A stretch of 64,000 nucleotides of DNA, taken from positions 1 through 64,000 of the forward strand of contig NW_026853246.1 of the NCBI RefSeq assembly GCF_026571515.1. Direction: 5' to 3'. The DNA is from Ruditapes philippinarum (taxonomy: Eukaryota). Below the pieces are notes generated by a model. It had not been told where the DNA came from. It ran no database searches and saw only the letters and a program-made list of their open reading frames with translations. Below, one piece after another: positions 1 to 64,000 of the stretch (within the stretch, counting starts at the first letter, position 1; each line of letters starts with the position of its first letter). The position numbers and the translations under genes are program-made.

Positions 1-493
1 GGGAGAGAAATTTAGCCAGTGCCAGCTGCCATGTTTAAATTGGCAGCGTGTGGCTAATTGAACATTAAAACGGCTACAACGTAGAAAATAAGTTATTTTA
101 AGTAATATAACCATCGTAAATATTAAAAGGATGAAGTTGTCTGTACATGCAGTGTATGTTTTGATGATTAAAAGTTGATGTCATGAAGTACAGTTAATTA
201 CTTTAGTACTTGAGTAGTTTCCGGATACGGGTTTATTTTCGGACGTAAAATGATGGGCCTGATCGTTACAATATCATTAAGCATAACATATGAAGAAATG
301 TAAATTGCTTAACATTTATACCATGCAAAAAACAGAAAGAGCTTTAAATTATACAATTATTCAATCATTTATCTAAAATTATTTCTTTATGAGGTTCGTC
401 ACTTTATGGTTTACTACTTGTGCTGTAGTTTTCTTTTAACATTTGGCCTGAGGCCTACTTTTCTTGAATAACCGTTAGGCATTGGGCCTTTGA

Positions 494-2051
494 TTATTTG
501 TCAGGCTGCCAGCAATATGCGTTTGAAACCTTGCCATTGGTGTCGTCGAAATGAACATCCGCTTGACATTGTTTCTGAAATTAATTTAAAAAAATCTAGA
601 CGTGATCTGGTCACGAGGAGGAATTCTGAAAGAAATTATACTTTCTATCTATAAGATTTTTATTGTTTTAACGCAACGGTTATTTTCCTGCTGTATTTTC
701 TATAAATATTTTTTAAATTGTGTTATTTCTTATAATTTGATACTTTGTACTGTCAACTTAAGAACAATTGTCTAGGAACGTTTTTACTACATTTATGTGA
801 AGAGCGTGATGTTTCTGCCCTACAACATATAACGCGCATGCGCGAAAAAACCTTATTCCGACCAGTTCACGAATGGCATCGAGGAAAGATTTATATCACA
901 CTATGGAATCATACATGTATTAAATTATGATTAGAAATAGCGATCCATGAAAAAAAGGTTAGTCATTGGTACTAACACTCCACACAATTTTTGAACGATT
1001 TGTATTTACTTGTACACAGTTTGAATGATAATATTTTGCAATGCATTTTAAATGAAGATTTGACCAGCATAAATTATTAAATGGTACAGGAGAAAATGGT
1101 TCTTATAATTAACATATTAGAAAACATACAGAAACATACTTAAAATAATCATAATAAACAAACAAACTTGCACTACATATAAAATATAGTACTATTATAT
1201 AAATAAAAAGAGTAAAATGCTAACATACCAATATGCCATATTGACATCTAGCTTTAAATATAACCCGGTATTCCTCATACGGAACTTTGGTCTGTAGGGA
1301 AAAAAATACTTTTAAAACACAGTATTAATTCGCACTTTTGTAGACATCTTAAGATTACACGGGATAATTCGTGCTGTCTATTTTTATTGTTGCTCTGTAA
1401 AAACAAAGCATTTGGTGACATTGTACATAATTGGCTACTGAGGACGTTAATTATGTACTTACGAAAATAAATACCAATATGCTTCAACAAGTTATAACAT
1501 AATTATTGTAGACTTAAAACGTCTTTTCATTACCAAAATTTATCTTAACAACGATGGTTGCAATTTATTTCTGTTATTTCTGGTAGAAGAAATAAAAATA
1601 GAAATAACATGTTTAAATTTTTGTTATTTATCATAAAATCTGTGCATTACATATAAAAAGACAATGATTCTTATTTCGGTCAAATTATTTTCATTAATAC
1701 ATATACATGTCTTGCCATACTTCATCGTTACAAGGTGGAAAAATACAGTCTTCTGTTGCATATTTATATTTCTAAATTGTCAAAGGGTCAGTTTGCAAAG
1801 AAGTATGCAATTTCATCTTAATTATATAAAGTTTATGTAAGTATTTTATTTTAAAATAAACGTCTTACCTTTACATTTGTCCATGCTTTTAATAGGCTTA
1901 TATATTCAACTTCAAGAAATTTAGCAGCCGTACTTGCAGCTAAAATTGCCCTTTTTAGCGAAACAGCAACTGGTTTCCATATTGTCTCAGGCATACATTC
2001 AACACCAACACCCAATAAACATAGGACGCTTACGAAGATTGCAATTTTCAT
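494..2051 (-). CDS. G1: secreted cystatin-fold-like protein, 108 aa, 3 exons (2051-1869, 1291-1229, 574-494)
   Basis: ATG at 2051; donor AAG|GTAAG at 1869; acceptor CTACAG|ACC at 1291; donor TTG|GTATGT at 1229; acceptor TTTCAG|AAA at 574; TAA at 496-494; both introns phase 0. Spliced: MKIAIFVSVLCLLGVGVECMPETIWKPVAVSLKRAILAASTAAKFLEVEYISLLKAWTNVK/TKVPYEEYRVIFKARCQYGIL/KQCQADVHFDDTNGKVSNAYCWQPDK*. Hydrophobic signal peptide; all three exons paralogous to G2 and G3. Confidence 0.88.
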
Positions 2052-2114
2052 TTTAAAGATAAACGTGTTTAAACTAGGAAAGCTGAATGGAAATTACAAA
2101 AGAAAGGACACATC

Positions 2115-2235
2115 TTTATATACACTTCAGTAATTTGCTGTCATTTCGAATGTCTAATGATGATGTTTATTTCAAAGGTGTAACCATAACTGCCATAACA
2201 GGAATTTTAAATGATTTTAAACAAGGCCTTAACTG
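2115..2235 (-). promoter_or_regulatory. G1 core promoter: TATA box plus conserved upstream motifs
   Basis: TATATAAA on the minus strand at 2122-2115, about 65 bp upstream of the ATG. Plus-strand TGATGTTTAT (2161-2170) and AAATGATTTTAAACAA(A/G)GCCTTAA (~2209-2232) recur upstream of G2, G3 and the relic copies. Confidence 0.6.
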
Positions 2236-2599
2236 TAAGCATAATATTAAATAAAGATCTTATTGTAACTTTTTGAATTAAAAAAACTACTTTAGATCGT
2301 GAAAGATGTCATCAACTATGCTTTTTCTTTTGGAATCAAAACTTTTATTTCATAGATTCGTTGTTTTTCTTTAAATATTTAGGTTTGCAAAACTATATAA
2401 ACTGTCTTTAAAGGGGAAACTTTTAATGATAACAGTTTTTGGCCTTAAATGTTTTATGACCCTTTTGTTGAAATGGTTTAGCATTCGCGAAAATAATATA
2501 ATTTTTACCGTCAAAGTCTGATACTTAGAATAAACACATTGTGTTTTAAAAGCAATTGCACGGAATGACAACGGAAATCATTTTGTTAATTTTTTTTGG

Positions 2600-2960
2600 T
2601 TCTCAGTAAAGTCTAAACGTTTGGTGGCTTAGTACATAATGGACTAAATAAGATCAAGATTAATAAAAAAAACCCAAGAAATACGGATCTAATTTATTCA
2701 TATATAAAATGGATGCCACATTGTACAAGGCATGGAATCAATAGCACACTCAATAAACAAACAGTGGTTACAAAAAGTGTTTGTTTCATTTTCCAAACAA
2801 TTTTCTTACAATAACAAAGCCAACTTTAGATGATTCTAGAAGGACTTCTATTTATATGTAGCCTAGCAAATTCGCTGACATATTGAATTTGTTAATTTAT
2901 ATGATGTTTATGTCCTAAGAATTTTCAAATCTTTTTAAACAAAGCCTTCATTGCCAACTT
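2600..2960 (-). pseudogene. Decayed exon 1 plus promoter of a G1-like paralog
   Basis: ATG at 2789 reads MKQTLFVTTVCLLSV; after a 1-nt deletion it continues AIDSMPCTMWHP then a stop, compared with G1 GVECMPETIWKP. It has its own TATAAATA (2856-2849) and the same TGATGTTTAT and TTTAAACAAAGCCTT upstream motifs. Confidence 0.75.
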
Positions 2961-5900
2961 AACGTGAAATATACATTGTTGTTAATATTTGAAACCTGCT
3001 AAATTTGAATGATGTGGAGACACTTATCTTGTCAGGTTTAAATATTTGTACTTTTGTTTAAATTTCAAATCATGTAAATATCTGTACTGTCTTTATAGTT
3101 GTATTTTATCATTGAATTTCGGATTTTCATCATTTCACAGTGAACTAATAAAGATAATGTTCACAGAAGCCGGATATTTGAATGCAGTTGAAAATAACGT
3201 AAGTGGAAATATCGTCAGAAATACACTCTGTCGTCCGAAACAGTGCAATTGATTACAAAAAAGCACAAATATTTGCATATATGATGCAAAAACATTTAAC
3301 AAAATTTTTGAAATTTTACATAATTATTTTTCAACAAGAATAATATGACATTAATGATTTGTTGACATCAATGAGAGTGGATGCCATTATGTAGCAAACA
3401 TTTGTAAATCAGGCTGAAAACCATAAAAACATGAAATAAAGAGAAAATATGTTTGCTTTATATCTGGGTTTCACACGGAAAATTATTATATAATTCAAAT
3501 TATATACATGCACTATAATCTTATTCAGTGGGAATTGTACTTTTCGGGCGTTCTTTCAAGTTTCATTTATATTTGACTTACCCTCTAACTGTCCCCTTAT
3601 TTATGGCGCCTAAATGTTCGATCCAATCATTTGTTTGGTGTTCGATGACCATATTAGTTGACTTAATGTTGTTCCGGGCCACGTGCAACAGAAACAGACG
3701 ACATTTTGAAGGCAATTTAACAAGAAAAAATCAAAAACATCTACAACACATATATTTACTTATCGTTACGATGTTATTCCATAACATACCCGTCGTCAGT
3801 CTAGTAATATATTCGAGAAACAATTGACGGAAGTATCCGTTTGGAAACTAGCCAAACATAAATCAGATAGGAATACATAATGTTCATCAGATACCGTCTC
3901 TTAACGCCACATTCGGTCTACTCTTGGGACCAATTTAATTTTGTATAATACGTACTAATAAATTTTAACCAGCTTAGTGTTTCAAATTATTTTTATAAAC
4001 AGTCGACTTACTAGACTGATAAACAGTTTGCCGATTTACCAAAGTAAATGTGTATCGATTTATTTGAAATGCTGCAAAACTATTGTACGAAAAATAATTT
4101 TGAACACTAAATGTTTATTAAACAAGTATTAGCATTTCCAAAAAAGCTTGGAATCGCCGTTCAGCCATGAATATAGAAATAATATTTTCCTTTTTTGCCT
4201 AATACTTTTTTGTATGTGTTCAACACATAAAGCCAACACAAATACTTGATTTACTCTGCCATTCCGTTCTTGTCAAAACATCTTGACGCGCTCAGCTAGA
4301 TTCTGCTGGAGATACTCAGTATTGCCATAGAGAAAAATATCACACTAACTTGACGCGCAGTACAATAAGTAAGACTAGATGCGCTACTTAATAAGTACGT
4401 GCATCAATCGACAAAAAGAATTAGCTTCTTGCGTAATTAACAACACTTACTTGCTACACATTAAAATTGATGTCTGTGAACATGCTATAAAAGGAAATTA
4501 CGTTATATATTCCGTCGACTGCTTTGCGAAGTCTTTTTCTTAAACGGACTATAACTAACCTGCTATATGCGATAATGATGCAATTACAACACTCATAGTA
4601 TTAAACTTGCCCAAGAGAAAGCATTTATAAGGTTTTCTTCTTTGAAAGAAAACAAAATATACTCTTTTTAAGGCTACATTCTCTAATCAGAAATGACATG
4701 TAGCAAAAAATATTGCAATTTGCTGTGTTTATCCTGCAAGAGACTAAAGACTGGTACTGAGTTCGTACAATGATAATGATAATTTTCAGTTGTACGAATA
4801 AGTTACCCGACAAAACATGGAGGTTGGGCGAGTCCATTTAAGCATCCCTCATTGAAGTTTTTTATGTCCATTTTGTTATCATGTGATAATGAATTATTCA
4901 ATTTGGCTAAAGGCTGGCGGTGTACAGGCAGAACTGTTCAAATCTTGTTAATTGTATAGGAACGGCGATAATTACATTGATATTCTATGTAACAAATCTT
5001 TTAAGAACGGCGATTAGCTTATGAAATCAACATTATGTTAATGTTTAAAAATTTTATAAAATATTTCATCAGATATATGTTTTTATACACTTTAAAGCTA
5101 TTAATAAACAAATCCATAATAATGGCCGAGTCTATTGCTTGACTGTTTTGTAATTAAATGTAAAAAGTACTTTGTTGTGTCTCTGAATTTAGATTCAGCT
5201 TCAAAACTAACTTGCGAGTGATAAGGAATCGTAAAACGTTTGATTGTGATGAATATTAAGAACATTGCAGCTTGCTTGAAAAATAGAATATGATAAAAAC
5301 ATTGATTTTCAATTGTATTGTTTATGATGAACATGAATTCTTTGATTTATGTGACACATTAATAAGATTGTTTTGAAACTTCGGTAAACCAGGGTATACA
5401 CATTTTTCATTTGGTAAAACAAAAAGTAACACAGATGTACCTGTGGTTCTGAAAGTATAACAGATTTTATTTGTTTGGGTCGTCAGAGGTTTCGAGTTCA
5501 AATCCCAGTTAAGGCAATTCTTGTTTTTTTTAATTGTTTAAGCCAAATAAACATTGAATTCAATATCAGTGTTGTAATTAGTCTTATAACTAATTTGCTA
5601 CAGTTGTAACACTGGAAATAGCATTAGTGGCACTATACAGAAACAAATTGGTTTATAATCTCACAACCTTCACCTTTCTGACATTCTGAGACCCAAACAA
5701 ATTCAGCGCCTTCTGTGCTTTGATTGTTTAAAGACTGGCTAATCAAACTTGTGTTTATCAAATTACTTGAATTTTATTGCGTGATCGAAACTTTCAAATT
5801 ATTGATAAGTGCAGATTCTATAATTTATGTAAAGGATATTCTTTTTGTTGCATATGATCACTTGAATATTCATCTATTTATTCAAGTGAAGATAATAGTG

Positions 5901-6535
5901 GTATCCATATTTTGAATACAAATTAAATTAGATTTAACATAAATTTTCCTTATACAAAATTATTTCCTGTGGAAGATTCTCCAAATATGAACAATTATTT
6001 ATTTATCATCTAGAACACATTGATGAGGTTTTTAATCTGCTATTTAAAGATATGTGACATCGTTACTTACGAACAATCATCATATGTACATCTTTCGTGT
6101 TGTGTTGTCGTGTATGATGTTACACGCTATCAACGTACTAAGTATAGAGGGTATAACATACCTTCCATTATAGTCAACATCACTTTAAAGACAAAATTTA
6201 ATATTGTAATTGAGGACGAGTATAATTTGTCTTTGAATGTTCATTGTGTAACAACATAAGGTATATTTATGTTAAATATATCATGATTAAGAACCGATTC
6301 TCTCATAGTTTTATTTTCTCATGTTATCAACAATAGTAGGAAAAAGAAATTTAAATTCTTTAAAATTTATTTATACTGTGCAAAGATATAAGAGAAGAAA
6401 AACTTGATATAGTTTAAATTTTGAATTATTTAATCCTTTAAATTATTTTTGCAGTTCGTCACTTCTGTTTAATTGTATTGGTGTTTTGTGTTTGTCCGAC
6501 CAGTGGCCTATATTTCTTGAAACAAAAGCACTAAT

Positions 6536-8663
6536 TCAATATGCGTTGTTTTGTGCTTTTGCTTCCTCGATAGCCTGCCAGCAGGATGCGTTGTAAACCT
6601 TACTGGTGGGGCCGTGAAAATACACATCCGCTTGACATTGTTTCTGAAATTAATGTAAAAGCTATATATATCTTGCCATGGTGTAAAAGTTGTTTAAGAA
6701 GACAAATTACATGTTCATTTATGTCGTTACTATGGGATCTTGTATTAATTATTTACCGAGAAACAAAATTAGCTCAAACAATCCAAGAAACGAAATATAC
6801 TGTATCAGAACCAAAATGTTTTACTTTGTAAAGAAAGACACCTGAAATAATTTATTAATGTTGCTCGACAGATAACAAAAACATAACTTATCAATGAATA
6901 ATTGTATATTGTGTACTCACTTGTTACGCAAAAAAAGTGATAATAGGTCAAACAGTATTATGCTTTATATCATACCATGAATTCATACATGATATTACAA
7001 ATATGCATATCCATAAAGAGAAATGGTAAGTAATTTGTATAGATAATATTCCATAAAATAGTTCAATGACGATTTGTAAAATAGAAATAATAACGGGAAA
7101 TAATAGTGCGGGATATGATGGTTCTTTGTTTTTAAGCAGAACTCATAGATAATCATTCTATGCTAGATTGATGATAGCATGTCATTATATAACCCTAAAT
7201 CCAACAAATAAACCAACAAACTTTCACTACATATGAAATATAATACAATTAACAATACTTGAGAGGTAACTTTAAACATACCAATATGCCATACTGACAT
7301 CTAGCTTTGAATATGACCCGGTATTCCTCTAGTGGATATTGAACCTGTAGAAGAAAAAATGATTTAAGTTTAAAATAAAATACTATTTCGTTCTTGAGTA
7401 CAAACTTTAACATGATGGGTATGGAACTTGAAGAAAAGTTTCCATGCCTAAGAGGTTGATCTTTTGGGTGGAAATATTCGCTCAACGTAAAAGTTTCACA
7501 ATTCGACTTTATTGTACCTTTGTTAGCGCAATGCGTTTGCACACTTGGTATGTTATGATAAGAAACTCTTTTTCCAATACAAATACTTGATTATCTAGTT
7601 TAACTCTTAACTTGCTCAAAATCTAAAATCTACTGGACAAACTTGTTCATTGTTGTTTAAGAAATATACAAACGGGTTGTAACTGACTGAGTAGTTAACA
7701 GTGCAGACTCGGATCAGACGGAACAAACAATTGTATCAGTTACGGTAAGCAGCTTAACAGATAAACGTTTTAACAAAACAAATACAAAGAGAAAATATAT
7801 GTTAACTATGTACTTATGGATATAATTGGTACTAACTTGCTTCATGACAGATATTTAATATGGTAGACAATAATTGTTATATTTTTCAAACGTCTTTTCA
7901 TTACCTTATTATATTTTTCAAACGTCTTTTCATTACCAAAAATCATCTTGAAAACAATTGTAGCAATATTTTAATGTACTGAACGATATAACAATTAAGA
8001 AATGAGAATTTTAAAGTCTTGACTTTTATCATAAGAGAACTGTACGATACAAACCGAAAATGGTCGATATTTTGGTGTTATGATCTTTTAAAAGACATAT
8101 GAGCTGCGCAACGGCAAAAACCAACATAGTTCGTTTGCGACCAGCATGGATCCAGAAAAATCTGCGCATCCACAAAGTCTGATCAGGATCATTGCTGTTT
8201 GCCTACAAACTCTATTACAAGAAGAGAAACTAATAGTGTAAATCATTGATCTTGATCCACGCACTATGCTGGCTTTTGTCAAGACACGGTTCATATATGT
8301 TTGCCATACATAAAAGTTATTGTTACCAAGTGAAAATTATTACACTCCTTCTATAACATATGCATATTTCTATATTGCAAAAATGTCAGTTTGTAAACAC
8401 GTATGCAATTTTATCTAATTTATATGTTGCAGTGTTTTATGATCAAAAAGACTTACCAGCACATTTTCCCAAGCTTGTAACAGGCGAATATAGTCAACTT
8501 CTAGATGTTTAGCAGCCGTACTTGCAGCTAAAATTGCCCTTTTATGCAAAACAGAAACTGGTTGCCATTTTGTCGTCGGAGGAGGTACCGGTGGAGGTAC
8601 CGGTGACGATTCAACACCAACACTCAATATATAGAGGACACTTACGAAAAGTGCTAGTTTCAT
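6536..8663 (-). CDS. G2: secreted cystatin-fold-like protein, 125 aa, 3 exons (8663-8457, 7344-7282, 6643-6536)
   Basis: Canonical phase-0 GT-AG junctions at positions homologous to G1. Spliced: MKLALFVSVLYILSVGVESSPVPPPVPPPTTKWQPVSVLHKRAILAASTAAKHLEVDYIRLLQAWENVL/VQYPLEEYRVIFKARCQYGIL/KQCQADVYFHGPTSKVYNASCWQAIEEAKAQNNAY*. TATA-like CATATAAA at 8732-8725. Confidence 0.88.
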
Positions 8664-9815
8664 TTTCAAATTAAAACTGTTCAACAGGAAAATCTGAATT
8701 GCAATGATTCGTGAAGAACTTCTGTTTATATGCAGCTCAGCGAATTCTCTGACAACTTGAATGCATTAAATAATGATGTTTATTTCTTTCTAAGGTGTAA
8801 CAAGAACTGCCAAATAGCAATTTCAAATGATTTTAAACAAAGCCTTAATTGTAAACCCAAAATGAATTTAAGATATTGTTGTCATTATCTGAAATTTTAA
8901 GTATCTGTCAAAGACCGCGTAGAACATTATAATGATAAATTTGCATAACTTATTAAATGTTGAACATTTCATTCTTTGAGAATAAGAAACTCTTGTTTTG
9001 TTTTATATATTCGCACATTTCTTTCAATGCTAAATTTCTAAAAAAAAAAAACTATATCTGCACTGTCTTTGTATGAAATTCTCTTAACAATAACAATTCT
9101 TTTCCTCGAATATTTTACACGTTTTCTATCTCTTACAGTGACATTATGTCCATAAAAGTGTCAATGGTAAATGTCATTGAAATAACTTAACATTTTGTAA
9201 TATTTGCTTTTAACTGTATAATTTACTACACCTGAAAAAATAAAATAATTATAAGCACATGACAAACAAAAGCAAATTTAGATGCCCTTGAGAATTTATC
9301 GGTAGCATTCATTTTTATTAAAAGATTGCGGACAGTCATGTTTATAATTAAGGCAGTTTATCCAAAATATTTGTCAATATTTTGGTCAATCGCCATAACA
9401 ACAGGCAATCCTTTGAAAATATAATCAATTTTGTCCAAATTGATTAAAATTAGCATAATGTCATAATGTTATTATATCTATATCATTTGTAGAAGAAGAA
9501 TACAATACATTGCAATGATTTGTATATAGAGAACAACGTTTTTAAAATCGATGAAAGATTCATAATTATTTACAGTAACTGTTCTATTATAAAACCTTTA
9601 AAAGACTAAAATCATGACTCGAATTTAAATACAGTATATAGAAGTTAAAACAAACAGTGTAAATAGAAAATGTTAAAATGTAATAAAAATATCATCTACA
9701 AGTTGTTTACAAAGTCATCACCTATCTTAATTACGATTTTTCTTCGGGCGTATAAAATGGTAATAAGTATTACAATCAAAACAAAGCTCCACCCGAGTAT
9801 CGAGCCTTGAACTGC

Positions 9816-9915
9816 TTGCACACAAGGACAGTTTAGGTATTTGTAAACTACTATTCCACCTGAATTGCACACAAGGACAGTTTAGGTATTTGTAAACTAC
9901 TATTCCACCTGAATT
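9816..9915. repeat. 49-bp perfect tandem duplication
   Basis: TTGCACACAAGGACAGTTTAGGTATTTGTAAACTACTATTCCACCTGAA occurs at 9816 and 9865; the paralogous G3 flank (~19725) has a single copy. Confidence 0.9.
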
Positions 9916-10915
9916 AAACGTTACAAATTATTTGTAAATAATAGGAAAGTTTATGCGAAAAAAGAGATTAAAAGTTCTCCGTCTTCCATTACAAATCGCT
10001 TTTGACTGTAAAACATTGTTTTAGATTTAAACTGCAATGAGTCTGTTCTTCACGCTGGTCAGGTCTGCAAATATACTTTCATCTCTTTTCCTCTTTTTTT
10101 CTTTTTTGCAGAGAATCACTAAGAGTAGATAGGCTCCAATATTTTTCTCCTTGTTATTTATAAGAAAAGGTCACTATTCCGAAGTCGTCTGAAACTAAGT
10201 ATTATCGTATCCACTCGTGGTTTCCTGTTGCAAACAACTGAGTATTTTTCGGCCAAAAAATAACAATTCTTTATATACCCGGTTGAATCATTGCAACAAG
10301 ACAATGTCTATCACTGAATAAAAGTACTGTCGTCCTGATAAGCACTAATTGGAGATGTAATAATGGTCATTATGCCCCAGAAGTACAATTTATTTTACAA
10401 AAACAAATATTTTATTGTTTTGGGTGTTCTGATTATTGTTTCAAAAAACGTTACTGGCTGGCAAATTATATTTTTATTTTATTTTAAAAAATATAGCAAC
10501 ATTTGTGTTCCTTACTTTTTAGACAAAATAAAAAAACAGGCGTTTGTTCTGGTTACAAATGTAAATACAGCAAAATAAAAATATAGTTAAAAAAAATAGA
10601 ATAAAAAATAAAAATAAAAAAGGTTTGATTTAAACTTTGTATATTTGAATCTTAGAAAATAATAACTTAGCAAGCAGCATTGTAACATAACATTTGTTTC
10701 TGAGTTAAGAGAGACATTGGTGGATGATAGTTCGGAAATTACCTGCAGATGACTGATGCTGGATAATAACTTTTGGTGGAACAAATGAGATTATTATATA
10801 ATGTTAGGAATTATCTTTTTTTCTTCTTTATTGTAAATCTTTATAGTTTCAGAATTGAAGACAATCAACTTGGAAGAGAACATATTTTAAAAGAAAACAA
10901 AATAAAAGGATCCCC

Positions 10916-11253
10916 GAGCTCGTTTTTAATTTAACATCCGATGAAATTGTGAATGTTTTTTTGTTATTGCAGGAAATTACAAAGGGCAAATAACTTATAC
11001 ATTAGTCTTACAAATTCCTAACTTGTAATACGCATAAATTAATGTCTTCATTTTATTCTTTGGCCACAATACAAATTTTCATGAGAGCTCGTTTTTAATT
11101 TAACATCCGATGAAATTGTGATTTTTTTTGTTATTGCAGGAAATTACAAAGGGCAAATAACTTATACATTAGTCTTACAAATTCCTAACTTGTAATACGC
11201 ATAAATTAATGTCTCCATTTTATTCTTTGGCCACAATACAAGTTTTCATGAGA
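10916..11253. repeat. ~169-bp near-perfect tandem duplication
   Basis: GAGCTCGTTTTTAATTTAACATCCGATG...TTTTCATGAG starts at 10916 and again at 11085. Confidence 0.9.
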
Positions 11254-11809
11254 TTCCTTTCAGTAAAAGTAAAAAGACTAAAATGTTGTTAAAATATGAA
11301 AATGTTTAGAAGTAAAAAAGAAAAAATAAACAAACTACTATTTTCTATTCTTGAAATTTTGCATAATTACTGAAAAGAATCTCAGCAAATATATAAAAAT
11401 TGTAAGAAAATGAGCATAGCTCTAAATAAAGAAGAAGAAATATTGCATAATCACCCAACAGAATGTCGGCTATGTTTTAAGCATAAAAAACATAACAATT
11501 GTGAATTTCCTATCTGTGGCATTCCGCATAATTTTCGAATTCAAAGGCTGATAACTCAAAAATAATGTTGGTGAATTCTAATGTTTAAATAAAGTCTATT
11601 ATACTGTTCTTATTCTGAAATATGTCTATATGTAACCGATACATAAGATGTTACATGTTACAATTCTTCACAGAAACTGTAAAATACTGTTATCAGCTTG
11701 TTTTACTACTTTTATTTACAAAAACAATCATATTAAATATATGTATAAAAGTCCGTATGCAAACAAGTTTGCAATTTAATATGAATTATATTGAGTATTT
11801 GTGTTTTAT

Positions 11810-12300
11810 TGTGTACTACAGCAGCGAAAGAACAAAGGACGATTGTGAAATTTGCTGGTTCTTTTTCAAAATGAAAGTCTTCTATTTACATGAATCCTTT
11901 CAAATTTGGTGACAGATTGAATGTTTGTAATGTTATGAAATATGGTAAACAAGATCAACAAGGAAAGTTTATGTATCGGGAATTTCAAATGATTCTAAAC
12001 AAAGCCTTAATTGTTAACCAAATGTGAAATAATTATAATGATACATTTGCATAACTCATGAAATGCCTATTATTGTACAATTATCTGTATTTTATTTTGT
12101 CTGTTTTGAATATTTGTACTTTTCCTTTAACTTTCAGTACTTGAAAATGCATGCACTGTCTTTATAGAAGAACTATATGACAATAAAATGAAACAGTCGT
12201 GTATATTTTATAATTTAATTATTTCCTCTTCAAGCGCGATATTATGTCCATCAAAGTGTAAATAGCGAATGTCAAAGTAAAAATAATTAATATTTTAGGA
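11810..12300 (-). pseudogene. Highly decayed exon-1 start and upstream region of another family copy
   Basis: Minus-strand TTTGAAAAAGAACCAGCAAATTTCACAATCGTCCTTTGT aligns to the G2 start TTTGAAAATGAAACTAGCACTTTTCGTAAGTGTCCTCTAT (ATG>AAG plus a 1-nt deletion). The family upstream motif AATTTCAAATGATTCTAAACAAAGCCTTAATTGT lies at ~11981-12014. Confidence 0.55.
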
Positions 12301-12983
12301 CTGTACAAATATTAAACAAATTTAACCAATTACTTCTATTCTATGTGCTTATAATTTCACAAGATACAACGTGACAAGGACATCTCCACAAACGACTTTT
12401 ATGAGAAACAACAAAAGTTGTTTTCTTAGAAAAGTTCAGGTTGAAAATCATTTGATTTATAAAACACGTACTATCAAATTTGAATATTTACAGTACATCA
12501 ATTATAAAAGTAAACGAAAGCTGTTAGATAATTCTATGATAGATATTAAACAATTCTGGAATATATTTTAAAAAATGGATTTTTTTAAAGAAAATGTACA
12601 TTCTTTAATAATCTATAATGAAGGTTTGATTATTTATGGTGATTCTATTAATGCACTGTTCTTGGTCCATGTAAAGTATAATAGCTTCAATTAACGTCCC
12701 TTTATCTTTCTTAAAAATCAAACAAAGTATAGACCATTTACGTGCAACTAGATCTGGGTTTGATTGTGTTTACTTTCAATGTGCAGACGTGCAATTTGTA
12801 TGATTTACCGTTTTAAGGCTTTTTTTGTAGTAAAGGGTTTGTAATTGGTATTTTTCAAAGATTAAAATAAAAAAAAATATTTTTTAATACTCTATTTTAT
12901 TTGATTTACAAGTGCTTATCAAAGAAACAGGGTATTTTCTATTATTTCGATGTGTATCTTTTCAGTAATTTCTTGCTCTTAAA

Positions 12984-13372
12984 TAGGGTCTTTCAAATAG
13001 AATGGTCTGGAGTCGTACCAAATTTACGAAAAAAGTTGTCTCCGCTGAGTCAAGTGTTTATCAACCGACCGTGATCTGGCACTATACATCACAGTTGAAA
13101 ATCAAATTATAAACTAACTTTTTGTTACGTCAATCAAAATATTACTGAAAACTAATCCTGGGTGCATTATACTAACAGTTTTTACTTTTAAAAGTATTTT
13201 TTTTATGGATTTGCAAAGAAATAAGAAATTTATCGTTCCTGGTGTCAAAGTAAAAATCTACTGCTATTATTTGAAAATAGGTCCAAGTTTCATAGGCTTT
13301 TTTTTATTCTATGCAATGTTCAATGACACAATAGAAATTGATTTTACAGACCATTCTATTTGAAAGACCCTG
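12984..13372. mobile_element. MITE with 25-bp perfect terminal inverted repeats (Tc1/mariner-like ends)
   Basis: AGGGTCTTTCAAATAGAATGGTCTG at 12985 and its reverse complement CAGACCATTCTATTTGAAAGACCCT ending at 13371; no ORF. Confidence 0.8.
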
Positions 13373-13928
13373 TCTAAAACAATTTATTATCTGCTATATA
13401 TAGATACGTAATACCGTATCATATGTCTAACACACAATGTATACTTCTTTCTGGGTATTTTGTCTTGTATAATGTTAAAGCTATCAGCGAAGGTATAAAT
13501 GGTATAACAGACATTCCATTGTTGTCAAACTCACTTTAACGCAAATGTTATTGTTATTGAGGACGAGTATCATTTATCTTGATTATATAATTTTAATTTC
13601 TCGTGTTATCAACAATAACAGAAAATAGAAGTATAAATTGACGTTTTGTCTGTTGTAAATAGAAAATACAGACTTTAGTAATTGTGTAATATATTTTAAG
13701 AAATTAACGATGGTTGTTTTGGTAATTAGAGATATTTAACAATTTCTTTTTATCTTTTAACTTAGATTGTACGATATAAAGATTTACGGTATAAGGAAAA
13801 AATTCAGTTCCAAAAATGACATTGATTATAAGATTTTTTTTATCATTACTGAAATCAAATGTAATCAACATAAACAACAAACTTGGGTATACAGTTTCCA
13901 TATTAAATCGGATATTTTAACTTGCTTA

Positions 13929-14018
13929 TTACGTCAAAAATATTATTAAGTAGAGACGCCTATAATAGGCGTGGATTTGCATGAACACAGCCTTCAAAGT
14001 GTCATCAAAATGACATTT
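13929..14018 (-). pseudogene. Orphan copy of the candidate G4 terminal exon
   Basis: CATCAG|AAA...TAA reads KCHFDDTLKAVFMQIHAYYRRLYLIIFLT*. It lies in a block (~13640-14115) paralogous to 20350-20780 plus 24127-24162. No exon 1 or 2 was found between it and G3. Confidence 0.4.
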
Positions 14019-14114
14019 CTGATGAAACATTGTTTCTTTATTTTAACATTATCTCCATTTTGTTCTGTTGAAGAAAACCAGACAAAATTTACAACTAAAA
14101 ACGTTTAACCTATT

Positions 14115-14280
14115 TTATCGCCGTTCCTGTACGGCGATATATACAATTGACAGGATTTGAACAGTTCTACCTGTACACCGCCCGCCTTTAGCCAATCAAA
14201 GCGAATAATGCAGTATCACATAATTACAAAATGGGCGTTATAAACTTCAATGAGGGACGCTTAAATGGACTCGCCCAACC
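14115..14280 (-). mobile_element. End fragment of a dispersed non-autonomous element with a terminal hairpin; other copies at ~4825-4972, ~29305-29395, ~57735-57825
   Basis: Shared core TTGGCTAAAGGC(A/T/G)GGCGGTGTACAG..AACTGTTCAAATC followed by a TATCGCCG..CGGCGATA hairpin, present in both orientations. Confidence 0.7.
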
Positions 14281-16577
14281 ATGTTGGCGTGTTGGATTTT
14301 TTGAAAAATGGCAGTTTCCATGGTAACCGTATATCTCAAAATTTTCAAAATAGCCAAACTGTGTTATAATAATGTATAAAATAGCTTATTACACTCACAA
14401 TAAACATAAGTTTATACAAAGCTTGCTTTGTCTTAGGGTTCAGTATAAAACAAACGATAATTGGAACATATATTTCTTTAAAAAATAAGTTTTCATGCTT
14501 TTTTACTTAACAAAAAAATGAGAAAAATAAACATGAATTCTGTAAAAAATTAAAGCTATCAAGAAATTTCTTTCATAGAATTTTCTACATTATTGATATA
14601 TCAAGTAACATTTGATGGTGGATTCAAGAATAGAAATAAAATATATATGTTGAAGTGTTAGTTTTTTGTAAACGGGCAGTTTCCATGGTTACTGCATATG
14701 CCAACTGACAAAATTACCACGCTTTCTTAAGAAATATCAGTGTTATACTAAATGTATTGTCAAATATACAACAAAAAACATGTTGTCATAAAAATTTCTT
14801 TTTATTTTGATGTTATTGTAAGTAAATGATACTAAATATCTTTTTAAAACATATCTAGGGCCATATTATTTTTTTCACTCGACAAACATACCCGAACAGT
14901 AAGCAAGTATTCAGAAATTTACAAAGAAAATAATGAAATTCGGAACATTTCTTAGATATTAATTTTTTTTTATTCAACACTTTTAATAAATCATTTAAAA
15001 CTTCTTTAACCAGTTGTCTGCCAGAAATCAAGTCGTGACGCATTTTCGTGACTATACGATAAGTGGGTGGGGTAACGTGCGCAGAATTATCATCAATGCT
15101 GTCGTACTAATGCTTGGAGAATCCTTTATCTGATGTTGTCTAAACGACCTCTTATTCTTTTAAACCGATCTCCTTTTGAACATTTAGAAATATCTATTCT
15201 GTATTATTTACTCATTATTTATTTATAGCCGAAATTTAAACACATATCCGAATACTATTCAACTTGACATTCATTTGAAGAGTAATTATCCGTGATTATC
15301 TTTCATGGAAGCGCAAAACGATGCGCACAGAAAACTACCGAAAACGTCTTTAATCTGTTGTCTTACCAGTCCTACAAGTTTCAATAATGTATTATATTAA
15401 GGAGGAGTTAGAGGTGTGGTTTGCACTCTGAATTTTAAAATATCTAGGTTAGTGAAACAATGCCAACGTATAAAAAATGGCGAGGTCAGGGGTTTCTAAA
15501 TGTGAGGATACAATCAAGTAATTTATTACATAGATAAAACATGTGGGACACGCAAAGACAAATGATTACATAGTAACTTTTTTATATCCTTTCAATTCTT
15601 AAAAATGTCTGTTATAAATTGCTGACTCTTTTAAACTTTATATTTTCTAGAAAAAGTAACCAAAACATTATTTTCTTTCACTTGATAGGAATTGCATTAA
15701 CAATCCTTGATATTAAGATACAATAATTACATTTTTGGCGAAAACTCATTGAAAATAGACCCCTCCACCTGTTAACCTAAATTTTTGACACAAAGAAAAA
15801 TAAAAAAATGAACTGTTTTTCAATTGACCAAATCAATAAGGATTTTAAATGTTAGTGAATAACTTGAAGCTAATAACGAGTTTGTATCAATTAATAATCT
15901 CTTATTTATTGTTCTCACATTTTCAATTTATTTTAAAAGGATTTACACATTTCATTAACTCCAATATTTTTACCTAATTGCATCGTTTCCTCGCGTTTTT
16001 CAAGTCATTTTATAGAAACATGATAGTCTTACTGTAGATAAAGGTATAAATTCTGTGACATTTCAGTAAAAATGTGCCTGATTATATGTTGAAAGGGCCA
16101 TTTATTTAGCTTAGTTAGAAACTTGACAAGGTGTAGACATCTTGTAGAGCGAAAGGGTGGAGCTATCGGTGATTTAGATAAATGCCTTGTTTATGGTTGA
16201 AAAAAATAATGTTGATCATTAAATAGGTAATTGTTTAATAATACGCATTAACAAAAATAATTGGTCGCCTCCCATCTATTTTTGAATGTCCATTGTGTAA
16301 CAATATAAGGTCATTTATGTTAAATATGTCATGATAAAGAACAGATTCTCTTAAAATTTTATTTTTTCATGTTATCAATAAAAACAGACAAAAGAAATAT
16401 AAATTGTGCAACATTTATACTGTGTAATATATAAGATTAAAAGAGCTTTTTGTAGTTAAATTATTGAATTATTTAATCCTTTAAATTTATTGTTGCAGTT
16501 CGTCACACTTGTTATATTGCTGTTTTGTGTTTCGACCAGTGGCCTATATTTCTTGAAACAAAAGAACTTATCCGATG

Positions 16578-18603
16578 TTAACCGAAGTATTGTGCTTTTG
16601 CTTCCTCGGTAGGCTCCCAGCAGGATGCGTTGGAAACTTTGCCGGTGAAGCCTTGCAAAAGAACATCCGCTTGACATCGTTTCTGTAATTAATTTAAACA
16701 AACTGTGTTTATTTCTCCATCATGTGTTGTTTGTTTAAGAAGACATATTACGTATTCCATTATGTGGTAACTATATTGTACTTACTCGTATAACTAACCA
16801 AGAAACAAAAATTAGCTCAAACAAAGAAACGAAATATACTGCATCAGAACAAAAATGTTTTAATGTTAACAATGACACCTGAATTTAACTTATTAATGTG
16901 TGTCGAAAGCTAACAGAAGCATAACTTATGAATGAACAATTGTATATTGAGTACTTGTTACAAAGATACTTCAGACGACAAAAGTGATAATAGATCAAAC
17001 AGCCTCAGGCTTTATATCATACAAAGAATTCATACATGATATTAAGTAATTAAATGATTTTTGATATACATTAAGAGAAAGTGTTATGTGCCATAAATAG
17101 TTCAAAGGTCTTTTACTACACGGTCTACATGAAAAAGTTGCATGACGTATTTCTAGTAAGAAATGATAAAATGGTGCAGAAGATAGCGTTTCTTTGTAAG
17201 AGGCAGATCACATACAGAATCATACTTTGATTGGTTGATAGCCTGTCATTATATGATCCTAAAGTCCATCAAATAAACCAACAAACTTTCACTACATATG
17301 AAATATAATACAATTAACAATACTAAAGAGGTAACTTTTAACATACCAATATTCCATACTGACATCTAGCTTTGAATATGACCCGGTATTCGTCGTTTGG
17401 ATGTTGAACCTGTAAAAGGTATAATGAATTAAATTCCAAATATTTTAATATTTGGTTTTTCATTTTCAGTACAAATTTTAACATGAGTATTAAACTGAAA
17501 GATAAGTTTCTATGCTAATGAGTTTGGGCTTTCGGGAAGAAATATCTCTGTGAACACAAAGCGTTAGAACACTTGACCTGTTAAGAAAGAAACTCTTGTT
17601 GCCAATACAAATCCATCACCATCTATTCTAACTTTTGTCACGCTAAATATGTAAAACTTGACAACCTGGACAAACATATTCATTGTTTTTAAGAAATTCA
17701 TAAACAGCATGAACTGAATGAGTTTTTACAGCGCAGACTATGGTAAGATGTTGTGGTAAGCAGCTTCACAGATTGAAGTTCTAACAAATCAGTTTACAAG
17801 GTGAAAATATATGTTAACTATGTACTAATATATATAAACATATCAACATGCTCCGTGACAGGTATTTGATATGGTAACAATATTCGTCATATTATTTCAA
17901 ACGTCTTTTCATTACCTTGTTATGTTTTTCAAACGTCTTTCATTACAAAAAAAATCTTTAAACAATTTAGCAATATTATTAATGTACTTATCTAGACGAT
18001 ATAAAAGTTAAGAAATAAGACTTTAAAATGCTTGACTTTTATCATAAGAGAAATGTACGTTACAAACCAAAAGTGTTTCCTATTCTGGTGATATGATTTT
18101 TTCAAGACATATGAGCCGCACCATGAAAACAACATTATGCGTTTGCGACTAGCAAGGATCCAGACCAGTCTGATCAAGATACTTGTTGTTTGTTTACAAA
18201 CTCTATAACAAGAAGATATACAGCTGATAGCGAACATTTATTCATCACACGGCTCATATATGTTTGCCATACACAAAAGTTATTGCTACTAAGTAAAAAT
18301 TATACACTCTTTGTATAACATATGCATATTTCTAAATTGCTTCAATGTCAAAGTATGCAATTTCATCTAAATTGTATTTGTCATTTTTCTTATGATTAAA
18401 AGAAAATAACTTACCTCCACATTTACCCATGCTTGTAACAGGCTGATATAATCAACTTCCAAAAATTTAGCAGCCGTACTTGCAGCTAAGATTGCTCTCT
18501 TTGCCAAAACAGAAATTGGTTGCCATTTTGTCGTCGGAGGAGGTGAAGATTCAACACAAACACTCAATAAATAGAGGACGCTAACGAAAAGTGCTACTTT
18601 CAT
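16578..18603 (-). CDS. G3: secreted cystatin-fold-like protein, 118 aa, 3 exons (18603-18415, 17409-17347, 16682-16578)
   Basis: Canonical phase-0 junctions. Spliced: MKVALFVSVLYLLSVCVESSPPPTTKWQPISVLAKRAILAASTAAKFLEVDYISLLQAWVNVE/VQHPNDEYRVIFKARCQYGIL/KRCQADVLLQGFTGKVSNASCWEPTEEAKAQYFG*. TATA-like element at 18672-18665. Confidence 0.88.
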
Positions 18604-20632
18604 TATCAAATTAAAACTGTTCAACAGGAAAAGCTGAATTACAATGATTCTTGAAGAACTTTTGTTTATATGCAGTTCAGCGAAATCTCTGACAACTTGA
18701 ATGCATTAAATAATGATGTTTATTTCTTTCTAAGGTGTAACCAGAACTGCCAAAATAGCAATTTCAAATGATTTTAAACAAAGCCTTAATTGTAAACCAA
18801 ATATGAAATTAAAATTTTGTTGTCATTATCTGAAACTTTAAGTATCTACCAAAGACCGCGAAGAACATAATAATTATAAATTTGCATAACTTATAAAATG
18901 TTGAACATATCAATCTTTGAGAATAAGCAACTCTTGTTTTGTTTTATATGTTCGCACATGTCTTTCAATACTAAATTTCTAAAAACATATCTGCACAATC
19001 TTAGTTTGAAATTTTCTTAACAATTACAATTCATTTCCTCGAATATTTTACACGTTTTCTGTCTCTTAAAGTGACATTATGTCCATACAAGTGACAATAG
19101 TAAATGTCATTAAAATAACCTCACATTTTGTCATATTTGCTTTCAACTGTTTAATTTACTATACCTGAAAAATAAAATAATTTATAAGCACATGACAAAC
19201 AAAAGCAAATTAAGATGCCCTTGAGATTTTATCGGTAGCATTCATGTTATTAAAAGATTGCAGACAGTCATGTTAATAATAAAGGCATTTGAATAACTTC
19301 TCCAAAATAGTTGTCAATATTTTGGTCAATCGCCATTATAACAGACATTCTTTTGAAATATATTACCAAATTTGAATTTAGCCCAAATTGAAAACAAATA
19401 GCATGCAATAATATTACTTTATCCATTATACCTATATCATTTGTTTAAAAAGAATGCAATACATTACAATGATTTGTATATGTGGAACAAAGTTGTCAAA
19501 ATTGATGAAAAAATCATCATACTTATTAAAGGTTACTGTTGTATCATAAAACTGTGTGACTCAAATTTTATCAACAATATTTAGAAGATGAAACAAACAG
19601 TGTGAATAGAAAATATAAAAATATAAATCAAATATCGTCTACAACTTCTTTGCAAATTCATAACCGTATTATCAAAGTATTACAATTAAACAGGGTTCCA
19701 CCTGTGAATCGAACCTGCAACAGCTTGCACACAAGGACAGTTTAAGTATTTATAAACCACTAGCCCATCTGAATTTAACGTTGCAAAGTCTCCGTATTTA
19801 AAAGGAAGTTTCTCAGAAATAGGGTCCTTCCATTTAAAATCGATATTGACTTTAAAACATTGTTTAAAATTCAAAGTGGAATAAACAAAATTGAAAGATA
19901 AGCATATCTGTTTCTTCACTAGGTTAAGTGTATATTGTGAATAGCTTAATATTCAGTTATCTATCAACGCTCTGTTTTCCTTCAGCATAGAAAATCTTGT
20001 TTAAGTTCCAATATCTTGCTCGTTGTTATTCATTAGAATAATTGACTCTTCCGAAAACATCCGAAGTTATATGGCATAACTGCCTGAAGAATACCACATT
20101 ATTTTAAATGAGAGTTTGTAACCCTTATTAATTTTGACATATTTTGTTCACGGTAAACATGTTGTTTAGCACTAAAGTATGTAATCATGAAGCTGAATAT
20201 AAGCATGTATATATATAAGAATAACACAATATTAGAAATCTTCGACCAATATCGTATGTATTCGTAGTTTTCCGTTCTAACGACGGGACATGAAAATTGT
20301 TGTTAATTATTTGACATCCTGGTAAATCATTGCAACAAGGCAGTGTCATTGACATTGTGTCTGTTGTAATAAGAAATACAGACTTTTTGTAATTGTTTAC
20401 TTTATTTTAATATATTAACGATGGTTTTTGAGTCATTAGGGATATTTAACAATTTCTTTTTGTCTTTTTTTACACAAATTAACAATATAAAGATTTTCAA
20501 AAAATCCAAATCCAAAAATGACATATTGATTATAAAAATGTTAGTTACTAAGATGTTAACAACACAAAACAACAAAACTTATAAACTTGGGTATGGAGTT
20601 TCCATATTAAATTCGATATTTCAAATTGCTTA

Positions 20633-20722
20633 TTATATCAAAAATATTATTAAATATAGACACCTATATTTGGCATGGATTTGCATGAACACAGCATTTA
20701 AAGTGTCATCAAAATGACATTT
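20633..20722 (-). CDS. Candidate exon 3 of G4
   Basis: TTTTCAG|AAA in phase 0 reads KCHFDDTLNAVFMQIHAKYRCLYLIIFLI*, with Cys at exon codons 2 and 21 (G1-G3: 3 and 21). 7 of 10 differences from the 14-kb copy fall at third codon positions. Sequence similarity to the other exon 3s is weak. Confidence 0.4.
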   Translation of the reverse strand, partial: KCHFDDTLNAVFMQIHAKYRCLYLIIFLI

Positions 20723-23700
20723 CTGAAAATATTGTTTCCATATTTTAACATTACCCCAATTTTGTTCCGTTGAAGGACACAGTTGGTGGAATTTTTAATC
20801 ATGAACAATTCTCAAAGATATCAACTATTTATTTATGTCGATTCCATTTAGCTTTGATAACACTGGGGTAATTCTTTTCAATCATTATTCCTAATCTGCG
20901 CGATGTCAAAAAATAAAAATTGATATGATACCGGAGCATACCAAAAAATAAACAGCACTTTCAAAATATCAAAAAGAAAAATGTTGTTAAACTTCTATGA
21001 GAATATAGTTATGTTGGTGGTGAAAAAAATGATAAGCAGTATTCAGTATGATGTGTGGCAGCTGTAAAAAGGTTGCCAGTGCACTACAGTGTTGGTATAT
21101 ATTTCTGGTTCTTTGGGATCATTGATTCAAACACCTTTTAGTGTACCGCTCAAGCCGGTGCTAGGGCGTGCGGGATGTTGCACTTTTCATTATCCCTCAT
21201 GTACAGACTCAATCAACCAAACCGAGTCTTCAATTTTCATGTTATTATATTGTGATTTATGCTTCCGAGGAATCACACTGTATCCAGATTTTAGTACGAG
21301 AGTTGTTCAAAAAGTAATAGGATTGAGTGTCTTCCATATTCATATTTCATTCAATTAAGAATATTTTCATATGTACAGAAATCGTAAAGTGTTCTCTACA
21401 ATTTAAGCATAAGTTTATTAAATTCTTTTGCTAAATGCGTGTTTTCTGCAGTATTGAATAACCATGGTAACACGCACCCCGCGCAGCACATCAAAATAGT
21501 TATTGAAGCTAAGTTGTAGTTCGAATTTGTTTATAATTTATTCTCTGTTTGTCTATATATTCCATAAACACATTTAATTATAATCATGTGACATTATGTG
21601 CAAATTTGATGTCATTCGGATATGAAATGACTTAATTATTTAGTTTTTTAAACAGCAGTGGTCATAACGCTAAATGGAAAAATATGACATTTGTTAAAAT
21701 CTGTAAATTTGTGCGATCGTTAAACATTGTCAACAGATTGGCTATTCTCATTCAGATACATACAAAATGATTTAATTAACAAAGGACAATCATCCTGCCA
21801 TCATAACACTTGTTTTCAGGTTGCGTAAGCAATTAAAAAACGGCGAATACAAGATCATTTTCAGGAAAGGGCGAGGATGAAAGCAGACAATTAACACGTT
21901 AATAACGTCAATTTCAAAAGCGCTACAAAATGATCGACGGTCAACGAGTCGCGAACTTATTTTTTATTTCTTATGTCTGCTTCGGGTCTACATATTTAGC
22001 TCTGACCAAAGGATTTATTATGAGACATTTGTTTGTTTTAAACACTATTTTATTGCATTTTTAAAACTGCATATACGTGTTATCAATGAATTAATATAAA
22101 AATGATTAACGGTAATAATCATTAGTATTATCCACAATTTTGTTTTAAAAAAACTGATAGACTGCTATGTAGAAAAAGATACTTTTGAATTAATATCGTT
22201 ATTTTACTGTGTATAATCATATTGTTTTAAAACACACGGTAACATGTGTTAATGAATAATATAAATCGTCTTTGCATTAACATTTAAGTCCATGTCTGTT
22301 GTGTTCCAAGATTGCTCAAAATATATATAAAAAAGCGGTGAATGACCGGCTATCGGCCATGTTTTAATATTTTTTTTTTTTTGAGAATTGAACGAAATTG
22401 TGATGGCGTTTTTCCTCGCTTCCTCTCCACATATAAAGCCTGATCATAGTCACATGGTTTACACACCTAGAGCACTAGCGACAATACTTTCAGAAAGAAT
22501 GACGCTGGTTACTTATTTTACGACGTAAAAGAACGTCATTTATTGTTTTGTTAGCGTGCGCCGGGTTTCTGGCCCCTTGTCATTTGAAAAATTCACAGAA
22601 TTATTATTTGTAAACATTTAGTATTGATTTTTTCACTGTATAAAGAGAACATGTTCAGATAAGTGTCTCATGTAAAATTGTGAAAATCAATTAAGAAATG
22701 TGAGCAATAGAGCCGCAGTCCTATTACTTTTTGAACAACCCTCGTATACGTACTCATGCAATAAACATATACTAAAATGCCTCGTAAAAGTAAACTGCAG
22801 AGAATAATGCAATCATTGTTGTAATTAAACTATTTGTTCGTGTATTTTAAGTCCTTTCTGAAACCGGTGCTTGGTGGTGTATGGTGGATTAAATCGAGCT
22901 TGCAACATTTTCAATTCTGATGATTTGGACGTTATTTAAAGAATCATTCCATTTTTTTATTTTACTTAACACTCTGACTGCCTTATGAAATGATCCGATC
23001 AGTTTGCAGTTTCACTTTGTTATGTGAAGCTATCTTTGATTTTTGTCAATTTTATTTTTTTGGGGCGCAGAACCAAAAATAACTAGCAAAATTTTCCGAT
23101 TTTTTTTTTTTAAATGCCGAAAGTAGTCCCAAATTCCCCAAAAACGGTTCTTCCCAATTTTCTTAAACCGAAAATTTTCCGAAAATCATGCTAAACAAAT
23201 GACAGGCGCTTTAAATTTTTGTAACGAAAAAAAATTCCCCATTTGGAAGACTTTTAATATTTTGTGTTTTTTCTTATAGAAATACAATCTTATATTTTAC
23301 TCCAAAACTTCATACTTAAGGTTTAAAACATGTTTAAATGGGGAACAATATATCAAAAAATTAAAAAGGGTTACAAACTCTTATTAAGAATAATATGGTA
23401 TTCTTCAGGCAGTTATCTCATAACTCCCCGTGGTTGAGGGGCTTACTCATATCCCAGTTCAGGCAACTCATGTTTTTTGTTGTTTTTTTAATTGTTTAAG
23501 CCAAATAAACATTGAATCGATAATCAGTGTTGCAATTAGTCTTATAGCCAATTTACTACAATTTACAACACCTATAACACTGGAAACATCATTGGTGACA
23601 CTTTACAAAAAAATTGGTTTATAATCCTACAACCTTCACCTTTCTGACATTCTGAGACCCAAACAAATTCAGCGCCTTCTGTGCTCTGATCATTAAAGCT

Positions 23701-24377
23701 GTCGTTCCTATAGAATGATCGATCATATTATTTTTTTGGCTTATACAATTACGATTGTCCTGTTGTTTAATGCAAGAACATATTTTTCTTGTAAAGTTCG
23801 ACGACTTAATATGTTTATTTTTTTTTAAATTATTTTTTCATTAATATAATATTATGAAGTACGCTTGTGGCTTATTTTAGTTTCAATCTTGAATCCGCAT
23901 TCTGGAAGTACCTTGGTCATAAGAAAAAAACATGGTCACCAGCAAAATATATATCGAATAACCTGGTTGAAAGGCAGAAACTTTAGTTACTTGGTCCCCG
24001 CAACACTTTTAGAACAACATGTTTTATAAATATATATAATATTTCATTTCATGATATAAACAGCCAAAATGGTTTGGCCTGAGGCTCAAACAGATCGTCA
24101 AGTGTCAGATATTGTATTTAAGCCTTACAAAATTTACAACTAAAAACGTTTGATTTTTTATCGTGAACAACATCGAAATAAGGATATTGTAGGGTTTTTT
24201 ATTTTATTTTAACTTTAGCATGACAGACTTTTCATCCTTAATGAATAAATATTACGTTAAAGTTACATCTGATACTAGCGCAAGAATCAATCTACGAGTA
24301 TATCTAGATGAAATTATATTGAACCAAGGTTATAAGAATGAAGTACTGTCGTTTTGATGAAGCAAGTTTGAATATTA

Positions 24378-24533
24378 TATAGAATATTATATTCGTGTAG
24401 ATTCAATACTAAATTTATTGAACTCGTTGAATAAAACAATATTACGCTCGCCAGAGGCTCGCATAATATGATTTTATTCAACTCGTTCAATAAATTTAGT
24501 ATTAAACCTACACTCATTCAATATCCTCTATAT
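24378..24533. mobile_element. Palindromic (fold-back) element terminus
   Basis: Imperfect hairpin AATACTAAATTTATTGAAC..GTTGAATAAAA / TTTTATTCAAC..GTTCAATAAATTTAGTATT, ending in AATATCCTCTATA, the reverse complement of the TATAGAGGATATT end seen at 32830. Confidence 0.7.
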
Positions 24534-24760
24534 GTATTATTGTGGGATGTTTCAACCAATAAAGCTTACGGCCACAAAACAAAGGCCACATTATATAACA
24601 AGTATTTAAGTAGCGGAGTGATAATTTGCTATCTTTACTTTTGGTATTAAGATATCTTAAATCGAAGATTATTTAAATCGAAATTTTGTGATTTTTTTCT
24701 ATGCATTTTGTATACTGAAGTAGTATAGGGGTCGGTTTGGCCCCTATATTTCATACTTAC

Positions 24761-26007
24761 TATAAGACCATTACTGTCTAGAGCCTTGAACTTCACCCGG
24801 TATTCATCAGTATTTTGCTTTGGCTGAAAGACAAAATATGTGTAAATATGGTATTCATTTTCTACAAAGAACTCGAGTAAAATAAGTAATGCCTCATTAA
24901 ATAAAAAATGCGCGTAAAAATTAATAATGCTCGAGTGAATTAATTTAAGTTTGCATAAAATAACTTAATAATGGTAAAGTAAAAAAATGATGTTTGAGTA
25001 GAATAATGAATGCTGGAGAAAAATATGCAATGCTCGAGTAAAACATCTCATGTGCGATTAAAATAACTACATACGAGTACATAGCATAACATGATTATGT
25101 AAGTTAATGATCCAGATTTAAAATATTTTAAGTATTTATTAGTGTAAAAATATTTATTTCAAGAATATTTGGGTATTATCATTTACAATGACAACACGTA
25201 TAAAAGAATACGTTCACATTAAATTGAGGACATTTTACTAAGCTATAAAAGTAAAAAAAATGTTAAGATACGAATTTCACTTTTGCTAAAACAATATGTT
25301 ATTTTCAGTATGTCATTACAGACAAAACAGAAATTTTTTTTTCGTATAATATGTGTGTCCAACAGACGGGTTACATGTTGTCGCTTACAATTTTAAAAGA
25401 AAATCGTTTATTCTATAACATATAGTATCTCTCAACAAACAGTCAAATACAAATTACCATGGTCACATGAGAAAAAAGAAACAAATAAGTCATGACAACA
25501 ATGCACGGTTGTTTCTAACAAATGTTGGAGTAAAATTACCAATGCCCGAGTAAAATTACTAATGTTCGACGAAAATAACTAATGCTCAGGTAAAATAACT
25601 TATGCCCGAGTACATTTTGATTTTCTGTCCTACACAACTACAAGAACTGCTTACTGGTTAAGCAACAACATCATAATTCTAATAAATATATGCACTTTGT
25701 AAACTATTAAAACATATGTGAAATTTATCTCAGATATAAAATATTTTCATTTAAATATATGCCTTAATTAACATAATAACTTTGTGAACAAATAAAATAA
25801 GATAATTATGATAAGATGACATACATTTATCCTTTCTTGAGCTGAAATCATGGCTTTGAATGTCACGCCTAGTGCTTCTGCTGCAACAAAAGCTGATCCG
25901 AGAGCCCTTCTTGACTGTATGCGTATATCGCGCCATTCAGTATACGGTGGTGGCGCAACAACAAAATTTAACATCAAAATTACACTTAAACAAACTTTAA
26001 GCTTCAT
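24761..26007 (-). CDS. G4 exons 1-2 (26007-25825, 24823-24761): secreted family member; exon 3 tentative at 20722-20633
   Basis: MKLKVCLSVILMLNFVVAPPPYTEWRDIRIQSRRALGSAFVAAEALGVTFKAMISAQERIN|GTATGT ... TTTCAG|PKQNTDEYRVKFKALDSNGLI|GTAAGT. Exon sizes of 61 and 21 codons are identical to G1; EYRVxFKA is conserved; TATAAATA at 26096-26089. An alternative in-frame ATG lies at 26022. Confidence 0.82.
24870..25612. repeat. Two degenerate 20-21-bp minisatellite patches (consensus AATGCTCGAGTAAAATAACT) in G4 intron 1
   Basis: Units are visible at 24870-25080 and 25521-25612. Confidence 0.7.
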
Positions 26008-27244
26008 TATTAAATACAACATGTACTTGAATATCAAATGACAATTACAACTTTCCTTGTGTCTGTCGCTTTGAAATCAAGTTGTCTATATTTATATGTA
26101 ATTAAGCAGTGACCATGACAGGCGGCCCTAAATTAATGTTCTAATTTATGTTCACTTAAACAAACACCACATTTGTAAATGCTTTTTGCTATGTCATTAT
26201 TTTAAGTGAAATGTGTCTTTTTCGAGAAGAACGACAAAAATTAAGTATATTTTACTTGCACGTATGCATGTTTTTTCCACAATTTGTATTGCGGTTAGGA
26301 AACATGCATGGTTTACCACAAATTATTGTTTCGATGAGGCGGCTGTGGGTTCGAATCCCGACAGGGACTTATTTGAAAGTAAGATTTTGCAAGATCTTTA
26401 TGTTTGATGCATGAAAAATTCATTCCTCTGCACTACAGCAGACTTTAAACTGAATTGCAATTCATTAAATGTCCTTAAAACATAGACTTGGAAGAGTAAT
26501 TGTAAATTGTCTATTATTTTACATCGTAAGGCTTTGTCTTTATATGAATATTGGCCCACTTTCACTTTGGACATACGAAGTGAAAATCAAACATGGCTGG
26601 CAATGCAGAATCACCTCATTATGCACTGAAAAAAATTTGAAATGTTATAAGATAATGATTTTTGAAGATGCATTACACCTAAAACAATGCTTGGGGGCAT
26701 AAGAGCTGTTGCAACTTTCATTACCTCTTATAAGTATTTACCAGGCTCAATAAAACCGGATCAGTAATATTTATCTTTTTACTTTACTTTTACTTTAGAT
26801 CTGAGCGTGACCATATACAAAATTATTTCTGGTGACTATTCACACAGCCAATCATCGGCGAGCTTTAATAATTTTGTAAGCGATGTAGTTTCTAATTTTA
26901 ACCCTGGAAAAACCAATACTGAGTAGGTAATTTTCACGATTTCGAGAACCATCATGGCGTTATCCATATATCTGACATGTAAATTGGCAATTCAATCTTT
27001 CCCATTTAAAGTTGACTCTAAACATTTTTTTGCTTTTAATATTTTTTTGCTTACCAAAAAACAACAATTTGTTTATCCTCCGTGTAAAACGGTATTTTGA
27101 TAGTTCTTCTAATGCCTATGCAAAAACTGGTTTGATGACATTGCTAAAAATAGTTTTCTCGGAAAATCCGAATTATAAAGAAGCCGAAACACAATCAAAC
27201 GTCATCAGATCTGCATAAAAAATAAGAAGATCTGAACTTTAGTC

Positions 27245-27533
27245 AGATTGTTTGCTTATTCGTTTTAAACGCCGCTTTTAACATATTTTCATCATATCTC
27301 GGCTGTCAATCTATCTTACCTGAACTTACCTAACTTTAATAATTTTACAAATTTCTCTGCAAGTGACCGACTGCTTATCCCGAATTATTTCTTAATGAGC
27401 GGTGAAGGACAAATGGCGATGACATTATATGCCCGAGATCACAGGCCAAGGAAATTTGCCCCAACCCGAGGTTTTTACCAGCGACCCGTAGTTTACAATT
27501 CCTGTGCGTTCTTTATTCAGCTTAGCGGGTGGG
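27245..27533 (-). mobile_element. tRNA-derived SINE copy (bivalve Meta-type-like), degenerate
   Basis: On the minus strand it has a tRNA-like head (~27533-27460) and a ...GCGGCGTTTAAAAC..AAAACAA tail. Related 3' fragments lie at ~27975-28070 and ~37190-37260. The family assignment is from recall only. Confidence 0.5.
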
Positions 27534-27738
27534 TATCTTTTTAAAGGTTCCACATGAACAAAATTTACAATGAAAAATTGTTTGGTACAAAACATAATAA
27601 AGTTGTGAAACAATAAATAGCAAAGAGTCTGAATCTATCACTAGTTATCAAGAAGTGAAATGATAAACGGTCATCTTAAAATATGAGTTTGGTATTAATC
27701 AAGCAAATCCCTGTACAATTTGCATAGTGTATACTTAC

Positions 27739-28335
27739 AGTTTCACCGGTATTGCATGTAGCTGTAAACTGTACCCGATATTCAGCAGTCCTTGGCCTCG
27801 GCTAAATGAGAGAGAGGAAAAAGAAAATTAAAATATTGATATAGGGCAACTAAAAAAACATGGCTAATTGGTTTCGCAATTACTTGAACGACATGTTCAT
27901 ATCTTTTTGTTTTGTAAAGGATCATTTTCATCTTTAAAATGTGGTCGAATAGCTAATAATAACATTAATTTAGTACTGTTTGTTTTTTGGTTTTATGTCA
28001 CATCGACACAGTATAGGTCATATCGCGACGTTCCAGCTTTACTGGTGGAGGAAGACCTCAAGTTCCCTTCATATTACACATAAAAACATACATATATATG
28101 AAATGCATCTTACATATTAAATCACTTACCAAAAATGCAAAAGAAACCGTACATTTTTCCTTTCGTGAGCTGAAATAATATTTTCAAATTTCACACCAAG
28201 GAAATCTCCAGCAAAATGAGCTGATCCGACAGTCCGTCATAGTTGTATGCTAACCTCACGCCATTCTGAAGATGGTATTGGTGCAACAACAAAATGTGTC
28301 AGCAATATTAAGCTTAAACAAGCTTTAAGTTCCAT
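27739..28335 (-). pseudogene. G5: G4-like paralog with an in-frame TGA (exons 28335-28153, 27801-27739; exon 3 not found)
   Basis: MELKACLSLILLTHFVVAPIPSSEWREVSIQL*RTVGSAHFAGDFLGVKFENIISAHERKN|GTACGG ... TTTAG|PRPRTAEYRVQFTATCNTGET|GTAAGT. The TGA at 28239-28237 aligns with Arg in G4 and G6. TATA box at ~28430-28421. Confidence 0.82.
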
Positions 28336-29429
28336 TAGTGAATATCACATTTATGTCTTTATTAGAATAACAATGACACTTGTCTTTCTGGTGTATCCCA
28401 CAGAATTACCAAATTTCCCGTATTTATATATACTATAAACAAAATCTATGACAGACGATGATATGTTTAATTTTCTGATTTATGTCTAATTTAGTTCTTG
28501 CCAATTTTAATATGCTTTAAAATGTTGTAATCATTGTAATCGTGATGTGTGTTTTTTAGGAAAAATAAAAATGGAACTGTATATTCAAAGGGACTCCACC
28601 GATGTTTTTTACATAAAGGGACTGTTAATATTTTCCCGCTATTTATGAACCATACGAGCCTGGGCCATTGACTTTGGTGCAAAATTTAAGTTAATTTAAG
28701 TTTTTCCAGGAAATTGAAAGATTTTCAATCAAATAAGGCTACAAAAAACTAAAAAATACGATTTTCAGAATATGTTTCTTAATTATCTTTTTCATATTTT
28801 TCTGTTTTAAATGCCCTGACTAATCTATGTAAGAAAATTAAAATTTTATTTTTTTTCGGATTTTAGACCTTAGTTCCTTTAACGATTGTTTGTTTGGTGT
28901 TGTTGTTTGTACTAAAACTGGTTTACGTAAAACAACAGTTTTTTGTACTATTTGATTAATCAAGTAAGGGTATTATTAGACAAATTGTTGAAAATAACTT
29001 AAATGATAATGAAATGTCGTGCAACTAAAAATGCATGAATATCATTATTCTCAAAGCATATCATCATAAAATAATTTGAATTCTATTTATTATGAAAAAC
29101 GCAATGTAAATAAATAATAAAGCAAGATACTAGAAGGTCTATATTCTTAAATGATTAATCAGTTTCTTGATCTCCTTGCGCAAAATCCAGGAAATCTCAG
29201 GTAAGATACATTTCTTATCCCAAAAGATGGATAATATGTAAAAAAAATTTGGGCATTTAAAGAAAAAGACAAGAACATCCGAAGAAACAAGACAATCAAT
29301 GAAAAAGCCTTTGATTGGCTAAAGGCAGGCGGTGTACAAGTAAAACTGTTCAAATCTTGTCAATTGTATATATCGCCGTCCAGGAACAGCGATAATAATA
29401 ATGCAATTGAGTCTCAAAATAATGAATGG

Positions 29430-30630
29430 ACGATATTTGTTTGTTTGTGTGTAAGATGAAATTTTATTTCATCGAGTGAGCTTTAAAAACAGTATTCTCG
29501 CCGCGAGTGGCGTGGCCAGGAGTTAGAATACTGTTTTTTAAAGTTCGTGGGATGAAAAACAATTACATCTTACACAACAAACAAACAATTTTCTTTTTCT
29601 TTTATGCTTAAATCAAGTTTAAATGGAATTTCTCCAATATTAAAATTAATATTAAAATCTGTTTTCCCCACTATTGGCCTCACTTTAGTCTCATTTCTAA
29701 GCACAAGAAGTCATGAGATGAATGATAAGTTCGACAATCAACGTTAAAAGAAATGTTATTATTTATCTTATTTCAAAAACATGAATGATCGTTTGTTTAA
29801 ATAATAAAAAGAAACAATTCAAGTAGAAGAAAAGTTACACCATCCGAAATTATTTCTGTTAACAACGGCGAATTTATATGAGACCAGACTTTGAGTAATT
29901 TAAAAGACTGCCATTTTTAATTTAATCTTGTTTATTTAACGGTTGGAAAATAATTGTGTTTGATTCAGAAGGATATCATTTGGATTTGTTAGTCATACTT
30001 ACTTTTATAAGAAAGCAAGCTTATTTGAGGATTATTACAGACAATAAATAATTGTTGACAGATGTGTAAACATACAAAATGCGCTTAGTAATTAGGAAAA
30101 CATGGAATTGTTGAAAGGCTGTCTCACAAACGCTTGGTTGTTTACTTATTCTTCGGGTTAATGACCGTCATTGCTTTTCAAGTTTTAATATTGCATAAGT
30201 CAGTTATTGCTTGTAGGATACTTAAATATGCTCAAATGTCATCAAAAGCAGCTCGTATGTGGAAGGAGTGTATTTTTCAAACTGTAAAAATGAAACAAAA
30301 AAATTTAGAGACGATATTATGTAATTGATAATTTGAATGAATTGAAGTATTTTTTTTCTTTTTATTACTTTTGAAATTTAACTTATTTATTAACTTCAGA
30401 TTTGCTTTACTCTAAATAGCCCTGACAATAGAAGTAGTGTCAACAAAATAAATCGAGGTACCGCATGGGGAAAATCTTTAAAAAAAAGTAGTCTCGTCAT
30501 TGAAAAGTGTGAAATTATAATTTGATAATTTTCACTGCGAAATTATCAAAAAAAATTTTTTACGGATAAATCAGTTATCCACCAAAAAGCATTAGATAAG
30601 TAGCATCTAAAAAAAATATTTTATAATAAA
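29430..30630 (+). mobile_element. Non-autonomous element with a long 5' fold-back hairpin, related to 32830-33358
   Basis: TTTGTTTGTTTGTGTGTAAGATG ... GAGTGGCGTGGCCAGGAG ... CATCTTACACAACAAACAAAC hairpin; 3' end ...ATAATAAA. The 3' boundary is approximate. Confidence 0.55.
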
Positions 30631-31221
30631 ATTACGAGATTAAATTACCACAAAGTTTCTGTAGTCACTCAGTGTTTACTTGTTATATATTTGTCTGTTT
30701 ATTTTTATTTTTAAATAAATTATATTTGATTGTACTTCACAAAAAAGCCATAAAAGCCCTAAAGGTACTTTTCGGTCCATTGTCAGTGCAGTGCATTGAA
30801 ATAAACATATAATGTACTATCACTTAATATAAAAACAAGTCCTTATGTTGATATGTTGCCTCAAGCAAAATGTTCATTGCAACGAGAATTTAAAAACGGA
30901 TTATATAATTGCAGCTTTTAGGCAAAACTTTAATTTTATGCACAAACGCAATTGATGATTGATGGATGCAGCAAACCACAAAGTTTAGTTGTTTTTTTTT
31001 GTTTGCCTTTATTAACAAAGGAATATTGTCAATGATAAAAATATTGAAAGTTCCTCTTCGCACGAGTACATTGATGTAAATCATTTGTAATCGGTTTTTT
31101 TTTTTGTTTTTTTTTATAGAAATACCGAGTGTCCTGATTGAACATAGTAAAGTATATCTCGATCAAGGGGACTGTCCCGGGTAACTATTAGTCCTTTGTC
31201 TGTGAACTATTGATTTGTTTT

Positions 31222-34200
31222 CTATAAACCACACCTTGCCCGTTCAGTTGTCCTTACAAACGTAGGTTCGAATCTCCACAAAACAATACCTTTACACATT
31301 CTTATCTGAAATTGAAAATTACATTTATTAATGTTGAAAACAATAACCATGTGCTCTTGTTTTATTTCCAAATTTCTATGCCCTCCGTCCGTCACACCGG
31401 ACTGTCCGAAAGCCAGTCAGTCCATTTGTCCGCAAAAACGTTATCCGAATGATTCTTAATGTTGGTGTAATTGGCTATATTTGTAGGTAATGAAAGGATT
31501 GTCTTACCTTTGGACAAACCATTAATATGATAAGAAGATATAATTTAACTTGAGACCTTGACTTTGATTCGCCATTGGTGATAACTCAGATTGATTTTTA
31601 TACTTGGACAGAAGTCACAAAACTGACATTTTTATTTTTATTTACAGATAATATTTATATGGACAAAAACACGTTTGACAAATCCGACATGTTGAATTAT
31701 TCTAATATGACCTTTGGATTAAACTGACCTTGACTGTGAAGGACAAATTATTGTAATTTGCTTAATTTTGCTTAAACATATCATTTATATACAAATTTGA
31801 TTTATACGTTGACAAAAGTAAAACAAATGACAAAACCAACATGTTGAATTACTCTAATATGACCTTGACCTTAAACACAAAAGGTTGCAATTAATATTTC
31901 ATGTGCCAAAATTGAGACAATGACGTGAACTGTGTACTTCAATTTTTTTATTATTTTACTTTGCATATACTATATATTTGTTTTATAAATTCATTTGATC
32001 CAGTTTCAACTTCATGACTTATTGTCCAAGATTAATATATATACATAAAAAACCAACATGTTGAATTATTTTAATATTCTATTGACCTTAAACACAAAAG
32101 ATTGCAATTAATATTTCATATGCCATTCTCTTGTTTATATATCTATAAACAAGAGAAACGCAAATACGGGGCAACATACACCCGAATGTAAATTTGTTGT
32201 GAAATCGAAAATAGTCAATCAATTAGAGTAGAGAGCTTGTCTTAGAAAAGTTTTATCTTGATTATCCTTATGATACTGTGCAAGGCATTCCTCACCATAA
32301 GTGTACAATTCATTAAATTTAAATAAAGGTCTTCTAGGCAATGCTGTATGCCAAATATAGAGGTAAAGAACTCCACAAAAAGATAAGATGTGTTTTCCCA
32401 TACCTTAGTCAAATGAAGACAAATGACCTCAGAGTCATAATTGATATAACTTCCAGAAATCTACAAATTTATGTTAAATGCCAAATATCAAAGCTCTGGG
32501 CTTTGTAGTTTCACACAAAAAAGACATAAAGGTGTTTCCTATATAAGTTTATATACATCAAGAGACCCCGGGCGACCAAGAGTGATGATTAATATCATAG
32601 TAATGCTACTTGTAAAATATCGTAGTTCTTAGCATTGTTTACTGAAATGTGTATTCTCATACAAGACTATATCAACTAATTAGCCCGAGAGGGGTGGCCA
32701 ATATTTACCTAAGTGGCATAATTAATATCAGCTTTGTACAAGCAAACAAGGCAAAGTAATACATCAAAATTTTAAATTCTATGCATTGTATTTTCACCAA
32801 ATTAAGACTTAAATGTGTTTTCTCATTTATATAGAGGATATTTGTTTGTTTTGCATGTAAGATTGAAATATAATTTCACTGAGTGAACACCAGATGCAAT
32901 ATTTTCACGAGTGGCGTAGCCACGAGTGAAAATATAATAGCTGGTGTTCACGAATGAAATATATTTCAATCTTATATGTAAAACAAATAAATTTTCTTTT
33001 TATTTGATGTTTTTTAAGGGATATTTAGTATATTTTTACTGATTTTGCCGCGTAACGTCACGCATTCTCCTATGTGACGTCATCATAGCATGACGTCACA
33101 TCATCAGTTTTGAAATATAGTTCTGTTAACTTTCTCTAATTTTGTTACATTTTTACATGATGTATGGTGGAATTGACTTTCTTTTCCTAAAGAAGCAAAA
33201 TTTACACATGACGGCAATTATTTCTTCTTGTTATTTCATTTAGTTATGATTTTCTTTTCATCCGCATTCAGATATAGTCCGGCTACAGTGAAAATTATAT
33301 TTTATAAATATCACTAGTGGTTTATCAGAATATAATCATCTGATATATTACAATAAAACACTGGAAAGCATGAAATAAAACAATATAAACAAAGTGAACA
33401 AGGGATTGGACAAATGTTGACCCAAGGGGTATGATTAATACCAGATATTCTGTGGTCCGCAAACAGATGTACATGCTCAGGGCGTCGTAGTTTCACACAC
33501 TAAGTCTCAGTTGCGTTTTTCCAATTTGAATAAAAATCTATATAAATCAAGGGACTTCGGAACGGACCAATATTTAATCAAGGGGCATTTTTCATATCAG
33601 ATTTGTTAAGGTCAATAAGGCAATGCTTCATGCTTAATATCTAAGCTTTAGACATTGCAGTTTCACGCAATGAAACTTAAAAATGTGTTGTCCGATGTAA
33701 GTCCATATAAATAAAGTCATCTCCGGGGCAGGGCGGGGAGATGTTCTTCACATCGCCTCATTATTAGTAATATTTGTGTCATAATGTTTTAATTTCTTTC
33801 TATCGGTTCAAAATATACACAGCGGTCACGAAATTTTGAAATTAATAAAGGATGACTAAGTGTGACCTTGACCTTGGACTGGAGAAGGTTAAAAATGTGT
33901 TGTTCTTCTGTAAGTCTATCTAAATTAAATAACCCTGGGGACGGGGCCAATTTTGATCACAGCTGTGTTCTGCACAAGGCCTCATTATGGTTTACATTTA
34001 TGCCAAGTAGTTTCAATATTTCTTCCACGGGTTCAAAAGATACAGTCAGACACCAAACATGCTAACAGACGGACGGACGACCAGGTGCATAACATATTAA
34101 GCAAAAATCTTTTCGGGCGTATTAAAACGATAATGATTATTATTTGAAACGGGATTATTCAGATAAGTATGTTTTTCAAATGAAAAGTATTGAAATAATC

Positions 34201-34859
34201 AAATAATTTTATATTTATATTTATTGTTTGATGGAATTTAGATAAATAACTTTAATCATTAACAACCTTACCTCTCCATCCGGAAAACTGACAAAAAAGT
34301 AAACATAATAACGAGCAAATGAGACGTCTGGCTGCAAAAAAAAAGATTACAATGAAGTGAAATAATTTTACGACTAGAACATTCGGAAAAAGATATACCC
34401 AAACATCTTTATGTATTGAAATAGTTCTGTATTTACAATTAGGTCATGTGCTTCATTATGTATGCATTTCTTTCTCACATTTAAACACAAAGCGTCTGGT
34501 AATAACTTACATGTACACAGATAAATTAACGAATTACAATTTCACATTTCATAATTTTGGTTACAAAAATATATTACAAATGTATGGTCGTAATGTATTA
34601 TATCAAATAATATGTTTATCAATCATAAATATGATCTGTATCATCAAAAAGGTGTGTATAAAACATAGACACTTACAGGTTGAACTTGTGCAAAAGCTTT
34701 CAACATTCCTGTATATGTTCCTCCAAGAAAAGCAGATGCTTCTATAGCAGATCCGATAGTTCTTCTCAAACCTATACTAACTTCTGTCCACTGTTGACAA
34801 AGTCCTGGCACGACATTTAAAACAATGAGCAGCAGCACAAAAGCCTTTGATGAATTCAT
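31222..34859 (-). CDS. G6: secreted cystatin-fold-like protein, 108 aa, 3 exons (34859-34677, 34331-34272, 31305-31222)
   Basis: Canonical phase-0 junctions. Spliced: MNSSKAFVLLLIVLNVVPGLCQQWTEVSIGLRRTIGSAIEASAFLGGTYTGMLKAFAQVQP/PDVSFARYYVYFFVSFPDGE/IRMCKGIVLWRFEPTFVRTTERARCGL*. Exon 3 has C4, W10 and C25 exactly as in G9. Confidence 0.85.
32147..34128 (+). mobile_element. HINE/Pearl-like (Helentron-associated) element(s) in G6 intron 2, with a nested palindromic element
   Basis: Starts AAACAAGAG. It has internal degenerate core repeats (CCC(C/T)GGGG.CGGGGCCAA..TTGA), TGACCTTGACC, a (GACG)n microsatellite at ~34068-34080 and a CGGGCGTATTAAAA end. The family is inferred from recalled bivalve elements. 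Confidence 0.55.
32830..33358 (+). mobile_element. Palindromic-ended non-autonomous element (possibly Crypton-type)
   Basis: Starts TATAGAGGATATT; contains a ~150-bp hairpin centred on ATATTTTCACGAGTGGCGTAGCCACGAGTGAAAATAT; ends CAATAAA. Confidence 0.7.
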
Positions 34860-36620
34860 ATCTCTTATCTACGGCGATCTAAACTTATCACACTGTAGAA
34901 TTTGATTATGGTTTGATCCTTTTAAACATTTAATAGATTGAACTTAACATGAGAAAAATATTGAATTTTCATTGGCTTACACGCTCTGCATATTAATTCT
35001 GTAAACATGAAACATTTTTCCCCGTTAAGCGCCCATAAAAATATTAGAATGAAACAAAGGCGAACATACGAGGTCGCTTTTTAAATTTTCAATCATTTAA
35101 ATTGTCGAGTGTTTTTGCTGTTATTTGATGTCATTTAAGTTCAGTCAGAATAATATTTCTTTTTTTTTGTCTTTGTGTTTCATGTTTTACAAGTATAATA
35201 AGCTATATAAAGGTACATGCTAAATCAATTTACCGGCCGTTTGATTTTCTGATCAAAGTAGAAAAGTACAGATTGCCTGAATGTAAATGCAACAAATATA
35301 GCCTTTATGTAACATAACGCAATGTTTCTTAAAAAAACACAGATGTTTCAGTCTGATTATTGAAACTATTGTTGCATCGGTACGATAGGGGCAGGGGGTT
35401 ATGGAGCACACTATAACTTTAAGATTAATTATTGAAAAAAAGACTGATTAAAAGAATTGTTAACTGGTCACGATTAATTTTAAGTACCATTAACGAAATA
35501 GACGGAGTTTTTTGTTTGGTTGTTTTTTGTTGTTGTTTTTTTTTTCACGATGCAATATACCGATGTAGTTTTAAAATTATTGGTAATATTAAATCAAAAC
35601 TGTTCTTTGTTTTCCGTCTCTATTCTGCTCTTTGTTCTCTCAAGATGTCAAGGAGAAGTCATTTGTACCAAAGATATTAAAGATTTCTACTGGCTTATTC
35701 GTTTCCACCAATATGCGAGGTTGAAGGATATAATTAGCCAATCCGGGTGTTTCGGTTACATATACGTAACCAATAAACCGTCTATGTATAGCAACAGACT
35801 GTGACTTCAGCGGTCATCAGCTATTTTCAAATGCATAGACATATATAAGTGAAAATGATATTTCGTCAATTTCGAATTGACTTATCTGTTTATATGTATG
35901 ACCAGCTGATTTTTTTAAACATGTTACTTGTGAAATGTTTTGCAGGTTACATACGTTAGTTTATCTCCGAAGAAATAGCAAAGTTGTTCTCTAGTTTTCG
36001 GCTCGACGCAATAAGCATTGAGAATTTAACAGGTAAACATTTATGAGCAGATGTTCTATAAAAAATAAGAAATAGACTATTAGAACTATTTTCAAATGCT
36101 TATTCTGAACCGGGTGATCTTAGGTTTTTTGGTAGGCTGCCTCCAGGCAACTTCCATGGGTTGAAAAATATGGTTATTATTTAGGGTCATTAGCTATGGT
36201 CAGGCACTCCAAAAAAGTTGTTTCTAAACTTTCACCGACGTAATGCGTTTTTTACTATAAACAAAATTAAGATGTTTCCTTTATAAAAACACAATAAGTA
36301 TTCTCAATTATGGATTAGTTATTGGTCAGATTATTTAAACCATTCGCAGTCAAATAAATTATATGCAACAATTTTGAGTAAATTTGCATATAACGTAAAC
36401 ACAAAGGCAATACGTTATTCTGTGAGGCTACGAGTGGGAGAAAATAGAAAATATTTTTTTTTCTACGTTTTTTCTACGTTTATTTCTTAAATTCTTTTCA
36501 AAGTCACTTACATCAGACTTGTAATATCATCATAGATATGTTTTGTCATTGTGTAATCGAGCATTGAAAAAACACTCTTACTTGGTTGTAATGTTGAAAC
36601 ACGTCTTTATTTTATGCATC

Positions 36621-36702
36621 GATTAATTAATTAATTAATTAATTAATTAATCAATTAATAAATAATTAATAAAGTAATAATAATTAATTAATTAATTAAT
36701 CA
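36621..36702. repeat. (ATTA)n microsatellite
   Basis: Direct reading of the sequence. Confidence 0.9.
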
Positions 36703-39700
36703 ATGTTGCACATCGCAGTACAGACGCTTAATCATGACATTTGAACCCACATGAGTAAATCTTTAAAATCTAAATGAAAAAGCAGGTAATGAACCTTTGT
36801 TTTTGTTTATAAAGAAAGAATGATAAGTGATAGTAGAAAATATACGAGAGCGTAGCGCGAGAATAGCGCGAGAATTTTGACATATTTCGCCAAACGCTTG
36901 AATAGTGATAGAAAATAAGTAAATATTTCGATTGTTACAACAGCAAATTTGACGCCATTAATTATCATGATACGCCATGCGATTTTGTAATTCACGCATT
37001 AAGAAATTTGAAACTGTTGAAATTGTACGTATGCGTTTAATACAACTGCTGCCTTATACATGTATATAGGATAATTCAATATAGTATTATATTGATATGT
37101 AAAATGTTCTGGACTAGGGTCGAATTTCGAATAAACTTTTTTATTATTATTTATTTTATGTATTTATTTTGCTGTTGTTGTATTTTTTGTTTGGTCTGGT
37201 TTTTGTTTAGTTTAACGCCAATTAAAACATAGTTGCGGTCATATCTCGGAGGCCGATAGGCCAATCTGGCATTTCTAGATACCAGTAATTACCAATTTTC
37301 TCGTTAACTGGACATCAACATGTAAGGGATTATTGTAAATATCTAAAGACGGAGTATATTTCGATATCATTAACATACAAGAATATAAACAAACACTACC
37401 CATCAATGAATTAATGTTAAACTCTGCATTCTTTTTCAGTAGTTTCAAAACCTTAGGGGATGAAAGTTTTTCATTTTGTCATTTTTCCTTATTTTCTTTT
37501 GACTGATTAAACTTTCGTTCTTGAATTGTATGAAAAACTTTAATTTATAAATATATGCAGTTTTATATATGCTTTATAGGGCGAAATTATTGAAAATAGG
37601 GTTGTCAAAGATCTTAAATGATTTCATTTCAAAATTCGAATGGTAATTATATTCCGCAAAAGTTCAGACAAAAATCTACTTTTTTTTCTAAATCCGCTCT
37701 CTTTCTTTACGATCAAAACTAAGATCAGCCAAAACACTGAATACGCTATTCTTTAGTGTCTTTTGTAATTATAAAGAATCTTTCTTTCTAAGTGCATGTA
37801 TTTCTATAGATGAAATGAGTAAAAGTATACTCGACATATTTATTATTCTATGTACCTGACACAAAAGTTAAACTAAAATCGACAATGTTTTTCAAATAAG
37901 TTGGTAAATTCGTACAATGTAAGCAATTTTAATCCACGGATTACAAATATGGACCTTCAATTTTTTTAACTGTTTTTACTGATTCAAAACAAATAAAGTC
38001 AAGCCAACGACATAAAACTTGTGTTTGTTTGTTACAATTTTTAAGCTAAACTAAAATTATTCCTTCCAAATAAAAATCAAAGAGAAGTAACTGTGTAGAC
38101 TACCTTTCAATGAATACTTGAGGTTATCTCCCTCATAATGATTATTTTGGCAGTTTTTGCTGCGCAATACTATACCTTGGCAGATTAATTTTGAGTAGTA
38201 CATTTACAAAGATGTTTCAGACATCTAAAAATAAAGATAAGCAGATGTTTTAGCTTTAAGTTAATATTCATCTATCATGTAATTAGTATTTTTCTCTGCA
38301 ATCAATTTGTAGAAGTTTTTTTAATTTCGCATATCATATGCTATAAATGCTTAGTTTATTTATTTATTATTATATGCTTAATTTATTTCTTCAGAAAAAA
38401 GTGCTTTATTTCTTCAGAAAAAAAGTGCGATAAACATTTATCAAAATGAACATCAAATATCATTGTTTAACAAAGTTAAAATATCAATATTTAGACCGCC
38501 AACAGTTTCTTTGGCGTCATGCTAAATTGCAGAATCGCTTCATCCTTAACCTGCAGAGGCCGACATAGGTCAACATTCGCCATCAGCATAATACCATTTG
38601 CAAACTTGCAATCTGACCAAGTTCTATACCGTTGATATTCAAGTTTTGTATCTTGATACTGATATCCCTTATAGTTCTAATGGACTGGTACAAATTAAAA
38701 GCAGGGCGAATACATAAAACAAATTCAACAGGTGAAGGGTTCTATTTAATTTAGTTAATAGGTTGTGTTTTTCCAAAAGTTTAATATAAAAGTTGTTTTG
38801 AAAACTATGTATAAATGGATACTCTAATTGTTTGGCAATAATAGGGAAACTTGACAATTAAAAAAATTCATCGACTGCTTGCGTAGTAATATTTACAATA
38901 AATAATTATGTAATTTTGTAAAGTTTAGTAGTTAATTGGCTAAAACAATTTTAAAGTAGAAAGAGTCATTATGATTTCCTGAATATCATGACAAAGTCTA
39001 GGACCTATTGTGTCCAGCGTAGGCAGACATATGTTAAATTCATAGTAAGATGATTTGTCTAACCATTGAGGATGCAATGATTGCGCCCACAAAACAATTA
39101 AGTAAAGGAAAGGTAAAATGTTTGACAATCTGCTTGTGCCTTTATCACGCTTGTGGCGTTTGCACTTTTACACCGACTATCAAACGCTTATCTTGATAAG
39201 ATAATTAAAATGATGATAAACAATGCAATGTCTGTTGATATGTTAATTTCATTAACTACTGCACAGAAAAGAGTGGAATACAAACAATTATACAACTATA
39301 CTCAAAAACCTACACGGAAATGAATTGCATGACAAATTGTCATGAAACATTTGAAATTTTGCACAAATAGATGCGCTATCATAACTGTCAAAACATGTTT
39401 AGGCTATTAAAATGGTTGAAATAATGAGACAATGCTTTCAATCATCTAAAACATTGTGCAAATGTTGCACATTTTGAAGACAAATATTAAATACATAAAT
39501 ATTTAAAGTGACGCCATCATAGAATAAATGAACACTTATCCATTACATTAAAGGACTTAATACTTAAAGTGACGAATTCATAGAATAATTGAAAAATTTT
39601 CTGCGATATTTGTTTAATACCTTTGTAAATATGCATGATATGAATGCATCATTTGGTAAAGTAAATATATTAATTGTGTAGATTGTGCTAAATTCCAAAA

Positions 39701-40145
39701 TTAATCTCTGTAAATATGTTATTTTTGTTTGTTTTTTTTAAAGTACTACTCCAAATATACTCTCACCTAAAACTTAATTCTAAATTGTTTTTATCTCTAA
39801 TTAAACGTTAATTGTTTGTTTATGATTCTAGAATCTAAAAATTGTTAAATAAATTAGAAATGCCTTGATTTGCTTGGAAAGAATCTTCATGAATGCAATA
39901 TATTTTTTGTAGAACTTTTGAAATGTTGAAACTATCATTTGTTAAATAAATATATAACCTTCAAGTAAAAATACCTTCATACATAACACGTGATAATTAT
40001 AGTATTCTTAAATAAGAATAAGTACAAGAATTATTATATCAATATATATCAGCTATTGGTACAGAGAATAGCCAAACTAGACATGGAATCAGCTTTAATT
40101 TATTATCCCGTATACAGCATCACTAGCAGGGTCAACCGATCCGGG

Positions 40146-42231
40146 CTAACATCCAAGGTTATATACCGTTGTATTGCTGGGATTTGCAGCCCAAAGGACA
40201 TCTGCATGACATTCAAAACCCTGAAAAATAAATTAGAGTTTTTTCAAAAAAAAAAAAAGGAATTATGATAAGTAAACGCTTGAGAAAGGATTCAATGATG
40301 CATATCAGTTCTGATATGTTGAATATTTTAATATCAATAATATAAGCTTATATAATATCTGTTTTGGTTTTGGAGGAATTTTATTTGTTATATGTATGTG
40401 ATCTTGATCCCGTAAAAAGATAATGTAATGCGTTTATGATTATTTTTACAGTTATACGAAAATCAAGGTCAATTTTTTAGGGGGGGGGGGTCATTTTTTT
40501 TATTTTATCTTTGTTGTTTTTTTTTTGTTGTTGTTTTTTATAATTTTTTTTACTTTTTCTCTTGTATATAAATTGTGCAAACAACTCGAAAATTTTCACT
40601 GATTTACCTTTATGAATCATTACTTCATTACAAAATTTAGACAGCGGAAAAATACACTGTTAAATAAGTTTTTAACAGAAAACAAAAACTTTATTTTCAT
40701 TTCAATTAGTATATATTTGTGAGGGGATAAAAGCTACCTACCTTTCCATTTGGAAGAGCGGTAAGGAACGAGACTCTGTATAAATCCCATTCAGGAACGC
40801 CCTGCAACAGTAAAAGTATTTTGAATAATCAAGAAACACTGTTGGCTCTGATACTATTATGTTATATTTAAAGATAAAATAGCCCCAACTCAATATAAAC
40901 ATCTAAACATTTATAATTATATGTGTAAATACACTTTATATATTCACATTTATGATATACATGTTCTAACCATGAGGTATGCTTGGGTACATCTAAACCC
41001 CTGAATCAAATATCACATTGCAACAGTCACACTTCATAAAATCATTAAAAGTATGCCAGGTTTTAGGGTTTAAACGTCTTTCATTGTTTAATATATTTTA
41101 CATTATAGTATTATTATTACATTACATTTTTTGTCATATATAACGTGACTTAAAGCGGCCTTCAGTTTTTATTTTTTTCTTGTGGAAAAACAACTCTGTG
41201 TTATTTCAAAATAAGTATTTCAGTAATTTTATCTGGGGAAAAGTGCATCATAGCATTGTAAGGTCTTCTTAAAAACAGCGTCCCAAAAGTTATCTATAGG
41301 CCGCCAGGGACGTTCGTTTCTAAAAATAGTAGATCGGGAAATAAATAGTCAGCTTAACTAATTTACATAAAGAGAAGTCCGCTAGAATACAGGTATCGAG
41401 AGATTTCCTTATTGTATATTTTATCGCCGGCAAGTTTCATTTTCAACCTTAATTTTTTTATTTGACATTTATATGAAAATATGAAACATTTGATCTAAAA
41501 ATAACCTATTAAAAATCTTTAGAAAAGCTGAAGGCCGCTTTAAGTTTACACAAACGCGCCCATTTCTGTCATATCGTAATGGAGAGCTATTGATATAAAA
41601 GTATCCTTTCCTGAAAAAACAATAGACACTTTTTGAAAAAAGATAAGCACCAAGGTATATTTTTAATATAGGAATAACGAAAAATCATGAACTATTTGTT
41701 TAGGTGCTTCACTTTATTTCTTTATGTTCTTTTTCAAATGATTAAGCATGCATACGTGTTTTTCTGTTATGATTCCTGATGATAAATTTCTATATTGAAA
41801 ATACAAGAATCTTTAATTAATATATTTTTTAAGTCTTTATTTTTGATATTTCAAAGATTATCAAGTTATGGTCCTAAAGAATGTTTAAAGTTTTCGTAAT
41901 ATGCCTTTATCATTTGATCAGTATCAATAATCATATGTTGATGGTATGCAAGAACAATCAAAGTTGATCGGCGATAATAATTAACATGAATTGATTGATA
42001 GATCAATGTATATATATAATATCTAAATGGTGAACTTACATCTCTTCGCTTGAAACCTGTCAATTTCTTTGTCAAACGCCCTCCAACATGATCTGTTGCA
42101 AGTTTAAATGAATCATCAATTTTTGGTGATGAAAGTGGTAACGCATCCCATCCGTTCATATCGAACCTAAAGCACGTGAAACATGATAATATGCCACAGA
42201 AAATAAGCACATTCAATCCTGATATCTTCAT
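40146..42231 (-). CDS. G7: secreted cystatin-fold-like protein, 108 aa, 3 exons (42231-42040, 40801-40742, 40220-40146)
   Basis: Canonical phase-0 junctions. Spliced: MKISGLNVLIFCGILSCFTCFRFDMNGWDALPLSSPKIDDSFKLATDHVGGRLTKKLTGFKRRD/GVPEWDLYRVSFLTALPNGK/GFECHADVLWAANPSNTTVYNLGC*. Clearly paralogous to G8 and G9. Confidence 0.88.
41154..41539. mobile_element. 386-bp MITE with TTAA target duplication (Kolobok-type ends) in G7 intron 1
   Basis: TTAA|AGCGGCCTTCAG ... CTGAAGGCCGCT|TTAA. An RR terminus with a TTAA target duplication fits Kolobok rather than piggyBac (CC terminus). Confidence 0.82.
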
Positions 42232-43399
42232 TATTAATTCCTTAAGGTCTTTCACCAAGAACAAATGGTGAAACTTTACACTTTCAATGACAGACGACAA
42301 CTGTGTAGGTTTTAGACTTTAAATCGACCTTTCACCAAAAAAAGGTGCACAAATTTATTAAACGTATGTCTTCAGTTATTTGACAATATCTGTCTTTTTA
42401 ATGAGAATTTCGCATGAATAGACGTTAATTATACTGTTTTATTACATAATTTGGTTTGTAATATTCGCTCATCTTTACAATAACAATGTAATGGCATATC
42501 TGATCATGACTTGAGTGTGTAATAAAACATTTAGTACTTAACTACTAATGACAATAAAATCATAGAAGAAGAAAAAGAAGAATGGAATAGTAGAAGAACT
42601 CAGAATTTTACACTTTTTTTGTAATGAGATAAATATATAGACATTGTATTAGAATATTTTCATTTATTTATCAACTTAAACGTTTAGTATGCATGACAAA
42701 ACAATGGCTGTCATTGTTTTAGATTAAATTAGATTATAAATGTTATCAAATTTCCTTAACATGTTGCATTATCATGTAATCAAACTTAAACCTGTCTATG
42801 TCACGTATATTCATGAGTTTTGATGTAACATAAAATGCAAATAAATTATGAGTTTTGATAAACAATTGTAAGTTTATTTAAGGTATTTTAAACTTATATA
42901 ATATTATCATGATAAACTGAAAGACTAAACTGCTGAAATTGTTATACTGCTTCATACTTCCATTTATATTCATTTGTTCCAATGTTCAAATATTTGCTAA
43001 ATGTAGTGCATTTGTTAAATTTGTTTCCTAATATTGAATTGTAACATATAATGTGCAAGCTTTTAATTCATCTTTATCCTTTTCAGTGTCGTATAATGTA
43101 ATATGCGCGCTTAAAATATTGACACCATATTATAATCTTAATCACATTCAAAATGGATTGAAAACGTGTGTGCACAATTTCAGATCAATATGTTTATATT
43201 TATCCAAAAATGACTTGAAATATTGTGGTGTCTTAACGATTTTGACTCAAATTAACAAACCAAAACAAGTATCTAATTAATATCAGTAATACTTAAGTTA
43301 CTATATGGCAAAACTTATGTAATTATACAATTTCAGCTACCTTATAATCATGCATTATTTTTTCATTATGAGTGAATGTTCCCACGTGCAAAATGACGC

Positions 43400-45740
43400 G
43401 ATCAACTGGCGGTGACTTTTAAGATACCGTAGTTGCTGTTGTTGAATGAACTGTTTGGACTTCACACATTTTTTAAGTTTTGATGACGTAGTCAATCGCA
43501 GTCAACAAAGTCACTGATTAGGGGAAAACCAATAACTGTGTCTAAGACAAAACGTGACCCTCAGAAATGATTCCAGATTGATGGTAAATCTACAGTTTAG
43601 ACATGAAGACATCAGAAACTTTAAAGCTAAAGAATTAGCCATGTATAAATCTAGATCTAGGCCAACATCTAAAGATAGAACTTAAGAATTTATTAGACTA
43701 TTTGAAACAAAGGAATATCAAGAACCATCAACAAGACAGGGAAAAATGTAAGATCCGGGGAATTTAGAGCTATATTTGTGACATAAGCTCTGGTCTTGAA
43801 AGCACACAAATTGATAAAAGGCTTGTACTAAATAAACGTCATTCTCAAAAATTAAGAACACTTTTCAGTATAAACAACAATAAACAACCCTTTTTCATCT
43901 TTGTGTTATTATATAATGTTTTCTATGTAAATCGGAAGTTTCTTGCCTGTCTGTTAAACTGAATTGATATTTGTTTACATTGACAACTGTTCTATGTTTG
44001 AAAGGGCGATAACTAAGATTAGCGGCGATGTCTAATCGCCACATTTCCAGCAAAGGTATTAAAGACGGCCTGTGGGACTCATAAATGTTCAAGCTATTAT
44101 CGCATTTTGACAAGCAGCAATCAGGTATTAACCGCTAAGTAATTCATTATCAGCAATAGGATATTCTGCAATTTCAAGTTGACCAGCTGATCTAATTAAA
44201 ACTGCAATAGAGAGTTCCTTCACAATTTGGTAATTCAGGATTTTCTTGTAACTGTTTGAACAACACTCAGAATCTTGCTTAGTCACTTCTCAAACAATAT
44301 TTATTGAATTGACTTGAAGTAAATGAGATTCACTTGGTGTTTTTGATCAGTTCTGACCAGTCTGTCTTGAACGGGGAACATCTAAACCACAGCAATATCT
44401 TGACATGGATTTTATTGTGTATTCATCTCTGATTTCTACGAATTCATGTATTATTGCTAATAGGAATGCGGATTTATGAACATAAACGTTGTGTTTATGA
44501 GACTATGAAGAACTATGTGAACTTACAAATGAAATTTAAAAAATCTTGCATTTTAACCTCAGAGAGAATTTAATATATTTTTAAATATTAAACATTAATT
44601 TTTAAATAATCAATTGTATACAAATCAAATAGCATAGTTTACATGTTAAATTTTTGTAATACTTTTAACCTTTCACAAATTTAAGAGTAAGTATAATTTT
44701 TTTTGATAAAACTGTTTGAACAACATCTAAAAGATATCTTGCGTGAGAGTGTTTATTACAATTTACTTACTGACAAAAACTGAAACAAATTTTAAAAGAT
44801 ATTATTGCATGGACTTGAATTAAAAAATTGTATTATATAAGCTTTGACAAGTGTAAATTCTGATAGTTAAAACAATCTGTTATTTTCGTAAAGAAATTAA
44901 TCCGTCAAAAAAAATGACATGAACGCAATAATTATAAACGAATTTTGTCTCATATTTAGTTTACACTATGTTTCTCGACGTTTACAAACACATACAGTTA
45001 TTTGCCTTATATTTTGAGACATTATATGAGTGAAGGACAAATTTGATTTAAATAACTTGGAGACGATATAATGATGACATTAAGAAACATGGAAAATAGA
45101 AAATAGTACAAACTGAGTGTTGATAACTCAAATGATTGCATTTATTGCATATGATTTTACTTCTAAAGAATGGTTAGTTTATACTGTATTCAGATATTTT
45201 GCATATTCATACAACGTTCGTATGTCAATTTGTATGACATAAGCTTCCACTTGATTCTCAGAATGATGAAGACTGTTAACTTTCACTATACAAATCAAAT
45301 TGGTCTGATAATGGTACAAAATTTTGCAAGACTGAGAACATATGTTACATTCAAACAAAACTATGGTAACTGAATAATATATTATGTCTTCCTTAACTTA
45401 AGTAAAGAGGTCGCATTTAGCGCAATTAAGATGTTGTATTGTCTCTCGCTCAAACTTAAAACTGGACGATACGTGCGAGTACGCATTGATGAAAGAATAT
45501 GTACTCATTGTACTGACAATGTTGTAGACGATGAAACACACTTTTTCATTGAAATTCTATAGGTACCAAGTTTTATATATGTTAACATCAATAACAAAGC
45601 TAACGAGAGAAGTAAGGGCTTTGACAAAATGCCTGACATTAAAGATATACTCTGCTCATACTTGACTAAAATATTTATTCACAGAAATTTATTGAAATCT
45701 ATCAAATTCTTACTGAATATGTCAAATTTGAATAAAAGAA
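43400..45740 (+). mobile_element. Decayed non-LTR retrotransposon (LINE) remnant
   Basis: Frameshifted ORF2 C-terminal motifs: RLRTYVTFKQNYG (~45329), RSHLAQLRC and LKLKTGRYVRVRIDERICTHCTDNVVDDETHFFIE (~45408-45552; the TGRY..ERxCxxC..DExHF motif). An endonuclease-like FLISSDQSVLNG lies at ~44340-44375. Boundaries are approximate. Confidence 0.72.
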
Positions 45741-47649
45741 TGAATAAACTATGTATTCGAAGCTGGGTTCCATTTTACAGATCAAGTAAAATTTGTCTGT
45801 TCTTAAAAAAAAAATACTGCAAGTACTATACATTCATATTGTGACAACCTAGAGTGTGAAGAATTTTAAAACATAACATATCAACTTTATTTGAAGTCAT
45901 AACATGTTTATTTTATATTTACAAAGAGACTGTGTAGCAATATTTTCTATAATCAAATTTGAGCATAGGATATCTTTAAAAAAAATGAAATCTGTGATAC
46001 GAAATCAATATTTTTGTGCCGCACGGTTTATTGTTAAATGTACGAAAAGAAGAAGGTTATATATTTATAAATGAACTAGTATTTCATATTGGCAATTAAC
46101 TTATTTAAACGTAAACAATCTTCAAAATTGTTTAAAGATAACAAGAAGTAAATAGCATCCTTACATTGTACACAATTCTGAAATATTTTTTTTTTTGAAT
46201 TTTGATATGCTTTGCTAAAAATCTTGATAACTGGCTACCACTGTATGTCCGATTTTTTTCTATATTTAACATATTTTCTATTGAATTAATTACAAATCAT
46301 ATTAATCAAATGTATATAGTTTAAAGTGACCTTTAGGTTCAACGTGACTGGGTGTTGTAATTTGTTACTATGTTGTGGCTATATAGCTGATTTATCATTT
46401 GTGTCTTTTCATTTTTGACAATGAGTTATATAGTGTGCATGAAAGTCAGCACATTTTAAAAACACGTTTGCTGTTTCTACAGAGTACAAAATTAACGACA
46501 ATGCGATTTTGTTTCTGATTTTTAATAAGCTGTTCATAATAGTAATGGTTATAAAAATATTGGTTTATCGTATATAAGCATATTTGCGAATGTTATATTT
46601 GATTACGTATAAAAAAATCAGTTAATTTTAACTTGTCAAGATAGGAATTATTATATTCTTCGTCAATATAAATGCCATATTGTAATGAAAGCGCAAGTAA
46701 AATGTAAAACGAATTTTTGTGCTCATATATTAGCTTGTAAACAACATATGTTTTCTCGACTGTTACATAACATCATGACAGTTTTATATCACTGTATATT
46801 TTGAGACAATTAATAATGAGTGAATAGGACTATTTCGATGAGGAAACCTTGAAGACGATATTAAATTGATGAACAATTAAGCAAAACATGGAATATTTTA
46901 GAATAAATAGTTTTCACAAGACTGACAGTTATATAAACTTTAAATGTTATATTTACATAATTCAATTTACCAATTATCATAAATTTATCACTTCAGTAGA
47001 ATGTAGCATTATGTTTATACCTTATTTACTAATAATTTCATCAAACATCAAGTGACAACTTCAATTGTCTGTGTATATATTAGAGCCATTATTTATAAGC
47101 ATTGTGATATTTTGGTATTTATGTGTAGTTTATGCATGTGGCAGAATTAAATGTCTGTTTTGATCGAAATGTGACATTCTGCCCATCCAAGGGTATAAAG
47201 TGAATGAACAGTATTAAGTCAAAATAAATACATTTTGCCATAAGTCCTTTCAATTGTATAATTAACTTCGCATGAACGATAAATAACCCTTTTGGCCAAA
47301 AGAAAAATTTGCCTGTAACATTCAATTTATTTAAAGAATGGGCAGTGTTTCTACTTATATTTTAACTAAAACGTTTAACAGTATCACCTTTTGGTCAGTC
47401 ATCATCATAATAATCAATCTTTTGAAATATTTAGTGAATTCAGTTCAATTTGACGATACAAATATGAGCATTATGTTACTTTAGTGTGTAACAATTTACA
47501 TACAGTATATGGCAGAGCTTAATCCAATCTTTACAGCAAGCTTTTGCAAGCCAAGGTTGCTCTAACACTATTACTTTATTATATTTTTTTTGTTTTTGTT
47601 TCTTTCTGTTCTATCGATATACTTTTTTGACAGCACGGAGTTTTTCACA

Positions 47650-47920
47650 CAGAAATTATCATTATTAGTTAACCATCAAATGTCGATAATGGACGAATGA
47701 TGGGGCAATTGTGAGAAATGCCAACCATTTAAACGTTGTGTAAATTATTATTCTAAATAAATATTTTTTAACCATTAGCTGTCTATGAATTGTTTTTCTT
47801 GTCCGTCCAATACATTCTTGTATTGGATGCTGTAGTAACCTGTAATATTTTTCCCTACTGGACAATTGCATGTGTATGACATGCAAGCCACATTCGACAA
47901 AACTATCCAAAAACGTACGA
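47650..47920 (-). mobile_element. Possible Penelope-like GIY-YIG endonuclease relic
   Basis: Broken frames give CIGRTRKTIHRQL (cf. YxGxTxRxLxxR) and WHFSQLPHH (cf. VxxHFxxxxH). Confidence 0.3.
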
Positions 47921-48267
47921 AAAGGACTTTGAAAAATTCTTGTGATAATGAAACTTCAAAAATTTATTACTTTGCCATAGATTGTGTGATTTTATTTTGG
48001 ATATGGAATAAAAATATTTAACACACTTGTCCTATACAATACGGTATATATTTGAACTCATACACAGCTAAGGAACTCATAAGACCCGCCTTGTTGCTTG
48101 GCCAATATGGTTTTTCGACTTATGCACTATTCAAATATGTTACCGTCTTGCACAATTCTGTTCAACTTGTAGTTCTTATACCCAATTAGTCCTCACTTAT
48201 GTGTTTATCAGAAATATACAGCTCTTTCTTTGTAATATTTTATTGCAACAGGAGAACAATAATAAAA

Positions 48268-48485
48268 CTGTTGACGACAGAATATCATCTTATATGTTTA
48301 ACATCTGTAACATTACATTGTAGATTTCAAAATAAATAACCTTTCATATAAAATTGATATCTAAAATATAAGAACAATATTGAAAATGTTGACGACAGAA
48401 TATCATCTCATATATTTAATAACATCTGTAAAATTACATTTAAGATTTCAATAACCTTTCATATTAAATTAAAATCTAAATTATA
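48268..48485. repeat. ~117-bp diverged tandem duplication
   Basis: TGTTGACGACAGAATATCATCT...AATAACCTTTCATAT..ATCTAAA occurs twice. Confidence 0.85.
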
Positions 48486-49718
48486 TATAATAGCACTAAG
48501 ATGGCATTTAGAAGCGTTTAAAAGGGACAATGCGCTCATTATCTGGTATTTCTATGCATCTTATTAATAACATTTAAAACACTGAAATTACAAAAGAACA
48601 ATTGTTTGCAATGCATACCGATGTTAGAGTGTAAGGACACCTGCTCACATCACCCGAATCATTCGTCAATCAATCAATCCGAACCTGCAACATTTTCATT
48701 TCTTGTTTATTTTTGCAGCAGCAGCATTTAATAACTTTCGACTTTCAAGTTTTCATATTTCACTAGTCAGATTTAAAACGTTTAAGGGAGACACTGTTTC
48801 TTTGTTCATACTCGGACGTAGTGTGCAAATATCGTTGATTCTTGAAGACTTATCAATTATTTATCATATTCCAGTTGTTGAAAATGAAACTTAAAGAATA
48901 TCTGAACATCTATATGGCATAGAAAGATATTTATAAAAGAATTTCAGTAACACGGTTATACAATAATGTTTCACTTAAATCTGATATGGTATATCAATGT
49001 TTAATCAACACTTAAAATAAAACCGTTGTAAGTGTAGCATCAATACCGTATAACAAAGACAAGTAAAGCCAAAATAGAAGATAACTATATACTCACTTCA
49101 TAAACAACAAACAATTTAGTTTTGCAAAAGGCATGTTTATTTACGCGTGTTTTACAGCTTTTTTTCAAATATTGTTCAGCAATTTAACAGATAAAGAATA
49201 TCTTGACACATCACTTTATCATTAGCCATTCTCTTTCACAAGTAATTATTCAAATTATGGCATTAAACAAATAATATAAAAAAAACATTTTAAGAAGGTT
49301 GATGTTTTTAGTCTATCCTTCCTATCAAATCAGTACTTTTAAACTTAAATGATATGATTATAATATTAGATAATATTAAAATTATTATTTCTATTTTGAC
49401 AGAAGCTAGTTAAGTTCAGTTCAAGTTATTTTGCAGTCAAATTCGTCTCTTCGAAAACTAAGAAAAGAAATTGTTTTAGACGATTGGTTGATTGATCTAT
49501 AAATATAGTTTTGCAGCAAATGCTTATATTAATTCTTTTTTTAAAAAAACGAACAAAATGTAATTATTTATAAAGCAAATGCTTAATTTCTTCCATAAAA
49601 ACACGAAAATCAACAGTCATCATGCATGACTAAGCTTTCACTCAGGTTTAACTGTGTTGTAATTCCAAAGTTTGTTAGTCAATGTGATATATTATGATAC
49701 ATTGCACCAGTTTGCGAC

Positions 49719-52504
49719 CTAGTACTTGAAATTAAGCTGGCTGGTCGGAAGACAACCTGTGTTGAAGACTGTCACGTTGAAGGGGTTGAAGATCCACACA
49801 ACATCTGAATGACATTCATATTCCTAAAAAAGACAATGTATTTCTTTAAGAAAAGAAAAAGAGGTCTTCGTCTATCTATCCATCTATTTATCTTTCATTA
49901 ATGTCAAACCCCTCGTGAGGACGTAGACATGTCCGCGCGTCAAAATCGCAAGAAAGTTAAAAAGAGTTAAGAACAGTAAGAAGAATAATAAATATGTTTA
50001 AACCAGGGGGTGGCGGGAAAACTAGGGTGAGATATGTTCAATGCAAGCTATGGATTCACTGAACTGCTCAGGAGTAGAGAGTAGAGCAATTTATATAAGT
50101 TATACAGTCCAGTCTAGGAAAGAAGGACACTTTTTTTTAAAGCGAATAACCTATAACACAGGATATGGCCATGGTGTGATGTTCGGGAGGGGTATCACAT
50201 ATTCTTCTAACGGGATAGCAACAAGACCATAGTGGTCTAAGAGTTCTAGTGTTCTAGTTTTTTCAGCTCTTAAAGTATCATTAATTTTAATACTTTCAGT
50301 ATAGAGGATTTTACTATGACTATGGGTGTGAGAGCCCTGCTCGATCCATTACTGTCATGAACAGACTTGCGGGGTATTTTAAGGTGGACATGGGGTGATC
50401 CCGTTGAGCTTATGGTTATCTCCCGTTCCGTGCGTAATAAAAGATGAAAAATAACAAAAATTATCTAAACACACATTTTGGTGGAAAGGCAGAAGTGTTT
50501 TAACTTGAATTTGAGTATTTGTTATGAAATTGTCAAGTTTGAAACGATAACAAATACGAAATACGAGAGTCAGAAATATGTTTAAATAATCAGTAATGTC
50601 AGTTCAAACTGGAACAAGTTAAATGTTGATGCCGCACATCAAAGACGCCGCCAAATGATGTGACCAGTCAAATAGCATTGAAAATCGCTCTCTATTACAG
50701 TTGAATATCCGAAGCACAAATCAATTGTTTCTCCATTTTCTTGGTATAATAATACTTGTGAGAAAGTAGAACCTAATGAATAAATTCACAAAATTATGCC
50801 AGGTCTGAAATTCTTAAATGTTCGTCTGTTGCGACAAAGACTGAAACGTCTGGTCGAATCAAAATGAATTGGATAACGAAAAAATGAAATGATTGGTATA
50901 CTTATAATAAATTCAACACAATATGTGCCGAGAATAAACCCATTTAAATATTGGTACGAATTGCATAATGTTCGAATGATTTTTAGGACATCTGCAGTGA
51001 TCTCCCCTTACAGGCCGAAGCGAAACCGGTTTGTTGTACTTTCTTAACAGTTGAGTGAGAACCGCCTCTCTGATAGTGGGCGTGGTTTAAACTTTGTAAC
51101 CTTGTAATTTAATGATTCAACAAGTGATATTGATCAAAGTTGTCCTGGTTCCCTTCTACCCCGTCAACGAAGACTATAAGCAGCATAATATCAAATTTAA
51201 TATGACAATTTAAGGCGGAGCCGAACTTCAACAGAGGCGAAGCAAATGAAGTAAGTGACACTGCCTCAGTTGTCACCTCTCTCCACGGTTAAGTTTTAGA
51301 ACGATCGACTATAGACTGGCTCATTGGCACGTTATTTATTATGTAGATAAAATTAGATAATGATGAAAAGAATATGATATTCAAACATGGCACTATCACT
51401 TCAGTTAAACGTTTATTCTAATCCCTTAAAGCTCTGTGACATGTTGTACATCATAAAAGCTATTTTATTAGAAGATTTAAAAACAGTGTGATTTTGTTAA
51501 AACAAAACAAAAACTACACAAAATCAAGTCTAGAATTTCCCCCATTGCTGTACGGACAAATGCATATCTACTAGAAGCCGTTTGCAAGCGGCGTCTAATA
51601 AAAGAGCAATGATTTGAAAGTTTTAAGTGTACGTAAATTGAAAAATAACAGACTTTTTAATTGAATCTTAAAAGCAATAACGTAAACATTTTATTAACGG
51701 AAAGCCATGTCAAATTAAACTTTGTTTTACTGTCAAATAGTTGATGAAACTTTTTCTCACCTCTCCTTTGAAATAAGTTCCAATGAAAGATACTCTGTAT
51801 AGGTCCCAATTGGGAATATTCTGGAAAAAAAAAGAGTTTAAAATCATCAATTTTTTAATGAAAGCATCAACACATTTCAAAAGTTGTCAAAATAATAGAA
51901 AATACAAATGTTTTCAACCTCGACAAATGTTCCAATATGTGTGTGTAAAAACAATTTAGTTTTTTTGCAACAGTAAAATATTTATTTTTCAAATATAAAG
52001 ATTAAACACTTCTTTCCGAATATGAAAATGATACACAATTTGATAACATCTATCTACATTGTTGAAATGTCCGTTAAATCACTTTCTAGTTTCTTGTTAT
52101 AAAGATGTTTTCTTCTTGTATGTTCCTTAAATAATGTGTCAACAAACGTAGAAAGTATATGCAAGTTTTTTAATGCACTTTTTTATAATCATATTCGGGT
52201 CATTTTGTGGTGAGTCGCGTCGTTGAAGTAATATTTTTCCTACCCGTATATATGAAATTGATATGTAAAATCCTTTTTATCAAAAACTATCAAAGAAACA
52301 ACTTACTTCCTCCAATTTGAATGCTGTGATAGGTTGTTTTAACTGACCAGCAAGATGTTCCACGGCCAGGTTTGTTGAATCTTGTACCCTATTGTTATCC
52401 AATCTCAATGCTTTCCATCCATTAAGATCGAAAGGAACGTGAACAGATATGCACAAATAAATCAAACTGAATAAAACGAGCACTCCTAAACTTGACTGAT
52501 GCAT
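49719..52504 (-). CDS. G8: secreted cystatin-fold-like protein, 120 aa, 3 exons (52504-52307, 51820-51761, 49823-49719)
   Basis: Canonical phase-0 junctions. Spliced: MHQSSLGVLVLFSLIYLCISVHVPFDLNGWKALRLDNNRVQDSTNLAVEHLAGQLKQPITAFKLEE/NIPNWDLYRVSFIGTYFKGE/EYECHSDVVWIFNPFNVTVFNTGCLPTSQLNFKY*. Confidence 0.9.
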
Positions 52505-55224
52505 TGTTGATTCTATTCAACAAAGTCAACAGTTTTGTTAAAACGCTCAGTATACACGTTCAGCACAGGCGGAGTACTGAACGAAATTAAGTTATAATAA
52601 CCATTTCATTAAAAAGGAATAAACATTTATTTAAATCATCTAGGTTTGTCTTCTATATGACAGCTTGTCTCGAATGTGAAACAATGGTACAAATGCGGCG
52701 TATGACTTAAATATGCGGTTTATTACAAATGAATGTTAAACACCCATTGTGAATTATTCATTGATTACACAATGGGCAAATAATGGGAAAAGGTGCATCC
52801 GTAGGTTTTATAGCACTTACTGTTCATTTCTTGTTATTTCCTGACTAATTATGATTTTCAATTTAAGCAGTCATACATACGTTTATGAGGATTGCGATAT
52901 TAAATGATTCAAGTCAACAAAATAAACAAAAATGTCACTATAATAATACGGTAGAATTAATTGGTTCTATGTTACAGCTAGAATGTGTTAGCAACAATTG
53001 GCCATAATAAACATCTTTGGTATTTCACATTCACCATTCAGGCTTTTTATATGAACAACAATACATAATACTTTTCTGCACTAGATTGGTTTTGCGCTAT
53101 TCATTATCTTTCATCTTTCATGGCCACTTCCTGTATTTTTATTTTTATCGCTCACAAGTGAACTCTTATACAATAAACTCAAAAATCAACAAAAACGGCA
53201 ACTTTTAAGCTTTATTAATTCTCATAATGTCAAAGGGGCATGCAATTTGTATATCAAGATATTTAAAGAATAATGAAATAAACACGTCACATGCAGCTTA
53301 TTGTACCAAAAATTCAATGTTTAAAGACATGGTCATAAAAGAATCTATATAACCCCTAGCATCTGAATCAGAATTATATGTAAATTATTATAGAGGAAAG
53401 ATATTCTAATTTAAGTAATTTTCAGTGCATTATCGTATGTATAATTTCGCACTGTTTGATTTAAGATACATGCTTGTATTTAATCACGAAAGCCAATAAG
53501 GATATCCTTTCACCAAGCCCAGACTGTCAAATTGTTGTTCCGTCTTCCTTTATGTGAGTGTTAATATTGCAATTTAAAGTTTTTTTCGTTACATAAAATA
53601 TTATGGACAAATGTATACGGATATCTATATATCTTTATGTAAAGATAAAACAGACTTAAGATATTACCATCCTCATGCATTACCTCCGCTTTGAAGAGTA
53701 TTCAAAAAGGCTAGAACTACTGTTAACTACATTGAAAATAAGGGCCGTGGGTTCAATCCCCAGAAGGGTCAACTTTTTTTCTTTCTTTTTTTCTTTTAAC
53801 ATTATTTATGTATCTCTCATGTCCTATTTGGAAAGGAAAAAGTGATTAATTTTGATTTTTTTTAAATTTATATAGGTATTTATTGGCTAAATTATGCTAA
53901 ATCTTGTAATAAATATGGTACCTGATATTTTCAAAGTGTAATAAAATCAAAACTAGATCGTAAAAGTATTTTCATATTTTACAAGATCAACCAATATACT
54001 TCTTTAAAAATTTGGGGAAACTTTGAAAACAGGCACTCATTTGGGTAATGTTTAAGGATATTTTAAATTAGGCTCCCTAAGGAGGAAAATGGTCAGACAC
54101 GTGGTAAAAATGGGTGGGGTAGGGTAGCATTTTTATACAGATTTCATGAATTTTAAGTTGAAACCATAATTTTGCTTATGTGGATTGTTAGCTGAATGGT
54201 ACTTTTTGTTTCTTACCAAAAATTAATGGGAAAATATTTTTCATTAGAATGTTACTGCAGATTGTTAAAAGGTTCCTCATTTCTAAAAAAAGGGCCCTCA
54301 TAACATCCTAGCTTGAGTTCAGAAAAGTGGCCATAACTTGATTTCCGTACGGTAAATTTTGTTTAAAGTTTGCATACAGGTGTACTTAAAAGGTATACAT
54401 CTGACCTATGATGTCAAGTTTTTAGTTCCTTATAGTGCCCATTAGGGTGGTAATACCTTAAAACGTATGTATTGCTTTAGCATTTTATGCCCAGCTTGGT
54501 ATCGATTACGTTACATCAGGCTCTGAATTAAGCAGAAGTATGAATATCAAAACTATCGTGACTTTGTGTCCTGCTGCGGTAGCTTGGGTGTTTCGGGGGC
54601 TATGCCCTGTGGACGTTGCCTTTGCCTTGTTGATCTTTATTCTCGTTTTTTTTAAATCAAAATGCGACACAGTATTTGTAAAAATATCGTACTATGATAA
54701 GATTGATAAATTAAATCATCCCATTTAACAAGCATTGTAAATGACGAAAAAACAGTGTGATTAATATTGCATAAGTCTTATACCAACAAAGCTGGCAAAT
54801 AAATATACCTTAGACATATCTTCACGTATCAAAAGACAATGAAAAATTGTATCGCCATACATTCAGTGAAATATTGCTTTATGATTGCTAATCTTCGAAC
54901 AATATTTAGTTTAAACAAGATTTCAATCATTATATTTATTTTGCTTTTTAAATTGTATATGAACTTAAATATACATTTATATTAATATTGTTGCACAGAT
55001 AATCATATGTAACTACCTTTATCTCCCTTTGCTTATGTTCTCTTTAATTTCAAGTATGTTGTTCCATGTGACTTGTCTCAGCATATAAATAATTTTGTCA
55101 TGAGATAACTGACAAGAAAATAAATGCAAAAATATATGTTTGCATCTAGTATAACAGATGACATTAATTGGATAAGGAAGCTGGAAATGTATGTTTGCTT
55201 GACATTCACAATATTATTAGTATT

Positions 55225-55867
55225 ATATGTTATTTTGGTTTTGGAGTGATATATGTGGATATTTTACCTGTCAAGATTTTATATCACCCGGGCCGTTAGG
55301 CGAGGGTGATATTTTATCTTGGCAGGTAATATATCCACATAATTATATCACTCCAAAACCAAAATAATAATTTTATTACCTTCCCCTGCCGAGTTAAGAC
55401 GATTTTAATATAAATCATTGCTACTTCAAATGAAACGTCGAAATAAGATTCCCTTTAGGGTACCCCTTCACCACAACATGACGTCACATAAATACATGAC
55501 ATATTTTCTTTCGAACCTAACGAATGTAAACAAGAGAAAAGAAAAAGTCTGTTCAACGCACTTTTTTTGAATTAATATCAAGCTTTCACAAGGTCATATT
55601 TGTTTTCAATACTGATGAGAATATGTATCATTACTCTTTTTTGGTAAATATTTATCATTTGACAGTTAAAAAGTGCTTGTAAATCGGAATTTACATCGCG
55701 TAAAATCAAACCGTACGCGCATCGCCACAGCGCATGTTGTTTACAACGTTGGGTACCAAACAGGAAAATTAAGTGTGTATATAGTGCGTCTGTCTCGGTA
55801 ATATCAATTTCTTTCGGGTGACCAATATCCAATCAAAGAGGAGGAAAAAATCTGGAAGGGTAATAAA
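55225..55867 (+). mobile_element. Fold-back non-autonomous element (possibly Crypton-type)
   Basis: ~140-bp hairpin TTATTTTGGTTTTGGAGTGATAT...ATATCACTCCAAAACCAAAATAA (55230-55367), plus an internal inverted pair TTTATTACCTTCC / GGAAGGGTAATAAA at the far end. Confidence 0.75.
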
Positions 55868-56664
55868 TGTTTATATTTGTCCGATAGTTTATACATTTAT
55901 ATAAATTAGATGTTAGAAATGGAATTTGAATGTTATAAACATATGGAAAAAAAGAAATAAACACACTTTTTTCAATATACGCCATGCTTAACTTTTATGT
56001 GAAATATTTTGTTTGAATTTGAATTTGCATTGAGGTGCACAATTCGTGTTTTATATATGTCACCTTATTGACCGTTCACGAATTAAGGGAGATGGTGTGT
56101 AAGTGGCCGAAAAGATCAGTAGGTAGAGCCGCAGTACGGTATTCCGAATGTATCGGTTTCGACTGCATATTTCCCTCGCCCTGTGAGTCTGTGATATATA
56201 GATGATTTACAGAGTATGTCATATTGTTTTTACTTTATAGTGCAAATTTTATTATTATTGTTGTTGTTGTTGTTGTTGTTGTCGCTGTTGATGTTATCGC
56301 CATCTTCGTTATCATCTTTATAATTATCATTATAAATTTTGAGTTATTAATCACGTGCCATAATGTCATTAAATGTCAGCAAAACAAGAAAGTGACAGAG
56401 AATATATGCTCATTACTTTCTAATATTTCATGAATATGACAAGCACGTGAAAAACAATAAGAAATAAAAGACGTCAATCTTTTGTCACAAAAATTATGCA
56501 CTGTGTTTCATTATCATAAAATAATGTATTTTAATAATATTAATTTGATTTGAGATCAATGACTTGTTATTATTTTATGTTTTTCAATTGCAATGAGTGT
56601 TAGTCTTGAAACTGTTAAGAATTGTCAAAACATATGAAATGAGTTGAGTACATGACATATACCG

Positions 56665-56695
56665 TCTCTCTCTCTCTCTCTCCCCCCTCTCTCTC

Positions 56696-56746
<51 letters not shown>
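56665..56746. repeat. (CT)n microsatellite
   Basis: Direct reading; a (GTT)n tract also lies at ~56258-56290. Confidence 0.95.
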
Positions 56747-56747
<1 letters not shown>

Positions 56748-57892
56748 GCAATTTTATTTGTATAGCAAGTTTATATATATTTGTTAATATTTACTAAATA
56801 ATTATTTACTATATCAACCTTCCAGGTATTTAATACATAACATTTTTTTTGTTGCTGTTTTTTTGTTATTAATTTTAAGAGTATAACTGAACTGTCAAAA
56901 TGATGAACAAGATGTTGTGATTCTTCCTTAAATACATACAATGTTACAAGTTTTAACATGAATGCACGCGTATAAACAATGTAATTTTGACAGGACTTTT
57001 CAGTCATAGTTGATTGACTGTCTGTTCTCATGATTAATTACCAAATACAACGCTTGAAGTTGATGTGAATGGACCTAGTCTTGAATAATTTCTTTGCAGC
57101 TTTTATTCGTCACAAGCGTAGCATAAAAGTCATACTTTAAAAAGGTTGCCGTTTGTATATAAATTACAATGATTACTCAATAGAAGCTATCTCAAAATGG
57201 ATTGTCAAAATGAGTTGTCTTCTATATTGCGTATTGCCACCCATCAATATGTCTTTCTGTAATTTTAAACGTTTCTTTACTTACAACTTTTAAAAGGTGT
57301 AATTGAACGTTTGCTTGCAATTTGTGTTTGTTCGCATAACACTAGTTTTTATATACAATAACCATGCCTTCTGACATAAGTATGTAACTAAAACATCCTC
57401 CAACTAACAATAGACTTAACCGAATATAATTTCAAACAAGTACTGGTATTAGCATTTCCACATATTCTAGATGTCGCTGTTCAAAAAACCTGTTATTCGA
57501 CACACATTTTGTCGCGAAATAGACTCTTTGCTTATGTTTATTCTTTCAAGAAAAGATTTCCGTAAATTCTTTACTCAGCAGGAGGCCACACACAGATTTC
57601 GAGCTTTATACGTGAACATTGTATTTCAATTCAATCTAAAGCTAATCCGACAAAAATATTGCGACTGGCGTACTACGTTGCGCCAATGTTTTAGGCCATT
57701 CGTCGTCCATATTGTGATCAGATGGTATTCAATTCTTGATTCTGATTTGCTTGAAACAGGCGGTGTACAGATGAAATTGGTCAAATCTTCATAATTAAAT
57801 TGCTTTATTCGCATTGCGATAAACTTTATCAGACAACCTATAATACTTTTCAAAATATAATGAATTATGTAATACTTTTACATACTACACAT

Positions 57893-58062
57893 GACATGGT
57901 CGAGTGTGGTTAACGCTTCCGACTAGTAATATAAGAAAGAGGACTTTCTTTCCGTGAGCAAGAAACTTTACACTCATTGCTTAGTCCTGGTTGATTCCAG
58001 GAACGGATTTGAGAGTGTTTCAATAAGCTTATGGCTTAAAACACAATCGAACTTAAATAAAT
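57893..58062 (+). mobile_element. tRNA-derived SINE; a 3' fragment copy lies at ~62706-62790
   Basis: A-box-like TGGTCGAGTGTGGTTAA, core GAGCAAGAAACTTTAC..CATTGCTTAGTCCTGGTTG.TTCCAGGAACGGATT and tail AAATAAAT; the tail is shared with 62706-62790. Confidence 0.65.
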
Positions 58063-58643
58063 TCTTAACATGGACCAAAAAGCCCCTCTGGAACAGGGTT
58101 AAGGATGCGAAACTCTTTTACTCAAAACCAGTTACTGAGAAATTATAATTCATTCTTTGCTTTATATTTATTTGTGTTAAAATTAAAAGGGGTAAACACT
58201 TAAAAAAATACTATGTTTCATGTTCATAGTGCTCTAAAGTGTTTTAAAAACGTTTCTTTGAAATAAGTAAGGGTATTGTTAAGTAAGTAAACGATAAATT
58301 CAAATTTTTAACGTTTTATTCCTTTCTTTATTATTTAGTACTATAAGATGTCGCACCTTTTCTTTCTTTATGTGGACACCAATTATAATAATATTATTGA
58401 ACATCATAAAATGCTTATAAGAATAGCGAAACAATGAAATAACATATAACTCCTACAATTTATTTCTTTATTAACATCTTTATTGTTCTCTAAAAATAAC
58501 AATAAGTATCAAATCTTGAAAAACAATGTTAATACATTTTGAGTAATTCATGGTGCATGAACCATTGCATGAATTTTATAAACCCTTTACAACATGGGTT
58601 CAATTGGATATGGGTTGTTTGTCCGATTGTCGTTTTTTCAGGC

Positions 58644-61600
58644 TTAATAACCTTTTGTAGCAGTTTTCTCCTTTGTAGGGGCTGGTCCCTTGTAAGATGG
58701 AGGAACAACCTTTGCATTTGGAACATATTTTGGTTGATATGAAGGAGCCGGAGGAGCTACTGTAGGAAATGGAGTAACATAATTTTTACCCTGAGGTGAA
58801 GCTGTTTCAGAGGGTATGTCAAGGCCAAATAGCTTGTAGATAAGCTCTGCTTTGAAAAGGGCATCATCATACGCAGGGGCCTTTGTCGGTAACGATCCGT
58901 ATGTTGATTTGCTAGAGTCTAATTTCTTGTACGTTGTCTTTGCCTTTGTTTGGATTGGCTTATAAGATTCTTTTTTAAACTTTGGTGCTAGATTGTAAGT
59001 GTTTTTCGTTGCTGTATTTGATTGGTATTTTATAGTTTTCACTGAATCTTTGTACTGTACTGCTTTGCTTCCTGTTTTGTCATAAGTGGTTGTTTTAACA
59101 CCAGGTTCCTTGTTTGTCGACTTAACACTTTTGACGTAACTAATCGGCGATTCAGAGTAGGCGATTTTATTATTATTATTATTCATATTATTATTATCGA
59201 GTGCACTATTTGGACCAATCTTGTAAGATGATTTCACTACTGGAGCATAATTAACTGGTGTGTCTTTATTTGTTACAATCTTAGTTTGAGTACTGTCATA
59301 TGACTTTGATTTTATTACTGGGGCATAATTGATTGGCGAGTTTTTATTTACTGGTGCCATATTATCAGCTGCAGCATTTGTTCCGGTTGACGGATATGTC
59401 GATTTCACTGCAGGAACATAATTGATCGGCGTTTCTTTATTTATTTGCGTTTTGTATCCAGGTTTTGTGTCTGTTGATTTATAAGAAGACTTCGTTGCGG
59501 AAGAATAACTGACTGGAGAATCATTAATTGCAAGATTTTTGTCATTAGTCAAAGTCTTTGTTACCGTTTGTGTGTACGTTGATTTCGCTGCAGGGACATA
59601 CTTGACTGGTGCACCATTATTTCCTGACGTTTTATAATCTTTTGTATTTTTGGTATCAGCAGACTTGTACGTGGATTTCACTGCCGTGGCATAGTTGACT
59701 GGCGAATCTTTAACTGACGGGTTTTTGTCATTAGCTTTACTCTTTGTGTCCAAAGGTGTGTAAGATGATTTCGCCGCAGGAACATATTTAATTGGTGAGC
59801 CAGTTTTTCCCGACTTTTTATAGTCTGTTGAATTCTTAGCGTCAGCTGACTGGTATGTCGATTTCACAACTGGAGCATAGTTGACCGGCGAATCTTTAAC
59901 TGCTGAATTTTGATTACTAGTTGAACTTTTTATACTGTATGTCGATTTCACTGTAGAGACATGTTTAGTTTTTGAGCCATAATTTCCTATTGGACTTTTA
60001 GTGTCAATTGACTTGTATGTCGATTTAATGACTGGAGCATAATTGACGGGTGAATCTTTAATTGTAGGTTCTTTACTATTTGTTGAACTTTTTGTCTCAT
60101 TTAACGGGTATGATGGCTTAATTGCAGGGTTATACTTGACTGATGGGTACTTTGCTGAACTCTTGGTGTCGATTGACTGGTATTTCGACTTAACTGCTGG
60201 TGCATATTTCACTGGCGAATCTTTGACTGCAGGTGGTTCGTAATTAGTTGAACTCTTTGTGTCTGTTGATGCTTGTGTCTGTTTAATTGCGGGAGCATAC
60301 TTGATTGGCGACTCTTTATTTCCTGAACTTTTATAGTTAGATGAAGTCTTAGTGTCAGTTGACTGGTATGTCGGTTTTAATTCTGGAGCATAATTGACTG
60401 GGGAATCCTTGATTGCAGGCTTTTCATAATTATTAGAACTTTTTGTGTCAGCTGACTTGTATGTCGGTTTTGCTTGAGATGCATATTTTGTTGGTGAGCC
60501 GTTATTCCCTGCTGTTTTCTTGATTGATGTTGTCTTTGTTTCCTTTGAGGGTGCTTCATATTTAATCGGCGAATCTTTATTAACTGTTGCTTTATCATTT
60601 GCACCCTTTGTGTCAGTTGCCTTGTACATCATTTTCTCTACAGGAAGATAATTGATTGGCGAGTCGTTCTTCGCTTGTACTTTCTTACCAGATTCAGCAT
60701 TTACTGGGAGATATTTGATGGGCGATTCTTTACTTACAGCTGTTTTGTCATATGCAGGTTTCGTCTCAACAGACTTATACGTTGTTTTTATGATTGGGTT
60801 TGTTTTGCCATTTTCTTTGCTATATTGTTTTGCTGATCTATAGCTTAATTTATTGATGGTATTAGTATTTATACCTGGGTTATTATTACCTGGGATATAT
60901 TTCGTAGGTTCTTTGACGTTCTGTTTCGTTGTTGATGAGCTCTTATATGTTGGCTTATCATACGTGGGTTGTTTGTGTGTTGGTTTACTTGTAACCGGGG
61001 TCATGTAGTCAGATGCTTTACCTGAGTAAGATGTTGACAAATGCTTATTGATATATGATAGTGGTACACATCCTACATTAAATACTGTAACACCAGGAGG
61101 ATGGTCCGAAATCCATACCACATCTGCATGACATTCATACTCCTGTAACAAGAAAAGACACCGCTTGTTTATAAACTTATCGAGCTGGTTCGTTATATCA
61201 TTTCGTTACTTCTGTTTACAGATTACCATAAACTAAATAGATTACCATAAACATTTAGTTAATTTTTTTGTGTAAGACACATTCTTTAGAATAATCCTTT
61301 GGAACTGGAAATAATATTAGTAAATTGCTATTTATAAAGATCCGAGCTAGCTATTACATATTACATAGCTAATGAAAGGAAGTGGTGGTCAAGTGGTTAA
61401 GTTGTCTGCATCTCTCAATCAAGGACTTGTTTGTTCGAGTCATTCTGAGTCAAATATTATATTTGAAGTTATTGTCATTTATATGGCTAAATTTACAGTT
61501 TTATCACTGTATATATACCAACCCCGTAGATGTTTTATCCATTTTGTAATTTTTATTTAGTGTCTCAGCCTGGAATAAACCTTGTAATTTGAAAATTTGA

Positions 61601-63583
61601 CTAGGTATTTTTTATAATAAAATAAATTAAACTCTTAATGTGACATCAGCAAATATTGGACACATGCTGCTGTAAATGATCGACACAATCTTTTTGAGAA
61701 TAAACAGAAGTAAGAAAAGGAATGACATTTCATTAAAAAAATATTTTCTATTTTATCATTTTGAAATTTTCCGGAGAGAAAATTATCTGACCATCTTTTA
61801 CATATGTTGCCTTTCGGCAATACAAGTACAGTTTAGTAATTTGGTATTTTTGTATGGAAATTAAAAATACTACTTTGTTTACAATTTTCTACTTTTTGTG
61901 AAAATCAATGCACATTCAGCGTTACTTTATTACAAGTGAAAAGCACGTTACATTGTTCTAAAACCACTTTGTAAAGGTTATAAAACTATTGCCTTTCTAA
62001 AGATAAAAACAATGTTTCTGAGGCGTAATGTGCCTTTTAACTTTACCTCTTTTTTCATGAATATTCCTAGGAATGACAACCTGTATAAATCCCATGACGG
62101 AACATTCTGAAATAAAAAAGGAATAAAATGAACATTTTTGCAACATAACATTATAATAATTGTGGTTTTTACTTTTTTTCTCTGGAAGTCTTTTATTTCT
62201 TATGTTTCTATTGTTTTATAATATCGACAATTACAAGTGGGTACAACGTTTTGGTTAGCTTTAATTTACGATTGATCGGTTTGATATTATAATAGTACAT
62301 GTATTATACTGCATTATTTACCTTAAAATGAACATCATAATTAATATCATATAAATAAAATAACGTCACTTTCATACAATCGCTGTTTTGTTATTGTTAA
62401 AATTTCGACCATAAATGAAAATGATATATTCATACCTTAAGTTGCCTCCTTGGAGGGCCTCTTTATAAAGATTGCATTGTATATTTATTAAAAGTGAGAG
62501 TTATTTTCGTATTATTAGAGCATACTTTATTCAAACCTTACTCTGCGTAATACCTTAAAATTTTCAGTTTTAAATGTAGACAACAACTTTGAACTCTTTG
62601 AGGGAAATTTTCATAATCGATTCCAATTTTTGACGGTCCTATCGTGTTAAACATATGTAGGCTTTGTAATGCAGTAATCAAGTTCAACAATTTAAGTTTG
62701 GACAAAGCATAGTACTGGTTGGTTCCAGGAATGGATTCGAAAGTGTGTCTATAAGCTTATAGCTTCCTACACAAACTAAAATAAATTCTGTATAAACCAA
62801 AACCAACCAAGCGAAACTTGTATGATAAAATAAGATTTATATTTCATTTGAAAATGTTTTATTGTATCATACTTTGACAGTGACATTGCAGTCACTTTAC
62901 ACCATTGAAATGAAACAAATTGAGATAAAGCCGTTTTCCAAATATATGAACTAATCTTCGTTTATTTTTATTGCATTAATGACTTAATTATAATTAATTT
63001 CTGTAGCCTTTTCTATCCTTTTTTACTAAGGTATCATCTATTTTTAAGAGTGTTTTTAACTGTGATACATATCAGAGTATTAATAACAATGTTTTATGAT
63101 CTTTTTAAATAAGTTACATCTCAAAGTATAAATAGTCATGATTTGAATTTTATATAATTAGAATGCTAATATGTTTTGGATATTGGAAATTTCCATTTCA
63201 AAGTTAATAAGGTTATAAGAGTAAGTAATTGAATGCTGATAATTTTGATTTTGAATCGTACTGTCATTTTATCGCGCTCAAGAGATTACAACAGGTTCAA
63301 ATACTTACCTTATTAAAACGATCCATTGTATCACTTATCTAAATCAATATAAATGTTATTTAACTTTTTATTGTAGTCCACTTACTTCAATCCATTTAAA
63401 GGCAGTAATTGGTTTTATTAGTTTCCCTCCAATATGTTTAGCAGCTACTGACATTGAATCCGATACATTTTTGTCTGTTAGTGAAACTGGCTTCCACCCG
63501 GTCAAATCAAAAGGAACATGAACGCACACGGAACATGTAACCAAAATACTAAATACCAGTACTCGTTTAACAGACAGTAGCAT
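58644..63583 (-). CDS. G9: secreted 918-aa protein with an N-terminal cystatin-fold-like domain and a ~800-aa K/T/S/P/Y-rich repetitive tail; 3 exons (63583-63386, 62106-62047, 61142-58644)
   Basis: MLLSVKRVLVFSILVTCSVCVHVPFDLTGWKPVSLTDKNVSDSMSVAAKHIGGKLIKPITAFKWIE|GTAAGT ... TTTCAG|NVPSWDLYRLSFLGIFMKKE|GTAAAG ... TTACAG|EYECHADVVWISDHPPGVTVFNVGCVP... The 2499-nt terminal exon is open to TAA at 58646-58644. Several AATAAA signals lie on the minus strand at ~58484-58459. The N-terminal domain is closest to G8. Confidence 0.92.
59130..60740 (-). repeat. Coding tandem repeat: ~18-19 units of ~31 aa (93 nt), consensus SP(V/I)(N/K)YAPAVKSTYxSxDTKSSxNYxxxxxK(D/E)
   Basis: [S/T/A]P-[VI]-[NKS]-Y anchors recur at mostly 31-aa spacing in the translated ORF. 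Confidence 0.9.
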
Positions 63584-64000
63584 TGTCAAATCTCTTTAAA
63601 ATTCAACAAAGTCAAATGTCTGTTAATGTTGGATAAGCCAGCTACGGCAACTTAGCGAGCACTAAATGGATTTTGCATACGTACAATTAATAAACCTGAA
63701 AGACATATCATAAATTTAAATAATTAATATTTGTTAATTGCATGACAACTTGTCTTAATCATTAGGGAAATGGTGCACCTCGTATTGCAAATGTGATTGT
63801 TTTTTTAATATACAAAGAATTGAAAACACCCATTGTGGATTGATACATATCATGAACTCAAATGCTACCGCAAGCATAAGTCGTGTACACTTCGCCATGC
63901 ATTACACCTTAGACGAATATATTATTTAACACATAAACCTATCCCTTCAAAAACAAATATGAATAATTTGAGAAGAAAAAAATCCTGTAACCAAAGGTTG

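What the first reader, a model, noticed from the sequence alone, without database searches (positions are those of the whole stretch)
494..63583. Hidden tandem array of a divergent secreted cystatin-fold family that has lost the papain-inhibitory motifs
Seen: nine same-strand gene units plus relics, each with a signal peptide, a 61-69-codon exon 1 and a 20-21-codon exon 2; the seven complete genes also have a two-Cys exon 3 and two phase-0 introns. Established: type-2 cystatins (e.g. human CST3) have three exons. Intron 1 lies at the QxVxG loop, and exon 3 begins K-A-F-C with the disulfide Cys pair at exon codons 4 and 24. G7 and G8 have exactly C4 and C24, and G6 and G9 have C4 and C25. The N-terminal xGW, the long helix, the A(F/W)x strand and the YxVxF strand follow cystatin topology. 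G6 keeps KAFAQV (cf. RARKQI) and G8 has VVWIFNPF (cf. VPW). No copy has QxVxG, loop 1 is 3-4 residues longer, and the appendage with the first disulfide is absent. Inference: a lineage-specific expansion that has repurposed the cystatin scaffold, probably annotated at best as uncharacterised proteins.
Basis: partly seen in the sequence, partly recalled or inferred. Interest (0 to 1): 0.9.

Follow-up and report, generated by a model that had tools for sequence, protein, structure and literature searches.

The report
Clam shell-matrix cystatin-fold gene array
Nine tandem genes of the Manila clam encode small secreted proteins, already catalogued as relatives of 'insoluble matrix shell protein 2', that are predicted to have the cystatin fold but lack the motifs cystatins use to block papain-type proteases. 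This gives a known orphan shell-protein family a fold; it is not a hidden new family.

Summary
The window (Ruditapes philippinarum, RefSeq contig of 136,796 bp) carries nine minus-strand units with canonical phase-0 introns, exon 1 of 61-69 codons and exon 2 of 20-21 codons. Seven units have a two-Cys exon 3.

Support for the gene models:
- G3 and G6 match RefSeq proteins exon for exon.
- Both G8 junctions appear in transcript contigs from two studies.
- G5 has an in-frame TGA, and G4 has lost its exon 3.
- G9's exon 3 runs on into a 797-residue tail rich in Lys, Ser, Thr, Pro and Tyr.

Two AlphaFold2 models (core pLDDT 93-98) match only cystatin-superfamily structures at the top (Z 9.3-11.9). 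The ESM Atlas agrees. A weak sequence link (E 1.6e-5; hhalign 77%) leads to a bacterial protein of tandem cystatin/SQAPI repeats. QxVxG and PW are absent, and Pfam finds nothing.

The array is not hidden. Its relatives are named 'insoluble matrix shell protein 2-like', after a shell-matrix protein known from proteomics.

My reading is a venerid-clam-specific, non-canonical cystatin-fold family deposited in the shell matrix, with variable L1 and L2 loops. Biochemical function is untested. The new part is the fold assignment, not the genes.

The parts
494..2051 (-). G1, complete 3-exon gene: e1 2051-1869, e2 1291-1229, e3 574-494
   Evidence: boundaries, AG/GT, phase 0; homology
6536..8663 (-). 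G2, complete: e1 8663-8457 (69 codons, extra Pro-rich stretch after the signal peptide), e2 7344-7282, e3 6643-6536
   Evidence: the related RefSeq protein P0030 matches e3 at 100% and e2 at 95%
16578..18603 (-). G3, complete: e1 18603-18415, e2 17409-17347, e3 16682-16578; equals RefSeq XP_060579373.1
   Evidence: (63/63, 21/21 and 34/34 residues identical to P0026)
24761..26007 (-). G4, truncated unit: e1 26007-25825, e2 24823-24761; exon 3 is missing
   Evidence: the copy on contig C5017 (P0002, named IMSP2-like) has an exon 3 just beyond the point (window 24532) where the 92% alignment to the window ends
27739..28335 (-). G5, pseudogene or null allele: e1 28335-28153 with an in-frame TGA, e2 27801-27739; no exon 3 found
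   Evidence: the intact counterpart P0012 (named IMSP2-like, contig C11778) has Trp where the window has the stop
31222..34859 (-). G6, complete: e1 34859-34677, e2 34331-34272, e3 31305-31222; equals RefSeq XP_060579366.1
   Evidence: (61/61, 20/20 and 27/27 identical to P0005)
40146..42231 (-). G7, complete: e1 42231-42040, e2 40801-40742, e3 40220-40146 (Cys at exon codons 4 and 24; stop directly after the second Cys)
49719..52504 (-). G8, complete and transcribed: e1 52504-52307, e2 51820-51761, e3 49823-49719
   Evidence: joints 51820->52307 (486 skipped) and 49822->51760 (1937 skipped), both CT..AC on the + strand, in contigs of runs X1 and X3; exon bins have word depth 10^3 to 6x10^4, introns about 0-20
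61038..63583 (-). G9 head (cystatin-like domain): e1 63583-63386, e2 62106-62047, first 35 codons of e3 61142-61038 (Cys at 4 and 25)
58644..61037 (-). G9 tail, in the same exon and frame as the head: 797 residues of degenerate ~31-residue repeats. K 15.8%, S 13%, T 11.5%, P 9.3%, Y 8.2%; pI 9.75; no Cys or Trp
   Evidence: single copy in the genome; no database protein of 458-1456 aa matches it. The junctions of this gene were not tested with RNA

Best explanation
The window holds most of a tandem array of a venerid-clam-specific gene family. Nine units lie in the window and at least two more divergent ones lie further along the same contig. Each gene encodes a small secreted protein of about 85-100 mature residues. 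The predicted fold is a short N-terminal strand carrying an invariant Trp, one helix, and four long antiparallel strands, with a disulfide joining the last two. This is the cystatin fold, and the family is probably a very divergent offshoot of secreted type-2-like cystatins. It keeps their three-exon layout and C-terminal disulfide but has lost the first-disulfide appendage and the protease-binding motifs QxVxG and PW. The family is the one NCBI names after insoluble matrix shell protein 2. The inferred mechanism is that the proteins are secreted in bulk, presumably by mantle epithelium, and built into the insoluble organic matrix of the shell. There the rigid scaffold would present two hypervariable hairpin loops (L1, L2) as a binding surface for other matrix components. 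Canonical inhibition of papain-type proteases is unlikely. In G9 the same module is the head of a long basic tail rich in Lys, Tyr and Pro, a composition suited to cross-linking into the matrix or periostracum. Shown here: the array, the gene models, G8 splicing and transcript abundance, the predicted fold, and the absence of the motifs. Inferred: homology rather than convergence, mantle origin, presence in the shell, and the binding role.
For: Array and gene models. RefSeq identity of G3 and G6. G8 junctions and high transcript depth in two independent studies. Fold: two AlphaFold2 models (pLDDT 81.5 and 82.3; core blocks 93-98) with order E-H-E-E-E-E. VIA-align against 48,161 PDB chains puts only cystatin-superfamily chains in the top 13, and 14 of the top 16 carry a cystatin-superfamily title. 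Z is 9.3-11.9, with cystatin F at 11.9/11.4, and falls to 7.9 or less below rank 16. Foldseek's top hits are Affimer/Adhiron, fetuin-B, phytocystatins, latexin, cystatin E/M and C, and monellin. In the ESM Atlas, the second and third feature hits are SQAPI/cystatin clusters (0.89 and 0.88; 190 and 185 of 256 features shared), and all ten structure rows are cystatin-type. Sequence link: the exon-1 profile hits P0024 at a whole-library E of 1.6e-5. P0024 is a string of cystatin/SQAPI repeats (PF16845 1.4e-20, PF00031 9.4e-20). hhalign gives 76.6% probability and P 2e-5 over strand 1, the helix and strand 2. IMSP2 link: names of P0002, P0012, P0006, P0032 and P0034-36; IMSP2_RUDPH is listed among biomineralisation proteins in a venerid mantle transcriptome (PMC9100110). 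Loops: mean pairwise identity is 0.15 in L1 and L2 against 0.35-0.53 in helix and strands, and indels fall in L1 and the C-terminus.
Against: No Pfam or PDB sequence match to cystatins. The sequence link is weak, covers only the exon-1 half, and gains from summing nine repeats. The models rest on an 18-sequence alignment from two species. I did not see the IMSP2 sequence itself, so the link rests on NCBI's '-like' names. The tissue of runs X1 and X3 is coded and unknown, and two RNA runs (X21, X23) show no G8 exon reads. The domains are not acidic (pI 4.7-9.8), so direct mineral binding of the fetuin-A type is not indicated. No biochemical evidence excludes protease inhibition by another mode.
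Confidence: 0.6

Rival explanations
1. The proteins are still protease inhibitors, retargeted to another enzyme class or using reshaped loops. They would be stored in the shell matrix or periostracum to protect it from microbial or endogenous proteolysis. Cystatin-fold precedents exist: SQAPI (aspartic proteases), latexin (carboxypeptidase A) and fetuin-B (astacins).
For: The top structural matches include these non-papain inhibitors: SQAPI, latexin and fetuin-B at Z 9.4-10.3. Protease inhibitors are a recurrent class in mantle transcriptomes and shell proteomes (PMC4897951). Fast-evolving loops would fit an arms race with target proteases.
Against: None of the known contact motifs is present. 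No candidate target was identified, and nothing here tests inhibition.
Confidence: 0.25
2. The fold resemblance is convergent, or an artefact of prediction. The family would then be a true orphan unrelated to cystatins.
For: Pfam and PDB sequence searches find no cystatin. A helix packed on a four- or five-stranded sheet is a simple arrangement. hhalign probability is only 77% over 38 columns.
Against: The top VIA rows are cystatin-superfamily members with a clear step down below them. Two models from different subfamilies agree. The language-model search and the profile hit to a Pfam-verified cystatin-repeat protein point the same way. So do the three-exon layout with the first intron in L1 and the Cys pair 18-21 residues apart at the start of exon 3. 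The comparison with CST3 is from my memory.
Confidence: 0.15
3. The family serves immunity rather than shell building. It would be a cathelicidin-like arrangement, a cystatin-like domain with or without a cationic C-terminal part, secreted by haemocytes or epithelia.
For: G9 couples the domain to a strongly basic tail (pI 9.75). An ESM Atlas structure row includes cathelicidin-type cystatin domains. Other IMSP genes (IMSP1, IMSP3) respond to LPS in clam hepatopancreas (PMC7430831).
Against: The G9 tail is an 800-residue repeat, not a short peptide, and no processing site is evident. IMSP2 relatives are not among the genes listed in that study. The family's name comes from a shell proteome.
Confidence: 0.08

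Closest known systems
Insoluble matrix shell protein 2 (IMSP2_RUDPH) and RefSeq 'IMSP2-like' proteins of Ruditapes philippinarum and Mercenaria mercenaria
   Same: Same family by sequence. P0002 and P0012 are about 90% identical to G4 and G5 in exon 1. The Mercenaria proteins match G7-G9 exons at 60-80%.
   Different: The database entries carry no domain or fold. I did not determine which window gene, if any, is IMSP2 itself. G1-G3 and G6 are labelled only 'uncharacterized'.
Secreted type-2 cystatins (cystatin C, F, E/M, chicken cystatin; Pfam PF00031)
   Same: Predicted fold (Z up to 11.9), signal peptide, three exons, a disulfide between the last two strands, and an N-terminal segment ahead of the helix.
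   Different: No QxVxG, no PW, no first disulfide or appendage, no legumain-site Asn motif, no Pfam match. An invariant Trp occupies the N-terminal strand. Inhibition is untested.
Non-inhibitory or retargeted cystatin-fold proteins (CRES, fetuins, histidine-rich glycoprotein, latexin, SQAPI, monellin)
   Same: The cystatin scaffold is kept while the papain-binding motifs are lost or replaced. These proteins are among the top structural matches. From my own knowledge, fetuin-A, spp24 and the latexin-like eggshell protein ovocalyxin-32 are cystatin-fold proteins that reside in vertebrate mineralised matrices.
   Different: They are vertebrate or plant lineages with no detectable sequence relation to the clam family, and most are multi-domain proteins.
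Adhiron/Affimer engineered binders (phytocystatin consensus scaffold with two randomised loops)
   Same: Best Foldseek hit (5ml9_B, 4n6t). In the clam family, too, variation concentrates in the two hairpin loops on a conserved scaffold.
   Different: Affimers are engineered. A binding role for the natural loops is only inferred here.

Membership tests
Cystatin superfamily (MEROPS I25 / Pfam clan CL0121) | Fold: one helix packed on a five-stranded antiparallel sheet, in the order strand-helix-four strands | tested here: met
   Predicted only. Models of P0026 (=G3) and P0006; VIA Z 9.3-11.9 to cystatins; Foldseek; ESM Atlas
Cystatin superfamily (MEROPS I25 / Pfam clan CL0121) | Match to PF00031 or PF16845 above the curated cut-off | tested here: not met
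   No such hit even at E 10, for the exon peptides and for 18 full-length members. The PDB profile search also found no cystatin
Cystatin superfamily (MEROPS I25 / Pfam clan CL0121) | Remote sequence homology to verified cystatin domains | tested here: inconclusive
   Exon-1 profile to P0024, E 1.6e-5. P0024 carries PF00031/PF16845 repeats. hhalign 76.6%, 38 columns
Cystatin superfamily (MEROPS I25 / Pfam clan CL0121) | QxVxG in hairpin loop L1 | tested here: not met
   Absent from all nine units and all 18 aligned relatives
Cystatin superfamily (MEROPS I25 / Pfam clan CL0121) | Pro-Trp in hairpin loop L2 | tested here: not met
   Absent. Most members have a Trp at the end of strand 4 instead
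Cystatin superfamily (MEROPS I25 / Pfam clan CL0121) | Conserved Gly in the N-terminal segment | tested here: inconclusive
   Gly precedes the invariant Trp in G7-G9 and most Mercenaria members, but not in G1-G6
Type-2 cystatins | Two disulfides: one in the appendage after strand 3, one between strands 4 and 5 | tested here: not met
   Only the second is present: Cys at the start of strand 4 and the end of strand 5, 18-21 residues apart. The appendage and its Cys pair are absent
Type-2 cystatins | Three coding exons, with the first intron at the L1 motif and the second three codons before the strand-4 Cys | tested here: inconclusive
   Window side shown: three exons, both introns phase 0, intron 1 at the start of L1, intron 2 two or three codons before the Cys. 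Three exons in CST6 are stated in PMC8070812. The exact CST3 intron positions are from my memory. The only PF00031 hit in this genome is a stefin-type exon and does not help
Type-2 cystatins | Tight reversible inhibition of papain-like cysteine proteases | not testable with these tools
   Needs recombinant protein and enzyme assays
IMSP2 shell-matrix protein family | Sequence similarity to proteins named after IMSP2 | tested here: met
   The IMSP2_RUDPH sequence itself was not retrieved
IMSP2 shell-matrix protein family | Physical presence in the acid-insoluble shell matrix | not testable with these tools
   Needs peptide mapping of shell proteomes onto G1-G9
IMSP2 shell-matrix protein family | Expression in mantle | tested here: inconclusive
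   G8 is spliced and very abundant in runs X1 and X3, and absent from X21 and X23. The tissues of the coded runs are unknown

The most novel reading that the evidence does not exclude
The clam has turned the cystatin scaffold into a natural 'Affimer'. On this reading, a tandemly diversifying set of rigid modules uses two hypervariable loops to recognise different partners (chitin, silk-like proteins, crystal faces or microbial enzymes) within the shell matrix. G9 would tether one such module to a tyrosine-cross-linkable fibre. This would be an independent recruitment of the cystatin fold into a biomineral matrix, parallel to fetuin-A, spp24 and ovocalyxin-32 in vertebrates.
Probability: 0.25. 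Interest if true: 0.7.

Novelty: new variant of a known kind. Interest (0 to 1): 0.5.

Why it matters
Most mollusc shell-matrix proteins are lineage-restricted orphans without a recognisable domain, which blocks mechanistic work. Assigning the IMSP2 family to the cystatin fold makes it testable. Its motifs and gene structure point to descent from secreted cystatins that lost their inhibitory function. The questions become concrete: does it inhibit any protease, what do its two variable loops bind, and does the array's diversification track shell properties or pathogens? It would also add an invertebrate case to the repeated use of cystatin-fold proteins in mineralised tissues. The G9 fusion points to a candidate cross-linkable matrix or periostracum protein. 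No database protein of comparable length (458-1456 residues) matches its tail.

Tried and rejected
- **Pfam and PDB sequence searches.** Pfam scans of all exon-1 peptides, the G9 exon 3 and 18 full-length relatives gave nothing meaningful. A profile search of PDB sequences gave only chance ARID hits at E about 0.2.
- **G8 exon 1 homologue search.** It returned only an ORF call that reads into the intron (P0001). The query's length window (up to 115 aa) excluded the 120-aa full protein.
- **G9 tail homologue search.** Blank, which says nothing about proteins outside 458-1456 aa.
- **PF00031 in this genome.** It found one stefin-type exon on C7325, which gives no information on intron positions.
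- **Literature.** Marie et al. 2011 (the source of the IMSP names) is not held. Searches for cystatin together with shell-matrix proteins, and for intron positions, gave nothing usable.
- **Orphan exons.** No significant 'relic' exons were found beyond G4 and G5.
- **Acidic mineral binder.** Rejected as a general property, because pI spans 4.7-9.8.
- **Joined spliced models.** They were not sent to any search or fold tool. RefSeq proteins identical to G3 and G6, and a Mercenaria relative of G7-G9, were used instead, so G7, G8 and G9 were never folded themselves.
- **Closed or exhausted tools.** Reads were laid on G8, so the junctions of G1, G2, G7 and G9 have no RNA test here.
Full report
**What is in the sequence**

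The window is AT-rich (about 30% GC) and has no N. ORF listing and tblastn show nine similar N-terminal coding blocks, all on the minus strand. They start at about 2.05, 8.66, 18.60, 26.01, 28.34, 34.86, 42.23, 52.50 and 63.58 kb. Translated comparison of the spacers finds two further conserved blocks downstream of most of them.

Reading the boundaries base by base gives canonical AG/GT sites and phase-0 introns throughout:
- Exon 1 is 61-69 codons.
- Exon 2 is 21 codons in G1-G5 and 20 in G6-G9.
- Exon 3 is 24-35 codons and contains two Cys.

The Cys lie at exon codons 4 and 24 in G7 and G8, 4 and 25 in G6 and G9, and 3 and 21 in G1-G3. Exon-by-exon alignments show that all three exons are homologous across the units. 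The invariant residues are a Trp just after the signal-like segment, an Ala near the end of exon 1, Tyr and Phe in exon 2, and the Cys pair.

- G5 has an in-frame TGA in exon 1.
- G4 and G5 have no exon 3 in the window.
- No other significant orphan exons exist.

**Independent support for the gene models**

A profile of the exon-1 peptides, searched against 1.84 billion representative proteins, returned 25 hits. The full-length ones are RefSeq proteins of Ruditapes philippinarum and Mercenaria mercenaria. P0026 (XP_060579373.1) equals G3 and P0005 (XP_060579366.1) equals G6, residue for residue and exon for exon.

The window's contig is 136,796 bp, the same length as the contig recorded for those proteins. 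The genome is therefore the annotated Manila clam assembly.

For G8, transcript contigs from two independent studies (X1, X3) cover the three exons at word depths of 10^3 to 6x10^4, while the introns sit near zero. Both predicted joints are present: 486 and 1,937 bases are skipped, and the ends read GT..AG on the minus strand. Two raw RNA runs from other studies show no exon reads, so expression is restricted to some samples. The tissues are coded and unknown.

**Extent of the family**

In this genome the exon-1 profile finds 19 places:
- nine in the window;
- two weaker, more divergent ones further along the same contig (about 92.4 and 97.7 kb), where Tyr replaces the invariant Trp;
- five on contig C5017;
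- three on contig C11778.

C5017 aligns to the G4 region at 92% identity. Its G4-like gene (P0002) has an exon 3 lying just past the point where the alignment to the window stops. G4 in the window has therefore lost its last exon through a structural difference. G5's intact counterpart (P0012) sits on C11778. I could not decide whether these contigs are divergent haplotypes or paralogous arrays.

A profile search with full-length members found 16 proteins. The named ones all come from the two venerid clams; the rest are unnamed Logan and JGI fragments.

**What the family is called**

Several members are named 'insoluble matrix shell protein 2-like' by NCBI: P0002 and P0012 of R. philippinarum, and five Mercenaria proteins of the G7-G9 type. 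The rest are 'uncharacterized'. IMSP2_RUDPH is a Swiss-Prot entry used as a biomineralisation marker in a venerid mantle transcriptome (PMC9100110). The IMSP names go back to the shell-matrix proteomics of Marie et al. 2011, which is cited in PMC3374290 and PMC4897951 but is not held in the library. The array is thus annotated and tied to a described shell protein, though one without any domain assignment.

**Fold**

I used the RefSeq proteins instead.

AlphaFold2 on P0026 (=G3) with an 18-sequence family alignment gave a mean pLDDT of 81.5. Most core blocks scored 96-98, and the five models agreed. The elements are strand 27-29, helix 35-48, and strands 51-61, 69-78, 84-94 and 97-106. P0006, a Mercenaria IMSP2-like protein of the G7-G9 type, gave the same architecture (pLDDT 82.3).

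The structure comparisons agree with each other:
- **Foldseek against the PDB.** It lists almost only cystatin-superfamily entries: Affimer/Adhiron, fetuin-B, phyto- and tick cystatins, SQAPI, latexin, cystatins E/M and C, CRES and monellin. E-values are weak (0.008-0.15), but probabilities are about 1 and target-normalised TM is mostly 0.5-0.66 against single-domain targets.
- **VIA-align 2 against 48,161 representatives, independent of Foldseek.** The top 13 rows of both searches are cystatin-superfamily chains, and 14 of the top 16 carry such a title. Z is 9.3-11.9; cystatin F scores 11.9 with rmsd 2.1 Å over 84 residues. Below rank 16, Z falls to 7.9 or less.
- **ESM Atlas.** By language-model features, SQAPI/cystatin clusters are the second and third hits (0.89 and 0.88; 190 and 185 of 256 features shared). 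All ten structure rows are cystatin-type.

**Is it homologous, or only alike?**

Pfam and PDB sequence searches see no cystatin. However, the exon-1 profile hit P0024 at a whole-library E of 1.6e-5. P0024 is a protein made of about nine tandem repeats that Pfam recognises as Cystatin and SQAPI domains. hhalign of the family against those repeats gives 76.6% probability (P 2e-5) over strand 1, the helix and strand 2. In that register the family's invariant Ala aligns with the Ala two residues before the repeats' Q-V-V-x-G. The end of exon 1 then falls at the start of that motif.

From my own knowledge (Abrahamson et al. 1990; not checked here), human CST3 has three exons. Its first intron lies at Gln55|Ile56 inside QIVAG. 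Its second lies three codons before Cys97, which pairs with Cys117 twenty residues on. That is the same layout as in G7 and G8. Exon 2 is 38 codons in CST3 and 20-21 here, which matches the loss of the appendage that carries the first disulfide.

I put descent from secreted cystatins at roughly 75-80%, and convergence or a modelling artefact at about 15%.

**Loss of the inhibitory apparatus**

QxVxG and PW are absent from every unit and from all 18 aligned relatives. The N-terminal Gly is present only in part of the family. L1 and L2 are the least conserved parts: mean pairwise identity is 0.15, against 0.35-0.53 in the helix and strands, and length changes fall in L1. The mature domains are not acidic (pI 4.7-9.8). 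G1-G3 and G6 carry a third Cys, which is unpaired if the exon-3 pair forms the disulfide.

**G9**

Its exon 3 begins like those of G7 and G8 but has no stop for 832 codons. The 797-residue tail consists of degenerate ~31-residue units. It is rich in Lys, Ser, Thr, Pro, Tyr and Asn, is basic (pI 9.75), and has no Cys or Trp. It is single-copy in the genome, and no database protein of 458-1456 residues matches it.

An open frame of this length in 30% GC DNA is coding beyond reasonable doubt, and it is contiguous with the head's last exon. The upstream junctions of G9 were not tested with RNA.

**Conclusion**

The 'hidden, uncharacterised' claim is not: this is the IMSP2 family of venerid shell-matrix proteins.

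The most likely working model is a non-inhibitory cystatin scaffold secreted into the shell matrix, whose variable loops bind matrix partners. Retargeted protease inhibition is the main rival. Function, tissue and presence in the shell remain to be shown.

Nothing else of note lies in the window: no Rfam family and no tRNA.

Noticed in passing
window 58644-61037 (-): 797-residue basic repeat tail (K/S/T/P/Y/N-rich, ~31-residue degenerate units) fused in frame to the G9 cystatin-like head. It is single-copy in the genome, and no database protein of comparable length matches it.
   Followed up: partly
window 28153-28335 (-) and 24532 / 20641-20775: G5 has a TGA where the intact copy on C11778 has Trp. 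G4 lacks its exon 3: the 92% alignment to contig C5017 stops at 24532 and resumes at 20775, so about 3.7 kb in the window replaces about 2.2 kb that holds exon 3 on C5017.
   Followed up: partly
G000:C1733:92405-92572 and 97731-97895 (L018, L019), minus strand: Two more divergent exon-1-like units beyond the window, with a signal-like start and Tyr in place of the family's invariant Trp. The array extends to at least 98 kb on the contig.
   Followed up: partly
window 50570-51640 (inside G8 intron 2): A stretch covered on both strands by RNA reads of run X21 at 90-95% likeness, with many loose ends. This looks like a transcribed dispersed repeat, not part of G8.
   Followed up: no
window 5497-5724 and 23445-23690; also 8700-9420 and 18650-19360: Near-identical non-coding blocks shared between the spacers of different units: a dispersed repeat, and the duplicated upstream flanks of G2/G3 and G3/G4. 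They show that the duplications included the intergenic DNA.
   Followed up: no
window 56224-56751: Simple repeats that read as poly-Val and (Glu-Arg)n in ORF listings. They are microsatellite-type sequence, not genes.
   Followed up: no
P0024 (846 aa, JGI metagenome protein): A protein with a lipoprotein-like N-terminus and about nine tandem cystatin/SQAPI repeats, each with a Q-x-V-x-G-like motif. It is the only verified cystatin-domain protein that the clam exon-1 profile reached.
   Followed up: partly
G000:C7325:47551-47649 (L020), minus strand: The only PF00031 hit in the clam genome by the six-frame search: an exon of a stefin-type cystatin with an intact QVVAG. Canonical cystatins therefore coexist with the divergent family.
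   Followed up: partly

Follow-up and report, generated by a model that had tools for sequence, protein, structure and literature searches.

Genes of the array and their relation to IMSP2

The window analysed here (64,000 nucleotides of a Ruditapes philippinarum contig) contains three intact genes of three exons each, G1, G2 and G3, all on the minus strand and belonging to a tandem array of 12 loci that also includes the gene for the Swiss-Prot protein IMSP2 (P86983). Exon 1 of G1 (1869..2051) runs from an ATG start to a GT donor in phase 0 and encodes a predicted signal peptide, beta1, the helix, beta2 and the first half of a hairpin loop, L1. Exon 2 (1229..1291) provides the second half of L1, beta3 and the back turn, and exon 3 (494..574), whose stop comes earlier than in G2 and G3, provides beta4, a second hairpin loop, L2 (533-550), and beta5. 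The corresponding exons lie in G2 at 8457..8663 (the final four codons, 8457-8468, being the first half of L1), 7282..7344 (second half of L1, 7327-7344) and 6536..6643 (L2, 6602-6619), and in G3 at 18415..18603 (first half of L1, 18415-18426), 17347..17409 (second half, 17392-17409) and 16578..16682 (L2, 16641-16658, from the structure model). G1 (494-2051) falls outside the interval 6536..18603 covered by the initial annotation.

Six further members are also encoded on the minus strand. G4 (24761..26007; exon 1 25825-26007, exon 2 24761-24823) is likely truncated, with no exon 3 found; G5 (27739..28335) is a pseudogene with an in-frame stop in exon 1, an exon 2 at 27739-27801 and, again, no exon 3 found. 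G6 (31222..34859; exons 34677-34859, 34272-34331 and 31222-31305) and G7 (40146..42231; exons 42040-42231, 40742-40801 and 40146-40220) are intact paralogs, the latter named IMSP2-like. G8 (49719..52504; exons 52307-52504, 51761-51820 and 49719-49823) is the gene for IMSP2, and G9 (58644..63583) encodes the same domain, its exon 3 extending 832 codons into a repeat tail rich in Lys, Ser, Thr, Pro and Tyr. Upstream of G2 and G3 the DNA is about 2% divergent, versus about 22% in their introns, so that conversion occurs in the array.

The spliced G2 and G3 products are identical to database proteins P0007 and P0008, respectively. The junction between exons 1 and 2 of G2 is present in contigs from three runs, and the joint between exons 3 and 2 (6643-7282, with canonical ends) was seen in one contig. 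Gene structure, G2 splicing, array size and the gain and loss of copies are established. In four raw RNA runs examined over 350-18800, the exon bins of G1-G3 had near-zero depth and repeats swamped the signal; the genes were abundant in contigs of three other runs. No RNA record was found among the listed sequence holders. A pairing of L1 and L2 across genes is depicted by one database isoform. Database protein P0005 consists of exons 1 and 2 of G2 followed by exon 3 of G1. Exon 2 of G1 and G2 differ at 3 positions in the last 48 bases and at none in the last 12, making mis-mapped short reads the likelier origin of P0005; no G2-to-G1 junction was present among the loose ends listed for a stretch that did not include G1. 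A loose end of run X3 at 6600, which reads as exon 2 sequence in inverted orientation containing a stop, was treated as an artefact.

IMSP2 (insoluble matrix shell protein 2) is, by its Swiss-Prot name, a shell-matrix protein of R. philippinarum, the source paper being Marie et al. (2011). It shares with G1-G3 the array, the three-exon phase-0 layout, an invariant V-x-F, a G, two Cys and the predicted fold, but is only about 25% identical to them; it has no Pfam domain, and the products of G1-G3 are named 'uncharacterized' in the database. Exon boundaries and invariant residues coincide across the family. Within the window, tblastn matched exon 1 of G2 and G3 to G4, G6 and G9 (E 1e-7 to 1e-3), and the IMSP2 protein matches G9 and G7. 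The family profile retrieved IMSP2 at E 3e-25, a score that is partly circular because the exons of IMSP2 were in the profile. Judged from profile similarity and exon layout, G1-G3 belong to the IMSP2 family of venerid clams, whose full-length named relatives come from two venerid species only. The shell-matrix record concerns G8 alone and none was found for G1-G3 themselves; given the low identity, a shell location of G1-G3 is carried over by homology. A literature search over openly accessible main texts found nothing linking IMSP2 to a cystatin fold. The name 'IMSP-2' in PMC5379566 and PMC3374290 designates oyster gigasin-2, which is unrelated to the clam protein.

A predicted cystatin fold

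Pfam searches with the exons and full proteins of the family gave 0 matches, PF00031 and PF16845 had no match in the members scanned, and nothing significant was found in the PDB by sequence or by profile. The structure model of G3 has a mean pLDDT of 80.9, reaching at least 90 in most blocks of residues 31-100. When it was compared with 48,161 chains, the best 16 had Z scores of 11.9-9.2 (the next 7.7), nearly all being cystatin-fold by title, and for most of these top matches the rmsd was 1.9-3.1 Å over about 81-83 residues. The IMSP2 model also matched cystatins (best Z 10.9), and in both searches the best 16 rows had Z scores of at least 8.7. Foldseek with the G3 model returned only E-values above 0.001, with an Affimer in the first row and an Adhiron in the third (E 0.02-0.04); in these scaffolds two cystatin hairpin loops are randomised. 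Both models consist of an N-terminal strand, a helix and four long antiparallel strands with the hairpins L1 and L2, and both are predicted to belong to the cystatin superfamily.

The variable stretches of G1-G3 fall on L1 and L2 in the model. In the family profile alignment, L1 is placed opposite QVVSG and L2 opposite QPW of multicystatins that Pfam recognises; the profile matches three such proteins (only 5-15 bits per domain, the totals being inflated by repeats). Feature matches in the ESM Atlas scored below 0.9 (monellin, cystatin) and its structure matches stayed under its naming bar, so that they serve as a lead only. Assignment of the variable positions to the target-binding hairpins of cystatins, which the initial annotation took as established, is supported by the predicted structure but is invisible by sequence. 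On the evidence of the models, we regard the family as a genuine form of the cystatin fold in venerid clams. All members have a hydrophobic N-terminal stretch of 18-20 residues, read by eye as a signal peptide (it is a helix over residues 4-20 in the IMSP2 model), and are predicted to be secreted. C87 and C105, invariant in 22/22 members, lie on neighbouring strands in the model and would form one disulfide between beta4 and beta5; the other cysteine pair of type 2 cystatins is absent.

The QxVxG motif was found in hairpin 1 of none of the 22 family members, which indicates that the G1-G3 family are not canonical papain inhibitors. PW was likewise absent from L2 in all 22; it occurs elsewhere in two proteins, at positions 63 and 109, and late in the L2 region of the genomic copy H5. 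Both this loss and the presence of a shell-matrix protein in the family had been missed by the initial annotation.

Divergence of the two loops

All motifs quoted at first lie where stated, on the minus strand. The segments EYRVIFKARCQYGIL and KRAILAASTAAK are identical in G1, G2 and G3, and all six loop sequences read as originally quoted: TNVK/TKVPYE, ENVL/VQYPLE and VNVE/VQHPND for L1, HFDDTNG, YFHGPTS and LLQGFTG for L2. The described contrast along exon 2 of G2 and G3 is also found in the DNA: one, three and one base substitutions (five in total) separate codons 3, 5 and 6, all three of which encode a different residue, and the only change in the final 15 codons, at codon 19, is synonymous. 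Of the 15 sense codons that differ in exon 3, 13 specify different residues; the final three sit in a tail of uncertain alignment. Loops were defined from the model as the DSSP loops extended by two residues at either end, which in G3 gives residues 60-69 and 93-98. On this definition, G2 and G3 differ in amino acid at 9/16 loop positions versus 7/64 elsewhere (Fisher p 3e-4); the corresponding figures are 11/16 versus 11/64 for G1/G2 (p 1e-4) and 12/16 versus 10/64 for G1/G3 (p 1e-5), the three comparisons being non-independent. This clustering exceeds chance. Among the three genes, 13/16 codons of L1 and L2 are variable versus 4/12 in other loops; outside L1 and L2, the beta1-helix link is variable at 4/5 positions.

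Change is thus concentrated in L1 and L2 of G1-G3, and the framework is under purifying selection (dN/dS about 0.2-0.35). In G1-G3, dN/dS lies at about 1.7-2.2 in the loops and 0.3 elsewhere; by choice of boundary, loop values were 2.13-2.26 from strict to plus-2, versus 0.35-0.43 elsewhere, and L1 and L2 together gave 2.18 versus 0.49 for other surface loops. Plain single-base codon models placed loop dN/dS above 1 at p 0.004-0.03. The M7/M8 comparison proposed in the initial annotation gave p 0.016 in the plain model, as did M1a/M2a, and M8a/M8 gave p 0.004; significance fades once multi-nucleotide changes, which the introns show to be real in this locus, are allowed (p 0.05-0.16; 0.12-0.17 with fixed sites, 0.07 with M2a). 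Six sites had an M2a posterior above 0.5, four of them (63, 66, 68 and 96) in L1/L2; site 34, one of the two best supported, lies outside. A free local rate gave p 0.28, and all six copies of G1-G3 type gave a loop dN/dS of 1.5-1.7 (p 0.07-0.16). With the G2/G3 introns as a neutral clock, the ratio was 1.7-2.0 (p 0.009-0.052). These tests rest on only three independent lineages, and the hypothesis was drawn from the same sequences.

Elsewhere in the family, loop dN/dS was 0.64 in the G4/G5 group and 0.18 in G7-G9, the latter near saturation. Changes and indels concentrate in the same loops in one further subclade (p 0.011-0.036), and such concentration is absent in three of five subclades. The codon tests left out G5 (in-frame stop) and gave no usable estimate for G11/G12, and K6b and exon 3 of G9 were trimmed. 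The interpretation proposed at first is upheld as to L1 and L2 evolving faster than other surface loops, and borderline as to a dN/dS above 1; positive selection on the G1-G3 loops is plausible but unproven.

Comparison of copies of one type gave a different picture from that of paralogs. No loop difference was found in 16 positions for G2/H2, G3/H3a or G3/H3b, the exon-1 ends were identical within type (three G2-type, five G3-type), and so were the loops of exons 2-3. The divergence thus looks like one of paralogs and not of hypervariable alleles, and neither a locus of hypervariable alleles nor one for self-recognition is supported. Scans of metagenomes for alleles confirmed 0 of 171 pattern matches and then gave 0 matches. 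In a run from another animal, the beginning of an exon 3 follows G1/G2 over six to seven codons before diverging from them at L2; this type is absent among the six copies in this assembly.

Interpretation and comparison with known systems

Our preferred reading, held tentatively and at slightly less than an even chance, is that G1-G3 are recent duplicates with a predicted secreted cystatin fold in which the framework was kept and the loops changed fast, likely as each copy was tuned to a different partner. By analogy with other cystatins, L1, L2 and the N-terminal segment would form the binding edge, and the loops would have changed following duplication, each paralog keeping its own from then on. 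Homology to IMSP2 suggests that the proteins may be released at the mantle or shell surface, where their partners would most likely be foreign proteins; microbial proteases other than papain-type, or microbial surface proteins, are candidates. It is also quite possible, though we lean against it, that the loops merely drift: the papain-binding edge would have lost its job with QxVxG and PW, leaving L1 and L2 near-neutral, and the working surface would lie elsewhere, either on a sheet face or on the back turn, which is invariant and has a spare cysteine. The proteins would then serve in the shell or periostracum matrix or regulate mineral, in a way comparable to fetuin and spp24 in bone. Such drift would agree with a total base divergence of the loops not above that of intron windows (P 0.20, 0.47, 0.64), with a dN/dS that multi-hit models do not place clearly above 1, with the value of 0.99 for the G6 group and with 1.0-1.4, indistinguishable from 1, when this group is pooled with G1-G3, with a back turn and beta3 that do not vary in G1-G3 (0/14 residues) despite synonymous changes, and with the naming of IMSP2 as an insoluble shell-matrix protein and the long matrix-like tail of G9; conversion at G2/G3 could moreover inflate the contrast with G1. 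It is harder to reconcile with loop estimates for G1-G3 that all lie at 1.5-2.3, never below 1 with boundaries up to plus 3, with the 12.5 nonsynonymous to 1.5 synonymous differences of the G2/G3 loops, and with loops unchanged within types whose cores differ at 3/64 and 2/64 positions, counts too small for significance.

Retained inhibition of papain-family (C1) cysteine proteases by G1-G3, through the usual wedge now adapted to enzymes of parasites or microbes, seems improbable. The closest structures are cystatins, several solved with papain-family enzymes, and many members of the wider family carry a Trp close to L2; yet both motifs are missing, L1 is several residues longer in most members than in the two shortest paralogs, and PMC2784779 describes QxVxG and PW as the wedge needed for papain inhibition. 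More improbable still is a role as ligands in gamete recognition or self/non-self discrimination, shaped by sexual or balancing selection. The proteins are small, their secretion is predicted and their expression looks tissue-restricted (almost silent in four RNA runs, abundant in contigs of three others), and CRES cystatins, a reproductive precedent, are among the structural matches, but no loop variation was seen between alleles in exon 1 ends or exons 2-3, and the same array holds a shell-matrix member. Extending the preferred reading of partner-tuned loops to venerid clams at large, the fold could be a natural binder library, secreted and shell-associated, of at least 12 paralogs with loops selected apart after each duplication, copies gained and lost between animals and L1 and L2 re-paired between neighbours, forming an unrecognised defence layer at the shell surface. 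Since phase-0 exons split L1 from L2, recombination or read-through splicing between neighbours could bring together L1 and L2 of different genes, but we consider this whole picture unlikely.

Fast loops are common in duplicated secreted families, and with a borderline selection signal the surprise is limited. The analysis places IMSP2, for which Pfam gives no match, and its uncharacterized neighbours in one gene family with a predicted fold, and adds a mollusc to the known cases of cystatin domains that have lost the papain motifs and occur in mineralised tissue or immunity. Should loop selection be true, the paralogs would be ready-made probes for what the clam must bind at its shell surface, which matters for shell diseases of a farmed species, and would be the natural equivalent of engineered cystatin binders.

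Type 2 cystatins (MEROPS I25B; cystatin C, E/M, F and tick sialostatins) resemble the clam family in the predicted signal peptide, the length of about 110-125 residues, the helix over an antiparallel sheet and the C-terminal cysteine pair (Z 9.2-11.9). The clam proteins differ in lacking QxVxG, PW at L2 and a PF00031 match, in having one conserved cysteine pair, and in a five-residue turn that replaces the appended segment. According to PMC2784779, CRES, fetuin, latexin, spp24, monellin and SQAPI kept the fold, lost the papain motifs and acquired new partners, and cystatin domains without the motifs took on immune or calcification roles. The G3 model has CRES, latexin, SQAPI and fetuin-B among its best structural matches; these non-canonical families are from vertebrates or plants, whereas the clam family is a gain-and-loss tandem array. 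Bivalve shell matrices contain immune proteins and protease inhibitors (PMC5854119). In plant cystatins, positively selected sites lie in the loops and, as in G1-G3, variation affects two hairpin loops on a constant frame (PMC5085774); phytocystatins, however, keep QxVxG and vary beside it, whereas G1-G3 replace the whole loop.

G1-G3 transcripts and the surrounding array

The three genes G1, G2 and G3, all on the minus strand, comprise three exons each: 1869-2051, 1229-1291 and 494-574 for G1 (108 residues), 8457-8663, 7282-7344 and 6536-6643 for G2 (125 residues), and 18415-18603, 17347-17409 and 16578-16682 for G3 (118 residues). Every intron is GT-AG and in phase 0, and the motifs and codon counts quoted for these genes in the initial annotation were each correct when checked against the sequence. 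Database proteins P0007 and P0008, annotated as uncharacterized proteins of Ruditapes philippinarum, are identical to spliced G2 and G3, respectively. Contigs of three public runs from three studies, whose RNA status is guessed, span both splice junctions of G2, one of them the joint 6643-7282. In these runs the G2 exons exceed the intron in summed contig depth by a factor of hundreds to thousands, though such depth measures expression poorly. A fourth public run shows flat, DNA-like depth over G2, and exon bins are near zero in four raw RNA runs.

In the database isoform P0005, exons 1-2 of G2 are joined to exon 3 of G1 (494-8663). If true, it would combine L1 of G2 with L2 of G1, these being the two hairpin loops that bind targets in cystatins. 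No junction backing it was seen in the run contigs examined, and mis-mapping is a plausible origin. Repeat pieces of high copy number and long inverted repeats, of the kind usual in small transposons, lie at 8117-8156, 5620-5725, 24376-24532, 29437-29588, 32829-33003 and 55230-55367; the repeat piece within G2 intron 1 draws tens of thousands of RNA reads.

Using iterated exon profiles, we located 12 loci on the contig, nine of them inside the window and three outside. Exon 3 is missing from G4 and from G5, the latter also containing a stop. In G10 (about 86800-87640, outside the window) exon 1 is divergent and exon 2 is intact, and there is an exon-3-like frame. G8 is the gene for insoluble matrix shell protein 2 (IMSP2; Swiss-Prot P86983). 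G9 (58644-63583, minus strand) joins a cystatin-fold domain to a tail of ~790 residues with repeats of roughly 31 residues (K 16%, S 13%, T 12%, P 9%, Y 8%; pI 9.8); the tail had no Pfam match, and its composition is, to our mind, reminiscent of mussel adhesive or cuticle proteins. A second contig (G000:C5017) carries two G3-type genes (H3a and H3b), one G2-type gene (H2) and G4/G5-type genes, along with one exon 1 that has decayed (near 38400) and one exon 3 that stands alone (60660); it has no G1, and its gene order is unlike that of the window. G5/G6 types lie on a third contig, and another subtype on three more. These contigs may represent the other haplotype or duplicates; since the G5 region is present three times, at least one is a duplicate.

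A search with the family profile against 1.84 billion representatives returned 34 hits; the 10 looked up comprised seven from Mercenaria mercenaria, two from Ruditapes and one moth multicystatin. The helix half of that profile also matches P0033, an 846-residue protein that begins like a lipoprotein and carries about ten cystatin/SQAPI repeats. A tree groups G1-G3 as a fully supported Ruditapes clade, and Ruditapes and Mercenaria share several older lineages. This is a venerid family evolving by gain and loss.

Predicted fold and cystatin motifs

Pfam and PDB sequence searches with the family proteins gave no match. The AlphaFold model of G3 (pLDDT 80.9) contains a strand at residues 27-29, a helix at 35-48 and strands at 51-61, 68-78, 84-94 and 97-106. 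Compared with 48,161 chains, it gave Z scores of 11.9-9.2 for the first 16 matches, which include cystatin F, multicystatin, E/M, CRES, tarocystatin, latexin, SQAPI, tick cystatins and fetuin-B, and 7.7 and below for the remainder. The IMSP2 model (pLDDT 87.3) returned the same list; Foldseek E-values for the fold match were weak (best 0.02). By these models, the family is a predicted member of the cystatin fold. Loops 62-67 and 95-96 of the G3 model are L1 and L2, to which the family profile aligns QVVSG and QPW, respectively, of insect multicystatin repeats. Intron 1 falls within L1 and intron 2 directly ahead of beta4, positions that we take to agree with those of the cystatin C gene. V73, F75, G82, C87 and C105 are invariant in the family. 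The back turn of G1-G3 (7282-7317, 17347-17382, 1229-1264) holds an unpaired third cysteine next to a tyrosine, invariant in all three and possibly a cross-linking or dimer site.

Passages of two papers describe the QxVxG and PW motifs as the papain-binding wedge of cystatins (PMC2784779, PMC4390278). QxVxG was found in 0 of 22 family members, as was PW at L2; by its motifs, the family does not belong to the canonical cystatin inhibitors. Our literature search, which covered the main texts of openly available papers, found none giving IMSP2 a cystatin fold.

Divergence of L1 and L2

We took as loops those of the model plus two residues on either side, the rest of the domain being 64 positions. 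Amino-acid differences in the three G1-G3 pairs were 9/16, 11/16 and 12/16 in the loops versus 7/64, 11/64 and 10/64 elsewhere: the concentration of paralog differences in two loops, as first proposed, is real. Across the three genes, 13 of the 16 positions of L1 and L2 vary, compared with 4 of 12 in the remaining three loops (p 0.014); these four all belong to the beta1-helix link, and beta3 and the back turn do not vary. The same concentration occurs in the G6 subclade (p 0.011-0.036) and was not found in the G4/G5, G7-G9 and G11/G12 subclades.

Within a type the loops do not differ (0/16 for G2 against H2 and for each comparison among G3, H3a and H3b), core differences being 3/64 and 2/64, respectively, and three further exon-1 proteins keep the type-specific L1 start. 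These small counts point to fixed differences between paralogs, not hypervariable alleles. Loose ends in one run, X1 (6544-6643, 7282), show an exon 3 beginning like G1/G2 and departing at codons 8-10, the L2 start, into a different tail. None of the assembly's six copies of exon 3 is of this type; a consensus built from no more than four short contigs hints at a fourth member that the assembly lacks.

With custom-written GY94-type codon models, fixed-site loop dN/dS for G1-G3 was 2.18 (F3x4; p 0.012 versus 1) or 1.94 (F1x4; p 0.031), outside the loops 0.33-0.35, and in the other loops 0.49. All six copies gave 1.5-1.7 (p 0.07-0.16). Boundaries from strict to plus 2 kept the G1-G3 value at 2.1-2.3 (p 0.051-0.012); widening them to plus 3 and plus 4 lowered it to 1.8 and 1.3. 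Random-site comparisons gave p 0.016 for M1a/M2a (five copies, 0.028), 0.016 for M7/M8 and 0.004 for M8a/M8, naming sites 34, 63, 66, 68, 96 and 109.

The G2/G3 introns hold an excess of adjacent double differences (79 versus 57 expected) and are fitted better by 9 log units once such changes are allowed. With multi-nucleotide changes allowed, p rose to 0.16 (fixed-site) and 0.07 (M2a); with their rate set from introns, loop dN/dS was 1.67-1.74 (p 0.12 for coding alone, 0.052 jointly with introns). Giving the loops their own overall rate yielded p 0.28, and loops showed no excess of total base differences over equal-sized intron windows (P 0.20, 0.47, 0.64; G1 introns align poorly). Loop dN/dS was 0.99, 0.64 and 0.18 in other subclades and 1.0-1.4 when G1-G3 were pooled with the G6 group; with a positive result in one of the four groups that could be estimated, p 0.016 is corrected to about 0.06. 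DNA upstream of G2 and G3 (about 8740-8860, 18680-18800) differs at 2 of 117 bases (about 2%) against ~22% in introns, which points to conversion between the copies, a process known to create false selection signals. This upstream DNA is probably a conversion tract, or else a promoter under strong conservation; no homogenisation is seen in the coding core of G2/G3 (pS 0.27). The diversifying selection proposed earlier has the support of plain models, in which loop dN/dS exceeds 1; the significance fades once multi-nucleotide changes or a free loop rate are allowed, and we judge true positive selection on these loops about evenly balanced.

Candidate functions

The initial observation was confirmed and its interpretation supported in part only. 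In its working, the family probably resembles a non-canonical cystatin-fold binder. The reading we favour, tentatively and at somewhat under an even chance, is that the fixed frame of secreted G1-G3 products would present a variable L1/L2 edge, diverging after gene duplication, to bind foreign proteins at the mantle or shell surface. The family's link to the shell comes from the name of IMSP2 and from a table of Chamelea gallina mantle biomineralisation transcripts, which lists an IMSP2 match (PMC9100110); PMC7430831 and PMC4234419 mention other IMSP numbers. Many immune proteins and protease inhibitors are reported from bivalve shell matrices (PMC5854119), and vertebrate cystatin domains without the motifs have moved to immunity and calcification (PMC2784779).

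The main alternative, that the loops simply drift and the working part is the invariant back turn or the sheet, in a matrix or mineral role, is possible, at about one chance in three; the fading of the selection signal suits it, and the clustering in L1 and L2 suits variable-edge binders. Canonical papain inhibition, despite the predicted fold, is improbable given the missing motifs, and gamete or self recognition a little more so; both fit less well than variable-edge binders or drift.

Follow-up and report, generated by a model that had tools for sequence, protein, structure and literature searches.

What kind of protein arises when a small, folded, secreted domain runs on into some 800 residues rich in Lys, Tyr, Pro, Thr and Ser? 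The question is raised by a gene, here called G9, in a 64,000-nucleotide stretch of the Ruditapes philippinarum genome (contig NW_026853246.1, positions 1 to 64,000; hereafter the window). A first-pass annotation described G9 as a cystatin-like head fused to a tail resembling DOPA-type adhesive proteins such as mussel foot protein-1 (Mfp-1), with byssus among its proposed destinations. RefSeq lists this protein as XP_060579375.1, automatically named "adhesive plaque matrix protein-like". Our analysis indicates that G9 is more likely a cross-linkable matrix protein of the shell or periostracum than a mussel-type glue.

Gene structure and expression

G9 is a real, expressed gene of three exons on the minus strand, running from an ATG at 63583 to a stop codon ending at 58644 and encoding 918 aa, composed of a signal peptide, a head of ~100 aa and a tail of ~790 aa (Table 1). 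The hydrophobic N-terminal signal agrees with the earlier suggestion that the product is secreted. Its third exon lies within an open frame (58644-61151, minus strand) of 835 codons without a stop and is 100% identical to XP_060579375.1 from the same species; analyses of the full-length protein used this database entry, whose parts are the three exon translations. Two contigs from two studies (2633 and 2644 nt) span exons 1 and 2 together with almost the whole of exon 3, and spliced contigs from runs X1 and X4 place the joints at 61141|62046 and 62106|63386, with GT..AG ends. The first-pass annotation had allowed that transcripts might splice out the repeats or end before them; instead, the spliced contigs carry the whole tail on the same molecule as the head. 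Transcript depth was 325 in run X1, and expression appears strongly sample-specific because two other RNA runs were almost silent. Among 27 listed allelic differences in G9, 16 were nonsynonymous (pN/pS ~0.42), and the variants included a single indel, which is in frame, and no stop codons.

Table 1. Features of G9 and its nearest paralog in the window.
Feature	Coordinates	Strand	Details
Exon 1	63386..63646	-	5'UTR traced to 63646; ATG and GTAAGT donor; contig pieces 63386-63646 (X1) and 63386-63514 (X4)
Exon 1 CDS	63583-63386	-	66 codons: signal peptide (~residues 1-22), head strand 1, helix, strand 2
Exon 2	62047..62106	-	20 codons, both boundaries in phase 0; loop 1 (N-V-P-S-W-D) and head strand 3
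Exon 3 CDS	61142-58647	-	832 codons, then stop
Exon 3 start	61026..61142	-	Final two head strands, Cys90 and Cys112 (no other Cys in the mature protein), Trp96, short helix; acceptor read
Tail, irregular N-terminal part	60726..61025	-	Residues 126-225; Lys/Thr/Tyr/Asn-rich; contains PTYDKPTYK; pLDDT ~30
DKPTYK	60959-60942	-	
Repeat array	59058..60725	-	~17 diverged units of ~31 aa (93 nt); two of double length
AKPTYK, single exact copy	60456..60473	-	One version of the x-K-(S/P)-T-Y-K core found in the units
LKPTYQ	60380-60363	-	
IKPSYP	60122-60105	-	
In-frame 15-nt deletion allele	59872..59886	-	Inside repeat array; run X4
Tail, non-repeat C-terminal region	58647..59057	-	Pro-rich end with PSY-QPKY and PPSYKGP
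Predicted amphipathic helix, C-terminal region	58830-58865	-	Residues 846-857
Stop and 3'UTR	58509..58646	-	Stop 58646-58644; at least 135 nt of 3'UTR; contigs reach 58509, X1 depth in thousands
AATAAA	~58485-58480	-	Slightly 3' of the observed 3'UTR
G8 = IMSP2 (UniProt P86983, XP_060579374.1, 120 aa)	49719..52504	-	Exons 52504-52307, 51820-51761, 49823-49719

The head belongs to the IMSP2 family and is predicted to adopt a cystatin fold

The nearest paralog of G9 is G8, the gene for Insoluble matrix shell protein 2 (IMSP2), a protein that takes its name from the Manila clam shell-matrix proteome; G8 lies in tandem on the same strand, 6 kb downstream. The two proteins align along the full length of IMSP2 at 54% identity and 75% positives (E 4e-44, residues 4-118 of G9 against 5-117), and their exons are alike, with 66 and 20 codons, phase-0 introns and a third exon opening with EYEC; exon 2 is conserved in the neighboring paralog G7 as well, and the start of exon 3 also aligns with that of G7. 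Exon 3 of G9 was said to begin like that of G8, and the shared start (EYECH..VVW..GC) is indeed 66% identical before G8 ends after 34 codons. IMSP2 and G9 also have the same type of signal peptide, the Cys pair and the predicted fold in common; IMSP2 stops 8 residues past the second Cys, whereas G9 continues for ~800 more. Within the clam genome the G7-G9 subfamily is confined to this cluster, and the G9 head appears to be a copy from neighboring IMSP2.

Structural modeling supported the cystatin-like nature of the head. In its AF2 model (pLDDT 78-94, residues 30-125), model residues 26-120 superimposed on cystatins in VIA-align with Z scores of 9.0-11.4 and an rmsd of 1.9-3.0 Å over 82-87 aligned residues. 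Nearly all of the top 50 Foldseek matches were cystatin-superfamily chains or scaffolds engineered from such chains, mostly at probability 1.00, with E values of only 1e-3 to 1e-2, and the ESM Atlas gave a cystatin lead too. The AF2 model of IMSP2 is likewise a cystatin fold. On these models, then, both the G9 head and IMSP2 have a cystatin fold, though the Pfam cystatin models PF00031 and PF16845 matched neither the G9 protein nor IMSP2 at E<=10. Pfam returned nothing relevant on the individual exons, the full G9 protein or IMSP2, and a phmmer search of PDB sequences with IMSP2 gave no match at E<=10.

Compared with type-2 cystatins and cystatin-related proteins (cystatin C, D, E/M, F and CRES), the head has the same strand, helix and four-stranded antiparallel sheet, and shares secretion, a length of ~100 aa, a Cys pair bridging the final two strands and a three-exon gene; it differs in having one disulfide only, and identity is only 13-18%. 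The first G9 intron falls just before the N-V-P-S of loop 1, a position that probably corresponds to the split after the Q of QxVxG in vertebrate cystatin genes. In place of QxVxG, loop 1 (model residues 65-70) has E-N-V-P-S in G9 and, in IMSP2, E-N-I-P-N, while loop 2 lacks PW and is preceded by Trp96 at two residues' distance. The inhibitory motifs of the head thus read as degenerate.

The tail is an array of 31-residue units with Lys-Tyr cores

Past the second Cys the tail is Lys-rich and contains neither Cys nor Trp, as had been described; the two Cys and one Trp of the exon-3 frame all fall within its first 25 residues. Lys (15.2%), Ser (12.7%), Thr (11.1%), Pro (9.2%) and Tyr (8.0%) dominate the composition, together with Asn, and Gly accounts for 3%. 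Pro, Thr and Ser make up 33.7% of residues (24% for Ser and Thr). The tail has a pI of 9.76 and a net charge of +71 and is predicted to be disordered, with AF2 pLDDT ~30.

TRF identified a tandem period of 93 nt, whose units share a mean identity of 60% in DNA and 42% in protein and follow the consensus S-P-(I/V)-N-Y-A-P-x-x-K-S-T-Y-x-S-T-D-T-K-x-x-x-N-(Y)-K. In the unit alignment, Tyr occupies position 5 in 14/14, position 13 in 11/14 and position 24 in 6/14, and conservation is strongest at Tyr, Pro and Lys, not in runs of Ser/Thr. The first-pass annotation had pointed to regularly spaced Tyr next to Lys, and this was correct in part: 30 of 66 Tyr adjoin a Lys against 19 expected (reached by 0.0005 of shuffles), and the spacing is regular, but what sets it is the 31-aa (93-nt) unit, not arrayed deca- or hexapeptides.

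AKPTYK and the variants DKPTYK, IKPSYP and LKPTYQ, all reported previously, were each located exactly (Table 1). The tail contains 14 instances of the pattern K[PS][ST]Y, compared with 0.58 in composition shuffles, and 10 of [AVIL]K[PS][ST]Y[KQPT], compared with 0.04. Exact AKPTYK occurs once, and the tail contains no decapeptide of the AKPSYPPTYK type, the mfp-1 consensus (PMC6282983; bioRxiv 10.1101/837146). An Mfp-1-type array as the identity of the tail was ruled out by the 93-nt/31-aa period, the single AKPTYK and the missing decapeptide.

Relatives and origin of the tail

Searching head and tail separately, as had been proposed, led from the head to IMSP2 and from the tail to no relative. 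An exhaustive phmmer search of 1.84 billion protein representatives at E<=0.001 returned only a fragment of G9 itself, a result to be read with the HMMER composition correction in mind, which may mask low-complexity likeness to foot proteins. A word-indexed protein search with exon 3 recovered no tail homologue, the ESM Atlas offered no usable look-alike, and a six-frame search of the clam's own genome placed the tail at a single locus. The likeness of its motifs to Mfp-1 is probably convergent; the earlier caution to this effect looks right.

The proposal that G9 evolved by extension of a short paralog fits the gene structures, since the extended last exon is the sole difference between the long form and the short ones. 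The source of the added DNA is untraceable because blastn and tblastx comparisons of the tail with the 3' flanks of G8 and G7 showed no similarity past the shared head.

A candidate matrix protein of the shell or periostracum

The explanation that we favor, holding it about evenly balanced between right and wrong, is that the mantle secretes G9 as a matrix or coating component for shell or periostracum, insolubilised by Tyr/Lys cross-linking. Here, an IMSP2-like gene would have gained a longer last exon in which a 93-nt unit was multiplied, joining a diverged IMSP2-family module of cystatin fold to a long, disordered, polycationic and repetitive low-complexity domain. After secretion, the exposed conserved Tyr (SPxNY and K-S/P-T-Y-K) and the many Lys could be substrates for tyrosinase/quinone and Lys-quinone cross-linking, through which G9 would join an insoluble framework. 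The net charge of ~+70 may allow the tail to bind acidic matrix proteins, polysaccharide or carbonate, and the head may either dock G9 to other IMSP2-family members or guard the matrix against proteases. The gene structure, its transcription and splicing, the head's fold, the paralogy to IMSP2, the repeat anatomy and the uniqueness of the tail come from the analysis itself; where G9 is secreted, how it is cross-linked and what its head does we infer.

Several lines of context are consistent with this explanation. G9 fits the pattern of shell-matrix proteins, of which fast-evolving low-complexity domains are typical (PMC8217771): it is secreted and joins a lineage-restricted, repetitive low-complexity domain to a module common to its paralogs. 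IMSP2 itself is an acid-insoluble shell-matrix protein according to its UniProt name (P86983) and to Marie et al. 2011 as cited in PMC6641155, and another venerid's mantle transcriptome includes IMSP2-like transcripts, grouped with biomineralisation genes beside a tyrosinase-like protein (PMC9100110). In pearl oysters, the basic, repetitive, Lys-rich and Tyr-rich KRMP proteins reside in the insoluble shell matrix, where quinone tanning and Lys cross-links have been proposed (PMC4498902). KRMP and Tyr-rich framework proteins resemble the tail in being Lys/Tyr-rich and of low complexity, with a pI of 9.5-9.8 for KRMP compared with 9.76 (PMC4498902). They have no sequence relationship to G9, however; KRMP proteins are small, lack a cystatin-fold domain and keep Lys-rich and Gly/Tyr-rich blocks separate, whereas G9 interleaves Lys and Tyr in one long repeat.

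Other observations temper this reading. The location of a paralog does not settle where the G9 protein resides, and the IMSP family may not be shell-specific because hepatopancreas and haemocyte data sets on immune challenge contain 'IMSP' genes as well. G9 is not reported in the searchable shell-proteome literature, and no literature was found on XP_060579375.1 or on three heptapeptides of the repeat. The tail's Ser and Thr content would also fit heavy O-glycosylation, and its Tyr content is low for a tanned protein when set against Mfp-1, in which Tyr is ~20%.

Alternative explanations

The foot/byssal alternative makes G9 an Mfp-1-like adhesive, or a coating of byssal threads, produced in the post-larval or juvenile foot; DOPA formed from its Tyr would provide adhesion and metal-mediated cohesion. 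It can appeal to the AKPTYK and ~10 x-K-(P/S)-(T/S)-Y-x sites, far beyond chance and resembling the mfp-1 decapeptide; to a secreted, basic, Lys-rich, Cys-free and predictedly disordered tail, as in Mfp-1, in which Lys beside Tyr in a K-P/S-T/S-Y-K core suggests a plausible tyrosinase substrate; and to the sample-specific expression. We nevertheless regard it as unlikely. Mfp-1 consists of tandem deca- and hexapeptides, while G9 is built on a 31-aa unit, has under half as much Tyr and Pro (8% and 9%) and is rich in Ser, Thr and Asn. No foot protein was found at E 0.001 in either protein search. The resemblance to a DOPA-type adhesive claimed in the first-pass annotation lies at the level of motifs, and the one piece of direct biological context, a head whose nearest relative is a shell-matrix protein, points away from byssus. 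G9 has a globular cystatin-fold head, which Mfp-1 is not known to have. The two proteins come from different animal lineages and probably from different tissues, and the literature contained no paper tying adhesive plaque matrix protein to the Manila clam.

The other alternatives concern the same tail differently interpreted. Were G9 a mucin-like, heavily O-glycosylated secretion found in mucus or in an epithelial coat, perhaps with a protective or immune function, the head would be a protease inhibitor on a glycosylated spacer; the Pro/Thr/Ser content of a long disordered repeat domain in one exon, which at 33.7% lies below that of typical mucin domains, the cystatin fold and the immune responsiveness of other IMSP genes all suit such a role. 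It too seems improbable, as the unit conserves Tyr, Pro and Lys, the inhibitory loop motifs appear degenerate, Pfam cystatin models do not match the protein, and 15% Lys and 8% Tyr would be unusual in a mucin domain. A tanned protein of some other coat, such as an egg envelope or a siphon or periostracal sheath, would share every sequence feature and the Tyr/Lys chemistry of the favored explanation and would suit the sample-specific expression; nothing indicates gonad or siphon, the only contextual clue being the shell-matrix paralog, and we give this very little weight. Finally, a neutral run-on after stop-codon loss, its tail without function of its own, would be in keeping with the lack of relatives anywhere searched and with low-complexity sequence that tolerates change, 16 of 27 listed differences being nonsynonymous. 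This reading is strongly disfavored and highly improbable: an 832-codon open frame in DNA of 30-34% G+C cannot persist by chance, units at 60% DNA identity all retain the position-5 Tyr, pN/pS and the in-frame indel argue against it, and transcript depth is high.

Significance

If the models are right, an orphan family, IMSP2 and at least 10 tandem relatives, would gain a fold, and the cystatin shape would suggest roles in protease control, docking or domain-swapped assembly. Short and long paralogs lying adjacent with the same exon layout offer a clean case of the birth of a low-complexity domain. We would extend the matrix explanation, speculatively and with low confidence, to a scenario in which venerid clams recruited the cystatin-fold module as a shell-matrix building block (the IMSP2 family) and one copy came to anchor a polycationic, Tyr-rich tail formed de novo by stop loss and 93-nt unit expansion, which tyrosinase would bind into the insoluble framework through cross-links and which would be convergent on the K-P/S-T-Y-K chemistry of Mfp-1. 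This would represent a new framework architecture for shell or periostracum and a datable natural example of a biomaterial domain arising in a tandem cluster. The RefSeq name would mislead searches of clam genomes for glues of the mussel type, only the motifs being alike. As a separate observation, ~80% orthologs exist in a related species (P0004, P0006). If its Tyr are oxidised, the 31-aa unit could serve the design of Lys/DOPA materials as a new template from nature.

Gene model, database identity and transcription of G9

In the AT-rich eukaryotic DNA of the window (G+C 29-34%), a minus-strand open frame at 58644-61151 runs for 835 codons, and splice-site reading gave a three-exon gene, G9, whose two introns are both GT..AG and both phase 0, matching the first-pass gene model codon for codon. 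An exhaustive phmmer search of 1.84 billion representatives with exon 3 returned a single match, a 254-aa fragment at 99% identity, whose cluster includes the 918-aa RefSeq protein XP_060579375.1 (P0002). Exon 3 is 100% identical to this protein, and residues 1-86 equal the translations of exons 1 and 2, which confirms the Manila clam as the source. The gene model is not new: RefSeq already predicts the gene, and its automatic name, "adhesive plaque matrix protein-like", rests on the same analogy as that drawn by the first-pass annotation, to Mytilus foot protein 1 (Mfp-1). No paper recovered in our literature search names XP_060579375.1, ties an adhesive plaque matrix protein to the Manila clam, or contains any of the queried G9 repeat heptapeptides. 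Two JGI/IMG 'hypothetical protein' entries (P0001 and P0003), filed under a metagenome collection, are fragments of the G9 protein with 99% identity; this filing suggests host transcripts or DNA within an environmental or microbiome sample.

Features of G9 and its paralog cluster. Positions are those of the window, or of the same contig where prefixed G000:C1733.
Feature	Position	Strand	Remark
G9 exon 1	ATG 63583 to 63386	minus	66 codons, splice site read
G9 exon 2	62106-62047	minus	20 codons, splice sites read
G9 exon 3	61142-58647	minus	832 codons, then stop
Paralog exon 1s	near 2054, 8669, 18609, 26019, 34841, 42231, 52504	minus	window 1-58000
Tenth family member, exon 1 (L004)	G000:C1733:92396-92584	minus	35% identical to G9 head
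Additional G4-type exon 1 copy	28150-28344	minus	in-frame stop
Minisatellite (L003)	G000:C1733:77161-78748		long spurious open frames, repeated unit ~13 residues
Dispersed element, ~95 nt	62711-62800 (G9 intron 1); copy at 57983-58081; also 61864-61896		

Four public RNA runs (X1, X4, X19 and X21) were aligned to 58300-63750. In X1 and X4, which come from two different studies, one contig each spans exons 1, 2 and 3 (X1: 2633 nt, word depth 325; X4: 2644 nt, depth 35), with joints falling exactly between 62106 and 63386 and between 61141 and 62046. We take these contigs to be cDNA and not a retrocopy because a search of the clam's own genome places the tail at one locus only, with no relatives of it elsewhere. 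Transcripts that end before the repeats or splice them out, which the first-pass annotation had named as contrary to its proposal, were not seen, the X1 and X4 contigs covering exons 1-3. The 5'UTR extends to at least 63646, and the 3' end lies at or past 58509, where X1 depth is in the thousands. Amongst the raw Manila clam reads, X19 gave a few on the G9 exons and X21 none; since both runs are nearly silent there, G9 expression is strongly sample-specific. Intron 1 also holds a dispersed element of ~95 nt, with at least 2120 candidate genome copies at ~95% identity. RNA depth over this element is very high in all four runs, and its reads continue into unlike sequence; its signal therefore comes from copies elsewhere, not from G9.

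An IMSP2-like head with a predicted cystatin fold

A search with the exon-1 open frame of G8, the nearest tandem paralog, returned a 120-aa protein, XP_060579374.1, which is UniProt P86983, Insoluble matrix shell protein 2 (IMSP2). The G9 head is 54% identical to it across the entire length of IMSP2 (E 4e-44). Marie et al. 2011 reportedly named the IMSPs on the basis of MS/MS data from the acid-insoluble shell matrix. That study is cited in PMC6641155.

Pfam gave no match for the G9 head or IMSP2, and neither did phmmer against PDB sequences with IMSP2 as the query. We modeled G9 with AlphaFold2, using the identical database protein P0002 as the query and entering each paralog exon as an alignment row of its own. 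The model places one strand, one helix and a set of four long antiparallel strands within residues 30-125 (pLDDT 78-94). Nearly all top Foldseek matches of this head in the PDB were cystatin-superfamily chains or engineered scaffolds, including cystatins D, E/M, C and F, CRES, chicken cystatin, tick and plant cystatins, monellin, latexin and fetuin; most had probability 1.00, with target TM of 0.55-0.73 and weak E-values of 1e-3 to 1e-2. VIA-align superposed the head on cystatins over 82-87 residues (Z 9.0-11.4, rmsd 1.9-2.9 A), an ESM Atlas lead agreed with the cystatin fold, and the IMSP2 model (pLDDT 85, pTM 0.70) produced the same Foldseek match list. The head is thus classified by its predicted structure, sequence profiles failing to classify it, and the cystatin fold of the IMSP2 family, as modeled, appears to be a new point.

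The earlier description of the head as cystatin-like holds at the level of the fold in AlphaFold2, Foldseek and VIA-align, but the inhibitory signature appears not to be kept. Where cystatins have QxVxG in loop 1, G9 has E-N-V-P-S and IMSP2 has E-N-I-P-N; the G9 head also lacks the PW of cystatins and retains a single Cys pair, Cys90/Cys112, symmetric about loop 2. Vertebrate type-2 cystatin genes are likewise divided into three exons, and their first intron directly follows the Q of QxVxG. The first intron of G9 falls between E66 and N67, a position that would be equivalent.

A unique Lys/Tyr repeat tail

Past Cys112 the G9 protein contains neither Cys nor Trp, as the first-pass annotation had noticed. 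The tail (K 15%, S 13%, T 11%, P 9%, Y 8%, N 8%) has a pI of 9.76 and a net charge of +71, and AlphaFold2 predicts it to be disordered except for a short helix at residues 846-857. Lys recurs about every 6 residues, which leaves tryptic peptides very short. TRF detected a 93-nt period, and unit listing and alignment resolved the tail into ~17 units of ~31 aa with the consensus S-P-(I/V)-N-Y-A-P-x-x-K-S-T-Y-x-S-T-D-T-K-x-x-x-N-(Y)-K, in which Tyr is conserved in 14/14 units at position 5, 11/14 at position 13 and 6/14 at position 24. Mean unit-to-unit identity is 60% in DNA and 42% in protein. Judged from these comparisons the array is old, its Tyr, Pro and Lys positions apparently retained by selection. 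Neither of two protein database searches (one against 1.84 billion representatives) nor the ESM Atlas yielded relatives of the tail. While low-complexity shell or adhesive proteins in general are already a known kind, one IMSP2-family member bearing a unique 790-aa Lys/Tyr repeat appears to be new.

Possible functions of the G9 protein

By its sequence features G9 resembles a secreted structural protein, with a signal peptide, a compact head predicted to be disulfide-bonded, a very long polycationic disordered repeat, and conserved exposed Tyr beside Lys. The sole biological anchor for its function is the paralog IMSP2, a shell-matrix protein. In the venerid Chamelea gallina, IMSP2-like mantle transcripts are found among biomineralisation genes, beside a tyrosinase-like protein (PMC9100110). 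Two precedents are in line with a shell-matrix role. Pearl oyster KRMP proteins are basic (pI 9.5-9.8), with Lys-rich and Tyr-rich low-complexity parts, and are located in the insoluble matrix; the Tyr-rich part is chitin-binding and proposed to be quinone-tanned, and the Lys-rich part is proposed to serve in anion binding and cross-linking (PMC4498902). Shell matrix proteins are also known for fast-evolving low-complexity domains fused to conserved modules (PMC8217771). On account of the secreted-structural features, the IMSP2 paralog, and the KRMP and low-complexity precedents, we rank first, at roughly even odds, a mantle-secreted framework or coating protein of shell or periostracum, which Tyr/Lys cross-linking would render insoluble. 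As a caution, IMSP family names also occur among immune-responsive genes of hepatopancreas and haemocytes.

A foot or byssal adhesive of Mfp-1 type seems unlikely. The motifs named by the first-pass annotation all lie exactly in place, as variants of the unit core K-(S/P)-T-Y-K, and motifs of this type occur far above the frequency expected from composition. The tail does not have the Mfp-1 architecture: it contains no decapeptide and one exact hexapeptide, and its Tyr and Pro contents are less than half of those of Mfp-1. The Mfp-1 likeness behind the RefSeq name lies at the motif level and is probably convergent, which itself appears to be a new point. The DOPA chemistry proposed by the first-pass annotation is plausible and would be common to the shell/periostracum and foot/byssal readings. 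We give an equally low weight to a mucin-like glycoprotein whose head would act as an inhibitor; Pro+Thr+Ser make up 33.7% of the tail. A tanned coat of another kind would share the secreted-structural features and is less likely still. A neutral run-on, finally, is very improbable. Relative to the window, the X1 and X4 alleles carry 27 listed exon-3 differences (11 synonymous, 16 nonsynonymous), giving a pN/pS of ~0.42 over these sites; one allele has an in-frame 15-nt deletion at 59872, and neither stops nor frameshifts occur in the alleles from these two runs.

Paralog cluster and origin of the tail

About nine tandem paralogs lie on the minus strand of the window. These small secreted IMSP2/cystatin-fold paralogs form two subgroups, G1-G5 and G7-G9, whose second exons differ, and the G7-G8-G9 subfamily is absent elsewhere in the 1.41-Gb assembly. 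The last exon of G7 stops directly after the second Cys, and G8 and G9 can be aligned up to three codons from the G8 stop. Because the tail shares an exon with the end of the head, the simplest history would be that a stop loss or shift lengthened the last exon and that a 93-nt unit then multiplied. The 3' flanks of G8 and G7 show no similarity to the tail, whose source DNA is untraceable from them.

Two open frames in other public genomic contigs (Logan/ENA) bear on the age of the pair. P0004 shares 79% identity with G9 exon 1 and 45% with IMSP2, whereas for P0006 the figures are 83% with IMSP2 exon 1 and 49% with G9. The two frames are orthologs of the respective first exons from another source, probably a related venerid, and they show the G8/G9 duplication to be older than the split from that taxon. 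A tenth family member lies 29 kb past the window on the same contig, and the cluster therefore reaches beyond the window. The additional G4-type exon 1 copy is probably a pseudogene fragment, and the same contig also carries a minisatellite with spurious open frames.
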